Positions 1 through 43,932 of a stretch of 43,932 nucleotides of DNA are shown here, one piece after another. The position numbers and the translations under genes are program-made. Where the stretch lies: NCBI GenBank assembly GCA_018992685.1, contig JACVGT010000027.1, forward strand, positions 1 through 43,932. Direction: 5' to 3'. A model generated the notes under the pieces. The model had not been told where the DNA came from and ran no database searches. It saw nothing but the letters and a program-made list of their open reading frames with translations. This DNA is from Theionarchaea archaeon (GTDB lineage: Archaea > Methanobacteriota_B > Thermococci > Methanofastidiosales > SZ-28-30). Position 1 is the first letter of the stretch. Each line of letters starts with the position of its first letter.

Positions 1-630
1 ATAGACTGCTTCCCTTTCTGTTAGATCTGGATTGATCTTTTTCAGGAGTCTCCCCAGGAGGTCATATTCATAGTGATAGGTATACCCTCTGGCATCAGTA
101 ATGGAGGTAATGTTCCCCAAATCATCATACACGGCAGATACCGTATTCTGTAAGGGGTCTATGATCTCTGTCATATAAGCTGCATTGTACTCAGGTCCAT
201 AGACAAACTGAACGGTACCATAGTCATTTGTTGCAGATACCATATTCCCGTGTGCATCGTAGGCAAAGGACTTCTCATACACGTCTGGTGTGGAATCCAC
301 AGGTACGTATAAGGCCCAGGAGAAGCGGGTGGTATAGCTACTTGACTCAGAGAATTCTAAGGTATTTTCCAGTGAGAAGTTCTGACCTGAATTGCATTCC
401 CGTGGGTGTCGGTAATCGACTGAAGTAACCCCCAGGAAGAAAACTCCAGGATTCTCCCATCCTTCAGATATAACGTATGAGTTTCATCCATGTGCCTAAT
501 CAATCTGAAATGGTCTCCCTTGTGGTTGTTGAATACCTGTTCCTCAGGGATCTGAAAATCCACCCTGTGTCGTGGAATCAACAATGACAGGATACACTCT
601 CTCCGGTGATTCTAACCAGTCCAACCCTGA
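1..630 (-). pseudogene. Fragmented RHS/YD-repeat protein relic (paralog of the RHS gene at 1995-7565); runs off the window edge
   Basis: Three minus-strand blocks in different frames match successive, widely separated parts of the intact RHS. GLDWLESPERVYPVIVDS..FSDP* matches GQEWLESAQYPVVIDPS..FEDAW. VFNNHKGDHFRL..ILEFSSWGLLQSITDTHGNAI matches FENHVGSHFTL..VYEFDTSGKLTQIQDIDENSI. ENTLEFSESSSYTTRFSWALYVPVD..YEYDLLGR matches ENTLYFTESSAPNTKFSWTLYVPVD..YTYDLLGR. Confidence 0.75.
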
Positions 631-1356
631 TGGCAGAAACGGTGAAACGATTCCATGCTGACCAGGATGCTCAGAGAGAACTTGAGGAATGGAGAGGGCA
701 AATGGCTGACGTGGAGAAGATGTTGAAAGTAATGGTCAAGATACCTGGGTTTGATAAACTGGTTGAGGAAGCTGCTGACAAGTCTGTGTAGTGGTACCAC
801 CTGGGAATGCAGAAGGTGTTGATTCTGACTCCTGATAAAAACTGCAGTTGTTGCATGGTCAAGAAGACTGATACTTAATTGGGTCAGTCTTGCTCATCTT
901 CTCTATTCTGTTGGGCATATTGTGTTCGACTGCTAGCTCATTACCGGGTCTTAGAAGGGGCACAAAGAGACCCGTTAAAGACCAGCGATGGAACCCTTTT
1001 AGAGAGTATTCGGTGGTTATGTTACTGCTGTCGTCATACGTGTAATCCATGATCATACTCCCAATTCTCTCAGGAAAAGGAGGGGGGATGAGAGGGAGTA
1101 GGTGTGATGGAGGTTATTATGCTGCAGCTGCGCTGGGGGCTTTGTGCAATATCAGCACTGGAATGTAGATATACCGTAATTTCAGGGTGAGAACGGGCTC
1201 CCATTACTGCCGCACCTTCCATGCAGATAGTCCGGTAGCACAAGGCTGCTCCTTCCGAATTGCATGCTGCAGTTCTAATGTGACCAGTCTTGCTCTTAGT
1301 ATGCACGCGATATAAGAATGCTTCCCTTTTCAAGTTTGGAGAAGAACCTACACAGA

Positions 1357-1638
1357 CTATGTTCGATGACGATCACGCAAGATCCTCCACGAGTGTTTCA
1401 TCCTCGAAATCGAATCACCCAAAAACAAAACTGCGCCAAGCCACATAAAAGGAACGCCCACCCACCAAAGACTCAGTATCATGGCTGACCCTATTCCCAG
1501 AAATAGTATACCAAGGGGCATTATTGCAGTCCTTGAATTGAGTGATGACGTCTTTTTCAGATAAACAAAGTACAGAACTGCAAATAGGATCACCAAGAAG
1601 GTAAAGTAAAAAAGGCTAAGATATGCAAGATTTTCCAT
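1357..1638 (-). CDS. Small membrane protein (93 aa, ~3 TM helices); candidate RHS immunity protein 2
   Basis: Hydrophobic ORF with RBS GGAGAGGTGA; overlaps the end of the upstream gene; second gene downstream of the RHS toxin. Confidence 0.7.
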   Translation of the reverse strand: MENLAYLSLFYFTFLVILFAVLYFVYLKKTSSLNSRTAIMPLGILFLGIGSAMILSLWWVGVPFMWLGAVLFLGDSISRMKHSWRILRDRHRT

Positions 1639-1993
1639 TCATATCACCTCTCCTCGCATGATTCAGATATATGTTCTTCAGAAAACGGAGGATTAATGGA
1701 ACCTGAATGCAAGTAAGTACCATTAGTGCCACTTCAAATCTAAGAATTTCTGCAGCAAAGAAGAGCCAGAGGAGACCAAGGACAACAAATGGGATGATTA
1801 TCGAGAACGCCTTGGCTCCGGCAAAGAACAAAGGCGCAGCTTCTTCCAAGCTATTAGACAGTGTCCCAGAATCAATTTCAGTCTCGTTTTTTTTGCAATA
1901 GTAGATCAAAAAGGCTGTCACTATTGTTGTTATTACGAAAAGAACACTAGTCACAATCCTGACTGTTAGTGATAAGATCATGGCAATATCCAT
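1616..1993 (-). CDS. Small membrane protein (125 aa, ~3 TM helices); candidate RHS immunity protein 1
   Basis: ATG lies 1 nt after the RHS stop codon, with GGAG RBS inside the RHS 3' end; strongly hydrophobic. Confidence 0.75.
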   Translation of the reverse strand: MDIAMILSLTVRIVTSVLFVITTIVTAFLIYYCKKNETEIDSGTLSNSLEEAAPLFFAGAKAFSIIIPFVVLGLLWLFFAAEILRFEVALMVLTCIQVPLILRFLKNIYLNHARRGDMNGKSCIS

Positions 1994-1994
1994 T

Positions 1995-4900
1995 TCATCG
2001 CTCCTTGCTTAGGATTTTATATAGTGCGTACGTGCCCAATATGACTCCGCCTATAATCAACCCCGCTCCCACAGCTAAAAAAAGTAGGCCCACTACGGTG
2101 GCTATAGCCACACCCTCAGCCACACCTGCACTAAAAAGAGCTATACCAAGCCAAGCCGGTCCAATACCAAATATAACTGCTGTTACTGCACCTAAAGCTA
2201 ACAGCTCATCTTTATCAGATTCGAGGCTTGGTATCCCACCGAATCCCATGAGATTGAATCCTGCTTCAGCTAGAAGTAAGGAACTCAAGAGGCTTTCTTT
2301 TCTTTGTGTCAGGCTCTTCTCTTCAGCCTTCTCAAGTTCCTTTCTGAGCTTATCATGTTCTTTTTCTCTTGCCTTGTCTCTTGCTTTGTCTTCCCAGTCT
2401 CCGATATTTTCTCCTTTCTTTGAGTCTATTGTGACGTCACCTTCACTTGTGGGGATTGTAATAACTCCATTGCCTCCGTAGACAGGATCTCCGGTGATTT
2501 CCGGCTCATCTACGTCGCCTCCACCTTCGATGCAAGGTTCAGTCGGCTTGTAAGATTCTCCCCACGGATCCGTGTAACTCAACGGATTGTTCTGGCAATA
2601 TGCAAACCGATTCAGACTCTGTGGATTAGACACATGCCCTATGAGGGAATCTCTGGTTATGAACCGTCCTAGGTCAGGATCGTAATACCGGGCGCCATAG
2701 TAGTAAAGACCAGTCTCGTCCAATTCTTTTCCAGTAAATGTATAATACTCAGTCCCTTCTTGTGTACTGACCTCTCCAAAAGGACGATAGGCTACAGCGA
2801 CGATTATGTTTCTACTTTCATCTGTTGCGAGCCTAGTAGATCCTAGATGATCACCAGAATAGTAGAAAATGTTTGATTCTTCGTCAACAGTCGTTCTCTT
2901 TGCCAGTCTCCCTGTTGGCCCATAGATATAGCAGGCAGTACCAGTCGAAGTCATTTCGTACACAACATCCAATTTGGAATATATATAGGTTGTGGTTACA
3001 CTGTTTTCCGTTGCTTGGATTCTCCTGCCATCACCATCATATGCATATTCCCCTATAGTTTCTGAGTTCTCTTCCACTTCAGTTAACCTGTTGGCATAAT
3101 CATAGGTGTAGTCCCACGTGTCATTTCCCTTGGCTTTCTGTGTCCTGTTTCCATTGTCATCGTACGTGAAAGAAGTGCCATCTGATAATGCAGTCACTTC
3201 ATTCACGACGTTTACCGTGTATGTTACGCCATCCTTTCCTGTTCTATTCCCTGCTTTGTCATACGAGTAACTATGAGACCAGGAGTTGCAGCTAGCAGAG
3301 GTTAATCGATCCAGTCCATCGTAGCTATAAGATTCAGTATCAGAATGCCACGAGGAACTAGTATCTCTCCATCCATTCACGAGCTGGGTGATATTGCTGC
3401 TGTTGTCGTATGTGTAATCCAGATCCAAGTAGGAGGTTGCACCATTCTTGACATCAATGGCTGAGATCCTGTCTCGTGAATCATACGAGTAAGCGGCCTG
3501 TAGATCATTTCCGTAGTCGAACTGTGTCAACAGGCTTTCTGTATCATACTGGGTATTATCCATTATGATCTCATCATTAGAACCATCCACATACCTCTTA
3601 GTCTCCGTTATTCGATTCAAGTCATCATACGAGTATAGAATCTCCATGTCATCTGGATACGTCAAGGCGGTCAATCTGTTGGCAACATCATACTGGTAGG
3701 AGACCGCATAGCTACTCTGAGAAAGGTACCTGATCTCGCTGGTCATTCTATTCCACGCATCATAAGAGTAAGAAACATAGTCGCCCTGACTCAACGCATC
3801 ATCATCCATACGTATTCTGTTTGAATTCAAATCATAGGTGAATGAGACCGTAGACTGATCCTGGTATTCGATCTGAGTCATTCTGTAAATTGAATCGTAG
3901 GTATAGGCCGTTTCATTTCCGTTGCAGTCCGTAAAAGAGGCGATGTTACCCACGTTACCATATTCATATTCTTCGTAATCTGAGTCTGGGTACGTAGTCC
4001 TCGTCAACCCGAGCAGAGAAGTATATGTGTAGGTTGTGGTATGATTTTCAGCATCTGTGAAAGATAGCAGATGGCCTACTTCGTCATACTGGTAGGTGGT
4101 GGCAGCAAAAGAATCGGCAGCATACTCTTCCTCCACTTCCTCCAATCGATTCAACCAATCGTACCAGTAGATCCTGTCATATCCTCTCCCATTGGTGAAG
4201 GTAACCTTGTTATTGGTGTCATCGAATGAATAGTAAACTGAGGAGGAATCCGGGCATTGAATCTGAGTGCAGCGACCGAGAAAATCATAGGTATAGGTAT
4301 ACGAATCATTGCCAGGATCTGTAACACTTGCAATCAAATCATTGTACTGGTGTGTTCTCGAGGCAGTTGCATACAGCGTACCTGATCCATACACTCCTGT
4401 ATACCACTTGACATCTGTGAGCCGGCCCACTCTGTCGTAGTAGTATGTCACGTAATGTCTCAACTGATCAATGATAGTGATTGTCCTGTTGGTGTCATCA
4501 TACACAGCTTCCAAGTACGATCTCTGGGCCTGGCCAGATAGTAATGGAAACTCTTTCTTGGTAACCCTTCCCAACAGGTCATAGGTATAAAGGTAATCAT
4601 ATCCAGATTCTGCATCAACGCCTCTTGGTTCCTGTATGGAGGTAATCCATCCTCTGTAGGAGTCGTAGGTAGCCTTGGTGGCAATAGTATCCTGGCCCAC
4701 AGTGGCTGAGATTTCTGTCAAGTATGCGTAAGAATAGGTGGCAGAATAGGTCAAAGAGAGGGTATTGGATTCAGCATCAGTGACAGACGTGACATTTCCA
4801 TAGGTATCATACTGCATACTGGTGGTATAGGTGTCTGGTGAATTGTCCACAGGAACATACAATGTCCAGGAAAATTTGGTGTTCGGTGCAGAGGATTCAG

Positions 4901-7565
4901 TGAAGTATAATGTGTTTTCACCATTTGTCAAACTGGTAACAGCGACCTGGGCTGTTGTATTTGCCAGATTTGTAGAGACAGGTTTCCAGGCGGATCCATT
5001 TACATCATACTGGACCTGTGCAGGATACGCTTTCCAGTAAGCGGTCACTGTGAAACCATGCGACTGTTGGTTACACGAGGGATTTGTCGTGCAGCTTTGA
5101 TACCCCAGAGTGTTAGGATAGTGGGTAAAAGGTCCAATATAGGCCCAGTCCTGGTAGATATCCACATCGGGGAAAACACCACATGAATAGGTATAGTACG
5201 TCTTGTAATTGCTGGATTGCCAGCTACAGAGCGTCCAGGTGGCATTAGTGCAGTCCATCCCGTAATCTGGAGTGTAGGAATGTACTTCTGAATAGGTAGG
5301 ATCAGAGGCCAACCCAGTAATCTGTAATACAGCATTTCCAGCTACCGTATAACCTGTCAAATCAACGGAGAAAGAAGTACTGCTGGTGTTCTCGTTAAAA
5401 GTCCCGGAAAAGGTCTCGTATGAGGTGTAATCTCCAAACAGAGAGTCAGATTCCGTGGGATGGGCCTCCCCATCGTAAGTCACATATACTTCTCTCACAT
5501 AGGTATCATCCTGTTTTTCTGCCATGCCAATCAAGGCCGTATGCACAGAGGAGGGCACAGTACTATTGGAGAATTTATTGGTGAAGGTCTGTTCTATTGT
5601 ACCCGTATTGTCCATGAAGAATCCTGCATCACTGGTGTTGGCATAGGAGAAAAACTTCTCATGGCCTCCTGCATCTTTCGTATAGGTGATGTTCCCCCAG
5701 TTATCGTATGCGCAGTAGGTGGTGTATGAAAGCGTCGATCCATCATTATATACATTCAGCTGCGTAACTGCCTTTTGAGAATTGTAGGTGTATGTGTATT
5801 TTCTGATAGGTGTAGCTGATGCATTCTTAGTTGTCTGTTCCGTGACTAACCCACTACTATTTATGGTGAAGTGGTAGGAACCTTTCGCGACATCTGACTC
5901 ATTCTTTATGGTGGCTGCAGAAGATGTGATTGCTTGAAACGTTCCCGTGTAAGAGAAAGCTGTGTGGCGGACTTGATTCGTCTCATACACTCTCTGGTCA
6001 GTAACATAATACTTGTAGTAATCACTATCGGAGAACCTGTCGTACGTGTATGTCGTATACCCTGTAGTAGCATACTCTATCTTGGATAGCAGCCAATAGT
6101 TGTACCCACTGTTATAGTAGTAACTTGTTCTCCTGTTCAGAAAATCATCCATCCACTGCAAACACCCATTTCCATCATATGAGTATTCCAATTCTGCACT
6201 ATTATACGTGATCTTCCATAATCGACCACCGGAATGGCTGAGACTGACTGTCCGTCCAATAGTATCTGTTATGGTGGTCAGAGTGCCACTCTCATAGGTG
6301 AAATCTATGCTATTCTCATCAATATCTTGGATTTGAGTCAACTTCCCGGATGTATCAAATTCATAGACTGTCCCGCCGGCCATGGCCAATGTATATGTAT
6401 TATTGCCATTTTTCACCAGCGTGAAATGAGAACCAACATGATTCTCGAAGGTATTACTCACCCAGGAGATTTTGTATACGGTTCCTCCCCATAAGTGCAA
6501 GTACTTGGTACCTACATACGGGAAGTCTAGCGACCATCCTTTACCCAGATCCACAGGTGGAGCTTCATAATCATAGGGACTCGTTCCATAAAACACGGCG
6601 GGAGTCTGGTATACTCTAGTAATGTTAACATCCAGCCCCCGTCCCGGAATCACCAGATCCGTCTGGGTAATGGTCAGTAGCCCATTGGCAGGGTTAACGA
6701 ACTCCTTCAAATTCTTGAAATACTGCCCGTACGGTGTCAACCCGGAAGATTGCCAAGCATCTTCAAAGATCTGCATGGATGGGTCAATCACCACAGGGTA
6801 TTGGGCAGACTCTAGCCATTCTTGTCCTACAGCATCAATGACCTTATGCAGTTCATATCCTGTCTCCGTTTCAACTAGATCGTAATGAATATCAGTACAA
6901 ACTGAGTCTCCATCATCCTTCATGAAAGGAGGAAGTATTTCAACTACAGGGTTCCAGTCTGAAGAGAATAGTAATGATCCAGTCTCAGTGTACTCCGGTG
7001 TCATTCCATCCCAGGAGATCTCATATATGAATCGCTCGCACTCTTTAAACTCAGAAAGTATCAGGCTCTCTGTTAATAACGATGTATCTACCTCATATTC
7101 CATATCTACAGAATCAAATACACCAGAGACAGAAAGCTCATTATCCTCAGAATCACTCTCCCCAGTCTGCACTTCCTCAGAATCATTCTCCACCAATTCC
7201 AGCTCGATCCAGGCGTCTCCAATCTCCATCCTCATGGTTTGTCCATCGAAGAACACTGTGTAATATGGAGAATCTGCCATATACTCATAATCTTGGCTGC
7301 TGCTGGAGTGGACTTCTAATGGCTCATGACTGGGGGACTCAGTATATCCATAATTCTCTTCAATACCATAAACTGCATCCTGCAGTGTAACGTGCCGTAA
7401 TCTGTCAAGTGGACTCCCGGGCACAACTCCTTCAGAAGGTATATCCGTCATTCCAGCCAAGAGCTGGACATTAAATAGGAGACCCATAAAAAGAATGGCC
7501 CCAATACAAAAAACTCTAAAGATTCTGCAAACCTCATCCTTTGTACCCACATCTCTCATCCTCAT
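1995..7565 (-). CDS. Secreted RHS/YD-repeat polymorphic toxin with hydrophobic C-terminal tip
   Basis: Many YD repeats (YDxxGRLT-type). RHS core FTGKELDETGLYYYGARYYDPDLGRFITRD..NPLSYTDPWG. N-terminal hydrophobic signal-like segment. Start moved from 7643 to ATG 7565 because GGAGG lies just upstream. Confidence 0.92.
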   Translation of the reverse strand: MRMRDVGTKDEVCRIFRVFCIGAILFMGLLFNVQLLAGMTDIPSEGVVPGSPLDRLRHVTLQDAVYGIEENYGYTESPSHEPLEVHSSSSQDYEYMADSPYYTVFFDGQTMRMEIGDAWIELELVENDSEEVQTGESDSEDNELSVSGVFDSVDMEYEVDTSLLTESLILSEFKECERFIYEISWDGMTPEYTETGSLLFSSDWNPVVEILPPFMKDDGDSVCTDIHYDLVETETGYELHKVIDAVGQEWLESAQYPVVIDPSMQIFEDAWQSSGLTPYGQYFKNLKEFVNPANGLLTITQTDLVIPGRGLDVNITRVYQTPAVFYGTSPYDYEAPPVDLGKGWSLDFPYVGTKYLHLWGGTVYKISWVSNTFENHVGSHFTLVKNGNNTYTLAMAGGTVYEFDTSGKLTQIQDIDENSIDFTYESGTLTTITDTIGRTVSLSHSGGRLWKITYNSAELEYSYDGNGCLQWMDDFLNRRTSYYYNSGYNYWLLSKIEYATTGYTTYTYDRFSDSDYYKYYVTDQRVYETNQVRHTAFSYTGTFQAITSSAATIKNESDVAKGSYHFTINSSGLVTEQTTKNASATPIRKYTYTYNSQKAVTQLNVYNDGSTLSYTTYCAYDNWGNITYTKDAGGHEKFFSYANTSDAGFFMDNTGTIEQTFTNKFSNSTVPSSVHTALIGMAEKQDDTYVREVYVTYDGEAHPTESDSLFGDYTSYETFSGTFNENTSSTSFSVDLTGYTVAGNAVLQITGLASDPTYSEVHSYTPDYGMDCTNATWTLCSWQSSNYKTYYTYSCGVFPDVDIYQDWAYIGPFTHYPNTLGYQSCTTNPSCNQQSHGFTVTAYWKAYPAQVQYDVNGSAWKPVSTNLANTTAQVAVTSLTNGENTLYFTESSAPNTKFSWTLYVPVDNSPDTYTTSMQYDTYGNVTSVTDAESNTLSLTYSATYSYAYLTEISATVGQDTIATKATYDSYRGWITSIQEPRGVDAESGYDYLYTYDLLGRVTKKEFPLLSGQAQRSYLEAVYDDTNRTITIIDQLRHYVTYYYDRVGRLTDVKWYTGVYGSGTLYATASRTHQYNDLIASVTDPGNDSYTYTYDFLGRCTQIQCPDSSSVYYSFDDTNNKVTFTNGRGYDRIYWYDWLNRLEEVEEEYAADSFAATTYQYDEVGHLLSFTDAENHTTTYTYTSLLGLTRTTYPDSDYEEYEYGNVGNIASFTDCNGNETAYTYDSIYRMTQIEYQDQSTVSFTYDLNSNRIRMDDDALSQGDYVSYSYDAWNRMTSEIRYLSQSSYAVSYQYDVANRLTALTYPDDMEILYSYDDLNRITETKRYVDGSNDEIIMDNTQYDTESLLTQFDYGNDLQAAYSYDSRDRISAIDVKNGATSYLDLDYTYDNSSNITQLVNGWRDTSSSWHSDTESYSYDGLDRLTSASCNSWSHSYSYDKAGNRTGKDGVTYTVNVVNEVTALSDGTSFTYDDNGNRTQKAKGNDTWDYTYDYANRLTEVEENSETIGEYAYDGDGRRIQATENSVTTTYIYSKLDVVYEMTSTGTACYIYGPTGRLAKRTTVDEESNIFYYSGDHLGSTRLATDESRNIIVAVAYRPFGEVSTQEGTEYYTFTGKELDETGLYYYGARYYDPDLGRFITRDSLIGHVSNPQSLNRFAYCQNNPLSYTDPWGESYKPTEPCIEGGGDVDEPEITGDPVYGGNGVITIPTSEGDVTIDSKKGENIGDWEDKARDKAREKEHDKLRKELEKAEEKSLTQRKESLLSSLLLAEAGFNLMGFGGIPSLESDKDELLALGAVTAVIFGIGPAWLGIALFSAGVAEGVAIATVVGLLFLAVGAGLIIGGVILGTYALYKILSKER

Positions 7566-7974
7566 GTTCCCAACCTCCAAAGCTTTGTACTGACTTCGCC
7601 GTCTGCATGTGCATACTTTTCGATCTGTAGACTTTGCCGTCAATACAGTTCAGCCACGGATATCTGTGCGATATTTTATTTAAACTTTTCGGTTCGGTTT
7701 GTATGAAATGTACTCTTATCTCAGTCTTGTGGTAACTAAGGCCGGACATATTAGTCTTGATTTGGGATTTTGTCTTTGAACGAATTTCCAGGATGACCTA
7801 TTTTCGTTATCAATTCTTGAAAGAACTAATTAGAGTTAATTGAAATCTTCATCATGTCTTATTTCTCTGGGGAGAAAAATATCCGTATGAAAATCATTCA
7901 ATTCAAAAGGATTGAATCCAGCACTATACTGCTCTCTCGAGTTCCGGAAGCTTGTAACTTCTCACCTTTCCCAC

Positions 7975-9339
7975 CTACATTCTCTGTCCCACAAAAAGAG
8001 GAGCCCCGTACTCCAGAAAAGCTCTGTACTTTTCACAGTATCCTTCAAAGAGCGTCCCCGATTGAAGGTATGCCTCATATGCACATCCTCCTCCACACAT
8101 CAGCGCCACGTCACATGTCCTGCATCGTGGAATAGACAACACATCTCTGTTCATCCAATCCTCAAACTTCTCATTGAATTTCAATTCCGGAATGAACTGC
8201 CCAACAGAAAAGGTCCTATCTCCCACGGCCCGGGGACAGCAATAAATGTCACCAAAAGGATCAAAAGAAAAAGTCTGAAAATGAGCAGAGCAATAGAAAG
8301 GTCGAGGCTGTAACTCCGTCCCCTGCAATATAGTCTGAGACAGATACCCTTCTACAAAGTACTCCCATGCGTAATGCATCACCTTGAAGAGAGAGGGTGA
8401 TTCCTTCCTCAGAGCCACAATCCTTTCTGCCATTTCAGAATAGGTCAAGAGACCTGGAGGAGTAGTATCCTTCCCAGGCAACACAGGTGTACAGGTAAAA
8501 GAAATATTCTTTCTGTTGACCCAGCCATGTTCTGTGACCCAGTCCCTAAAAGTGAGTAGTTCACCAATATTCTGTGCATCAACATTGATCCTCACTCCTA
8601 TGGGTATCCCGCTATCCAGGGCATCATCTATACCCTCCACTATTTTGAAGAAGGTACCTCCTCCGTCACTCCTCTTGCGGCGTGCATCATGGACATGTTG
8701 GCACCCATCAAGAGTCACGCCCAAGCCATCCACAGCATATTCCGAAAAGAGAGGAACAAATTCCTTGAGGTAATACCCATTCGTGTTGGCATGGAAGCTG
8801 AAGTCTCTCTCAGACCCTCTTTCCAGAATGTACGTCACGATAGAACGTGTAGAAGGGAGGAATGGCTCTCCTCCATAGAATGACATCCCCTCGACAGATT
8901 CCAGGGCAGGTATCTGCGTCATCGTCTTGAGAGCTGCATCCACAGTTTTCTCATCAATGACCACCCTCATGGTATCAGGTACAAACAGGTGGTCTGCCCA
9001 GCAGTAAGTACAGCGAAAATTGCACTGATAGGTTACAATGATGGCAGTCCGCGGATTTTGTGGTTTCTTCTGGTCTTCATATCTTTTGTTCATGAGTTCC
9101 TTTTCTTCTTCCTCTGTAAGGGTGGTGATGTACCCTTCATCTTTCAATTGAGATACAACAGCATCATTATCGACATCTGAATCAGTGGGGAATCTCGAGA
9201 GGACTTCCAGTTCCTCCCCACTCATAAGTGATGCATTTCCATACAGAGGATTGCAGACCAGGTATGACACCCCTCCTGCTGATGCGGGAAGTGGGATGAC
9301 AACAGTGTAGCTACTCTTCCGGAATGTGGATTCATTCAT
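7975..9339 (-). CDS. Radical SAM/SPASM-domain peptide maturase 2
   Basis: CNFRCTYC cluster motif, FYGGEP, and SPASM cysteines (FYCSAH..IYCC..CRTCDVALMCGGGC..YC). ~90-aa N-terminal extension typical of a fused RRE-like domain. Start at ATG 9339 after GGTGA (ORF open to 9372). Confidence 0.9.
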   Translation of the reverse strand: MNESTFRKSSYTVVIPLPASAGGVSYLVCNPLYGNASLMSGEELEVLSRFPTDSDVDNDAVVSQLKDEGYITTLTEEEEKELMNKRYEDQKKPQNPRTAIIVTYQCNFRCTYCWADHLFVPDTMRVVIDEKTVDAALKTMTQIPALESVEGMSFYGGEPFLPSTRSIVTYILERGSERDFSFHANTNGYYLKEFVPLFSEYAVDGLGVTLDGCQHVHDARRKRSDGGGTFFKIVEGIDDALDSGIPIGVRINVDAQNIGELLTFRDWVTEHGWVNRKNISFTCTPVLPGKDTTPPGLLTYSEMAERIVALRKESPSLFKVMHYAWEYFVEGYLSQTILQGTELQPRPFYCSAHFQTFSFDPFGDIYCCPRAVGDRTFSVGQFIPELKFNEKFEDWMNRDVLSIPRCRTCDVALMCGGGCAYEAYLQSGTLFEGYCEKYRAFLEYGAPLFVGQRM

Positions 9340-9378
9340 ATGATCACCATTAGTAGTCTTATCACCTCTCATATCGTC

Positions 9379-10764
9379 TTAATACGTACGCTGTGCTGTA
9401 TTCTGTCCCATGCCTGGAGGCACCCATCCCTCGTTGAGGAACCTGCGATAGCAAAACGGAATGTACTCTTCCAGGACCTGTCTCGTGGGTTGACACACGG
9501 GAGCACTCACGGTGCCATGTAACATGTACGCATGATATGCACACCCTCCTCCACACACAAAGGCGTAGGTACACTCCCCGCATTCTTTTATGTTCATCAC
9601 CATTCTCTGCCTCCACACGTTGGAGTTCTCATTAAATTCAAGGGAAGGAATAAAGTGTCCCACACAATGTTCGTCTTCTCCCACAGCCTCCCAGCAGGGA
9701 TAGATATTACCATGAGGGTCAAAGAAAAGCTGGTTTGAATGGGCTCGACAGTTGTAGAACTGGGGAGACCACACCTCGTCCCTCAATGCAGACTCCAGGG
9801 CGTGAAACCCTGCAACACCTCGCTTGAAAACTTCCCAGATCCTGTCCCGGCCCCATAATGAAAGGAGATGCGTAATGGACTCTTCTCTCCTGTATGCTTT
9901 TGCATATGTTCCGCACCCGTAATTGAACACAGAGGCCAGATACGGTATGGTATAGGGATTGGTGTGCCACCCCTGTGCTTTCAGAAAGGCTGCCAGGGGT
10001 TCAAGGCAGTCAATATTGGATTTATCAACGTTGACTCTGATGTGTGTCATGATCTCATGCGAACTCAATATTTCAATGCCTTCCACAATGTCCTGGAAAG
10101 ATCCTTTGTTTCCCGGCCCTTTCCTGCGTGCATCATGAACCTCCTGTGTTCCGTCCAGTGTGATCTGAACACCGTGAATACGGTGGTTACACAAGAGGGA
10201 GAGGTACTGCGGGATATGTGTGCCATTGGTGACAAAGTAGTGGGTGTATCCTCGTCGTGACCCCTCTTTCATGATGTAGGCGATGAGCTCTCTGTTCTCT
10301 GGAAGAAGGGGTTCTCCCCCAAAGTAGATCAGGGGTTTCTTCTCAGAATTTCTGTCATCCAGTTCATCCACTGCTGCAAAGAACAGGTCAATCTCTTCAT
10401 AGGAAAGGGTCCTGGCAATCCACTCTTTACCTCTGGTGTGCAGGAGCTGTTCCCAGCAGTAGGTGCACCTCAAGTTGCACGTGTAGGTGGGGATAATGAT
10501 GTGTGTTCTGGTCTGCGAGAAGCGCTGGTGGAGACGACCGCAGAACTCTTCCATGTAGTTCAGTTCTTCCTCAGGCGATAAATCTATCAGGTGGCCCCTC
10601 TCTATGAGAAATTCATAAATCGGAGAATCTGGTGGGGGAAGACCATGCTGAACAAGCTCAACCACTTCTCTATCTACAAGATCAACTGCTCCGGTACGGG
10701 AATTGACCAGGAGGTACTGGTCTTCATCTATCTTGAGAGGGAAACTGTATCTGCTGATCTTCAA
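9379..10764 (-). CDS. Radical SAM/SPASM-domain peptide maturase 1
   Basis: CNLRCTYC, YFGGEP, and SPASM cysteines (NCRAH..IYPC..CGECTYAFVCGGGC..VC). N-terminal YLLVNSRTGAVDLVD extension is RRE-like. TTG start after GAGGTGA. Confidence 0.9.
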   Translation of the reverse strand: MKISRYSFPLKIDEDQYLLVNSRTGAVDLVDREVVELVQHGLPPPDSPIYEFLIERGHLIDLSPEEELNYMEEFCGRLHQRFSQTRTHIIIPTYTCNLRCTYCWEQLLHTRGKEWIARTLSYEEIDLFFAAVDELDDRNSEKKPLIYFGGEPLLPENRELIAYIMKEGSRRGYTHYFVTNGTHIPQYLSLLCNHRIHGVQITLDGTQEVHDARRKGPGNKGSFQDIVEGIEILSSHEIMTHIRVNVDKSNIDCLEPLAAFLKAQGWHTNPYTIPYLASVFNYGCGTYAKAYRREESITHLLSLWGRDRIWEVFKRGVAGFHALESALRDEVWSPQFYNCRAHSNQLFFDPHGNIYPCWEAVGEDEHCVGHFIPSLEFNENSNVWRQRMVMNIKECGECTYAFVCGGGCAYHAYMLHGTVSAPVCQPTRQVLEEYIPFCYRRFLNEGWVPPGMGQNTAQRTY

Positions 10765-10929
10765 GAAGTCACCTCGACGTTATGATTCCAGGTTGGAACC
10801 CCGAGACAGGCACGCTCCAGACAACACATTCTCATCTCTCACTGGTCTTTTCACTCTCTTTTGGGAATCCGTGTCCTGACCTGAACACGAGTACCTTCTC
10901 TGTTCAGGACTGGGTTTCTCCTAGGTAAC

Positions 10930-11088
10930 CTAGCATATCAAGGTTCTGCAATAAAATGCACAGCAACAGCCACCACAGCCACAGACACCGTAGGGTGTAA
11001 CAATTATTTCACATAAGGAAGGGGACTCATTCATGTCTACTATGAGTACGTTCGTCCAGAGCTTCTTGTTCACTCGTAGCGCTTTCAT
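10930..11088 (-). CDS. Cys-rich RiPP precursor peptide, 52 aa: MKALRVNKKLWTNVLIVDMNESPSLCEIIVTPYGVCGCGGCCCAFYCRTLIC
   Basis: Hand translation (below the ORF-track cutoff). RBS GGAGGTGA at 11093-11100. 8 Cys, all in the C-terminal half. First gene upstream of two SPASM enzymes on the same strand. Confidence 0.85.
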   Translation of the reverse strand: MKALRVNKKLWTNVLIVDMNESPSLCEIIVTPYGVCGCGGCCCAFYCRTLIC

Positions 11089-11121
11089 GGGCTCACCTCC
11101 ACTGTTTTCTCGATCTCTTTA

Positions 11122-11135
11122 GTTAAAAACTTTTG
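11122..11135 (-). promoter_or_regulatory. BRE/TATA promoter of the precursor-rSAM operon
   Basis: Minus strand CAAAAG-TTTTTAAC about 25-30 nt upstream of the precursor RBS. Confidence 0.5.
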
Positions 11136-11482
11136 GGTTCTCTCTTCAATTTCCTTGCGTGTCTTGAACCAATCGAGACTTTCCGGGTTGTCACGAGATT
11201 GATTCTGTGTCTTTCCCTGCGCGCGGATTCGTTCTGCGTGTGATCTCACCGGATCGGGCAGAGGGTCAACAAAAGCAACATTTATAAACTTCTAATGCAT
11301 GCGGTATTGTTGTGGACGCAGTCTCAAGACTCAGTCAAAAAACGCCTGATATTCGGGCATTTTGTCTTATAGTCAATCTCAGTGCCTTGATTGTCGCCCT
11401 TTGAGGATGCAGGGAGGCGCCTTTTTGTCTGGGAAGCAGAAACAGGATTCCTTGCTTCATTGGGAATAATGGAGAGAGATTC

Positions 11483-12610
11483 ATGGTAAGAATTGTTCAC
11501 ATAGCAGACGTGCACCTGGGATATTGCTGTAAGAATGTTGGTGATAAATCCGCCAGCAGAGAACAGGATTTCTTGAATGCTTTTCAGCGTGTTGTGGACT
11601 ATTGTTGTGACCCAGGGCATCATGTGGATGCCCTCATCATAGCAGGTGACCTCTTTGACATGGCTGATCCCCCTTCAGACCTGGTGGGATTCGTCCAGAA
11701 AAATCTCTCCTCCATGAGGCAGAATGGAATTCTGGTAGTGGGCGTTCCGGGTACGCATGATGCATATGGATATAAATCGTGTATTTATCGAAAAAACCAG
11801 CTTGAGGGAATGCACATTCTCGTTTCTTTAAAGGAACCGTTCATCAGAGAATTATCAGGAGAAAAAGTGTTCTTCTACGGGGCAGCATACATACCCGGTG
11901 TGAGCGAGAACCATTTCAAGTCCTTTTCGCCTTTTCAGGAAGAAGGAATCCACATTGGGATCATACATGGGTCAGTGGGGCTTCCTCACCACTGGGAAGG
12001 GAGGGGTCAGGACCTCCACATTGACGAGCATGAGATTGCCCGTTCTAACCTTGATTATGTGGCTCTCGGACATTTCCACAATTTGAAACAGATGACGTGT
12101 GGCAATACCCTGGCAGTTTACCCGGGAAGTCTTGAGGGCAAAGACTTTTCTGAAAGTGGCCAGCGATTCATGGTAGTGGTGGATTTCAGGGGAAAGAGTC
12201 CTCATATTACTCCAGTTCCAGTCAATACCCGTACAATCAAGACGATTGACATCAACCTCAGTAACCAGCCGCTGGAATCCATGAATGACCTTGTCACCTA
12301 CATTTCACGAACGTACAGCGATCCCGCCTCCATCATCAGCCTCAATCTACAGGGGGCCTGTCAATTCCCACTGGACCTGGAATACCTGCGCCACGCCCTT
12401 GGTGATCAGTTCTTCTATCTTCAGCTGAAAGATTCCACCACAGTGGTGGACAGTGATATCGTATCCTCCTGGAAGGAAGAGCGCACCATCAGAGGCATGT
12501 ATGTTACGACTCTCCTCCACAAGATCGCCAGGGCTGAAGGTGAAGAGAAGTTAATTCTTGAAGAAGCCCTCAAGATCGGGATCACCAGCTTCATGGAGGC
12601 ATCCCCATGA
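11483..12610 (+). CDS. Mre11/SbcD-family DNA repair exonuclease (YhaO-like metallophosphoesterase)
   Basis: Motifs HIADVHLG, AGDLFD, PGTHD, IHG, ALGHFH, YPGSLEG; coupled by ATGA overlap to the ATPase. Confidence 0.88.
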   Translation: MVRIVHIADVHLGYCCKNVGDKSASREQDFLNAFQRVVDYCCDPGHHVDALIIAGDLFDMADPPSDLVGFVQKNLSSMRQNGILVVGVPGTHDAYGYKSCIYRKNQLEGMHILVSLKEPFIRELSGEKVFFYGAAYIPGVSENHFKSFSPFQEEGIHIGIIHGSVGLPHHWEGRGQDLHIDEHEIARSNLDYVALGHFHNLKQMTCGNTLAVYPGSLEGKDFSESGQRFMVVVDFRGKSPHITPVPVNTRTIKTIDINLSNQPLESMNDLVTYISRTYSDPASIISLNLQGACQFPLDLEYLRHALGDQFFYLQLKDSTTVVDSDIVSSWKEERTIRGMYVTTLLHKIARAEGEEKLILEEALKIGITSFMEASP

Positions 12611-14463
12611 AAATACACCGCCTCGCCATCAATGGGTTTGGAAGATTTCACACGCCTGCCCAGTTTGATTTCAACCCAGAAGGAGTCACAGTCATCGTCG
12701 GCGATAATGAACGAGGAAAGACAACGATCAAAGATGCTATTTGTGCTACTCTCTTTGGATTCCAGACCACGGATGAGAAGAAAAGGTACAGACCATGGGA
12801 TCTTCCCTCTGAATATTCAGCTGCGGTAACATTCTCCTCGAAAGGAGGGGTATACTGCATCGAACGGGATTTTGAAACTGATAGAGTTACTGTGTGGGAT
12901 GTATCAGAACACAGCCCCACACTGCTCTTTGAAGGAACGGCAAATCCCCGGGGGAGCAGCCCTGACCGGGAGGCATATTATGATTTTGTCAGAGAGCACA
13001 TGGGATTTATCAGTTCAGATATTTTCAGACTGACAACCCTTGTGGAGCAGATGCGGACCCGGACAGAAATCTCTCACAAGATACGGCAGTTGATTTCTGG
13101 AACTGAGAAAGCAGATTACATAAAAATCGCTCAATCTCTCGAATCAGAACTTGAAACAATAACCAAGGATATCCCCTGGAGGAAGAAAAAAAGGAAAAAC
13201 GGGCAGATGGAAGACGTTGCAGCAGATATCAGGAACTTTGAGCACCTCATCGAGAAAGCTCAAGACAGTATGGCTGAACTTTTCCTGACAGAGAAGAAAA
13301 TCCAAACTCTCAAAGACGATATGTCAGAATTGGAAAAGGAGCTACATGCAGGGAAGACAACATTAAAAGCCCTGGGGGAGTACGTCATGTTGTCCCAGGA
13401 AATCTCCCGAATTCAAATAAGTCTTCGATTGCTGGATGGTCAATCACATACAATCCAGGATTTCAAAAAGAAAATCGATGATTTAGAGTCGAGAAAAGCT
13501 CTCTTGGGAACCCTGGCTCCTGTTGCAATCGCAATAGTGGGGGTCAGTGTCGCCGTATTGCTGCAGCTGACACTGCAGAACCCAGTACTGAGTCTCACTG
13601 CTTTACTGTCTGGCATGGGACTTTCTGCAGCAACATACTATTTTTTGACCAGGGCCAGCTCACAGGAAGACGTCAGCATTCAAATCGGTGAAGAGCACCA
13701 TAATGCTGCGGCAGAAAAAGGGGCCCAGCTGCAGAACGATCTCTTCAATCTGACCCTGCATAAGAAATCCATTTGTGAGCAATACCCTGTGTTTGCTCAG
13801 TCAACCATGGACGCACTTCTGACCCTGCAGCAAGATGTGAACCAGCAACAGGAAATCCTGGAAACAACCATCTCTTCAAAGGGAAAGAACCTCTACCAGC
13901 TGCAGGTGTCCCAGGCCCAGCGCGAACAGGACGTCACTGATTTTCATTCCTGGGAAGAGGAGAAGGAACTGCTGAAGGAGACATATGATCATCTCAGCCG
14001 GAGGAGGAAAGCGCTCCTCGTGGCCATCTCCACCCTTCAGGACTGCATTGCAGACTATCAGGGGAAATATGTTGAAGAGTTGAAGAACCTGATATCGGGA
14101 GCTTTTGGAAAGATCACCGATGGAAAGTACACGTCAGTCTCCCTGGAGAAGGACACGCTTGAGCCCCTGGTCTCCACAGATACGAAATCCAACATTCACA
14201 AGGAGAGCCTGAGCATGGGGGCTGTAGAGCAACTGTATTTTGCCATGCGCCTCTCCATGGCATATCTCCTTTCCCAGAATGTGAGTCTTCCTTTTTTGCT
14301 GGATGACTCCTTTGTCAGTTATGACAGTAAGCGGCTGAGCAACATCGCCTATATTCTCTCCCGACTCAAGAGAACCAATCAGATCATTCTTTTTGCCCAC
14401 GATCCCTTCTATTCAGCATGGGGAGATGAAGTCATAGACCTGAACAGCAGAAATCTGGATTGA
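12607..14463 (+). CDS. Rad50/SbcC-like SMC-family ATPase (YhaN-like) with central hydrophobic hairpin
   Basis: INGFGRF, Walker A GDNERGKTT, coiled coils, signature LSMG, Walker B FLLDDSF, H-loop FAH; two TM-like helices mid-protein. Confidence 0.85.
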   Translation: MKIHRLAINGFGRFHTPAQFDFNPEGVTVIVGDNERGKTTIKDAICATLFGFQTTDEKKRYRPWDLPSEYSAAVTFSSKGGVYCIERDFETDRVTVWDVSEHSPTLLFEGTANPRGSSPDREAYYDFVREHMGFISSDIFRLTTLVEQMRTRTEISHKIRQLISGTEKADYIKIAQSLESELETITKDIPWRKKKRKNGQMEDVAADIRNFEHLIEKAQDSMAELFLTEKKIQTLKDDMSELEKELHAGKTTLKALGEYVMLSQEISRIQISLRLLDGQSHTIQDFKKKIDDLESRKALLGTLAPVAIAIVGVSVAVLLQLTLQNPVLSLTALLSGMGLSAATYYFLTRASSQEDVSIQIGEEHHNAAAEKGAQLQNDLFNLTLHKKSICEQYPVFAQSTMDALLTLQQDVNQQQEILETTISSKGKNLYQLQVSQAQREQDVTDFHSWEEEKELLKETYDHLSRRRKALLVAISTLQDCIADYQGKYVEELKNLISGAFGKITDGKYTSVSLEKDTLEPLVSTDTKSNIHKESLSMGAVEQLYFAMRLSMAYLLSQNVSLPFLLDDSFVSYDSKRLSNIAYILSRLKRTNQIILFAHDPFYSAWGDEVIDLNSRNLD

Positions 14464-14736
14464 GAGACCCTTTCACATCTCTACATGCTTTCTTCTCTCA
14501 CAGTTTCTTTTCATGATACTTTCACATTAAATCGTGGTTGGGATTCAATTACATACCTGCGATTTGCTGAGCCAATTACTCTTTACAACTTACGAATCCA
14601 GTAACTGACTGTCCAACCTCTGCGATTTCTACTTTTGCTACCATATTTAATCCTTTTAATAGATTTAAAGGAAATAATCTACACGAATAATGAAGTTTAT
14701 ATTTAAAGATGCCCAAAAGCTTGTGAGGTGATCAAC

Positions 14737-14826
14737 ATGATTTCAGGAGAATGGCTTTTTGAAACCTTTGATGGCACATTGACCGCAAATGGCGGTCCTG
14801 GTGCAGGATCAGGAAACCCAACTTAA
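14737..14826 (+). CDS. Small Gly-rich peptide, 29 aa: MISGEWLFETFDGTLTANGGPGAGSGNPT
   Basis: Hand translation. RBS GAGGTGAT just upstream and TATA TTTATATTTAAA at ~14696-14707. Stop codon overlaps the stop of the convergent regulator (TTAA 14823-14826). Confidence 0.65.
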   Translation: MISGEWLFETFDGTLTANGGPGAGSGNPT

Positions 14827-15749
14827 TCCCAATAGAGAGGAATAAGGAGAAAGTAATCATCAATATATCCTTTTTCCTCTAATTTTTTTATGGCAAACAT
14901 CATATCAACTGCGCCTTCATGAAAGATGTCAAGTACGATCTCCTCCTGCAGAAGGAAGACGTAGGTGGTACAGGGAAGCTTGCTGAGGACTCTCACAAAA
15001 TCCTTTTCATACTTAGACTTGAGCACAATCAGTGACTGCTGGTAGTGGCTGTAACCCCTGGGGAAGAAATAGTGAGCTATTTCACAGCATGGCAGAATCC
15101 CCTCGTTGAAATACTTCCTGACAGTGTTGGGGGACACGTGACATGCTCGTGCCACCTGTGAAAAAGGCTTCTGGACGTTGGTTTTCATGCAATCGAAGAT
15201 GCGGAATTCGGAATCCCCCCAGAACAGAAACTCCTCCATCTCTCTCAGGAACTTCCCTGCAGACAGTTCAGAATCTGCAAGTCTCCTAAAGGATTCTTTC
15301 ATTTCAAGGTTCCACCCGACTGGATGTGTATAGACGGGATTATATAAAATGGATTTTTTCTTTATAGTAAGTCCCGGCTGAAAGGTCAGATCAGACTTAG
15401 AGGTTACGAGAAAGTCATATCTCCCAGAAAGAAGCAGCATATACGAGAGAACATGATCATCAATGAGGGATTTAAGGGAAGAGAACATTGTGGTGAGGTT
15501 CTTGGGATCATCTACTTTCAGGAAGTATGCTCTCGTGTAGCAATTCTCAAAATTTCTCAGAATCAGGTTGGGATGTAGAGAGATTCCACGCTGATACAAG
15601 TTCCTGACATAATTGGAGGCAGTAGTGTACGAATGTCCCCGGCCGCTGAGTCCCAATGTTCTGGCGATGGTTTTGAGGTTATATCTCGGTATGTCTCGAA
15701 TATGATTGTAGATGACGTAGTACGTTTGCAGGTTTTCAAGTTTTCCCAT
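14823..15749 (-). CDS. Tandem winged-HTH transcriptional regulator (duplicated Lrp/AsnC-like architecture)
   Basis: Two HTH-like segments (NLKTIARTLGLS..TASNYVRNLYQRGI; QKPFSQVARACHVSPNTVRKYF), each followed by a beta-alpha-beta RAM-like region. Confidence 0.65.
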   Translation of the reverse strand: MGKLENLQTYYVIYNHIRDIPRYNLKTIARTLGLSGRGHSYTTASNYVRNLYQRGISLHPNLILRNFENCYTRAYFLKVDDPKNLTTMFSSLKSLIDDHVLSYMLLLSGRYDFLVTSKSDLTFQPGLTIKKKSILYNPVYTHPVGWNLEMKESFRRLADSELSAGKFLREMEEFLFWGDSEFRIFDCMKTNVQKPFSQVARACHVSPNTVRKYFNEGILPCCEIAHYFFPRGYSHYQQSLIVLKSKYEKDFVRVLSKLPCTTYVFLLQEEIVLDIFHEGAVDMMFAIKKLEEKGYIDDYFLLIPLYWD

Positions 15750-16088
15750 GATGAAAATTGATAAACGTGCATATAGCCTTTTGGGTAGAGTGATATGAAC
15801 CCGTCAGGAAATTCGCTGCCACGTACACAGACAGTGTGGTACATGCCACGGTCAAGAGAAAAGATGCTAGATATGAATAGGACAGGGAAGGGTGGATGGA
15901 GGTCAGTCTGGGGGGAGGTCCGGCTCGGGAGGTGGGGACAGGCTACCCCGGCGGGCATGGGATGAATGGGGGAACGGGGAAATTGAAGGTTGCTACAAGA
16001 GTTTATTTTCATCTTTCACCTCCCTCAGCAACCTGTAAACCTCACAGTTCCCTTCGTTCAGGAAGGTGAAAGCCAAGGGGAAGCAGGG

Positions 16089-17522
16089 TCAAAGTCTCCC
16101 CAGCTTCCCAAGCGTGCGGATGGAGTCTTTGACCTTTTCTCTTTCGTCTCTCTTGTAGGAGGAATGCACATACCGGGGAGTCCTTTCCCTGATGGTGGAA
16201 CCTTCTTCAAACGCCTCCTCAAGAATTCTCCCGGTGAGAATATCTGGTATGGGGACTCCCAATCCGTGAAGGATGGTAGGGGCTACATCATAAATAGAAC
16301 AGGCAATCTGATGTCCCTTTCTCACATCCTTTCCCTGAATGAGGAATATCCCCTTCATATCATGGTACCATCGAGGCTGAAGATCGACCAGGGCTCTCCC
16401 AGGCCTGGCTGCGATCTGATAGCATGATTCCACAAGGGCTGCAGGTCCATCCTGACACGTCACGTCATGAACTTTCTCAACGTATTGGGACTGCTCCAGG
16501 GCACGAACAACAGCTTCTTTCTCACCGTTATCTGTGATATAAAGTGGGCAGAATCGGGTTGGAATTGCAGAATAGGCAAATGCTATACTTTTTTTTCTGT
16601 GAATAGTCTCGATTGAGGTGAAATCCTGGCGTTCAGTCCCCAATCTCTTTGCTTCACCCACCATTCTCTTGCCTAGGGTAGTGACTGTTTTATGTCCGAA
16701 ATCTCTCAACTTCTCTCTCACACCAGCCTTGAAGAATCCCATTTCTTCCAGGTACATGTTGATATGAAAGAGCTTCTCTTCCTTTCGAATACCATGATCG
16801 CTCACGAGAACCAGGTAGTCACAGGGGATTTCTCGTATGCGTTTCAGCAGGCTGTCCATGAGCAGGTGGCATTCCTTCATTACACCATCATCCAGTGAGT
16901 GGTGGGACACATGGTCAGGGATTCCAAACCGGACAAAGACAACATCATACTCGTGGGCACGGCAAAAGGACACTGCAACGTCGAGAACCATTCTTTCTTC
17001 CTTTTCTATTATGCTGAGAGCAGTTTTTCCTCCTCTGAAGAGTTGGCGTTGATTTTCCTTTATGAGGGTGAGATCGTGCTCTTCAGTTAATATATGTTCC
17101 AGTTCTGATGGATATGTGCACTTCTCAAGAGGAGTGAGATCCAGCCCGATCAAGTGCCCTTCAATGGGGTATGGTGGGTATGTCCCGGGGATATTCAACA
17201 CGAGGCTTTTCATTTTCCTTTCCGACAGAATATCCCGCAGGAGTTTGCCTCTGTAGTCACTTGAGGTTACCAGTCTGGATCCAACAGTTTTCTTTCCCAT
17301 GATGATCTTGTTGAAGTCAAACACACAGAGTTGTTCAGGAGTCAGTCCTGAAAACATGGATATCCATGCGGGTATGGTCATGGGAGGCACTGTGCTTTCC
17401 ATGGATCCCCAGGTGCTCTCATGCACGAGCGCCTCAAAAGCAGGAAGAGACCCTTGGGCGATCAATGGACTGATAATATCCCAGGTAGCACCATCAAATC
17501 CTACCACTAGCATTTTGGCCAT
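16089..17522 (-). CDS. Alkaline-phosphatase-superfamily protein (type I phosphodiesterase/nucleotide pyrophosphatase)
   Basis: VVGFDGATW, STVPPMTIPAW, PDHVSH, VSDHG, YDVAPTIL motifs. Confidence 0.88.
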   Translation of the reverse strand: MAKMLVVGFDGATWDIISPLIAQGSLPAFEALVHESTWGSMESTVPPMTIPAWISMFSGLTPEQLCVFDFNKIIMGKKTVGSRLVTSSDYRGKLLRDILSERKMKSLVLNIPGTYPPYPIEGHLIGLDLTPLEKCTYPSELEHILTEEHDLTLIKENQRQLFRGGKTALSIIEKEERMVLDVAVSFCRAHEYDVVFVRFGIPDHVSHHSLDDGVMKECHLLMDSLLKRIREIPCDYLVLVSDHGIRKEEKLFHINMYLEEMGFFKAGVREKLRDFGHKTVTTLGKRMVGEAKRLGTERQDFTSIETIHRKKSIAFAYSAIPTRFCPLYITDNGEKEAVVRALEQSQYVEKVHDVTCQDGPAALVESCYQIAARPGRALVDLQPRWYHDMKGIFLIQGKDVRKGHQIACSIYDVAPTILHGLGVPIPDILTGRILEEAFEEGSTIRERTPRYVHSSYKRDEREKVKDSIRTLGKLGRL

Positions 17523-17697
17523 GCACCATTCTCACGAAGGGAGATTATATATCTTTTCAGCAGGAGTTGCAGGTAAGTTGGTAGAAAGAGAAAGGAGGGC
17601 ACAGAGAGCAGTGGTCAACGAGGAAAATCCTGATGAGAATCAGAGGGACTGCCTTTCCAGGACAAGAGGATCAAAGATGAAAAATAAAAGGGGTAGA

Positions 17698-18867
17698 TTA
17701 TGTGTCAACGCGCTGACCACATGAGCTGCAGAAAGAATCATCAGGCTTCAAGGGAGCTCCACATTTTGAGCAATAGCTCCGTGACGGTTGCCTCGGTGAG
17801 GGCTGAGGCCTTCTGGACACAAGAACCAATGCTAGTATTACCACCACAATCACCAGGCCCACAAGTGCCAGATACAGTGGATTTTCCAGGAAGGAGCCGT
17901 ATTGTCTGGATGTCGGTTCCTGGAATGCCTGCTCCTGAGGGTATCCTTCAGATTGTCCTTCTGGCGGGTAGTTCTCTGGTGGTCGTTCTTCAGGTGGAGG
18001 CTCTTCTGGCGGTGGCTCCTCGGGCGGCACCTCTTCAGGTGGAGGCTCTTCTGGCGGTGGCTCCTCAGGAGGTCCCTCCCTGACAAAGAGGAGTATCATG
18101 GCCTGTCGGACTATGCCTTGAGCCTCTCCGACTATTTCAATCTGATAATCCCCAGGAGGGGTTTCATGTGACGTGGTGATGGAAAGCTCACCTCCAGGAG
18201 TGGAATGCCACTGCATTCCGGGGCCAAGCCCGGTCACATGCAGACTGATGAGGGTTCCGCTGTAGACGGGGTTGCTGAATACTGCATTTATCTGAAAAAA
18301 TGCTGTGTCTCCTCTTTCTACTTCAGCTTCAGGGGGAGAAACTTCCAGCTGAAAGTCGAACCCCGGACCAGGCTGTCCAGATGATCCACCTCCCAGAACG
18401 TCGAAGGTTGTGCTGGCATAGATTGTTCCCCCCTTTGAGAGGTTGACCGAGGCAGAGACTGTGTACGTCCCTGGATCATTGAACCCAGGAGCAGTAACAT
18501 TGTACAGGAGTCCTCCCGATATGGATATCGGCCCACTCTGCCAGAAAATGGCCAAGAGAGGGGGCTTTGTGATGTCGAGCTGTATTGTACCATCTTCTCC
18601 AGGATCTGTATAGAATTCAATGTACACTGGTTGGTTCGGGGAAAGCGGCGATTGAGGAACACTGACATGGACACCTGGGCTTGCTGTAACCAAACACATT
18701 GGAGTTCCCAAGGAGACGAGAAGTCCCAGGAGAGTTGCAGCGACAATCATGTTATGAGAAGAGATGTTATGGGCTGAAAAGGGATTGCAGTGACTTTTCT
18801 TCTGTGTTGGAAGAGAAAAATGTTGCTTACGAATTGCTCTGCACTCATTTGCGTTATGTTTTGACAT
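17698..18867 (-). CDS. Membrane-anchored surface protein: Ig-like domains, Glu/Pro linker, TM helix, C-terminal zinc ribbon (true start probably ~18750, MIVAATLLG)
   Basis: Signal-like hydrophobic stretch, beta-rich ectodomain, EEPPP repeats, TM LYLALVGLVIVVVILALVLV followed by RR, then CSKCG..FCSSCG. Confidence 0.8.
   Translation of the reverse strand: MSKHNANECRAIRKQHFSLPTQKKSHCNPFSAHNISSHNMIVAATLLGLLVSLGTPMCLVTASPGVHVSVPQSPLSPNQPVYIEFYTDPGEDGTIQLDITKPPLLAIFWQSGPISISGGLLYNVTAPGFNDPGTYTVSASVNLSKGGTIYASTTFDVLGGGSSGQPGPGFDFQLEVSPPEAEVERGDTAFFQINAVFSNPVYSGTLISLHVTGLGPGMQWHSTPGGELSITTSHETPPGDYQIEIVGEAQGIVRQAMILLFVREGPPEEPPPEEPPPEEVPPEEPPPEEPPPEERPPENYPPEGQSEGYPQEQAFQEPTSRQYGSFLENPLYLALVGLVIVVVILALVLVSRRPQPSPRQPSRSYCSKCGAPLKPDDSFCSSCGQRVDT
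17987..18066. repeat. Coding direct repeat (35-bp unit twice, 45-bp period) within a 15-bp EEPPP array
   Basis: TCTTCAGGTGGAGGCTCTTCTGGCGGTGGCTCCTC at 17987 and 18032. Confidence 0.85.
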
Positions 18868-19090
18868 AGCGGAAGATGATGAATTCTATCCTTATAAACG
18901 TTATTTCCTGATATTAGTCCCTGCCCTTTAGACTGGTATCCACTCGTTCTTGTTGAATGACCATTTACTTTTTTGCAAATATCGAATTAGCGGAATTGTT
19001 CTCATGAAAACGACAATGTCACCTCACTCCAGACTATATTCAGACAACTCTGCAGAAGGTAGTAGCAGTACTCTTTTCTTTCCAGTACTT

Positions 19091-20293
19091 CTATCCCGGA
19101 GGTTCATGCAGATCCTTTTTTTCTTCTACCAGGAGCATCAGAGCTATTATCCCCAGAAAAGCGACTGCTCCGCAGATGTAGAAAGGTGTCTGCACAGAGA
19201 CTGCATCAAACGTAACCCCTCCCAGGAGAGGTCCCACCACGAGTCCAAGGTTCCTGCTCGTAGAGAAGATGCCCATCACCTTACCTCGTTTTTCAGTGGT
19301 GGTGAGGCTGGTAACCAGAGCATTCATGGAAGGCATAGTCATGCCCATTCCTAGAGATCGCGCTACAGAAAACCCCAAAATATCCAGGAAATTCCTCGAA
19401 GCAGATATAGCTACAGTAAACACTCCATTGAGGGCCAGCCCCATTGTGATTACTCTTTTTCTACCTATATTGTCTGCCAGAGCGCCAGAAGGGGGCTTGA
19501 TAATGAATCGGGCGACGCCCATTGCACCAAATATGAGTCCCACAGAAGCCTCATCCAGCCCCAGCGCCTCATTCCCAAACAGAGGGAGAATGGGCTGAAC
19601 CAGTCCCATGGCAAAGGATACCACAAACCCTGTGATGCAAACGCCAATCAAGGACAGTTGATTCAGTGAAAAGCCCTCCATGGAAGGTGATTTTGGCTCT
19701 TGTGTTGTAAGGTGTGTTTCCTTCACACGGTTCAGAATGAGGAGTGCACTGACCAGGGAGAGAACAGAACACACAAAAAATGGAACAGCTATGGAAAATG
19801 CGGCAGAAAGCAATCCTCCCAGCACCGGGCCAATGGCAATTCCTGAGTCCCACATCATGGAGAAAACACCCATAGCTTTGCCCCTGTCTTTTGAGGGAAC
19901 AATGTCAGCAACCATGGTGGCTGCAACAGGCCACACTATGCCTGATGCTGCTCCTTGACAGGCTCTCAACACCAGAAGATGCCACAGCTCTGTGGATAAC
20001 CCAAACAGAAACATGACCACCGTGTAAATGAACAGTCCTGCGACAATGAGTTTCTTTCTTCCCACCCTGTCGGCCAGGACTCCTCCCGGAAACGATGTTA
20101 TTGTACGAGTAATTCCAAATAAACTGGTCAATAATCCCAGATATACACCACTGGCTCCCATCTCCCTGCCATATATTGGAAGCAAGGGGATGATCAAGCC
20201 AAAGCCAATCATGCTCACCAGAACTGCAAAACAGAGTTCCAGAAAATTTCTGTACTTGAAAAGGAAGGCGAAGTCCCTGACGACCTGGAGCAT
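19091..20293 (-). CDS. MFS transporter (DHA1-like drug:H+ antiporter)
   Basis: ~12 TM helices; motif A GVLADRVGRK and GALADNIGRK; motif C GIAIGPVLGG. Confidence 0.9.
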   Translation of the reverse strand: MLQVVRDFAFLFKYRNFLELCFAVLVSMIGFGLIIPLLPIYGREMGASGVYLGLLTSLFGITRTITSFPGGVLADRVGRKKLIVAGLFIYTVVMFLFGLSTELWHLLVLRACQGAASGIVWPVAATMVADIVPSKDRGKAMGVFSMMWDSGIAIGPVLGGLLSAAFSIAVPFFVCSVLSLVSALLILNRVKETHLTTQEPKSPSMEGFSLNQLSLIGVCITGFVVSFAMGLVQPILPLFGNEALGLDEASVGLIFGAMGVARFIIKPPSGALADNIGRKRVITMGLALNGVFTVAISASRNFLDILGFSVARSLGMGMTMPSMNALVTSLTTTEKRGKVMGIFSTSRNLGLVVGPLLGGVTFDAVSVQTPFYICGAVAFLGIIALMLLVEEKKDLHEPPG

Positions 20294-20373
20294 AGTGTAC
20301 GCCCTCTCTCCAGTATATAAATACTTGCTTTCTATACCTTAGGTTGTCCATGTATCCTGTGAAATGACAAGGG

Positions 20374-20558
20374 AAGTGTCGCCCGCGACACTAACGTTGG
20401 AGATCATTGGTTACGCGGTCGAAATGGGTGCATGACGTCCATTCCTCTCCGCGACGGGAATCCTTTTCTCTTCTCCAGATAACTCCCTGTGGCGGGCTGT
20501 ATCCCTTCACTTGCTCGTGCTCTCATTTATCAAGCACGTCCTCGCTAAGAAGGGACTC
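20374..20558 (-). ncRNA. Two-hairpin box H/ACA pseudouridylation guide sRNA
   Basis: Hairpin 1: GUCCCUUC/GAAGGGAU lower stem, internal pocket, CGUGCUU/GAGCACG upper stem capped by a GA-UAAAU-GA K-loop, then ACA (20498-20500) 15 nt from the upper stem. Hairpin 2: GCCCGC/GCGGGC lower stem, UGGAGA/UCUCCA upper stem with AAUGA, then ACA (20377-20379). TATATATA at 20578-20585 upstream. Confidence 0.75.
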
Positions 20559-20674
20559 ACATTCTTGAAATTCAAGGTATATATAGGTTATTGGTCAGGG
20601 TTCTTCTTGGAGGTCTAGAGGGATCTTCCACCTCATAATGAAATGAAGTATCTCGCCTGTATTGCGGCATTTCC

Positions 20675-20884
20675 TTACCATGAGAGTTCCTTAATGGCTT
20701 TTCTAATGTCTTCCTTTCTGATAGTTTTTCTATTCTCTTGGTGAGCGAATTCTATGGCTTTCTTTGAGAGTTCCACACCGTATTCTTCAAGTACTTCGGC
20801 TAACTTGGTAGCTGCCTTTCTCGATACACGATCCGCTCCACCCTTTCTGATTAGTCGTTCTATTGGCGGGCCTGATAATGCCAT
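20675..20884 (-). CDS. Archaeal histone (HMf family), 69 aa
   Basis: MALSGPPIERLIRKGGADRVS..LEEYG..RKTIRKEDI is colinear with HMfB. ATG 20884 follows GAGGTGG; TTTATAA promoter upstream. Confidence 0.93.
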   Translation of the reverse strand: MALSGPPIERLIRKGGADRVSRKAATKLAEVLEEYGVELSKKAIEFAHQENRKTIRKEDIRKAIKELSW

Positions 20885-21015
20885 TACTACCACCTCAACA
20901 TTCCTTTCGTAAGCAAGCTTTATAAATATTTCTTTTCCTGGCAGTAAAGGTGGATTTCCGGCTTCTACCAAGGACGAGTTGAAAACCTTTTTATCCTGGT
21001 GGGTTATTCTGTGTC

Positions 21016-21633
21016 ATGAACCTCTGCGTCGTTGCTGACCTCCACGGGATCACCACGTATGTCTCTCGCCTGAAGAGTATTTCCTGTGATCTCCTGGTAG
21101 TCTGTGGCGACATCACCCATTTCGGACATGCACGTCAGGCACGTACAATTTTGAGTACTATCCCCACACCCTATCTGGCAGTACACGGGAACTGTGATTA
21201 TGATGATGTGGTAGACGTTCTGGAGGAAGAAGGATGTAACCTCCACAGGAAAACAGTGACACAGAATGACGAAACGTTCTGTGGACTGGGGGGAGCCAAT
21301 TGCTTCAAGGGAAAGACGCCAATTGAATTCACAGAACAGGAAATCTATGACTCGCTGTCCTCTATCGAGAAAGACTGCATTCTTGTCACTCACGTTCCCC
21401 CATACAACACTGCTGTGGACAGGGCATTCAGGGTCAACCATGCAGGAAGCACAGCTCTGAGGCAGGTGGTGGAAGAACGATATCCTGCTGTACTCTTGTG
21501 CGGACACATACATGAAGGAAGAGGTCAGGATTTCATCGGCGACACCCTGGTGGTCAATCCAGGAGAGTTTTCCAGAGGGTATTACGCTCTGGTGTCCACT
21601 GAAGATAAAATCTGTACGATTCACCGGGCGTAG
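21016..21633 (+). CDS. Metallophosphoesterase (Icc/calcineurin-like)
   Basis: ADLHG, GDIT, GNCD, THVPP, CGHIHE, NPG motifs. Confidence 0.9.
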   Translation: MNLCVVADLHGITTYVSRLKSISCDLLVVCGDITHFGHARQARTILSTIPTPYLAVHGNCDYDDVVDVLEEEGCNLHRKTVTQNDETFCGLGGANCFKGKTPIEFTEQEIYDSLSSIEKDCILVTHVPPYNTAVDRAFRVNHAGSTALRQVVEERYPAVLLCGHIHEGRGQDFIGDTLVVNPGEFSRGYYALVSTEDKICTIHRA

Positions 21634-21638
21634 CTCTT

Positions 21639-23318
21639 CTATAGCGATTGCATGCTCTTTCTCACCATCATGAGAATCCATAGAATTGCCAAAATCCCCG
21701 TTCCCGCACAGATTCCCGTTCCAGAAGAAGAGCCCTCCACATTCTCTGGGATCCGGGTGGTCTGTCGGTGAGCATCGGTGATCCAGGTCTGATCAAGCCT
21801 CTCATATTTACTGCCCATGGGGCCTGGGTTGAATCCCCGGATCCACTCCTGGACAGCATATCCATCAACCCGTCGCCATTGCAGCACCCACACTGAATCC
21901 TGTAGAACGATGCCTTCAGCTTCCCGGTATAGCTGGCATGCTTTCTCAATAGTGGGCTCCCTGCGAGCCTTTTCCAGAAGGTCATCCACTTCCTGGTTGC
22001 CGTAGAAAGATCCATTCCCTCCAGGGCCCCACGTTGAACTATGAAATAAGAACAGGAACTGATCGGGATACGGCCAGTCTGCATACCACCCAAGGGTAAA
22101 GAGCTGTGTATCTCCTGTGTCCACTGCATTCAACAGCGATCCTACATCCAGATAGGTGATCTCCAGGTCTACTCCCACCTCAGCGAGTTGTTCTTCATAC
22201 AGTGCATTGAACTGCTGCTGGATGTAGCTCTCAGAGGATTTCAGTTCAATTCTGAGAGGGGATTCCCCCGTGTACCCACATTCTTCGAGGAGTGTTCTTG
22301 CTTTTTCAGGGTCATATTGGTAGATGTCCCCTCTGTTCTCATGGCAGGCCAGCCCTTCAGGAAGAATGGTCGTCGCCTGGACTGCTTTTCCCTGATAAAT
22401 GGATTCAATGCCTGCTGTCGGGTCTAATGCGTAATTTATGGCCTGCCTTACTCGAACATCATTGAAAGGGCTTTTCAGGCAATTCATGCCAAGGTAAAGA
22501 ATCTCGAGCCTGGGAACTCTCTTCGTGATTGATGGGCTGAATTCTTCCCACTGATCATAGGGGACCACACACCAGTCGAGGGTCCCTTTCTGGAATTGAG
22601 TGAAGAGCTCTTCTTGCCTGCATGAGGTATAGTGAATCTCAGAGACATAGGGTTCTCCGTTCCAGTAGTCTTCGTTATACCCGAGTATAGCAGGGGATTT
22701 CTGAACCACTTCAAACGGGCCTGTCCCCACTGCATGGGCTGAAAACTCCTCCTTCTCAAATCGCACGTCAATTTCCTCTGGAACTACAAGAAAGCACGGG
22801 AAAGGCAGCATATACAGGAACCCAGGGTTGGGCTGTTTTAGAGTCACCTGGAATGTGTACGATCCTGTTGCTTCCCACGTGTCAATCTTTGCAGTATCAA
22901 AGTAGAAATCTCGCATAGGACACATAGTGTCAGGTGCTACAGCCCTGTTCCAGGAGTATTCCACGTCCTGTGCCTTCACTTTCCTGGATTTCCCCTCAGG
23001 GAATACATCATTGCCGTCCTGCCAGTAGATGTTCTTTCTCAAATGGAAAGTATATATCAGTCCGTTCTCCGAGACATCCCATGATTCTGCCAGCAAGGGT
23101 TCGATTTCCGCTGTCCCACTCTTGTAGGAGACTAACCCTTCAAAAACCTGATTCACCACAGCCAATGACAGGTCAAAGTCATCATAAAAGACATTAATGC
23201 GATGAGGGTCGAGGGTCTGCATCTCCACCGTAGACCCAAGGTTAAGAGTTCCTCCATACTGGCCACCACTCTCAGCAAGGAGCAGCATGGAGCATAGAGC
23301 AACAAAAAGGATACGCAT
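21639..23318 (-). CDS. ABC transporter peptide/nickel substrate-binding protein (family 5, DppA/OppA-like) with C-terminal anchor
   Basis: TLDP, VFEGLV, PLLAESW..YTFHLRK, VGTGPF, PFNDVRVRQAINYA; signal peptide; C-terminal GICAGT + TM + RK. Confidence 0.9.
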   Translation of the reverse strand: MRILFVALCSMLLLAESGGQYGGTLNLGSTVEMQTLDPHRINVFYDDFDLSLAVVNQVFEGLVSYKSGTAEIEPLLAESWDVSENGLIYTFHLRKNIYWQDGNDVFPEGKSRKVKAQDVEYSWNRAVAPDTMCPMRDFYFDTAKIDTWEATGSYTFQVTLKQPNPGFLYMLPFPCFLVVPEEIDVRFEKEEFSAHAVGTGPFEVVQKSPAILGYNEDYWNGEPYVSEIHYTSCRQEELFTQFQKGTLDWCVVPYDQWEEFSPSITKRVPRLEILYLGMNCLKSPFNDVRVRQAINYALDPTAGIESIYQGKAVQATTILPEGLACHENRGDIYQYDPEKARTLLEECGYTGESPLRIELKSSESYIQQQFNALYEEQLAEVGVDLEITYLDVGSLLNAVDTGDTQLFTLGWYADWPYPDQFLFLFHSSTWGPGGNGSFYGNQEVDDLLEKARREPTIEKACQLYREAEGIVLQDSVWVLQWRRVDGYAVQEWIRGFNPGPMGSKYERLDQTWITDAHRQTTRIPENVEGSSSGTGICAGTGILAILWILMMVRKSMQSL

Positions 23319-23666
23319 GCATGCTGTAAGCAGTATGCCTTTAAAAGATTATAGGGGGATTGTCTGTATTCCTAGGGGCCTGGAGAACACAATGAAGGAT
23401 TTCAGTATATGGTAGCTATTGGGTTGGTCATTTTGGCTGCACCATAATGATTCTCCTTTTTGCACCCGATCTTTTCCTTGAAATCGTAGGATGTAACACC
23501 AGAGTATATCCTTCTCTTTCTCTGTTGGGTCGTGGTTGCAGGATTGACCAACGTCGATGAGTTCGTGAAATGGGTACCTGTGTCCTTGATACATTCTTCT
23601 CTCTGAAACTACTGTGATATCCCTTCTTCCCGATAGAACGTAGACTATTATACTCGTCAAAGAGAA

Positions 23667-25076
23667 TCACGATTTCAGAGTCAGAGTGTACAGAAATGAT
23701 AAAAAGAATATTAGGATCACTTCCAGGTCTACAATACCAGTTTCAATCCCGATGATGGAGTAGGCAAGGACGATACTGTATAATGACACTCCAAGCGGAG
23801 TCTTTCTCTCGTACAACCGAGACAGCAAATAACCCAAAAAGATCATTCCCACTCCTATTCCCACCAGGCCAAAATCAACAGCCAGCGGTCCCAGAATCGT
23901 GGAGGTGGCTGACACATTCATCCCCACCATCTCGGCAATATACCATCGAGGGCTGTATGCATACTTGGGCATCAGCCGTGCAAGCGATGGTACTGCAGCC
24001 ACATATACCTGTCCCTTGGTGTACCCCAGAACTCCTCCCAGGTTGGCCATCATGTCATAGATATCCAGGGTTACGCTGATCCTTGTTCTCACAGCATCTA
24101 TGACCCCTGTACCGGTGTTCAGGATGACATCTCGCAGGCTCGTTAATGCCAACCCCACACCTCCCGTTCCTGACAGCACCAATCCAGCTTCCACTCCTGA
24201 AATCACCTTTGTTGCCAGAGCAGCAACACAGGAGGCCAGCATAACCAGTACAACTTGTGTTCTGTATCCCAGAAGTGCCATCAACACCACTGAAACAGCC
24301 ACCATGACAACAGAAGCCGTCCTGTTCCTGGTGATGACAACACCCATCACACACCCAATGGGTAGGAGATGAGAGAGCATGGTGAATGTGGCATCCAGAG
24401 AGCGCCTCGCTTCGGGTTGTACCAGTGGGAACCCACCAAAGAGCAGCACATCCAGCACCCAGAACAGCAACCCCACGCCAAGAAACGTGAACGCAATTAC
24501 CTTCAGGTTCCTATCCACTGGAAAACTCCTCACCAAGGTAGCCAGAAAAACTAATGAGAACAGTGTAAAAGGCAGAGCTGCTCCCCAGAACCCCTTGTAC
24601 AGCACCAAGAGACTTCCCAAAAACACTGTGACAAACACTTCTTTCGTATATTTCCGAGTCAGAAAGAGTAACACCATGGGTAGTAACCCCAGTTTCAAGA
24701 ACAGACTCCAGTCAAATAGCATTCCCACGACACACACACCAAAAAGCACCAACAACACATAGAAGTACTTCTCAGGGACCCTTGGACGGTTCACCCCTTT
24801 CAACGTAACCCCTACACAGAACCCCGAGAGTGCCACCACAATCCCCAGAGTCCCCATGGTCGAGAGACTATGGTCTGACAGCCCCAGAATCACAATGAAT
24901 ACCATGACGAAGCTATAAGGACCCAAGAATTTCTCAGGAAACGTGCCCCATTCGATCCTGGGGATTTCTTTGAAGTGCAGAATCTCAAAAAACCTCTCCA
25001 CAAATCTCTTATAGGCACTCCTTTCATATTCATCTTCCAGGAACGATTGTACTCTTGATGCTGCTTCTTCCAGCAT
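23667..25076 (-). CDS. Polytopic membrane protein, oligosaccharide repeat-unit polymerase (Wzy-like) family
   Basis: 12+ TM helices; LLGYRT motif and T.TILGP...DFG..G motif typical of Wzy-like proteins. Confidence 0.6.
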   Translation of the reverse strand: MLEEAASRVQSFLEDEYERSAYKRFVERFFEILHFKEIPRIEWGTFPEKFLGPYSFVMVFIVILGLSDHSLSTMGTLGIVVALSGFCVGVTLKGVNRPRVPEKYFYVLLVLFGVCVVGMLFDWSLFLKLGLLPMVLLFLTRKYTKEVFVTVFLGSLLVLYKGFWGAALPFTLFSLVFLATLVRSFPVDRNLKVIAFTFLGVGLLFWVLDVLLFGGFPLVQPEARRSLDATFTMLSHLLPIGCVMGVVITRNRTASVVMVAVSVVLMALLGYRTQVVLVMLASCVAALATKVISGVEAGLVLSGTGGVGLALTSLRDVILNTGTGVIDAVRTRISVTLDIYDMMANLGGVLGYTKGQVYVAAVPSLARLMPKYAYSPRWYIAEMVGMNVSATSTILGPLAVDFGLVGIGVGMIFLGYLLSRLYERKTPLGVSLYSIVLAYSIIGIETGIVDLEVILIFFLSFLYTLTLKS

Positions 25077-25077
25077 A

Positions 25078-25878
25078 CTACACCCTCACATGCACGCTTC
25101 CTGAATACACATTCTCACTCTGGTATGACTCCAGCACAGGAACATCCTCTACTTCAATCTCCTGTGCAGTTTGATACACGACCGTGACATCCCCGGTGTA
25201 CACAGATCCAACATGAAAATACCTCTCCAGAATACTGAAGACCGTGTCAAAGTCCTTCATTGATAACCGTTCAACTGCAACAGTTATCCCGTCACCATGA
25301 AACTCGATATCTGCCTTCTTCATGTAGAAAATTGCCTTTCTCAGTGCATCCTCTATTTCAGCTTCCAGAGTGATATCGGGAGGTGCATCTGCTTCCACGG
25401 TCAGTACACAGGAGAGGGAGATATCCTCTCGCGGATACTGAATGAATGATGAAGAATCCTCTATATACTTTTTGACCTCAGATATTGAACCTTTGATAGG
25501 TTTTAGTTCATAAAATACAGAAGACTTGCTCTTGAGTTGTAAAGTTATCTCTACTGCCTGAATATCCTCCTTATAGCTTTGTTTGCCTCCTACGCTGATT
25601 ATCCTGCCATCGTGGAGAACCATCTCAAAATACCCTCTTCCCGTGCCCGTGACAAACCCTTCCTGCTCAAAATGGCCAATATCTGCATTCCAGTACCCCT
25701 TTACAAAGACGGTGTACAGGAATCCCGTTGCATCCTGCATCTCACACTCCTGAACCATCTTGTAGATCTGGGATCCTGAATATTCGAACTCGTATTTCGG
25801 TTGATATTTTGTGGAAAAGGAGAAAAGTGACAACCCCAAAACAACAATCACAGCAATATCAACAACCGAAACCCTCAC
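25078..25878 (-). CDS. Hypothetical protein with N-terminal membrane anchor
   Basis: 266-aa ORF; N-terminal VVDIAVIVVLGLSLF helix; GTGA overlap with the upstream gene and 1-nt gap to the downstream gene. Confidence 0.75.
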   Translation of the reverse strand: MRVSVVDIAVIVVLGLSLFSFSTKYQPKYEFEYSGSQIYKMVQECEMQDATGFLYTVFVKGYWNADIGHFEQEGFVTGTGRGYFEMVLHDGRIISVGGKQSYKEDIQAVEITLQLKSKSSVFYELKPIKGSISEVKKYIEDSSSFIQYPREDISLSCVLTVEADAPPDITLEAEIEDALRKAIFYMKKADIEFHGDGITVAVERLSMKDFDTVFSILERYFHVGSVYTGDVTVVYQTAQEIEVEDVPVLESYQSENVYSGSVHVRV

Positions 25879-26453
25879 GACATCACCAGATATCTGATGT
25901 AGGATGCCAGCATGACAGTGTTCTCATAGGTTGAGGTCTCCAGGATGATGATGTTTTTCATGACAATGATTCGATTTTCTGTTCCCCCCACATTGGGAGT
26001 CTTGAAGTAAATTACTGGCTTGGACTCTGTACCCACGATGCCAGAGTAAATGAGGACTCTCCGGAACCAGGTTATTTCTCTGGCTATGACGTCCTCGGGC
26101 TTCATGTTGAGTCTTCCCTTTCCAATGGCAGCACCCAGTGCTTCTCCCACGCTGGCTGATGCCTTGAGCAGAGACGGGTTATCAGTTTCCTGTTCCGAGG
26201 CTTTGAACAGGATGTATACCCGTTCTACAGTGGGACTGACAATAGTGTACTGGATCATCTTGTTGGGGTCTCCTCCGACATAACTCGCCATGGTAACGTC
26301 CAGAGTTGCGTCCTCCACAACCAGAGGAAAAGTATACGTTTCTGGTTCCCCTTCTGTATCAAAGGCATGAGCTGAAGCGTAGGTGCAGTAGGCACCAAAA
26401 GCAATGAGAATAATAACCAGTCCAACACCAATTTTTATCCTGTTGGAAATCAT
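25875..26453 (-). CDS. Hypothetical exported/membrane-anchored protein
   Basis: Start set at ATG 26453 (MISNRIKIGVGLVIILIAFG), ~24 nt below a TTTATAA box (leaderless spacing). Confidence 0.75.
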   Translation of the reverse strand: MISNRIKIGVGLVIILIAFGAYCTYASAHAFDTEGEPETYTFPLVVEDATLDVTMASYVGGDPNKMIQYTIVSPTVERVYILFKASEQETDNPSLLKASASVGEALGAAIGKGRLNMKPEDVIAREITWFRRVLIYSGIVGTESKPVIYFKTPNVGGTENRIIVMKNIIILETSTYENTVMLASYIRYLVMS

Positions 26454-26557
26454 ACTTGGAATGCAGGGTGTGATCTTATAAATGTTTCTCACAGGCAAAA
26501 TACACCAATTACTCACAACTCACGTGCTTCATGCTTCCTCTGACAAGACCGTGGAGA

Positions 26558-27853
26558 CTACAAGGGCATTTTGATTCTCTGGTTGTTCTTCAGGATAAAC
26601 AGGTTATCGCCGACCCCGTAGCCTTCCTCCTCTCCCAGGACGCCCCAGGAGGAGAGCCTGTCAAACTCACCATGAGAGGGGATGATGAATTCTGGGTTTA
26701 CTGCCCTCAGCAGTTCGCGGTGGTCTTCTTTGGAAGCATGACCTGAGACGTGCATGTCTTTTACTATTCTCACGTTTTTCATCATCAGCTTCGTCTCCAG
26801 TGCATACCGGTTGGCTTCATTGACAGGATTGGGAATGGTGGATGCTGAAAAGACGACGCAGTCACCCGCAGAGAATGTGTATGGTGTTTTCCCGTCAGCA
26901 ATTCTGGATAAGACAGCGTCGGGTTCCCCCTGATGACCGGTGACAATCAATGAATAGGAAGAGTGATCTTCCCGTGCCTCTTTGAGAAACTTGTTGAGGG
27001 CACCACGCCGGGAGATTCTCAGCACATCTTCTGATACGATGTTCTCTTCCATGGCAGCACTCCAATATCTGCACAGTGACCTTCCCAGGAGTACCGGCTG
27101 TCTCCCAATCTTCCGTGAGGCTTCAACCAAAGTTCGCACGCGTGAAACGTGGGAGGAGAATGTCGTTGAAATGAGACAGTCGAATTCGAAATTCTCATCA
27201 TGAAAAAAATCCTGCAGCATCATGACCGCAATTCTTTCGGAGGGTGTCTTCTTCTGTTCCCTCACCCGCACTGATTCAATAATCAGGACTTTGGGGTTTA
27301 CTCCTCTCAATTTCCGGAAATCAGTCTTGTCACCAATGGGGGGATGGGGATCCAGTTTGTAGTCATTTGCATAGAGGACATCACCCTCCCGGGTGTACAA
27401 GGCTACAATTGAAGAATGAGGAATCGAATGGGTAACATTTATAAATTCAAACTTGAAATCCCCCAGATATCCTTCTTTTTCTACAGTAATCACATTTTCC
27501 TCGGATTCTCCGTCATCCTTCATGAGCTGCCTCACAATGTTCGCTGTGAATGGTCTGCCCACAATGGGACACTGGTATTTTATTGCCATCTTGGATACTG
27601 CTCCAATGTGGTCCAGATGCCCGTGAGAGAAGATGATGCCCACCACTTTTTTCCCGGCCAGCAGGCGATCATCAGGGACAGCTCCGATTTTCCGCAGCTC
27701 CTGTTCCTGTAGAGCGTGAACGTCAGTGTCTTCGTGAATCATCATCCTGTCAATACGAAGCCCCATGTCTATGATGACTACTTCATCACCGACTTCGACA
27801 GCGGTCATGTTCTTGCCCACTTCTTCATAACCGCCTAGAGCATAGATATTCAT
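26558..27853 (-). CDS. rnj: Ribonuclease J (archaeal beta-CASP)
   Basis: ALGGYEEVGKNM, IIDMG, SHGHLDHIG, THSIP, DYKLD, TTFSSH, TGHQGEP, HVSGHA, IPSHG. Start at MNIYALGG; the longer upstream ORF overlaps the divergent gene. Confidence 0.93.
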   Translation of the reverse strand: MNIYALGGYEEVGKNMTAVEVGDEVVIIDMGLRIDRMMIHEDTDVHALQEQELRKIGAVPDDRLLAGKKVVGIIFSHGHLDHIGAVSKMAIKYQCPIVGRPFTANIVRQLMKDDGESEENVITVEKEGYLGDFKFEFINVTHSIPHSSIVALYTREGDVLYANDYKLDPHPPIGDKTDFRKLRGVNPKVLIIESVRVREQKKTPSERIAVMMLQDFFHDENFEFDCLISTTFSSHVSRVRTLVEASRKIGRQPVLLGRSLCRYWSAAMEENIVSEDVLRISRRGALNKFLKEAREDHSSYSLIVTGHQGEPDAVLSRIADGKTPYTFSAGDCVVFSASTIPNPVNEANRYALETKLMMKNVRIVKDMHVSGHASKEDHRELLRAVNPEFIIPSHGEFDRLSSWGVLGEEEGYGVGDNLFILKNNQRIKMPL

Positions 27854-28054
27854 TATTGTTACTACCTGGACGTCCTTAAAAACGTTTTTCCCTCGGTTCA
27901 ACTGCTGTGTACTGTGACCTATCGAGGAATGATGGAGAGAACTTGTGTCAGGAGTGAGAAAAGGTGGTTCACGGGAAGGAAGACCGAGACAGGTTTTTAT
28001 ACAGGGGATATAATGTGCTGGAAGACAGATAGCAGTTGAACGTGAAGTGATACA

Positions 28055-28786
28055 ATGAAAGTATTGGCTCTTAACAGCAGTCCCAACCTGGACAAAGGAG
28101 GCACTGCGCTGCTGCTGAGTCCCTTTCTTGAAGGAATGAGGGAAGGCGGGGCAGAGACTGAGGTGCATTATTTGTATAAGATGGTTATTAAGCCCTGCAT
28201 GGGGTGTTTCAGGTGCTGGTTTGAAACGCCCGGGCGCTGTTTTCAGAATGATGACGTGAAGGCGTTGCTTGAGAAGATAGCTGCATCAGACATTGTCGTT
28301 CTGGCATCTCCCGTGTATGTGGATGGAATGAACGGAGTCATGAAGATGCTGATTGACCGGATGATCCCCCTGATAGATCCATTCTTTGTCGTCCGTGACG
28401 ACCATTGCAGACATCTTCCAAGGGAACACGTTGTCCAAGGAAAAATAGTCCTCGTTTCCGTTTGTGGGTTCACTGAAGTGGACAATTTTGATCCGCTGAT
28501 TTCCCATGTCAAGGCTATATGCAAGAACATGGGTCAGCAGTTTGCAGGAGCTCTGGTGCGCCCCTATGGTTCTTCTCTGCCCCATTTCAAGAAATACGAT
28601 ATTCCAGTTGACCATATCTTTGAAGCAGCCCGTCAAGCAGGAAATCAGCTGGTAAGAGAAGGGAGAATGTCAGAAGAGCTCCTGGATCGGGTAGGGAGTG
28701 ACCTTGTATCTAGGGAGCAGTACATATCCGTGGTGAACAGCAGCTTCCAGAGACTGCTGGATCGGGCGAACAAGCTGACAGAATGA
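28055..28786 (+). CDS. Flavodoxin-like iron-sulfur flavoprotein / NADPH-dependent FMN reductase family
   Basis: NSSP..GGT, CMGCFRC-x6-C compact Cys motif, ASPVY, KMLIDR. Confidence 0.88.
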   Translation: MKVLALNSSPNLDKGGTALLLSPFLEGMREGGAETEVHYLYKMVIKPCMGCFRCWFETPGRCFQNDDVKALLEKIAASDIVVLASPVYVDGMNGVMKMLIDRMIPLIDPFFVVRDDHCRHLPREHVVQGKIVLVSVCGFTEVDNFDPLISHVKAICKNMGQQFAGALVRPYGSSLPHFKKYDIPVDHIFEAARQAGNQLVREGRMSEELLDRVGSDLVSREQYISVVNSSFQRLLDRANKLTE

Positions 28787-28844
28787 GAAAGAATGGTACG
28801 ATTGAGAGCAGAGTAGTTCCACAGTAAAAAGAAGAAAGAAGTTT

Positions 28845-28880
28845 GTCGTGATTCGGAATGGAGGATTTCCGAATCACGAC
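28845..28880. repeat. Perfect 14-bp inverted repeat (8-nt loop), followed on the minus strand by a T-rich tract; terminator-like
   Basis: GTCGTGATTCGGAA-TGGAGGAT-TTCCGAATCACGAC; minus strand continues AAACTTCTTTCTTCTTTTT. Confidence 0.75.
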
Positions 28881-29324
28881 GTCTGTTGTCTTTCACCACC
28901 CTTCGTCGAGGTCGGCTGGATTCGCTTCAAATTTCCTTCTTTACAGCTTTGAGCTGTGCTTCTGCATAGCAGAGGAGTACCCCTATATAAATATTTCGGT
29001 TGGCATCATGTTCTTCCAATAATATTGTAAATCTAACATCCATTATTGCGATAATCACCATAAGAAAATACAATGATTTCAGTAGGGAAAAGAAGAGGAA
29101 CATGAGAAAAAAGAACCTTATCCCATTATTTGTGATATCTGTGCTCACGCTTTCCTTTTTGATGTAGTACAGCAACCTGATCTTCTGAAAAGCAAACCAA
29201 TGATGTGCTGACCCTGATTGCCAGGTACTCAGGAATGGTCCTCCATGAACATGTAGGCGGACATGTAGGGACTGAGAATGCTTTCCTTACATACCTTTAT
29301 TAGACTGAGAAGAAGAGATAGTGT

Positions 29325-29792
29325 ATGTCGAACTTGGAGAATGTAACCTACTGTGGGCTGTACTGCGGACTCTGCTCTGCCCGGGGAAGGATTCCACACC
29401 AGGCTCATGCCCTTCAGAAATCCATGGAAGAAGAGGGATACCCTGTGTGGGGAAAGGAGATTCCCGACTTCGAAGCCTTTTGGAGTTTTCTGGGGAGGAT
29501 GTGCGATCCTCAGAAGGTGTGTTCCGGCTGTCGCCAGGGAGGAGGGCCTCCTTTTTGTTCTATACGCATATGCTGCTCGAAGAACGGTCTTGATGTATGT
29601 GTGTCCTGCAAGGAATATCCCTGTCACAGGATTCGTGGACTGGCTAAAGGATATCCCACATTGCTGGCAGATGGTTTGCGTATCAAGGAAATCGGAATCG
29701 AGAAATGGATTGAAGAACAGGAGACCAGGGCCAAGAAAGGGGTTGTATATGCTGATATCCTCTGCCATCCTTACGAAGTCCCCAGGGACTAG
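29325..29792 (+). CDS. Cys-rich DUF3795-like protein
   Basis: CGLYCGLC, CSGCR, CSIRICC, CVSCKEYPC pattern. Confidence 0.8.
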   Translation: MSNLENVTYCGLYCGLCSARGRIPHQAHALQKSMEEEGYPVWGKEIPDFEAFWSFLGRMCDPQKVCSGCRQGGGPPFCSIRICCSKNGLDVCVSCKEYPCHRIRGLAKGYPTLLADGLRIKEIGIEKWIEEQETRAKKGVVYADILCHPYEVPRD

Positions 29793-29878
29793 TAGCTCTT
29801 TAAGACAGAAGAGAGAACTCCAGTGCCAGAGCAGGTGTGAGGAAAGTCTTGCACCCCTGGTTCCGGTGGGATGTTGAG

Positions 29879-31201
29879 ATGACTCAGCACGTCTCATCTC
29901 AGAGCATGCGGACATTTTTCGTTATCTGGATAGGGCAGTTTGTCTCATTGATTGGATCCGGGCTGACTGGCTTTGCCCTGGGTGTATGGATATTCTTGAA
30001 AACAGGGTCTGTCACTCAATTCACCTTGATTGCACTGTCTGCAGCTGTACCAGGCGTTCTGGCTTCCCCCTTTGCAGGCGCTCTGGTTGACCGCTGGGAC
30101 AGACGGTGGGTGATGATACTGAGTGATTGTGGAGCAGGCATCTGTACACTGGCCATTGCTGTATTGCTGTATTCACAGCGCCTTTCAGTGTGGCACATCT
30201 ACCTGACCACTGGGGTGACCTCTGTTCTCAGCACCTTTCAGTGGCCTGCCTACGTTGCTGCTACCACACTGCTGGTCCCAAAGCGACATCTCACCAGGGC
30301 CAGTGGTATGGTACAGACGGGACAGGCAGTATCCCGAATTCTCTCACCCATCATAGCAGGCATACTCATTGTGGTTATTGATATTTGGGGAGTCCTAGTC
30401 ATAGATTTTGCCACCTTTCTTTTTGCCATGACCACGCTCCTCTTGACAAGAATCCCCTCCCCTGTGACAACTTCTGAAGGAGCGGGTGCGAGAGGTTCTC
30501 TGCTCCACGAGGCTGCGTTTGGGTGGAAGTATATCAGGGCCCGTGTGGGCCTTCTGGCTCTGCTTCTTTTCTTTGCAGGAGCAAATTTCTCTTTCGCCTT
30601 TTTTACGGTATTATTCACTCCCATGATATTGAGTTTTGCCTCCCCCGCGATTCTGGGCAGCGTGCAGTCAGTGGGGGGCGTGGGTATGCTGGTGGGCGGA
30701 TTTGCCCTGAGTACATGGGGGGGACCCAGAAAACGTGTATACGGAGTGGTGGGATTTGGGTTTGTCCTGGGGGCTGCAGTCATCATGAGCGGTCTCCGTC
30801 CAGATCCTGTACTCATTGCAGCTGCGCAATTTGCGGGGTTCTTTACGTTGCCCCTTATCAATGGATGTAGCCAGGCTATCTGGCAGGTAAAGACGCCTCC
30901 GGATGTACAGGGTCGCGTATTCTCTGTGCGAGCAATGATTGCCTGGTCGACTACTCCTCTTTCCTATCTCCTGGCAGGCCCCCTGGCAGACCAAGTATTC
31001 GAACCCATGATGGCACCGGGCGGAATTCTCTCAGCCAGTGTTGGACAGGTCATCGGAACTGGTCCAGGCAGAGGCATTGGACTCATGTTCATCATACTGG
31101 GCGCTGTTATGGTGGCAGTCTCATCAGTGAGTATTCTGTACTCACGATTGCGACACGTAGAGGATGAACTCCCTGACATGATTGAAGAAGAAGACGTGTG
31201 A
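29879..31201 (+). CDS. MFS transporter (DHA3/macrolide-efflux-like)
   Basis: IWIGQFVSLIGS, AGALVDRWDRRWVMI, FQWPA, QGRVF; ~12 TM helices; start ATG 29879. Confidence 0.9.
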   Translation: MTQHVSSQSMRTFFVIWIGQFVSLIGSGLTGFALGVWIFLKTGSVTQFTLIALSAAVPGVLASPFAGALVDRWDRRWVMILSDCGAGICTLAIAVLLYSQRLSVWHIYLTTGVTSVLSTFQWPAYVAATTLLVPKRHLTRASGMVQTGQAVSRILSPIIAGILIVVIDIWGVLVIDFATFLFAMTTLLLTRIPSPVTTSEGAGARGSLLHEAAFGWKYIRARVGLLALLLFFAGANFSFAFFTVLFTPMILSFASPAILGSVQSVGGVGMLVGGFALSTWGGPRKRVYGVVGFGFVLGAAVIMSGLRPDPVLIAAAQFAGFFTLPLINGCSQAIWQVKTPPDVQGRVFSVRAMIAWSTTPLSYLLAGPLADQVFEPMMAPGGILSASVGQVIGTGPGRGIGLMFIILGAVMVAVSSVSILYSRLRHVEDELPDMIEEEDV

Positions 31202-31253
31202 CCCAGCAGCGCAATCCAGGGATCTCTGCATATCTCCACCCCTACAGCACGAG

Positions 31254-32546
31254 TTAGATTTCACCTAGAAGCAGTGGTTTTTCCCCAATTCCTGCCTTGA
31301 ATGCAGCGTAGAATTCTTCCATTTCTTCTCTTTTCTTCTCTGCATGTTCCTGTCCCACGATCACTGATTTCTTGGCATCATCGAGTTCATCCAGATCGCT
31401 GGAGGGAGCGTACTGACTGTAGACGGGAGTTCCGGGATAGGGAGTCAGGACGGAAAAGAGTGCGTACGTGGGATTGATCTCTTTGATGAACGCTTTGGTT
31501 AACTCTATGTCGTGTGACGTTTCCACGGGAGCACCAACGATGAAATAAGCATGGGTTGCAACATTCATGTGGTGACACAGAGAGAAAACAGTTCTGCACT
31601 GGGCAAGCGTGAACCCCTTGTTGTACCAATCGATGATTTTCTTACTTCCCGATTCCACTCCAAACGCGATGCAGATGAGGCCTGATGACTTCATGAGTGA
31701 CAGCAGTTCGCTGTTCACTGATTCTACTCGCGCCTGGCATGCCCATTCCAGGTCGATTCTCTCTTTCTTAATTGTCCTGCAGATTTCTCTCACTCTTTTC
31801 CTGTCATGAACGAAAAGATCGTCTACAAACCAGACTCTGTCAAATCCCATTTCCTCTATGATCAGAAGCTCATCTGTCAGGTTCTTTGCAGACCGTGCTC
31901 TAAATTTCCTGCCAAATACTGTCTTTGAACAGAAGGAGCAGTGAAAGGGACATCCTCGTGAAGAGAGGACTGACGTGACTGTTTTTGGATAGGTTGATCT
32001 CCAGTGGTCCAAGTATCGAGCGATGGGTAGCTTTTCTCGTGCAGGGAAGGGCACACCGTCAACATCCGTAATGAGTGGCCGTTCTCCGGGGCACACTGTT
32101 CTCCCCTCCACATACGTGAAACTCCCTGGTACAGGGGGCATCTCTCCTGCTTCTATATGGCGAGCAATGTCAATAAAGGTCTCCTCACCCTCTCCCTGCA
32201 CCACATAGGTACATCTCTTGAGGAACAGTCCCGGATCCATGCTGCTGGGGCCCGGACCTCCAACGACAACCGGTATCCTGCGGTCTTTCATCTTTTCGGC
32301 AAGACTGAGCGCAGATTTTATCTGTCCAAAAGAAGCAGAAATACCCACCATGTCTGCATTGATGGAGGTAACCCTGGCTTCATACTGAGACTCTGTCAGA
32401 ATCGTACTGTCTATGACTTCTACTGTATGTCCCTCTCTTTCCAGCACTGCAGCCAGGTAGAGAATTCCCAGGGGTGGCCACAGCTCAGGATCTCCTCTGA
32501 AGCATCCTCCTACCCGTGAAGGTGGAAAGACCAGTAAAACTCTCAC
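31254..32546 (-). CDS. B12-binding radical SAM enzyme (C)
   Basis: N-terminal cobalamin domain (PPLGILYLAA, VVVGGP, GEGE), SRGCPFHCSFC, FVDD, GVESG, TPYPGT. GTG start after GGTGA. Confidence 0.9.
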   Translation of the reverse strand: MRVLLVFPPSRVGGCFRGDPELWPPLGILYLAAVLEREGHTVEVIDSTILTESQYEARVTSINADMVGISASFGQIKSALSLAEKMKDRRIPVVVGGPGPSSMDPGLFLKRCTYVVQGEGEETFIDIARHIEAGEMPPVPGSFTYVEGRTVCPGERPLITDVDGVPFPAREKLPIARYLDHWRSTYPKTVTSVLSSRGCPFHCSFCSKTVFGRKFRARSAKNLTDELLIIEEMGFDRVWFVDDLFVHDRKRVREICRTIKKERIDLEWACQARVESVNSELLSLMKSSGLICIAFGVESGSKKIIDWYNKGFTLAQCRTVFSLCHHMNVATHAYFIVGAPVETSHDIELTKAFIKEINPTYALFSVLTPYPGTPVYSQYAPSSDLDELDDAKKSVIVGQEHAEKKREEMEEFYAAFKAGIGEKPLLLGEI

Positions 32547-32550
32547 GCGA

Positions 32551-33879
32551 TCACCATTGGTCCTCCAGAGCAAAATCAGGATCGCTCTCTTTCTTGAAAT
32601 CAGTGAACCGGATATATGCTCTTTCAATCATGGCTTCTGCTTCTGCGCTGGAAAAATGTGGATGTTCAAACACCAGGGACATCCTGTTATCAAATGTGTC
32701 AAATCCCTCGGTCACAGTCTCGACTTCATGTGATAATCGGGTTCCTGGAATCGGAATGGGAAGTGAGAACTCCACGCTATCAGGGTCAATAGACATGGCA
32801 AATCGTATCGTATCTTCAACAGTTTCAGGTGTGTCACGGGGAAATCCCAGTATGAAATAGGCGCACCGCTTGATTCCAGCCTTCCTGGTCATTCTGAAAG
32901 CCTTTTTCACTGCCTCTAAATCGTGCCCTTTTCCGATATACCTGAGAATATCAGGGTTTCCAGATTCCACCCCGAACCCAATCCAGGTGCATCCTGCTTT
33001 CCTCATGGCTTCCAGCATGTCTCCGTCAATCGTATCAACGCGGCTCTCACAGTACCATTCCAGGTCGGGATGCTCTTTCCGGAGCTCCGCGCACAGGTCG
33101 AGAACACGCTTTCTATCCAGCGTGAACAAATCATCAGCAAACCACAATTTGTCGATTCCCCTCCCTTCCAGGTATGAAATCTCAGGCATGATATTCTCTA
33201 CTGATCGTGCCCTGTAGAGGGTGCCAAAAACGCTCTTATCACAGAAATTGCATTTATGAGGACATCCTCTTGAGGAAAGCAGTGATGTGCAGGTAAATTG
33301 GAAGTATTCTTTCCAAACAGCCATGTACTTTTCAAAAATGAAGTTATCCCTGTCCGGGAACGGGATTGAGTCAACATCTTCGATAATGGTAGGAGGGCCA
33401 TGGTGTACGCCATGTTCTTTCCAGACCAGGTTTGGGATTGCTGAATCAGCAGGCACGGTACAGTCATCGGATGCCTCCAGACATTCTGCTAGCACGGTGA
33501 TGGCTCTTTCACCTTCTCCTGCCACGAGGAAATCGACATCATCACAGGTTATCAGCTGGGGGTAGCATGATGGCAGTGGGCCACCGATAACCACGGGCAG
33601 CGACTGCTCTTTGAGCGTTCTGCAGGTTTCAAGCAAGGCGGAATAATGCAGGAGAGTAGAATACACTCCTGCCAGATCAAAGTCCCTGCCTTTACAGAAT
33701 GATTTCAAATCCTTCTGGAATGTCCCGTCGAAAACTGAAACAGAATGCCCCTGTTCAGAGAGAGCAGCAGAAATGTACAGAATTCCCAGTGGAGGGAAGG
33801 GAGCTTGCGTTGGGACAGGGTCAAACACCAGAGGTTTCCGCGGAGCATCGAGAGGAGGAACCACAAGGAGGATGTTCAT
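32551..33879 (-). CDS. B12-binding radical SAM enzyme (B)
   Basis: PPLGILYISA, IGGP, GEGE, SRGCPHKCNFC, FADD, GVESG, PIPGT. Confidence 0.9.
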   Translation of the reverse strand: MNILLVVPPLDAPRKPLVFDPVPTQAPFPPLGILYISAALSEQGHSVSVFDGTFQKDLKSFCKGRDFDLAGVYSTLLHYSALLETCRTLKEQSLPVVIGGPLPSCYPQLITCDDVDFLVAGEGERAITVLAECLEASDDCTVPADSAIPNLVWKEHGVHHGPPTIIEDVDSIPFPDRDNFIFEKYMAVWKEYFQFTCTSLLSSRGCPHKCNFCDKSVFGTLYRARSVENIMPEISYLEGRGIDKLWFADDLFTLDRKRVLDLCAELRKEHPDLEWYCESRVDTIDGDMLEAMRKAGCTWIGFGVESGNPDILRYIGKGHDLEAVKKAFRMTRKAGIKRCAYFILGFPRDTPETVEDTIRFAMSIDPDSVEFSLPIPIPGTRLSHEVETVTEGFDTFDNRMSLVFEHPHFSSAEAEAMIERAYIRFTDFKKESDPDFALEDQW

Positions 33880-33883
33880 CTCG

Positions 33884-35191
33884 TCACTTCCGGGGCCGTG
33901 AAAGACATGCAGCACAGAATTCCAGATACAGTTCGTGGAGCCTGTCCTTGGCAATGTGCTCTGTTACCATGATGGGCTTATACCCCTGGTAATCCTCCCA
34001 GTTCTTGTACATGCCCTGGTGGACGCCCACATCTCCATCTTCTATCATTTTTTCAAGTTCAGTCCCTGGAAAGGGAATAGGGAACTTGCCATACGCTATG
34101 AGGTTAAGCCCGAATTCTTTTCTCAAATGTTTGACCAGGTTAATGGACTTTTCAATGTCTCCTTCTGTTTCCCAAGGAAATCCAAGTATGAATCCCACCA
34201 ATATCTGGTCGATACCAGCTGAGAACGCTTTTTCAATAGCTTTTATACCTGCCTGGACTGTAGTCCCCTTTTTCACGTGATCCAGGTTATCCTGTGATCC
34301 TGTTTCCAGTCCATAGTATACTGCGTAGCATCCTGCTCTTTTCAATTCTCTGAGCAAGTCTGTGTCAATGGTATCCACCCGGGTTTCACAATTCCAATCA
34401 ATATCCAGGCCTTCTTCCCGTATCAGTGTGCAGATTTTCAATGCGCGTTTCCTGTTGAGCGTGAAGGTGTCATCCCCGACCAGGATCTTCTTCTCAGGAT
34501 ACAGGTCATGTACGTATCTCAGTTCCTGCACAACGTTTTCTGCAGATCTGAACCGATACTGCCTGAACATCCTGCGGGTGGAACAGAAGATACATTTGTG
34601 GGCACATCCCCTGCTGGTGTTAATTGCCACCATACCGTACTCAGGATAGTTGCCCAAAGGGAAGAGATCATGTGCAGGAAAGGGGAGCGCATCCAAATCA
34701 GAAACAAGGGGGGCATCCTCAGTCCGCACAAGAGACGTATGACGATATGTCAACCCCCTGATTGGGCGGGGATCGTGCTGCTTCTCAAGGCAGTCCAGCA
34801 GCTCAACGATGGTGTGTTCTCCCTCGTTTCTCACCACGTAGTCCACACACTCCTGTGAAGCTGCATCGAAATCTTCAAAAGTGGCATGGATACCACCCAG
34901 GATCGTCGTGACAGTAGGATCACACTGCTTACACGCAGTGAGGGCTCTCAGTGCAGGCCGATATCCCACAGTAGCCACAGAACACCCCACCACGTCAGGC
35001 TTGAATTTCTTCATGACACCTTTCACTGATTCTGGAGTCAACCCCTGAGAGGGCATGTCCAAAACGTCAATGGTATGTCCCGCCTCCCGCAGAACTGCAG
35101 CAATGTAGGCAAGTCCGATCGGGGTGGAATTTAGCCAATCAGAGTCGTGGGAAGAGTAGGGCCGTGGAGGTTGTATGAGAAGAACTCTCAT
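33884..35191 (-). CDS. B12-binding radical SAM enzyme (A)
   Basis: PIGLAYIAA, LGGIHAT, NEGE, SRGCAHKCIFC, GDD, GLETG, PFPGT. Confidence 0.9.
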   Translation of the reverse strand: MRVLLIQPPRPYSSHDSDWLNSTPIGLAYIAAVLREAGHTIDVLDMPSQGLTPESVKGVMKKFKPDVVGCSVATVGYRPALRALTACKQCDPTVTTILGGIHATFEDFDAASQECVDYVVRNEGEHTIVELLDCLEKQHDPRPIRGLTYRHTSLVRTEDAPLVSDLDALPFPAHDLFPLGNYPEYGMVAINTSRGCAHKCIFCSTRRMFRQYRFRSAENVVQELRYVHDLYPEKKILVGDDTFTLNRKRALKICTLIREEGLDIDWNCETRVDTIDTDLLRELKRAGCYAVYYGLETGSQDNLDHVKKGTTVQAGIKAIEKAFSAGIDQILVGFILGFPWETEGDIEKSINLVKHLRKEFGLNLIAYGKFPIPFPGTELEKMIEDGDVGVHQGMYKNWEDYQGYKPIMVTEHIAKDRLHELYLEFCAACLSRPRK

Positions 35192-35204
35192 TGTATCCCT
35201 GTCC

Positions 35205-35450
35205 CTACTCTTCTCCAAGCCCGATAGTTCCAACCTTTTCTACAAATTCCCTTACACTGGTAGTGGCTGCTTCCTTGTCCACATCGAAAATCTTCATCAG
35301 TTCTGCTACAATCTCCTGTTCCGGCTTTTCCAGAAGCTTCCAGACGATTGCACCACTCTTGTTAGTCTTGTAGATCTTACCATCTGCAGGATCAAACACC
35401 AAAACGTTTTCATCCTGATCTCTCCAAACGATATCTGGATTTAGTTTCAT
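35205..35450 (-). CDS. Stand-alone PqqD-family RiPP recognition element (RRE), 81 aa
   Basis: LNPDIVWR..VLVFD...GKIYKTNKSGAIVWKLL..EIVAELMKIFDVD...A..SVREFVEK: the three-strand/three-helix PqqD pattern. First gene of the B12-rSAM operon. Confidence 0.88.
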   Translation of the reverse strand: MKLNPDIVWRDQDENVLVFDPADGKIYKTNKSGAIVWKLLEKPEQEIVAELMKIFDVDKEAATTSVREFVEKVGTIGLGEE

Positions 35451-35499
35451 TTTCGTCACACTCGATAGCAAATTCAGTGGATGGATCTCGCGTAGTTAC

Positions 35500-35520
35500 A
35501 TTTATAAGAAACTTATAAAT
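35500..35520. promoter_or_regulatory. Palindromic double TATA box between the divergent pqqD-like and deacetylase operons
   Basis: ATTTATAAG-AAA-CTTATAAAT perfect inverted repeat in a ~100-bp intergenic gap. Confidence 0.65.
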
Positions 35521-35549
35521 CTTTTGTTAGTGTAGAAGGAGGAGTACCT

Positions 35550-36245
35550 GTGCGTATGATATTTATTTCAGCTCACCCGGACGATGCATTCTTAGGAGCA
35601 GGAGGTGTCATTCTCAAACACAGGGCACTGGAAGATGATATTCTCCTGATCAATGTGACGTCAGCGGAGAAAGGGTTGCCATTTGTGGAAGAGGGCTTTT
35701 TGAGAGCAGTGAGAGAGAAGGAGCAGGACATCTTATGCAGGAACCTCGGCATTGCTGTAGAATTCCTTCATGTACCAGATTTGAAAATACAATATGCGGG
35801 AGAAGAACTGGTGAACCACCTCATCCTGAAAATCCGGCAGTTCACTCCAGATCTGGTGTTCACTCACTACCCTGAAGATATTCATCCAGACCACAGATCA
35901 GTGAGTTCTGTTGTGAAAACAGCATGTCATCTCAGTACATTCCCCAAGGTGTGTCCTGATGCACCCACGCACACGATTTCCAACCTGTTCATGTGGGAAG
36001 AATACAGCACCCGGGACTTCAGACCCATGGTGTATGTTGATATAACCTCAGAATATGAGCAGAAAAAGGAGACGCTCAGAGAATACAAGACGCAATACCC
36101 CATTTTGAGGAATGTGTTTTCTCATGCTGAATTGCAGCCCAGGGTTCGCGGAATTGAGGCCGGATGTGAGTACGCAGAAGCATTTCATTGTCCATGGCCT
36201 GTGACTGCAGGCGATTTGTCTCAATTCAGAAGGAGGCGTACGTGA
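35550..36245 (+). CDS. PIG-L/LmbE-family N-acetylglucosaminyl deacetylase (BshB/MshB-like)
   Basis: SAHPDD, REKE, THYPEDIHPDH, YKTQ, AEAF; RBS GGAGGAG. Confidence 0.9.
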   Translation: MRMIFISAHPDDAFLGAGGVILKHRALEDDILLINVTSAEKGLPFVEEGFLRAVREKEQDILCRNLGIAVEFLHVPDLKIQYAGEELVNHLILKIRQFTPDLVFTHYPEDIHPDHRSVSSVVKTACHLSTFPKVCPDAPTHTISNLFMWEEYSTRDFRPMVYVDITSEYEQKKETLREYKTQYPILRNVFSHAELQPRVRGIEAGCEYAEAFHCPWPVTAGDLSQFRRRRT

Positions 36246-36247
36246 AC

Positions 36248-37534
36248 ATGATTGTGCTGATAAATCCACCTTACGTTTCAGAATGGGGCCCTCGAGTCAA
36301 CATAGGTCTTGGGTATGTGGCAGGAGTCCTGCGGGAGCATGGAATAGAGGTCAAAATCATAGACGCAACAGCAAGAAAGACGTCAGTTGATGACATCGTG
36401 GGTCGTGTTTCTTCTCTTGATCCTGATATTGTGGGAGTGTCAAGTATTGCTGCAACATACCCTGTGTCGCTGGACATTTTGAAAGCAGTGAAGAATCGTC
36501 TCTCTGTATTCACTGTTATGGGGGGATTGATGCCCACGTATCTGGACATGCAGACTGCTGGACTGGAGTATGTGGATGCGGTGGTCAGGGGAGAAGGAGA
36601 ATACACTTTTCTGGAGCTTGTAAGATCATATGCTCAAGGGACGTATACTGCCACCCAGGGCGTTACCTGCAAGAACCATGGAACTGTTGTCAGAAATCCA
36701 GATAGACCACTCATTGAGGATTTAGACACTTTGCCTTTTCCTGCCTATGATTTATTTCCCACAAAAGAGCTCATGCAGCAATCAATTCCCAAGAATGCTG
36801 CAGTCATGTCCACAAGCCGTGGATGTCCCTACAACTGTAAATTCTGTTCAATGAACACATTTTTCAGGAGAAAATGGAGGGGAAGGAGTGCCGTAAATGT
36901 CTTTGAGGAAATGAAAGTCCTGCGCTACGAATATGGGGTTGAAGAGCTGCAGATTGTGGATGAGCTCTTCACGTTTGACATGAAGCGAGCGGAACAGATT
37001 TCAGATTTTCTCATTGAAGACGAGACAGAACTACGGTGGATTTGTGAATCACGGGTAGATAGGCTTTCTGAGAACCTTCTGGAGAAGATGAAGAAAGCTG
37101 GCTGTTATGCTGTGTGCCTTGGGGTGGAGAGTGGTGTTCAGTCCATCTTGGACAGGGTGGGCAAAGGGATTGATCTCCACCAGGTAGAACATGCAGTGCA
37201 AGCGTGCAAGAGAGTAGGCATCAAAGCCATTGGTTCCTTTATCATAGGTCTTCCCTCAGAAACGGAAGGCACGGCAAGGCAGACGCTTGAGTTTATCAAA
37301 CGTCTGGACTTTGATCGAGTTATCATACACAATTTGAATCCATATCCTGGCTCTGAAATATATGAAAATCCGGAAGAATACGGAATTACTATTGTCAATA
37401 AGCAGTTCTCCACATACCATTTTTTTGCTCCTGTCTGCGAGACAGACGGGTTCTCCATAAAGCAGCAGGCACATCTATGGCTGGATATTCTCTGTGATCC
37501 GTTTTTTGTAAAGAGAGGGATTACCATTCCCTAG
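36248..37534 (+). CDS. B12-binding radical SAM enzyme (D)
   Basis: NIGLGYVAG, MGGLMPT, GEGE, SRGCPYNCKFC, GVESG, NPYPGS; ATG after GGAGG. Confidence 0.9.
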   Translation: MIVLINPPYVSEWGPRVNIGLGYVAGVLREHGIEVKIIDATARKTSVDDIVGRVSSLDPDIVGVSSIAATYPVSLDILKAVKNRLSVFTVMGGLMPTYLDMQTAGLEYVDAVVRGEGEYTFLELVRSYAQGTYTATQGVTCKNHGTVVRNPDRPLIEDLDTLPFPAYDLFPTKELMQQSIPKNAAVMSTSRGCPYNCKFCSMNTFFRRKWRGRSAVNVFEEMKVLRYEYGVEELQIVDELFTFDMKRAEQISDFLIEDETELRWICESRVDRLSENLLEKMKKAGCYAVCLGVESGVQSILDRVGKGIDLHQVEHAVQACKRVGIKAIGSFIIGLPSETEGTARQTLEFIKRLDFDRVIIHNLNPYPGSEIYENPEEYGITIVNKQFSTYHFFAPVCETDGFSIKQQAHLWLDILCDPFFVKRGITIP

Positions 37535-37542
37535 GAGATTCC

Positions 37543-38631
37543 ATGAAAGTACTTCTACTGTCACAGTACAGTCCTTTTGTAGGTGGAATTGAAACGAGGA
37601 GTCAGAATATGCTCGAATACATGGAGAATGAGTTTTCAGTGGTCTCCCCCCTGCTTCCCCCTCACAGTAAACATCCCCTGAGAGATTTCAGTCCCGATGT
37701 CCTCTACCTGGACTACAGTAATCGGGGTGAGTTTCTCAAGAATGTCCAGGAGCATATCGACATGAGAGAGGTTGCTGTCATTGATGTGCAATGCAATGTG
37801 TATCTGGGACTCCTGGGGCTCATGCTTTCCCAGGTAACAGGAAAGCCCCTCATTTCCAGCTTTCACATGAACCTGCTTCACCCTGATCATGCAGAAAAGG
37901 CATTCTTCTCAGCTCACCGTGATTTGATAGCCCAGCTCATATACGACAGTGACAGGATCGTCTGCGTATCAGAGAGCGTCAAACAGAGTGTCCTTGACTT
38001 TTCTTCTGCAGCAGAGGCAAAAGAATCTGTGTTGCACGTCGTAAGCAATGGAGTGGATGTGAAGACGTTTCACCCCAGAGAAGATGTGAGTAAACAGGAT
38101 GAAAAAGAGAAGGCGCTTCTCTTTGTGGGGAGATTTAGCAGGGAGAAAAACATTCCATTCCTCCTGAGGCTGTATTCTAAGATCAGAAAGGATACGAGGT
38201 ATGTGCTCTGGCTGGTAGGGGACGGTCCGGAGAGACAATCGGTGGAACAGCTTGCGAGAACTCTGAAAATCGAAGATTCCACCACGTTCTGGGGGAACCT
38301 GTATGGTGAAGAACTGGCCAGAGTGTATGTGGAGGCCTCATTCACGGTGTCTCCCTCGTCTACAGAGGCCTTTGGCATGACCACGCTTGAATCTGTAGCA
38401 TGTGGCACTCCTGTCTTGGCTTCCAACAACCCGGGGACTACAGAGCTCATGCAGCAGCTTGAAGGAGGGGTTCTCTTTCCTTCAGGAGACTTTGAAGGTG
38501 CAGTAGCCGCCTTTAGGAATCTGGTGAGAGATTATGATCACTACCGGACCAAAGGACTCCAAAATGTTCAGAAATTCGCGTGGCCTCGAGTACTCTCCCC
38601 TCTCAAAGACCTTTATGACCTGTACCTGTAG
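37543..38631 (+). CDS. Glycosyltransferase family 4 (GT-B)
   Basis: GGIE, VSNGVD, FVGRFSREKN, VGDGP, EAFGMTTLESVACG. Confidence 0.9.
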   Translation: MKVLLLSQYSPFVGGIETRSQNMLEYMENEFSVVSPLLPPHSKHPLRDFSPDVLYLDYSNRGEFLKNVQEHIDMREVAVIDVQCNVYLGLLGLMLSQVTGKPLISSFHMNLLHPDHAEKAFFSAHRDLIAQLIYDSDRIVCVSESVKQSVLDFSSAAEAKESVLHVVSNGVDVKTFHPREDVSKQDEKEKALLFVGRFSREKNIPFLLRLYSKIRKDTRYVLWLVGDGPERQSVEQLARTLKIEDSTTFWGNLYGEELARVYVEASFTVSPSSTEAFGMTTLESVACGTPVLASNNPGTTELMQQLEGGVLFPSGDFEGAVAAFRNLVRDYDHYRTKGLQNVQKFAWPRVLSPLKDLYDLYL

Positions 38632-38658
38632 CTGTGGACCTGAATGATACCATGAGAA

Positions 38659-39402
38659 TCAGGTGAATACGGGTTTGAGAGTACCAAAAGAGGTTTCCAC
38701 CTCCTCAGGAGTGGTGACCCCGATGACGCAGGAGTCTATCAGGTGTTTATGCTCTCGAAGAAATGGGACCACCCTATCCAGAGTCAGCCATCCCCCTGCC
38801 ATCACCTTCTTGGCAATGACAGGCACGTCCACTGCTGCAAGCGCCTTCAAGGTAGCCTCTAGAGATGGCTTCATCATAAATCCCAGGGGATTGAACCCAC
38901 ACAGGCAGAAGTCCACTCCCGCTGCCTGCAGGGGTTGTGCGGTTTCACCTGGAAAATGGGTGGCAGCGCCTGCGGGTGTGCCCGCGTCCTGGAGCACCTT
39001 CAGAACCTCAGTCATCACATGGAGATTCCCTGACCGAATGAGAGCGTCAGAAATAATCCCGTGCAGGCACACTCTCACATGGGAGAGCTGGTGCAGCACT
39101 GTGAGTTCTTGCTGGATTGCACTGAGGATTTCTGTTGCACTGACGCTTTTCATGAACTCTCCGGTGGGCCTGATGTCAGCTCCTATCACACCGGTGACTA
39201 TGAAGTCATAACACGAGAACAGAGCTCCTAAATCAGGGGTGGTCTGGAGAACCGCCCCACAAACGCCGACAGAATCACACGCATCTAGAATTGCTCTCTT
39301 TTCTGCATCAGAAAGGATAACTTTCTTTTGCGACACGTAGCTATATCCGATAAAGGGATTCGTACCTACGTTGAAGGTGGGTATATGCAGATCAGGACTC
39401 AT
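38659..39402 (-). CDS. Degenerate aldo/keto-reductase-like TIM-barrel protein (paralog 1)
   Basis: GTNPFIGYSY, GAATH, NPLGFMM, VIAKKVMAGG, IGVTTPEEV; clear paralog of 42108-42863; start overlaps the end of the 25-aa peptide gene. Confidence 0.65.
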   Translation of the reverse strand: MSPDLHIPTFNVGTNPFIGYSYVSQKKVILSDAEKRAILDACDSVGVCGAVLQTTPDLGALFSCYDFIVTGVIGADIRPTGEFMKSVSATEILSAIQQELTVLHQLSHVRVCLHGIISDALIRSGNLHVMTEVLKVLQDAGTPAGAATHFPGETAQPLQAAGVDFCLCGFNPLGFMMKPSLEATLKALAAVDVPVIAKKVMAGGWLTLDRVVPFLREHKHLIDSCVIGVTTPEEVETSFGTLKPVFT

Positions 39403-39469
39403 ACGACACCATCAACACTTCGATCTCCCGGATATCCGGCTTTTCAAAAGGTTGTTTTTCGTCGCTCAT
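39392..39469 (-). CDS. Putative RRE-dependent precursor peptide, 25 aa: MSDEKQPFEKPDIREIEVLMVSYES
   Basis: RBS GAGGTGA at 39475-39481; TTTATAAA at 39510-39517; FxxPxI motif; overlaps the start of the next gene by 11 nt. Confidence 0.75.
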   Translation of the reverse strand: MSDEKQPFEKPDIREIEVLMVSYES

Positions 39470-39538
39470 GTATTTCACCTCTGCATGTGGCGCCCCCTTA
39501 TCCTGCAGGTTTATAAATCTTATGTTGGGAGTTGTCAT

Positions 39539-40480
39539 ATGATTGCGCGATCCAGAGTTTTGGTCACAGGAGGCGCTGGCTTCCTTGGTTCTCACTTAAG
39601 TACTCGCCTGGTTGAGGAAGGGGCGGAAGTAACTGTCCTGGACAATCTCAGTGCAGGAAATCTCCAGCGTCTTCAGAATGTGGCATCATGCGAGAACTTC
39701 CATTTTTTCAAAGGAGATATCAGGAATACAGAAGATGTCAAGCAATCTGTGAAAGATAAAGACATCATACTCCACTTTGCTGCGAAAGTAGGTGTGATAA
39801 GGGCAGCTTCTCAAGGAATTGACGTCCTGGATACAACACTGAAAGGGATTTCCCTTCTTCTTGCCGAAAGCACAAAATGTGACGTCAAGACATTCGTATA
39901 TGCCTCATCCTCGGAGGTGTACGGAGAACCTTCGCGTCTTCCCTCCCGTGAAGATGATCCCCTGATTCCCAGATCGACGTACGCTGTGGCAAAAGTGGCA
40001 GCCGAACGGTATTGCGAAGAGTACGGAACGCTCTACGGGATTGATACCTGTATATTTCGCTATTTCAACGTCTATGGACCACGTCAGAATGATAATTTTG
40101 TCATCCCTCAGTTTCTTCACCATGCGCTCAGGGGCGAAGCTCTTCCAGTATATGGCTCTGGGGCACAGACCAGGGATTTCTGCTACATTGACGATGCTGT
40201 TTCTCTGACTCTTGAAGGTATGAAATGGAATAAAGGATTCAATATCTTTAACGTGGGATCAGGTGAACCTATTTCTTTGAAAAGGCTGGCCGAACTTGTT
40301 TCCTCACTTTCAGCGAAGGAGTGCAGCATTGCCTTTGTGGATTTGGATACGAGAAGGCCTCAGGAATATGAGATTATACACAGACAGGCAGATATCTCAA
40401 AAATCGTTTCACTGTGTGGAGTCTCACCGAAACACAGTCTGGAAGATGGGTTACGAACGTGTCTTGAAGCTCTGATGTAG
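39539..40480 (+). CDS. NAD-dependent NDP-sugar epimerase/dehydratase (extended SDR)
   Basis: VTGGAGFLG, HFAA, ASSSEVYG, YAVAK (YxxxK), RYFNVYGP, QTRDF. Confidence 0.92.
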   Translation: MIARSRVLVTGGAGFLGSHLSTRLVEEGAEVTVLDNLSAGNLQRLQNVASCENFHFFKGDIRNTEDVKQSVKDKDIILHFAAKVGVIRAASQGIDVLDTTLKGISLLLAESTKCDVKTFVYASSSEVYGEPSRLPSREDDPLIPRSTYAVAKVAAERYCEEYGTLYGIDTCIFRYFNVYGPRQNDNFVIPQFLHHALRGEALPVYGSGAQTRDFCYIDDAVSLTLEGMKWNKGFNIFNVGSGEPISLKRLAELVSSLSAKECSIAFVDLDTRRPQEYEIIHRQADISKIVSLCGVSPKHSLEDGLRTCLEALM

Positions 40481-41266
40481 CTTCTGGCTGAATCCAGATA
40501 CTGTATCGAATCTCATAGTGTCCGGGAAGTTCTCCAACAGGGTGTGTACAGCACAGAGTGCGGACGGGGTGAGTTCCCAGGAGTGGCACAAGAACACCAC
40601 TGGCAGCAGAGGGACGGTGCGGAACTTTAGAATGAGCAGATCAAAGAGCCCCCTCAGAAGGGGATTGCCTTTTCGAATCAGGTTTTCCAGAGAAAATACA
40701 TCATATTCCAGTGAAGGAATAGTAGAAAGGGACGTGGAAACACATACCTCAGTGATCTCTCCTCTAACCACCAACCCCTTCGAGTGGCTGGCAGGAACAC
40801 TGGAACTCACAGAGTATCCATGCTGGATCAATGCTGGTATGAAGGTGTCATCAAATGCCAGATAGGGTGCCCTGAAACACAGAGGATTCTTCACAGCGCG
40901 AAGGGCTGCAGTGGCTGCGGTCAGGGCTTTTTCTGCGTTGAATCGAGATATCTGTCGATTATCATATGCAGTGGGTACCAGAGGCTCGTGATCGTCCATA
41001 TGGCACCCCATCTCGTGCTTCCTGGTCACCTCTCTCAGGAAATCAGGGAATTTCCTGGCCACATCTCCTGTACAGAATAGTGTAGCAACAATGTCATGAT
41101 CATCACAGAAATCAAGGGCCCCAGACAGCAGTGTCATGCCGTGATACGTCTTTCCTTGTGGGGAATGGTCTCTCTCTACATCAATGGTGAACATGAAGGA
41201 CAGCTCCTTTCCTTCAAGCAGGTTCTTTTCTCTCTTGTGAAGCACATTCCTCCGTGGTGCGTGCAC
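40451..41266 (-). CDS. Polysaccharide deacetylase (CE4/NodB-like); start uncertain
   Basis: FTIDVE, ATLF, HEMGCHMDDH, FRAP, HSWEL motifs. Confidence 0.82.
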   Translation of the reverse strand: MHAPRRNVLHKREKNLLEGKELSFMFTIDVERDHSPQGKTYHGMTLLSGALDFCDDHDIVATLFCTGDVARKFPDFLREVTRKHEMGCHMDDHEPLVPTAYDNRQISRFNAEKALTAATAALRAVKNPLCFRAPYLAFDDTFIPALIQHGYSVSSSVPASHSKGLVVRGEITEVCVSTSLSTIPSLEYDVFSLENLIRKGNPLLRGLFDLLILKFRTVPLLPVVFLCHSWELTPSALCAVHTLLENFPDTMRFDTVSGFSQKLHQSFKTRS

Positions 41267-41341
41267 ATAAAAAATTGAGGGTCAACTCTCTGGGGCTGCA
41301 TGAGGAGTGACGCATGATGAGTGATTAATGAAAAGATTTAA

Positions 41342-42103
41342 ATGATTCTCTTGTGCGTTGTGCATGTGAAGACAGCAGCCGTGAGTTCAGTGTATAAGAG
41401 CCGGGACCTGACAGCAGCATGCGATGCTATACTTGACATCGGATATGACTGTGTAGAGGTGATGGCATATCCTCCTCATGTTGACCTTTCACAGACATCA
41501 AGGGTCCAGGAGGTACTCTCCCCATACGAGGGACACATTTCTGGATTCGGTATCTACGAAAACCTGTGTGACCTCAGGGAGAATTACCGGATCAAAGCAG
41601 TGGAAGAGACCATTACCTGCATTGAACTGTGCAACAGAACAGGGGGAGAATTTGTCGTGTGTCAGACCGGCATCGCTCCGTCCTTTTTGAGAAATGAAGC
41701 GAGCAGCGCATTTGAAAAGTCTCTGGACCGGATTCTCCCTGCAGCTCATGACTTCCAGGTCTGCCTCGCACTTGAGAATGCTCCCTCCACATTGCTGGCG
41801 ACGGTTGAGGAAACGAGTTCCTTCCTTGATCACCACACTGACCCAGCTATCTGCCTGACTGTGGATCCAGTGAACTTTTTTGCTGCCCAGTGCAGTCCCT
41901 CCGACGCTGAGAGACTGGTTCGAAGAACAGTGAATCTGCACCTCAAGAATGTGGCATCGGGACGCGAAGCACCTGTTTCTCAGGGCGAGGTGGATTTTCA
42001 CAGGGTACTCTCTTTTCCATGGACCTCCGTTTTCACAGCAGAATATGAGGAAACAGCAATGACAGAGGAATTTCTTCGCGATGCACGTCTATTTCTTGGG
42101 TGA
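41342..42103 (+). CDS. Sugar-phosphate isomerase/epimerase (xylose-isomerase-like/AP-endonuclease-2 TIM barrel)
   Basis: GYDCVE, LALEN, VDPVN, LHLKN, GEVDF, AEYE metal-ligand pattern. Confidence 0.82.
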   Translation: MILLCVVHVKTAAVSSVYKSRDLTAACDAILDIGYDCVEVMAYPPHVDLSQTSRVQEVLSPYEGHISGFGIYENLCDLRENYRIKAVEETITCIELCNRTGGEFVVCQTGIAPSFLRNEASSAFEKSLDRILPAAHDFQVCLALENAPSTLLATVEETSSFLDHHTDPAICLTVDPVNFFAAQCSPSDAERLVRRTVNLHLKNVASGREAPVSQGEVDFHRVLSFPWTSVFTAEYEETAMTEEFLRDARLFLG

Positions 42104-42107
42104 TAGT

Positions 42108-42863
42108 ATGAAAATATCTACACGATGCCTGAACGGCACTGAGTATTCCCGAATCATTTTGGGTTGTAACCCCTTTATTGGCTGGTCATACAGGGGAAAA
42201 GCACTTGCTCAGCACTACAAGGAGAAATTTTCAAGCCCCGAACCCGTACGGGAGATTATAGTCCACGCGTACCAGTACGGGATAAATGCCATTATGACGA
42301 CAGCAGATGAACACGTACTCCAGGCTGTCGCTTCAGCCCAGAAAGAGGTGGGCGAGATTAGTGTCCTTGGAATGCTGGGGTATTCTATTGAAGGGTATCG
42401 GAATTTCAAAGAAGACATTAGAAAATTCAGCAGCATATCAGCGTCTGCAGCTGTGATTGTGGCTGAGATTACTGACCCTCTCATCCAGAAGACACCCATG
42501 TTGTTTGATGCCTATAAAGATGAGGTTTCCAAGGAATTCGATACAGTGGGGGCTGCTACCCACAACCCTGCTCTCACCTTCCCCTACCTTGAGACCACAG
42601 AGCTCGATTTTCTCGTGGCAGCTGTAAACCCTGCAGGGTTCATGATGGGAAAGAAGGAGGAATCACTGCAGCTGATAAAAGCATCTCAGAAACCTGTTGT
42701 AGCCAAGAAAACTCTGGCAGGCGGCACTGTGGACCCCCTGACAGGGATTGAATTTGCTTTTTGTGAGATGGCGGTGGATTTTGCGGCGGTAGGTGTTGCA
42801 TCACCCGAGGAAGTGGATCAGGACGTAGAGGCCTATCTCAAGGTATCCACCAGGGATACATAG
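42108..42863 (+). CDS. Degenerate aldo/keto-reductase-like TIM-barrel protein (paralog 2)
   Basis: SRIILGCNPFIGWSY, AYQYGINA, GAATH, NPAGFMM, VVAKKTLAGG, VGVASPEEV. Confidence 0.65.
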   Translation: MKISTRCLNGTEYSRIILGCNPFIGWSYRGKALAQHYKEKFSSPEPVREIIVHAYQYGINAIMTTADEHVLQAVASAQKEVGEISVLGMLGYSIEGYRNFKEDIRKFSSISASAAVIVAEITDPLIQKTPMLFDAYKDEVSKEFDTVGAATHNPALTFPYLETTELDFLVAAVNPAGFMMGKKEESLQLIKASQKPVVAKKTLAGGTVDPLTGIEFAFCEMAVDFAAVGVASPEEVDQDVEAYLKVSTRDT

Positions 42864-43927
42864 GTCTTGACAGTCCGTTCCAGCGAGTAGAGTCGGTTGA
42901 TGGTACGAGTGCCTTCAGATGCAATTTGGTTCGCTTTATGAGGATCAGACAGGAGGAGGTCAATTCCTTCTGCGATACTCTCAGGATTTTGAGGCTCTAC
43001 GAGTATCCCATTGGTGCCGGATTTGATGTACTCTCCAATGGAAGGAATATTCGATCCCACCACTGGTTTTCCACAGGCCATAGCTTCCATGAGAGCCAGC
43101 CCCAGTGATTCATATGATGAGGTCAGAACGACAACGTCAGCGCCCCGGTAGATAGAGGGCATCTCTTCCCACAAGTGCCCATTGCCAAATATCACCCTGT
43201 GGGAGATGTTGAGCGAGGCAGCTTTCTTAACATACTTCTTCAACAGTGTCTGGGACAGACCCTGCCAGGATTCTCCTCCGCCTGTAATGTAGAGGACGAC
43301 ATCATGGGACAGCAAAGCGATTGCCTCAAGGAGGGAGTCTATCTCTTTGTGTGGGTCAATCCGGGCAGGCAGTAGGATAATCTTTTTTTCCGGGCAAGCA
43401 AGGGTTTCTCGTAGGGTGCTCCCCCCTTCAGGTGTGAACAGATCTGTGTCAACTCCGGTTGATATGACTTCAATTCTTTCGGTAACGCCCCGATCTTCGA
43501 GTTCCTTCTTGGCGTGATGTGTGGGGCAGATAATGACGTCAAAGGCGCCACTTGTGAGAACCAGAGAAGCTACCTCAACGGGATGAAGGTCAAAGTGCCG
43601 CAGTATGGTAACAGGTGCTCGTACCTGAAGTGCAGCCAGTGACCAGACATTCGGGTTCTCGAACTGAAGGATGTCACAGAGTTCTACACTCTTTTTCAGT
43701 TCTTTAATGAACAGGGGCAGCACACTGGAATGATACAGAGGAAACGAGTCTCGCCTCTCTACTCGAATGCCTTGAGTCTCATAATGGGTGGGAATTCCCA
43801 GTTCTGTTCTGCTGAGGACCGAAACAGACCATCCTCTGGCCACCAGTTCCTTTCCCAATGCATATACAGCAATATCCACTCCACCCACATTGGGCAAAAA
43901 AGTAGGATGTATGAACCATAAATCCAT
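42833..43927 (-). CDS. Glycosyltransferase family 4 (GT-B)
   Basis: NVGGVD, TGVDTDLF, ARIDPHK, ESLGLALMEAMACGKPVV, NGILV; start is 5 nt from the window edge. Confidence 0.9.
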   Translation of the reverse strand: MDLWFIHPTFLPNVGGVDIAVYALGKELVARGWSVSVLSRTELGIPTHYETQGIRVERRDSFPLYHSSVLPLFIKELKKSVELCDILQFENPNVWSLAALQVRAPVTILRHFDLHPVEVASLVLTSGAFDVIICPTHHAKKELEDRGVTERIEVISTGVDTDLFTPEGGSTLRETLACPEKKIILLPARIDPHKEIDSLLEAIALLSHDVVLYITGGGESWQGLSQTLLKKYVKKAASLNISHRVIFGNGHLWEEMPSIYRGADVVVLTSSYESLGLALMEAMACGKPVVGSNIPSIGEYIKSGTNGILVEPQNPESIAEGIDLLLSDPHKANQIASEGTRTINRLYSLERTVKTYVSLVDTLR

Positions 43928-43932
43928 GGATT

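What the first reader, a model, noticed from the sequence alone, without database searches (positions are those of the whole stretch)
31254..43927. Candidate novel archaeal glyco-RiPP or peptide-derived cofactor cluster: RRE + tiny peptide + four B12 radical SAM enzymes + sugar-tailoring enzymes
Seen: a stand-alone PqqD/RRE heads an operon of three B12-binding radical SAM genes. The divergent operon has a PIG-L deacetylase, a fourth B12-rSAM and a GT4. Then come a 25-aa peptide coupled to an AKR-like gene, an NDP-sugar epimerase, a CE4 deacetylase, a sugar isomerase, a second AKR-like gene and a second GT4. Known: RREs deliver ribosomal peptides to modifying enzymes; B12-rSAMs methylate or rearrange unactivated carbons; PQQ and glycosylated mycofactocin are cofactors cut from very short peptides. 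Inference: a small core (VSYES region) is modified several times and glycosylated to give a cofactor-like or antibiotic-like molecule. I do not recognise this combination as a described pathway. No peptidase is visible, and the cluster may extend beyond 43932. The convergent MFS at 29879-31201 is a possible exporter.
Basis: partly seen in the sequence, partly recalled or inferred. Interest (0 to 1): 0.92.

Follow-up and report, generated by a model that had tools for sequence, protein, structure and literature searches.

The report
Archaeal peptide-plus-sugar radical SAM gene cluster
A sediment archaeon carries a compact, lineage-restricted gene cluster in which a peptide-binding chaperone, a very conserved 25-residue peptide gene, four vitamin-B12-type radical enzymes and a set of sugar enzymes sit together, most likely making an unknown modified, possibly sugar-decorated, peptide product.

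Summary
It also confirms an SDR sugar enzyme, a CE4 deacetylase, a xylose-isomerase-like TIM barrel and a second GT4. The two "AKR-like" genes have no Pfam hit; a model of the first is a TIM barrel closest to a short AKR.

The 25-aa ORF looks like a real gene. It has a GAGGTGA Shine-Dalgarno, a TATA box and a stop overlapping the next gene. It is the most conserved stretch of the cluster against a congeneric Theionarchaea MAG: 24 of 25 residues, 94.9% nt against 79% overall. PqqD is second. Its nearest solved relative is the lasso RRE TbiB1, and the peptide carries FxxPxI, resembling the lasso leader's YxxPxL. A predicted RRE-peptide complex gave only weak support.

The cluster is confined to this lineage. 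In the relative it continues with more rSAMs, one of them SPASM-type.

Verdict: a probable new RRE-dependent peptide pathway with sugar tailoring. The product and the peptide-sugar link are inferred, not shown. No published description was found.

The parts
29837..31201 (+). MFS transporter, candidate exporter, convergent with the rSAM operon
   Evidence: Pfam MFS_1 106.7 bits. The G001 orthologue is 89.5% identical and syntenic. The best matches in cluster-less G002 and G003 are only 65% and 60%. G000 has a 60% paralogue on C31.
31254..32627 (-). B12-binding radical SAM enzyme rSAM_C (maximal ORF; the true start may lie downstream)
   Evidence: Pfam B12-binding 70.9 and Radical_SAM 53.5 bits. 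CPFHCSFC motif. Best NCBIfam HpnJ 159.7 bits (cut-off 577.6) and ApyD 154.9 (cut-off 750). 75% identical to G001.
32551..33954 (-). B12-binding radical SAM enzyme rSAM_B
   Evidence: Pfam Radical_SAM 106.9 and B12-binding 50.9 bits. CPHKCNFC motif. Best NCBIfam HpnJ 152.9 bits, below cut-off. 82% identical to G001. Sister of rSAM_C in a quick tree, SH-aLRT 94, both on long branches.
33884..35233 (-). B12-binding radical SAM enzyme rSAM_A, immediately downstream of PqqD
   Evidence: Pfam Radical_SAM 102.9 and B12-binding 74 bits. CAHKCIFC motif. Best NCBIfam BchE 195 bits (cut-off 481) and ApyD 186.9 (cut-off 750). Only four database orthologues at 76-86% identity; every other listed hit is at most 41%.
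35205..35471 (-). Stand-alone PqqD-family RRE (probable start ATG 35450, 81 aa)
   Evidence: Pfam PqqD 48.5 bits (cut-off 23.4). A profile against PDB gives TbiB1 (5v1u) as best, E 1e-4 over the full length. 94% identical to G001. Residues 8-37 are nearly invariant in 8 homologues.
35451..35549 (.). Divergent promoter region between the PqqD and PIG-L operons, with inverted TATA-like boxes and a shared 16-mer at 35513-35528
   Evidence: Sequence read. TTATAAATCTTWTGTT occurs only twice in the 3.03-Mb genome, here and at 39511. 88.9% nt identity to G001.
35550..36245 (+). PIG-L family de-N-acetylase
   Evidence: Pfam PIG-L 93.5 bits. Best NCBIfam BshB1 99.5 bits (cut-off 182.5). AHPDD and HPDH motifs are present.
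36188..37534 (+). B12-binding radical SAM enzyme rSAM_D inside the sugar operon
   Evidence: Pfam Radical_SAM 79.9 and B12-binding 77.3 bits. CPYNCKFC motif. Nearest solved chain AprD4 (6fd2), E 6.7e-28. NCBIfam BchE 195.1 and HpnJ 190.5 bits, both below cut-off.
37543..38631 (+). GT4 glycosyltransferase GT4a
   Evidence: Pfam Glycos_transf_1 114.9 bits. Best NCBIfam BshA 109.7 bits (cut-off 273.7).
38659..39402 (-). 247-aa TIM-barrel protein of an uncharacterised archaeal family (AKR-like fold), translationally coupled to the peptide gene
   Evidence: No Pfam or NCBIfam hit. AF2 model pLDDT 72.9. Foldseek best AKR14A1, E 8e-7, TM about 0.6. VIA best PA4992, Z 15.3, against generic TIM barrels at 12-13.7. 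Nine family members found.
39392..39469 (-). pep25, a 25-codon ORF (MSDEKQPFEKPDIREIEVLMVSYES); candidate precursor peptide
   Evidence: ORF and overlap read. 24 of 25 residues identical in G001. Four nt differences: three synonymous third positions and one S2N. 94.9% nt identity against 79% overall, and the best 78-nt window of the whole alignment starts at 39365.
39470..39538 (.). Divergent promoter and 5' region: SD GAGGTGA (39475-39481, minus strand) 5 nt before the pep25 ATG; TATA TTTATAAA 39510-39517; shared 16-mer 39511-39526
   Evidence: Sequence read. The SD and start are identical in G001 while the sequence upstream diverges. Uniqueness of the 16-mer.
39539..40480 (+). Extended-SDR NDP-sugar epimerase/dehydratase
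   Evidence: Pfam Epimerase 199.9 bits. NCBIfam LegB 170.1 and dTDP-glucose 4,6-dehydratase 170.2 bits, both below cut-off.
40451..41266 (-). CE4-type polysaccharide deacetylase homologue
   Evidence: Pfam Polysacc_deac_1 35.5 bits (cut-off 23.1).
41342..42103 (+). Xylose-isomerase-like TIM-barrel protein (sugar isomerase/epimerase type)
   Evidence: Pfam AP_endonuc_2 74.2 bits. Weak NCBIfam IolO 28.5 bits.
42081..42863 (+). 260-aa paralogue of the 247-aa TIM-barrel protein
   Evidence: No Pfam or NCBIfam hit. About 28% identical to the 247-aa protein. 81% identical to G001.
42833..43927 (-). GT4 glycosyltransferase GT4b; the contig ends 5 nt beyond its start codon
   Evidence: Pfam Glycos_transf_1 134.8 bits. 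Best NCBIfam MshA 107.3 bits (cut-off 462.5). The contig is 43932 nt long.

Best explanation
This is a lineage-restricted biosynthetic gene cluster of a Theionarchaea-type archaeon. It most likely makes a ribosomally encoded, post-translationally modified peptide product.

Proposed course (all steps inferred; only the gene content and the conservation pattern are shown):
1. The 25-residue peptide pep25 is translated from its own Shine-Dalgarno site at the head of a two-gene operon.
2. Its N-terminal part (F8-x-x-P11-x-I13) is bound as a leader by the stand-alone PqqD-type RRE.
3. The RRE presents the C-terminal part (around LMVSYES) to the three B12-radical SAM enzymes encoded directly behind it. 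These methylate or otherwise alter unactivated carbons.
4. The sugar set comprises GT4a, PIG-L, rSAM_D, the SDR, CE4, the TIM isomerase, two AKR-like TIM barrels and GT4b. It builds and trims one or two amino-sugar units. These are attached to the peptide or to a fragment of it.
5. The MFS transporter exports the product.
For: 1. Gene content: Pfam confirms the RRE, four B12-rSAMs, PIG-L, two GT4s, the SDR, CE4, the TIM isomerase and the MFS. Spacers are small or genes overlap.

2. pep25 looks like a gene.
- It has the SD GAGGTGA 5 nt before its ATG and a TATA box 40 nt upstream. Its stop overlaps the next start.
- 24 of 25 residues are kept in G001, and 3 of the 4 nt changes are synonymous. 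The open frame just upstream of the ATG diverges at 4 of 13 residues.
- It is the most conserved 78-nt window of the 14-kb alignment: 94.9-97.4% against 79% overall.
- Only 26 of 25,212 small ORFs (0.10%) in the genome combine an SD with an [YFW]xxPx[LIVM] motif.

3. PqqD is the second conservation peak: 94% aa, against 72-86% for the 13 enzyme and TIM-barrel proteins and 89.5% for the MFS. Its nearest solved relative is the lasso leader-binding RRE TbiB1 (E 1e-4, full length). Lasso leaders carry YxxPxL (PMC10368454, passages read), and pep25 carries FxxPxI.

4. Predicted PqqD + peptide complex, verdict 'weak support'.
- Score 0.60 (runs 0.60, 0.66, 0.01); best of 3 controls 0.20.
- The mark was reached by 58 of 80 solved complexes and 2 of 110 mismatched pairs. 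At 0.60 or under it was reached by only 7 of those 80 and by both mismatches that passed.
- The runs agree in at least 8% of contacts; partner pLDDT is at least 37.
- RRE-leader complexes are solved, so the pass may be from memory.

5. Co-inheritance.
- The whole set is syntenic in G001.
- An orthologue of PqqD was found only in G001 among the 41 relatives searched, and an orthologue of the 247-aa gene only in G001 among the 133 genomes of the class.
- In three Theionarchaea records the accessions of PqqD and the 247-aa gene are 4 apart, which matches the gene order here.
- More divergent homologues of PqqD (70-80%), rSAM_A (76-78%) and the 247-aa gene (54-55%) lie on contigs of identical lengths: 23185, 17710, 8412, 12735 and 2992 nt.

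6. A 16-mer at both divergent promoters occurs nowhere else in the genome.

7. Precedent: ApyD, an RRE-containing B12-rSAM, beta-methylates the penultimate Tyr of a RiPP precursor (PMC10635010, passages read). ApyD is among the top three NCBIfam hits of all four rSAMs.

8. A second PqqD locus in the same genome (C17) combines PqqD with SPASM rSAMs, a B12-rSAM and a transglutaminase-like protein. So an RRE next to a B12-rSAM recurs in this genome in a context that looks like a RiPP cluster.
Against: - No expression or product data exist.
- Peptide conservation rests on one comparison of two congeneric genomes. The four nt differences are few. Part of the nt conservation may come from the overlapping start and SD of the next gene.
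- The complex prediction is weak. One of three runs scored 0.01. It was run on a 48-residue reading of the frame, not on the 25-mer.
- No leader peptidase was found among the ORFs I scanned in the window or in the G001 extension.
- If the FxxPxI motif were spaced as in lasso leaders, almost no core would remain. The leader/core split is therefore unclear.
- The peptide gene lies 4 kb from the RRE, inside the sugar part. It is coupled to a TIM-barrel gene, not to an rSAM.
- GT4 + PIG-L pairs, an SDR and a TIM isomerase (plus a GFO/IDH/MocA oxidoreductase in G001) are typical of non-ribosomal sugar, cyclitol or thiol pathways. The nearest solved relative of the rSAMs is the aminoglycoside enzyme AprD4.
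- The rSAMs belong to no named family. In a quick tree they do not form one clade: at least 4 origins are forced by starred branches.
Confidence: 0.5

Rival explanations
1. The cluster makes a non-ribosomal amino-sugar or pseudo-oligosaccharide small molecule or glycolipid head group. GT4a would add GlcNAc to a small acceptor, PIG-L would deacetylate it, and the B12-rSAMs would methylate or dehydrate sugar carbons, as in aminoglycoside pathways. On this reading pep25 is a regulatory upstream ORF for the TIM-barrel gene, and PqqD is an accessory protein without a peptide substrate in the cluster.
For: - The best NCBIfam hits of GT4a and PIG-L are BshA and BshB1; GT4b's is MshA.
- The G001 extension has an IolG/UDP-GlcNAc-3-dehydrogenase-like GFO protein, a methyltransferase and a GT28-like GT.
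- The nearest solved chain for rSAM_A and rSAM_D is AprD4, E 9e-23 and 7e-28.
- An MFS suits small-molecule export.
- No peptidase was found.
Against: - All those hits are far below family cut-offs.
- No aminotransferase, cyclitol synthase or nucleotidyltransferase was found among the ORFs scanned.
- As far as I recall, every characterised PqqD-family protein binds a peptide.
- PqqD and pep25 are the two most conserved elements of the cluster. That is hard to explain for an accessory protein and an upstream ORF.
- pep25 carries a leader-like FxxPxI motif.
Confidence: 0.25
2. Two unrelated neighbours. One is a small RiPP unit: PqqD plus three B12-rSAMs, with pep25 or an unseen peptide as substrate. 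The other is a separate surface-glycan or glycolipid unit: PIG-L, rSAM_D, the GTs, SDR, CE4 and the TIM barrels. They merely travel together.
For: - The rSAM operon and the sugar genes are separate transcription units on both strands.
- G000 has another PIG-L + GT4 pair on C12, so such pairs exist outside RiPP contexts.
- An O-antigen-polymerase-like gene lies 6 kb upstream.
Against: - The peptide gene sits in the sugar part while the RRE sits in the rSAM part.
Orthologues of the genes searched (PqqD, the 247-aa gene, the MFS) were not found in G002 or G003.
- The two divergent promoters share a 16-mer found nowhere else in the genome.
- No flippase or oligosaccharyltransferase was found among the scanned ORFs.
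Confidence: 0.15
3. pep25 is not translated. The conserved 78 nt would be a promoter-proximal RNA or DNA regulatory element for the 247-aa gene, and the RRE's peptide would be encoded elsewhere in the genome.
For: - Nt identity (94.9%) is high even at synonymous sites.
- The strand folds somewhat better than shuffles: z -1.85, with 8 of 200 shuffles as good.
- The 3' end overlaps the next gene's start.
Against: - No Rfam family matches.
- A strong SD sits at the right distance, conserved together with the ATG, while the sequence upstream diverges.
- 3 of the 4 changes are synonymous.
- No other small-ORF space exists in the tightly packed cluster.
Confidence: 0.1

Closest known systems
Aminopyruvatide (apy) pathway: RRE-dependent B12-radical SAM ApyD (PMC10635010, passages read)
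   Same: - A B12-rSAM works with an RRE on a ribosomal peptide.
- It modifies a Tyr next to the C-terminus. ApyA ends GYLYD; pep25 ends VSYES.
- ApyD is among the top three NCBIfam hits of all four rSAMs here.
   Different: - Scores are 123-187 bits against a cut-off of 750, so these are not ApyD family members.
- The RRE is fused in ApyD and discrete here.
- No MNIO, P450 or ApyS-type partner is present.
- apy is bacterial and has no sugar genes.
Mycofactocin pathway (PMC7491314 and PMC9679996, abstracts seen in the search listing)
   Same: A short precursor peptide, a PqqD-type chaperone (recalled), a radical SAM maturase, glycosylation of the peptide-derived core, and a SAM methyltransferase. 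G001 has a SPASM rSAM and a methyltransferase in the extension.
   Different: - The MftC model scores 71.2 bits against a cut-off of 265 for the G001 SPASM enzyme.
- The rSAMs in the window are B12-type, not SPASM.
- The GTs are GT4, not the MftF type (recalled to be GT2).
- pep25 lacks the C-terminal Val-Tyr of MftA (recalled).
- No MftD or MftE homologue was seen.
Lasso peptide B1 RRE (TbiB1, PDB 5v1u) with its YxxPxL leader
   Same: TbiB1 is the nearest solved relative of this PqqD. pep25 has FxxPxI, a conservative variant of YxxPxL.
   Different: No B2 transglutaminase peptidase and no Asn-synthetase-like cyclase was found among the cluster ORFs scanned with Pfam. With lasso spacing, only one core residue would remain.
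PQQ biosynthesis (PqqA/PqqD/PqqE)
   Same: A PqqD-family protein and a peptide of similar size containing Glu and Tyr.
   Different: - The PqqE model scores 61.5 bits against a cut-off of 381 for the only SPASM enzyme, which is in G001.
- No PqqB or PqqC was seen.
- The E-x3-Y spacing of PqqA (recalled) is absent from pep25.
Bacillithiol/mycothiol first steps (BshA/BshB, MshA/MshB) and aminoglycoside pathways (AprD4)
   Same: A GT4 + PIG-L deacetylase pair. The nearest solved rSAM is AprD4.
   Different: - All scores are well below cut-offs: BshA 109.7 against 273.7; BshB1 99.5 against 182.5; AprD4 100-127 against 500.
- No Cys ligase or aminotransferase was seen.
- An RRE and a conserved peptide gene are present here.
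Multi-B12-rSAM RiPPs (polytheonamide PoyB/C, bottromycin methyltransferases); recalled, not tested here
   Same: Several class B rSAMs act in one peptide cluster.
   Different: - These are bacterial and have no discrete PqqD of this kind and no amino-sugar tailoring set.
- The generic RiPP C-methyltransferase model TIGR03975 scores 82-131 bits against a cut-off of 281.85.

Membership tests
RRE-dependent RiPP gene cluster | A PqqD-like RiPP recognition element | tested here: met
   Pfam PqqD 48.5 bits (cut-off 23.4). TbiB1 E 1e-4 over the full length. The AF2 model has low confidence (pLDDT 56.9), but its secondary-structure order, two strands then three helices, is compatible.
RRE-dependent RiPP gene cluster | A short precursor peptide gene in the cluster | tested here: met
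   The 25-codon ORF has an SD and a TATA box. 24 of 25 residues are kept in G001, and it is the conservation peak of the cluster. Translation itself is not shown.
RRE-dependent RiPP gene cluster | The RRE binds the peptide's leader | tested here: inconclusive
   Complex prediction gave weak support: 0.60 against a best control of 0.20, with one of three runs at 0.01.
RRE-dependent RiPP gene cluster | A leader peptidase | tested here: not met
   No peptidase family was found among the 15 window ORFs from 29229 to 43927 or the 13 ORFs scanned in G001:C49:5-15774. It could be encoded elsewhere.
Class B (B12-binding) radical SAM enzymes | An N-terminal B12-binding domain, a radical SAM core and a CX3CX2C motif | tested here: met
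   All four window enzymes have them. Cobalamin binding itself cannot be tested here.
Named B12-rSAM families (BchE, HpnJ, ApyD, AprD4, MCR Gln C-methyltransferase, ladderane-lipid rSAM, RiPP C-methyltransferase TIGR03975) | A score at or above the NCBIfam curated cut-off | tested here: not met
   The best scores are 152.9-195.1 bits, against cut-offs of 481-578 for those best-scoring models. The seven named families have cut-offs of 282-750, and none is reached.
Lasso peptide cluster | A B2 transglutaminase-type peptidase and an Asn-synthetase-like cyclase | tested here: not met
   Neither domain was found in any scanned cluster ORF. A transglutaminase-like gene does occur at the separate C17 PqqD locus.
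PQQ or mycofactocin pathway | A PqqE or MftC SPASM maturase at family level | tested here: not met
   The window has none. The G001 SPASM rSAM scores PqqE 61.5 against 381 and MftC 71.2 against 265.
Bacillithiol biosynthesis | BshA and BshB at equivalog level | tested here: not met
   109.7 against 273.7 bits and 99.5 against 182.5 bits. BshC was not searched for.
Aldo-keto reductase superfamily (247-aa and 260-aa proteins) | A sequence match to Aldo_ket_red and the catalytic tetrad | tested here: inconclusive
   No Pfam hit. The fold is closest to the short AKR PA4992, Z 15.3, rmsd 2.8, 204 residues aligned, but generic TIM barrels reach 12-13.7. The nine-member alignment has no invariant Tyr; that the tetrad includes a Tyr is recalled. 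The nearest named Atlas cluster is AKR at 0.79, a lead only.

The most novel reading that the evidence does not exclude
pep25 is a scaffold peptide. Its last few residues (around S-Y-E-S) are rebuilt by several B12-radical SAM enzymes, joined to one or two tailored amino sugars, and released as a small glycosylated cofactor-like or antibiotic-like molecule. That would be an archaeal counterpart of mycofactocin or PQQ logic with different chemistry. As far as my searches found, it would also be the first described RRE-dependent B12-rSAM peptide pathway in Archaea.
Probability: 0.2. Interest if true: 0.85.

Novelty: new variant of a known kind. Interest (0 to 1): 0.68.

Why it matters
From recall, few ribosomal peptide natural products have been characterised in Archaea. 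I found no description of an archaeal pathway that couples an RRE with B12-radical SAM enzymes.

If this reading is right, the cluster gives a small, testable system: a 25-residue peptide, an 81-residue chaperone and three to four enzymes. It could reveal new radical chemistry on peptides in an uncultured sediment lineage. It may also be a rare case of amino-sugar decoration of such a product.

It also shows how a peptide gene too short for gene callers can be recognised. The accession spacing between PqqD and the 247-aa gene in three public records leaves no number for a peptide gene if it would be numbered between them. That is consistent with it not being annotated there.

Tried and rejected
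I used no earlier findings.
- Continuation in G000: tblastn of the 11 G001 extension proteins against the G000 assembly found no orthologue. G000 is 91% complete. Whether the G000 cluster has the extension is unknown.
- Wider orthologues. The genome-contig scan with rSAM_A returned only the G001 record. The metagenome-contig scan with the 247-aa family alignment returned two distant (35%) loci on contigs crowded with long overlapping ORFs, which I did not pursue. The phylum search covered the same 133 genomes as the class search and added nothing.
I therefore could not read the divergent contigs that hold the PqqD, rSAM_A and 247-aa homologues. Co-location there is inferred only from equal contig lengths.
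- Sequencing runs: no RNA holder listed.
- Read laying on four DNA runs showed near-identical pieces in three runs and a 12,028-nt contig with 59 differences over 426 nt in the fourth. Its table of differences was cut before the pep25 codons, so it added nothing on the peptide.
- PqqD structure: the AF2 model was poor (pLDDT 56.9). Foldseek gave no match at E <= 0.001. TbiB1, PqqD and TfuB1 ranked 1, 2 and 7 at E 0.1-2.
- Protein Atlas: the window's own 247-aa protein could not be searched. The homologue P0004 found only unnamed archaeal clusters, with an AKR cluster at 0.79.
- Rfam: no family at gathering score in the whole window.
- RNA fold of the pep25 region: z -1.85, not decisive.
- A third paralogue of the 247-aa gene (G000:C15) has no pep25-like ORF upstream.
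- The three intergenic regions checked in the G001 extension hold no convincing second peptide.
- The ORF 29229-29915(-) has no Pfam hit and an implausible sequence. I treat it as not a gene.
- Tree of 70 B12-rSAMs. The rows were 11 from the cluster, 10 G000 paralogues and 49 database hits (P0026-P0074 of the 120 listed). Only the quick tree finished, with SH-aLRT support, many long branches and no characterised references. It says only that the cluster's rSAMs are old and not one clade.
- No phylogeny against GrsA/B, GenK, PoyC, TsrM and the like was possible, because no tool supplied those sequences.
- Literature. These searches found no description of this cluster:
  - 'Theionarchaea' + 'radical SAM': 2 papers, listing only.
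  - 'PqqD' + 'B12-dependent radical SAM' + 'archaea': 3 papers, listing only.
  - Archaea/RiPP/RRE/radical SAM/genome mining: 26 papers, 20 listed.
  - 'Theionarchaea' + 'biosynthetic gene cluster': 0.
  - 'DVU_1553'/'DVU_1556': 0.
  - PqqD/cobalamin/glycosyltransferase/deacetylase/precursor peptide: 7 papers, 6 listed.
- PMC12710340 was searched for B12, cobalamin and archaea terms; none occurred in its main text.
- Supplements were not consulted.

Full report
WHAT IS THERE

The window is one whole 43,932-nt contig (C18) of a 3.03-Mb, 45-contig, 91%-complete archaeal MAG. A congeneric genome, G001, is a record titled 'MAG: Theionarchaea archaeon'. The class holds 133 species genomes in the collection.

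- MFS transporter, 29837-31201(+).
- Three B12-binding radical SAM genes, 31254-35233(-), behind a stand-alone PqqD gene, 35205-35471(-).
- A divergent operon of PIG-L, a fourth B12-rSAM and a GT4, 35550-38631(+).
- A convergent two-gene unit on the minus strand: a 25-codon ORF (39392-39469) whose stop overlaps the start of a 247-aa gene (38659-39402) by 11 nt.
- An extended-SDR sugar enzyme, most likely starting at ATG 39539.
- A CE4 homologue, a xylose-isomerase-like TIM barrel, a 260-aa paralogue of the 247-aa gene, and a second GT4 whose start codon lies 5 nt from the contig end.

All four rSAMs have one CX3CX2C motif, and PIG-L has its AHPDD and HPDH motifs. The 247-aa and 260-aa proteins have no Pfam or NCBIfam hit. 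An AF2 model of the 247-aa protein (pLDDT 72.9) is a TIM barrel. It is closest to short aldo-keto reductases: Foldseek E 8e-7 with TM about 0.6, and VIA Z 15.3 for PA4992 against 12-13.7 for generic TIM barrels. 'AKR-like' therefore holds at fold level only.

IS THE 25-CODON ORF A GENE?

Signals on the minus strand:
- The ATG at 39469 is preceded by GAGGTGA with a 5-nt spacer.
- A TTTATAAA box at 39510-39517 lies 40 nt upstream.
- The same near-palindromic box lies 21 nt before the SDR gene's ATG on the other strand.

Comparison with G001:
- The peptide is identical at 24 of 25 residues. The other 14 proteins are 72-94% identical.
- Of four nt differences, three are synonymous third-position changes and one gives S2N.
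- The SD and the ATG are identical. The open frame just upstream changes at 4 of 13 residues, so conservation begins at the ribosome-binding site.

Position in the cluster-wide alignment. I aligned 29800-43932 with the G001 region, overall identity 79.0%.
- The ORF is 94.9% identical.
- The single best 78-nt window of the whole alignment starts at 39365 (97.4%).
- PqqD (88.6% nt) and the two divergent promoter regions come next. The enzyme genes are 74-83%.

Genome background. Of 25,212 ATG-ORFs of 20-40 aa in six frames, 3.75% have an SD-like 5-mer and 3.1% carry [YFW]xxPx[LIVM]. Only 26 (0.10%) have both.

The cluster is tightly packed, and this is its only spare coding space. No Rfam family matches. 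The RNA folds only slightly better than shuffles (z -1.85).

I conclude that pep25 is probably a real small gene. The evidence is one two-genome comparison plus sequence signals.

THE RRE AND ITS LIKELY LIGAND

The PqqD protein is 94% identical between the two genomes. Its N-terminal half is nearly invariant in the eight homologues found. A profile of these finds the lasso-peptide RRE TbiB1 (5v1u) as the best solved relative, E 1e-4 over the full length. My AF2 model was poor (pLDDT 56.9). Foldseek gave nothing significant, although TbiB1, PqqD and TfuB1 ranked 1, 2 and 7.

Lasso leaders carry YxxPxL at -17 to -12 (PMC10368454, passages). pep25 carries F8-E-K-P11-D-I13.

A predicted complex of PqqD (alignment of 8) with the 48-residue reading of the frame that ends in pep25 returned 'weak support'.
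- Score 0.60 (runs 0.60, 0.66, 0.01); best of three controls 0.20.
- The mark was reached by 58 of 80 solved complexes and 2 of 110 mismatched pairs. At 0.60 or under it was reached by only 7 of those 80 and by both mismatches that passed.
- The runs agree in at least 8% of contacts; partner pLDDT is at least 37.
- No interface was given. RRE-leader complexes are solved, so the pass may be from memory.

This makes an RRE-peptide pair the most economical reading, but it is not shown.

THE ENZYMES

None of the four rSAMs reaches the cut-off of any NCBIfam family. Their best hits are BchE, HpnJ and ApyD at 153-195 bits, against cut-offs of 481-750. Lipid (ladderane), MCR-glutamine and generic RiPP C-methyltransferase models score lower still. 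The nearest solved chain is AprD4, followed by an unnamed rSAM, OxsB and TokK.

rSAM_A has only four database orthologues (76-86%). Identity then drops to 41% or less, among generic archaeal and bacterial B12-rSAMs.

A quick tree of 70 sequences puts each cluster enzyme on a long branch. B and C are sisters, and G001's E and F are sisters, but the set is not one clade (the careful search did not finish, and no characterised references were included).

GT4a and PIG-L resemble BshA and BshB1, and GT4b resembles MshA, all far below cut-off.

EXTENT AND DISTRIBUTION

In G001 the whole set from the MFS to GT4b is syntenic. It continues beyond GT4b with:
- a GFO/IDH/MocA oxidoreductase
- a SAM methyltransferase
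- a GT28-like GT
- two more B12-rSAMs
- a 376-aa rSAM with a SPASM-like Cys-rich C-terminus, whose best hits (NirJ2, AhbD, WgkB, MftC) are all below cut-off
- a further B12-rSAM-like enzyme in which Pfam sees only the radical SAM core
- a PaaK/ANL-like ligase.

A second, divergent Nop5-fibrillarin pair follows. Composition is uniform along that contig. None of these extension genes was found in the G000 assembly. The G000 contig breaks exactly where the extension would begin.

Orthologues are confined to this lineage:
- For PqqD, an orthologue was found only in G001 among the 41 relatives searched.
- For the 247-aa gene, an orthologue was found only in G001 among the 133 genomes of the class.
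- G002 (84% complete) and G003 (91% complete) have only weak paralogues, or none, and lack a close MFS orthologue.
- The large protein collection holds 8 PqqD and 9 homologues of the 247-aa protein (these are word-limited searches).
- In three Theionarchaea records their accessions are four apart, matching the gene order here.
- More divergent homologues sit on contigs of the same lengths. PqqD is always the better conserved: 70-80% against 54-55%.

The two divergent promoter regions share a 16-mer found nowhere else in the genome. Its 11-nt core occurs 23 times, so the extra match is only modestly unlikely by chance; I estimate about 0.04.

Laid contigs show near-identical sequence in three DNA runs and a roughly 14%-diverged relative in a fourth. 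The runs come from sediment, estuary, mangrove and unspecified metagenomes of four studies.

HOW IT MOST LIKELY WORKS

Inferred: pep25 is made and its FxxPxI region is held by the RRE. The three B12-rSAMs encoded directly behind the RRE then alter the C-terminal part. In G001 the SPASM enzyme may do so too; it has too short an N-terminus to carry its own RRE.

ApyD is a precedent. It is an RRE-containing B12-rSAM that beta-methylates the penultimate Tyr of ApyA (PMC10635010, passages).

The sugar genes would make and attach a HexNAc-derived unit, which PIG-L and/or CE4 would deacetylate. rSAM_D, the SDR, the TIM isomerase and the AKR-like proteins would alter it further. The MFS would export the product. 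Nothing here shows that sugar and peptide are joined.

RIVALS

- A non-ribosomal amino-sugar or glycolipid pathway with an orphan RRE and a regulatory upstream ORF (0.25).
- Two unrelated neighbouring units (0.15).
- An untranslated conserved element (0.10).

Against the first two stand three points. The RRE and the peptide are the two most conserved elements. They lie in different halves of the cluster. The halves travel together.

COMPARISON AND NOVELTY

The cluster works most like RRE-dependent rSAM RiPP pathways. The closest are aminopyruvatide's ApyD step and, for the peptide-plus-sugar logic, mycofactocin. It is a member of none of these families, nor of the lasso, PQQ, bacillithiol or aminoglycoside families, because defining enzymes are missing or score far below family cut-offs (see the membership table).

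My six literature searches found no description of it. I rate it a new variant of a known kind, confined so far to Theionarchaea-type MAGs.

Confidence that it is a peptide pathway built on pep25 is 0.5. The probability that it yields a glycosylated peptide-derived small molecule is about 0.2.

Noticed in passing
G000:C17:9000-18500 (locus L011 4382-13414): A second PqqD locus looks like a lasso-like or 'HPr-rel-A' peptide cluster. It holds PqqD, two SPASM rSAMs, a transglutaminase-like protein, a B12-rSAM, a P-loop (HPr-kinase-like by eye) protein and an NTP_transf_5 nucleotidyltransferase. I did not identify a precursor peptide.
   Followed up: partly
G000:C7:55400-60700 (locus L012 8682-13696): A third PqqD homologue (28% identity) lies next to a SPASM rSAM and two other radical SAM genes.
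   Followed up: partly
G000:C10:30900-37300: Another group of three B12-rSAM genes lies with an MFS gene between them. In the quick tree they are the nearest relatives of G001's rSAM_E and rSAM_F. G000 has 14 B12-rSAM-like loci in all.
   Followed up: no
G000:C12:35949-37648: A second adjacent PIG-L + GT4 pair lies outside the cluster, 27% and 30% identical to the cluster's copies. It may be the housekeeping version of that two-step module.
   Followed up: no
G001:C49:4342-5999 (locus L009): G001 carries a second, divergent Nop5-fibrillarin pair right next to the cluster extension. It is only 43-46% identical to the fibrillarins of G000 and G003 and to G001's own other copy on C76. Composition gives no sign of a chimeric contig.
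   Followed up: partly
window 1995-7643 (-): A 1882-aa ORF, the largest in the window. I did not examine it.
   Followed up: no
window 23667-25076 (-) and 21639-23318 (-): An O-antigen-polymerase-like membrane protein (PF01901, 155.5 bits) and a family-5 solute-binding protein lie upstream. An RNase J-like gene and an FMN reductase gene separate them from the cluster.
   Followed up: no
window 29229-29915 (-): The 228-aa ORF overlapping the MFS start has no family hit and an implausible sequence. It is probably not a gene, although 56% identity to G001 is seen over 176 residues.
   Followed up: partly

Follow-up and report, generated by a model that had tools for sequence, protein, structure and literature searches.

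Our analysis of the window, that is, the whole 43,932-nt stretch of DNA studied here, suggests that a 25-codon small ORF encodes a new precursor or scaffold peptide, which depends on a RiPP recognition element (RRE) and is translationally coupled to a gene for a protein of aldo-keto reductase (AKR)-like fold. We put the probability of this reading at roughly 55%. According to this model, the ORF would be a real, translated gene, and residues ~5-18 of its product (KQPFEKPDIREIEV, F-x-x-P-x-I) may dock as an added strand on the PqqD protein of the cluster, whose gene appears to be coupled in translation to those of three B12-binding radical SAM enzymes. What would then be presented for modification is the unbound C-terminal tail, LMVSYES. 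With ApyD as the model, Tyr23, Val21 or Ser22, or a position close to one of them, would most likely undergo C-methylation or some other radical reaction, carried out presumably by one of the linked enzymes and possibly with involvement of the sugar enzymes. On the mRNA, a hairpin would occlude the ribosome site of the small ORF and, with it, the AKR-fold start codon. Ribosomes on the peptide ORF would open the start of the AKR-fold gene, and hence the two genes would be coupled.

A mechanical ORF list contains the small ORF only as the end of a longer frame, a 67-aa GTG ORF (39392..39595). The beginning of that frame extends antisense into the epimerase gene, and four adjacent residues of it differ in a related genome, G001 (KGAP vs EKVL). 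With its TGA (39394-39392), the small ORF overlaps the next gene, a 247-aa ORF with ATG at 39402, by 11 nt. This overlap, the tail-only status, the GAGGTGA ribosome-binding site and the upstream TATA box had all been named in a sequence-only reading of the same DNA, and every one of these features is indeed present (Table 1). The TATA box TTTATAAA is equally far, ~22 nt, from two points: the plus-strand epimerase ATG at 39539 and position 39488, where conservation of the minus strand resumes. Judging from this placement, the small-ORF transcript is predicted to start near 39488, ~19 nt before its ATG, and the epimerase gene probably uses this TATA box as well and gives a leaderless mRNA. An ATG stands 4-8 nt after 30% of the GAGGTGA sites in the same genome (205/684), three times as often as after permuted control heptamers (2537/25986, 9.8%). 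A scan of six intergenic regions, five of them within the cluster, found within the cluster one other ORF of at least 12 codons led by a Shine-Dalgarno (SD) sequence, an 18-codon TTG ORF inside the epimerase gene.

Table 1. Features of the small ORF and of the surrounding gene cluster (positions in the window)
Feature	Position	Strand	Evidence or remark
25-codon small ORF, MSDEKQPFEKPDIREIEVLMVSYES	39392..39469	-	minus strand ATG...TGA; proposed precursor or scaffold peptide
Shine-Dalgarno GAGGTGA	39475..39481	-	sequence; 5 nt ahead of small-ORF ATG
Palindromic TATA box TTTATAAA	39510..39517	.	sequence; promoter role suggested by geometry
Predicted RNA hairpin enclosing the small ORF	39385..39486	-	MFE -31.5 kcal/mol, z -3.0
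247-aa protein, AKR-like TIM-barrel fold	38659..39402	-	no Pfam or NCBIfam match; start overlaps small-ORF stop
Stand-alone PqqD-family RiPP recognition element, 88 aa	35205..35471	-	PF05402, E 1.1e-12, 48.5 bits vs cut-off 23.4
B12-binding radical SAM enzyme, overlapping PqqD, directly after	33884..35233	-	PF02310 + PF04055
Second B12-binding radical SAM enzyme, PqqD operon	32551..33954	-	profile matches
Third B12-binding radical SAM enzyme, PqqD operon	31254..32627	-	profile matches
PIG-L family de-N-acetylase, divergent from PqqD gene	35550..36245	+	PF02585, E 1.9e-26; BshB1-like, under cut-off
Fourth B12-binding radical SAM enzyme, between deacetylase and GT4	36188..37534	+	HpnJ model 190.5 bits vs cut-off 577.6
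GT4 glycosyltransferase, convergent with small ORF / AKR-fold pair	37543..38631	+	PF00534, E 3.7e-33
NAD-dependent epimerase/dehydratase, divergent from small ORF	39539..40480	+	PF01370, E 3.1e-59

The cluster, whose host is an uncultured sediment archaeon of the Theionarchaea, shows two hallmarks of RRE-dependent pathways, namely a PqqD/RRE protein and genetically linked tailoring enzymes, and the order of PqqD followed by B12 radical SAM genes is the same in G001. The enzyme directly after PqqD matched BchE, ApyD and HpnJ best among NCBIfam models, all far under cut-off. A protein family scan of the window proteins identified no peptidase in the cluster. The gene downstream of the small ORF had been called AKR-like, which agrees with its structure prediction: the AlphaFold2 model (pLDDT 72.9) gave AKR14A1/YghZ as top Foldseek match (E ~1e-6, TM ~0.6, 16-18% identity). 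This predicted likeness to aldo-keto reductases is one of fold only; by sequence, neither Pfam (E<=0.01) nor the PDB (E<=10) gave a match.

An RRE had previously been placed at 35205-35450, and the PF05402 match supports this call with a slightly longer frame, in which Met8 is the probable start, as called in G001. Matches of this protein to the lasso, ScmD and GeoRSP PqqD models are weak and all under cut-off. The sequence-only reading had further proposed FEKPDI as the docking site for the RRE, and complex prediction points in the same direction. With a 71-row alignment as PqqD input, PqqD and the peptide gave ipSAE values of 0.81, 0.81 and 0.82, against 0.17, 0.02 and 0.02 for controls; the ipSAE mark met by these runs is also reached by 58/80 solved complexes and 2/110 mismatched pairs, in a calibration holding no partner under 30 residues, and the peptide here has 25. 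Contacts agree in at least 96% between runs, with partner pLDDT of 70-71. The predicted interface covers peptide residues 5-18, including FEKPDI, and is tightest between P11-E15 and PqqD residues 33-44 and 72-76. Because RRE-leader complexes have already been solved, this result may partly reflect memory of the predictor. One of five G001 differences in PqqD falls within the 30-residue interface (1.9 expected), which is uninformative.

By its sequence, FEKPDI fits the published aromatic-x-x-P recognition type, and PqqD belongs to RRE groups that bind W/Y/L-x-x-P/L/I. A motif of the form [FWY]xxPx[LIVM] occurs in 403/15864 (2.5%) ATG-started ORFs of 20-30 codons in the same genome. At two other RRE loci of this genome, an SD-led small ORF, with a product that begins MKTWIDPL in one case and MKYVEPEV in the other, stands immediately ahead of radical SAM-SPASM/PqqD genes. 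Against the precursor reading, the peptide and PqqD genes here are 4 kb apart on separate transcripts, and the peptide gene adjoins that of a sugar-type enzyme.

Besides the source genome, only one other species (G001) was found to carry the locus, and all comparative evidence for the small ORF comes from this one species and four substitutions. The sequence-only reading had made its case depend on conservation in syntenic relatives, and in the sole one found the peptide is kept, with 24/25 identical residues. At the DNA level, 74/78 nt are identical, and three of the four changes are synonymous third positions (p 0.11 by chance for at least 3/4). Mean nucleotide identity of the cluster is 79.4%, and only 1.6% of 78-nt windows in the 8595-column alignment of the two genomes are as conserved as the small ORF. 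Among the products compared, the peptide (96%) and PqqD (94%) have the highest identity; six other cluster genes range over 72-85%. In six neighbouring genes, third positions of identical codons differ at 510/1391 (37%) and fourfold sites at 271/684 (40%). Synonymous sites within the small ORF are changed at only 3/24 (p 0.009) and are over-conserved, suggesting a constraint besides coding on this stretch.

A DNA search with the ORF region in G001-G003 matched G001 only (96%), the match in G002 being a 21-nt chance match (E 0.26). No RNA run stands among 16 listed sequencing runs. Four of the runs, with low shares, were searched at 80% likeness; one yielded a 12,028-nt contig (X11) with the four G001-type changes, and the other three gave coverage of only 35-40 nt, at the epimerase Rossmann motif or 39140-39175. 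No further variant was found in the four runs. In protein databases the only relative found for the peptide is P0011, a 48-aa call of the G001 form, and none was found among database proteins of 30-35 residues.

A predicted RNA hairpin over the whole small ORF had been overlooked by the sequence-only reading and provides a rival or an added reason for conservation. In the prediction, the 5′ end and SD sequence pair with codons 2-6 of the 247-aa gene, and both start-codon regions pair with each other. None of 200 shuffles is as stable. In G001 the energy is the same (z -3.4), and all four substitutions preserve the hairpin, one of them via a re-registered apical stem. The hairpin persists in a 149-nt context. 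The stretch may be a cis-acting leader, in which the hairpin and an upstream ORF serve to open the AKR-fold start and the peptide is functionless and never meets PqqD. We regard this explanation as unlikely, with a minor but real share of the probability. The stability of the hairpin, its survival of every substitution, the pairing of the two ribosome sites and the 11-nt stop/start overlap all accord with it, as does complete identity with G001 over 39402-39365, despite the variable N-terminus MSPDLH in more distant homologues of the 247-aa protein. However, unpaired positions of the small ORF are nearly invariant, only 2/29 being changed (p 7e-5 at the expected 40%), and both of these loop changes hit the small set of six unpaired sites where a change is also synonymous (hypergeometric p 0.028). 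Conserved loops do, on the other hand, occur in functional RNAs. The RRE-type motif and the predicted PqqD docking, far above controls, also speak against a leader with a functionless peptide, and no Rfam family matched 39200-39700 at E<=1. Conservation of the small ORF is accounted for neither by coding alone (p 0.009) nor by RNA structure alone (p 7e-5), but by the two combined. The leader is moreover compatible with the precursor reading as a second layer.

The small ORF could also be a chance frame in a stretch that is kept as bidirectional promoter and 5′ UTR, with a coincidental SD-like heptamer and motif. The whole of 39621-39340 is highly conserved relative to G001 and not the small ORF alone, about one third of GAGGTGA-ATG pairs are expected by chance, only two sequences are available, and the 25-aa form itself was not found in protein databases. 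We nevertheless consider this improbable. Conservation falls exactly in the TATA-to-start spacer 39499-39489, between a TATA box that is kept and the predicted transcript start where it returns, and this confined dip fits a transcribed, functional element. In addition, joint occurrence of the SD sequence, ATG, open frame, motif and predicted docking is unlikely by chance.

Equally doubtful is a micro-protein partner of the AKR-fold enzyme, acting as small subunit or carrier in a sugar pathway and not with PqqD and the B12 radical SAM enzymes. Translational coupling to the 247-aa gene would suit such a partner, and so would the glycan context of a TA06 bacterial homologue (28% identity), which is surrounded by genes for DegT aminotransferase, four GT4 proteins, Gfo/Idh/MocA and asparagine synthase; yet no such upstream ORF precedes the TA06 homologue or two paralogues inspected, 42081-42863 of the window comes directly after the TIM-barrel gene, tblastn against the own genome found no paralogue of the peptide (best other match 16 residues, E 0.007), and the docking prediction favours PqqD. 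Searches with the 247-aa protein itself gave matches in 3 of 41 related genomes, with an ortholog in G001 only, and in 3 of 133 genomes of the phylum; two loci in genome contigs (G001 and the TA06 homologue); two partial matches at 35% in metagenome contigs; and eight homologues at 54-82% identity in the protein database.

Within the preferred reading of an RRE-dependent peptide, a more specific role can be imagined, to which we attach little probability. The peptide might be a disposable scaffold and not a precursor of antibiotic type. Once it is docked on PqqD, its tail Ser or Tyr would be glycosylated by the GT4 enzyme and the sugar de-N-acetylated by the PIG-L protein; the four HpnJ/ApyD-like B12 radical SAM enzymes, with help from the proteins of AKR-like and TIM-barrel fold, would then remodel both sugar and side chain. 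Such a route would yield a small molecule or cofactor of amino-sugar or cyclitol type, either peptide-borne or peptide-derived. If true, an archaeal PQQ/mycofactocin logic would be merged with the glycosyltransferase/deacetylase/B12 radical SAM logic of hopanoid cyclitol-ether synthesis.

In bacteria, peptide modification guided by an RRE is well established; for Theionarchaea or Methanofastidiosa, our searches of open-access papers and preprints yielded no account of such a system. If the precursor reading is true, this peptide would be among the shortest precursors known, and a stand-alone PqqD plus four paralogous B12 radical SAM enzymes would serve it amid sugar-tailoring genes. For enzymes whose sequences do not reveal their reactions, it offers a definite candidate substrate that can be tested. 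The locus would also illustrate how a gene of 25 codons, too short for gene callers, can supply the part that a cluster lacked. Moreover, a peptide code and an mRNA hairpin in one 78-nt stretch would constitute a double constraint and an example of archaeal translational coupling.

Among known systems, PqqA/PqqD/PqqE resembles the present one in peptide length (~25 residues), in having PqqD as chaperone and in a lone Tyr close to the C-terminus with Glu beside it. The E-x-x-x-Y core of PqqA is absent here: in EVLMVSYES, Glu17 precedes Tyr23 by six residues and Glu24 follows it, a spacing that had been noted as unlike PqqA. Unlike PqqE, the partner radical SAM enzymes are of B12 type and without SPASM. 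A family link between the peptide and PqqA was not supported. No Pfam or NCBIfam family matched the peptide of either genome at E<=10, and the PqqA model PF08042 gave no match at E<=10 in a six-frame search of the own genome with 24 candidates scored; the PqqC model had no match in the genome and none in 14 controls, so that this control is uninformative. Membership of the PqqA family was rejected on the unmatched model and the missing core.

A lasso leader recognised by a discrete B1 RRE is comparable in its aromatic-x-x-Pro-x-aliphatic motif, here predicted to bind a stand-alone PqqD-like protein. F8-x-x-P11-x-I13 follows the YxxPxL form except that Phe replaces Tyr and Ile replaces Leu, and it contacts PqqD in the prediction. 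By the published definition, YxxPxL spans -17 to -12 of a lasso leader; the 12 residues after the motif here equal the remainder of such a leader and leave no room for a lasso core (~15-25 residues). Neither a lasso cyclase nor a B2 transglutaminase-like protease is among the 20 window proteins scanned, and a lasso precursor was rejected.

Mycofactocin (MftA/MftB/MftC, with glycosyltransferase MftF) likewise combines a very short precursor with an RRE chaperone; radical SAM chemistry acts on C-terminal residues including Tyr, and the peptide-derived small molecule is later glycosylated. The tail here is not a C-terminal Val-Tyr, the cluster is without a SPASM enzyme, no NCBIfam model of a mycofactocin precursor matched at E<=10, and a mycofactocin precursor was rejected. 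Likeness to the MNFLKGWPFEPL... micropeptide family (PFE(K)P) is unproven, extending over 4-5 residues only.

[quoted passage not shown] The likeness lies in a short ribosomal peptide, recognition by an RRE and B12 radical SAM modification near the C-terminus. The four window enzymes match the ApyD model NF050148 (E ~5e-55; 186.9, 123.2, 154.9 and 187.4 bits) only in its B12 and radical SAM part, to model position 400/645; with these scores under the curated cut-off of 750 and no fused RRE, they were not assigned to the ApyD type. In contrast to ApyA/ApyD, the RRE in the window is a separate protein, MNIO, P450 and ApyS are absent, and there are four B12 radical SAM paralogues, interleaved sugar enzymes and an archaeal host. 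Finally, the stop/start overlap and the hairpin hiding a downstream start codon recall coupled upstream ORFs in structured leaders, whereas the ORF described here encodes a motif recognisable as protein-binding and is conserved at its unpaired bases, too.

Translation and sequence reading bore out the hidden 25-aa ORF of the sequence-only reading, with its GAGGTGA Shine–Dalgarno (SD) sequence, TATA box and overlap with the next gene. The small ORF consists of ATG, 24 further codons and TGA, and encodes MSDEKQPFEKPDIREIEVLMVSYES. The mechanical ORF list records this peptide just as the end of a longer ORF (67 aa, GTG start). The N-terminal portion of that ORF extends into the epimerase gene on the opposite strand and lacks conservation in G001 (KGAP versus EKVL), the only other species carrying the locus. 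The stop codon of the small ORF lies within the 247-aa ORF. No earlier start codon is available in the frame of the latter, and its ATG precedes this stop, so that the two genes overlap by 11 nt. Genome-wide, ATG follows GAGGTGA by 4–8 nt at 205 of 684 sites (30%), and 112 of the 205 head ORFs of at least 100 codons; for control permutations of the heptamer, the proportion was 2537/25986 (9.8%). We regard the small ORF as a candidate for a real and interesting hidden gene, with a thin comparative basis.

Features of the small-ORF cluster; gene identities were assigned by Pfam and NCBIfam profile searches
Feature	Position	Strand	Remarks
MFS transporter	29837-31201		bounds the cluster on the other side
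B12-binding radical SAM (B12-rSAM)	31254-32627	-	Pfam/NCBIfam; third after PqqD
B12-rSAM	32551-33954	-	Pfam/NCBIfam; second after PqqD
B12-rSAM	33884-35233	-	Pfam/NCBIfam; first after PqqD
PqqD	35205-35471	-	PF05402, E 1.1e-12; 88 aa
PIG-L deacetylase	35550-36245	+	divergent from PqqD genes
Fourth B12-rSAM	36188-37534	+	Pfam/NCBIfam
GT4	37543-38631	+	PIG-L/rSAM/GT4 set convergent with small ORF and 247-aa gene
247-aa gene	38659..39402	-
Small ORF	39469..39392	-
GAGGTGA	39481-39475	-	5 nt upstream of small-ORF ATG
Palindrome TTTATAAA (TATA box)	39517-39510
Epimerase/dehydratase	39539-40480	+	divergent from small ORF
Polysaccharide deacetylase; xylose-isomerase-like TIM barrel; 260-aa paralogue of 247-aa protein; another GT4			farther along

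On the plus strand, 22 nt separate the end of the TATA box from the epimerase ATG (39539), which suggests a leaderless epimerase mRNA. On the minus strand the distance is again 22 nt, to 39488, the exact point at which the G001 sequence becomes conserved again beyond a divergent spacer (39499–39489). This geometry points to one symmetrical bidirectional archaeal TATA box that would serve two divergent transcripts (39488–39539), one leaderless and one SD-led, and the leader of the small-ORF mRNA would then be ~19 nt long. A scan of five intergenic regions of the cluster found no other credible SD-led ORF, the sole other one being an 18-codon TTG ORF inside the epimerase gene.

Matches to the 247-aa protein occur in three of the 41 relatives and three of the 133 phylum genomes searched, the window's own genome counted, and its sole ortholog (72%) is in G001, where the entire cluster is syntenic. 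No third sequence of the locus came from sequencing runs, protein database searches or additional scans. The two clusters are 79.4% identical over 8595 aligned columns, and PqqD is 94% identical. The small ORF, which encodes MNDEKQPFEKPDIREIEVLMVSYES in G001, is identical at 74 of 78 nt, a level equalled by 1.6% of the 78-nt windows of that alignment, and of its four changes, three are synonymous and at third positions, whereas the fourth, at a second position, causes S2N. At identical codons of six neighbouring genes, third positions differ in 510 of 1391 cases (37%) and fourfold sites in 271 of 684 (40%).

Conservation of the small ORF may also be explained by a conserved RNA hairpin rather than by the peptide. 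The 109 nt that start at the predicted 5′ terminus and reach codon 8 of the 247-aa gene fold as one long hairpin of -31.5 kcal/mol (z -3.0 in the window and -3.4 in G001; 0 of 200 shuffles as stable), which is still present in a 149-nt context. The 5′ end and SD pair with codons 2–6 of the 247-aa gene, and the CAU(G) of the small ORF pairs with the downstream AUG. One substitution converts a G-U pair to A-U, another shifts the register of the apical stem without changing its energy, and the remaining two fall in loops; because all four preserve this stable hairpin, they cannot separate the coding from the RNA reading. Rates of change do discriminate: two changes at 29 unpaired positions are far too few for RNA constraint alone (p 7e-5), and three changes at 24 third positions are too few for coding constraint alone (p 0.009). 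Sites both unpaired and synonymous changed at about the neutral rate (2/6), compared with 2/72 for other sites (p 0.028). Joint coding and RNA constraints fit best in this one pairwise comparison, although loops of functional RNAs can be conserved too. The 247-aa gene begins with 38 nt (39365–39402) that are identical in G001, yet the encoded N-terminus varies among more distant homologues; the hairpin covers this start only down to 39385, and the remainder includes a CACCU anti-SD-like word.

The sequence-only reading had called the neighbouring product AKR-like. The 247-aa protein has no family match in Pfam or NCBIfam and no PDB sequence relative at E<=10, while its predicted structure (pLDDT 72.9) is similar to that of aldo-keto reductases (AKR14A1/YghZ, E ~1e-6, TM ~0.6), so the term holds for the fold and not for family membership. 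The only distant genomic homologue (28%) lies in a TA06 bacterium (locus L009, 119–11870), next to genes for DegT aminotransferase, four GT4, Gfo/Idh/MocA, phosphodiesterase and asparagine synthase, a context that would tie this uncharacterised family to glycan tailoring. In the 35550–38631 (+) operon, the rSAM scores 190.5 bits against the HpnJ model, whose cut-off is 577.6. The three enzyme types of this operon are also those of the hopanoid HpnK/HpnJ/HpnI set, which hints at possible sugar ring remodelling.

Docking of the peptide on the stand-alone RiPP recognition element (RRE) PqqD, as proposed in the sequence-only reading, gained controlled in-silico support. PqqD has 305 relatives at E<=0.001; it was modelled together with the 25-aa peptide from a custom-built 71-row alignment, a limit on the score. 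The complex scored 0.81, 0.81 and 0.82, versus 0.17 and 0.02 with two unrelated natural 25-mers and 0.02 with PqqD replaced. In the calibration, which had no partners under 30 residues, 58 of the 80 solved complexes attained the score mark, as did 2 of the 110 mismatched pairs. Part of the pass may reflect likeness, since similar complexes are already solved. Contact agreement between runs was at least 96%, with a partner pLDDT of 70–71. The predicted interface spans peptide residues 5–18, tightest at P11–E15 against PqqD 33–44 and 72–76, and L19–S25 is free. Further evidence agrees with this docking, including the outcome of the intergenic scan. The motif type to which FEKPDI belongs is documented: lasso peptides carry YxxPxL at leader positions -17 to -12, and W/Y/L-x-x-P/L/I is recognised by the FusE, McjB, PqqD and StsC groups; the background frequency of the recognition motif in this genome is 2.5%.

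Also in line with the docking, at two further RRE loci of this genome, SD-led small ORFs starting MKTWIDPL and MKYVEPEV lie directly 5′ of rSAM-SPASM/PqqD genes. On contig C7 (L028, ~3558–7811), the SD-led small ORF MKTWIDPLAQKMEGAEIDPLGVSKCSCGCDPTLIP heads a separate RiPP-like operon, followed by a 329-aa protein without family, rSAM-SPASM, PqqD and another rSAM. On contig C17 (L029, ~3218–9714), the SD-led MKYVEPEVFEFAEESITDKCLAMWATFTPT lies directly 5′ of a PqqD-rSAM-SPASM fusion, and the opposite strand carries B12-rSAM, transglutaminase-like protein, rSAM-SPASM and a second PqqD. Contigs C5 (two copies), C13, C14, C19 and C22 carry SD-led micropeptide ORFs starting MNFLKGWPFEPL or close variants, with Gly/Pro-rich C-terminal tails (e.g. 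GGGSPG) and a PFEP core faintly like PFEKP of the small-ORF peptide. In the window, an SD-led 29-codon ORF, MISGEWLFETFDGTLTANGGPGAGSGNPT (14737–14826, +), also has a Gly/Pro-rich tail and is convergent with the gene of a 308-aa winged-helix protein (14823–15749), overlapping its end by 4 nt. Two adjacent radical SAM genes without B12 or SPASM domains (7975–10764, -; 465 and 461 aa) adjoin a 1882-aa ORF at 1995–7643.

In the proposed mechanism, ribosomes would load at the 5′ SD, possibly ahead of synthesis of the 3′ arm of the hairpin, and translation of the peptide would make the start codon (AUG) of the AKR-fold gene accessible. Residues 5–18 would bind PqqD, which may offer the LMVSYES tail to at least one of the B12-rSAMs.

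No description of such a cluster in Theionarchaea or Methanofastidiosia was found in open-access papers and preprints. The proposed link to the PqqA family failed, with no model match, a wrong Glu–Tyr spacing and no SPASM partner. The peptide was also rejected as a lasso precursor, since neither a cyclase nor a B2 protease appeared among the 20 window proteins scanned and the motif is followed by just 12 residues, and NCBIfam search did not recognise the peptide as a mycofactocin precursor. By model, the nearest characterised peptide-acting B12-rSAM is ApyD, the RRE-containing enzyme of the aminopyruvatide pathway, although all four window enzymes fall far below its cut-off. PMC10635010 describes beta-methylation by ApyD of the penultimate Tyr of a C-terminal GYLYD, and PMC12257519 describes other B12-rSAMs that cross-link aromatic residues. 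The peptide would work like an RRE-dependent precursor, and a leader with a few-residue tail containing one Tyr is closer in size and layout to cofactor precursors than to antibiotic RiPPs.
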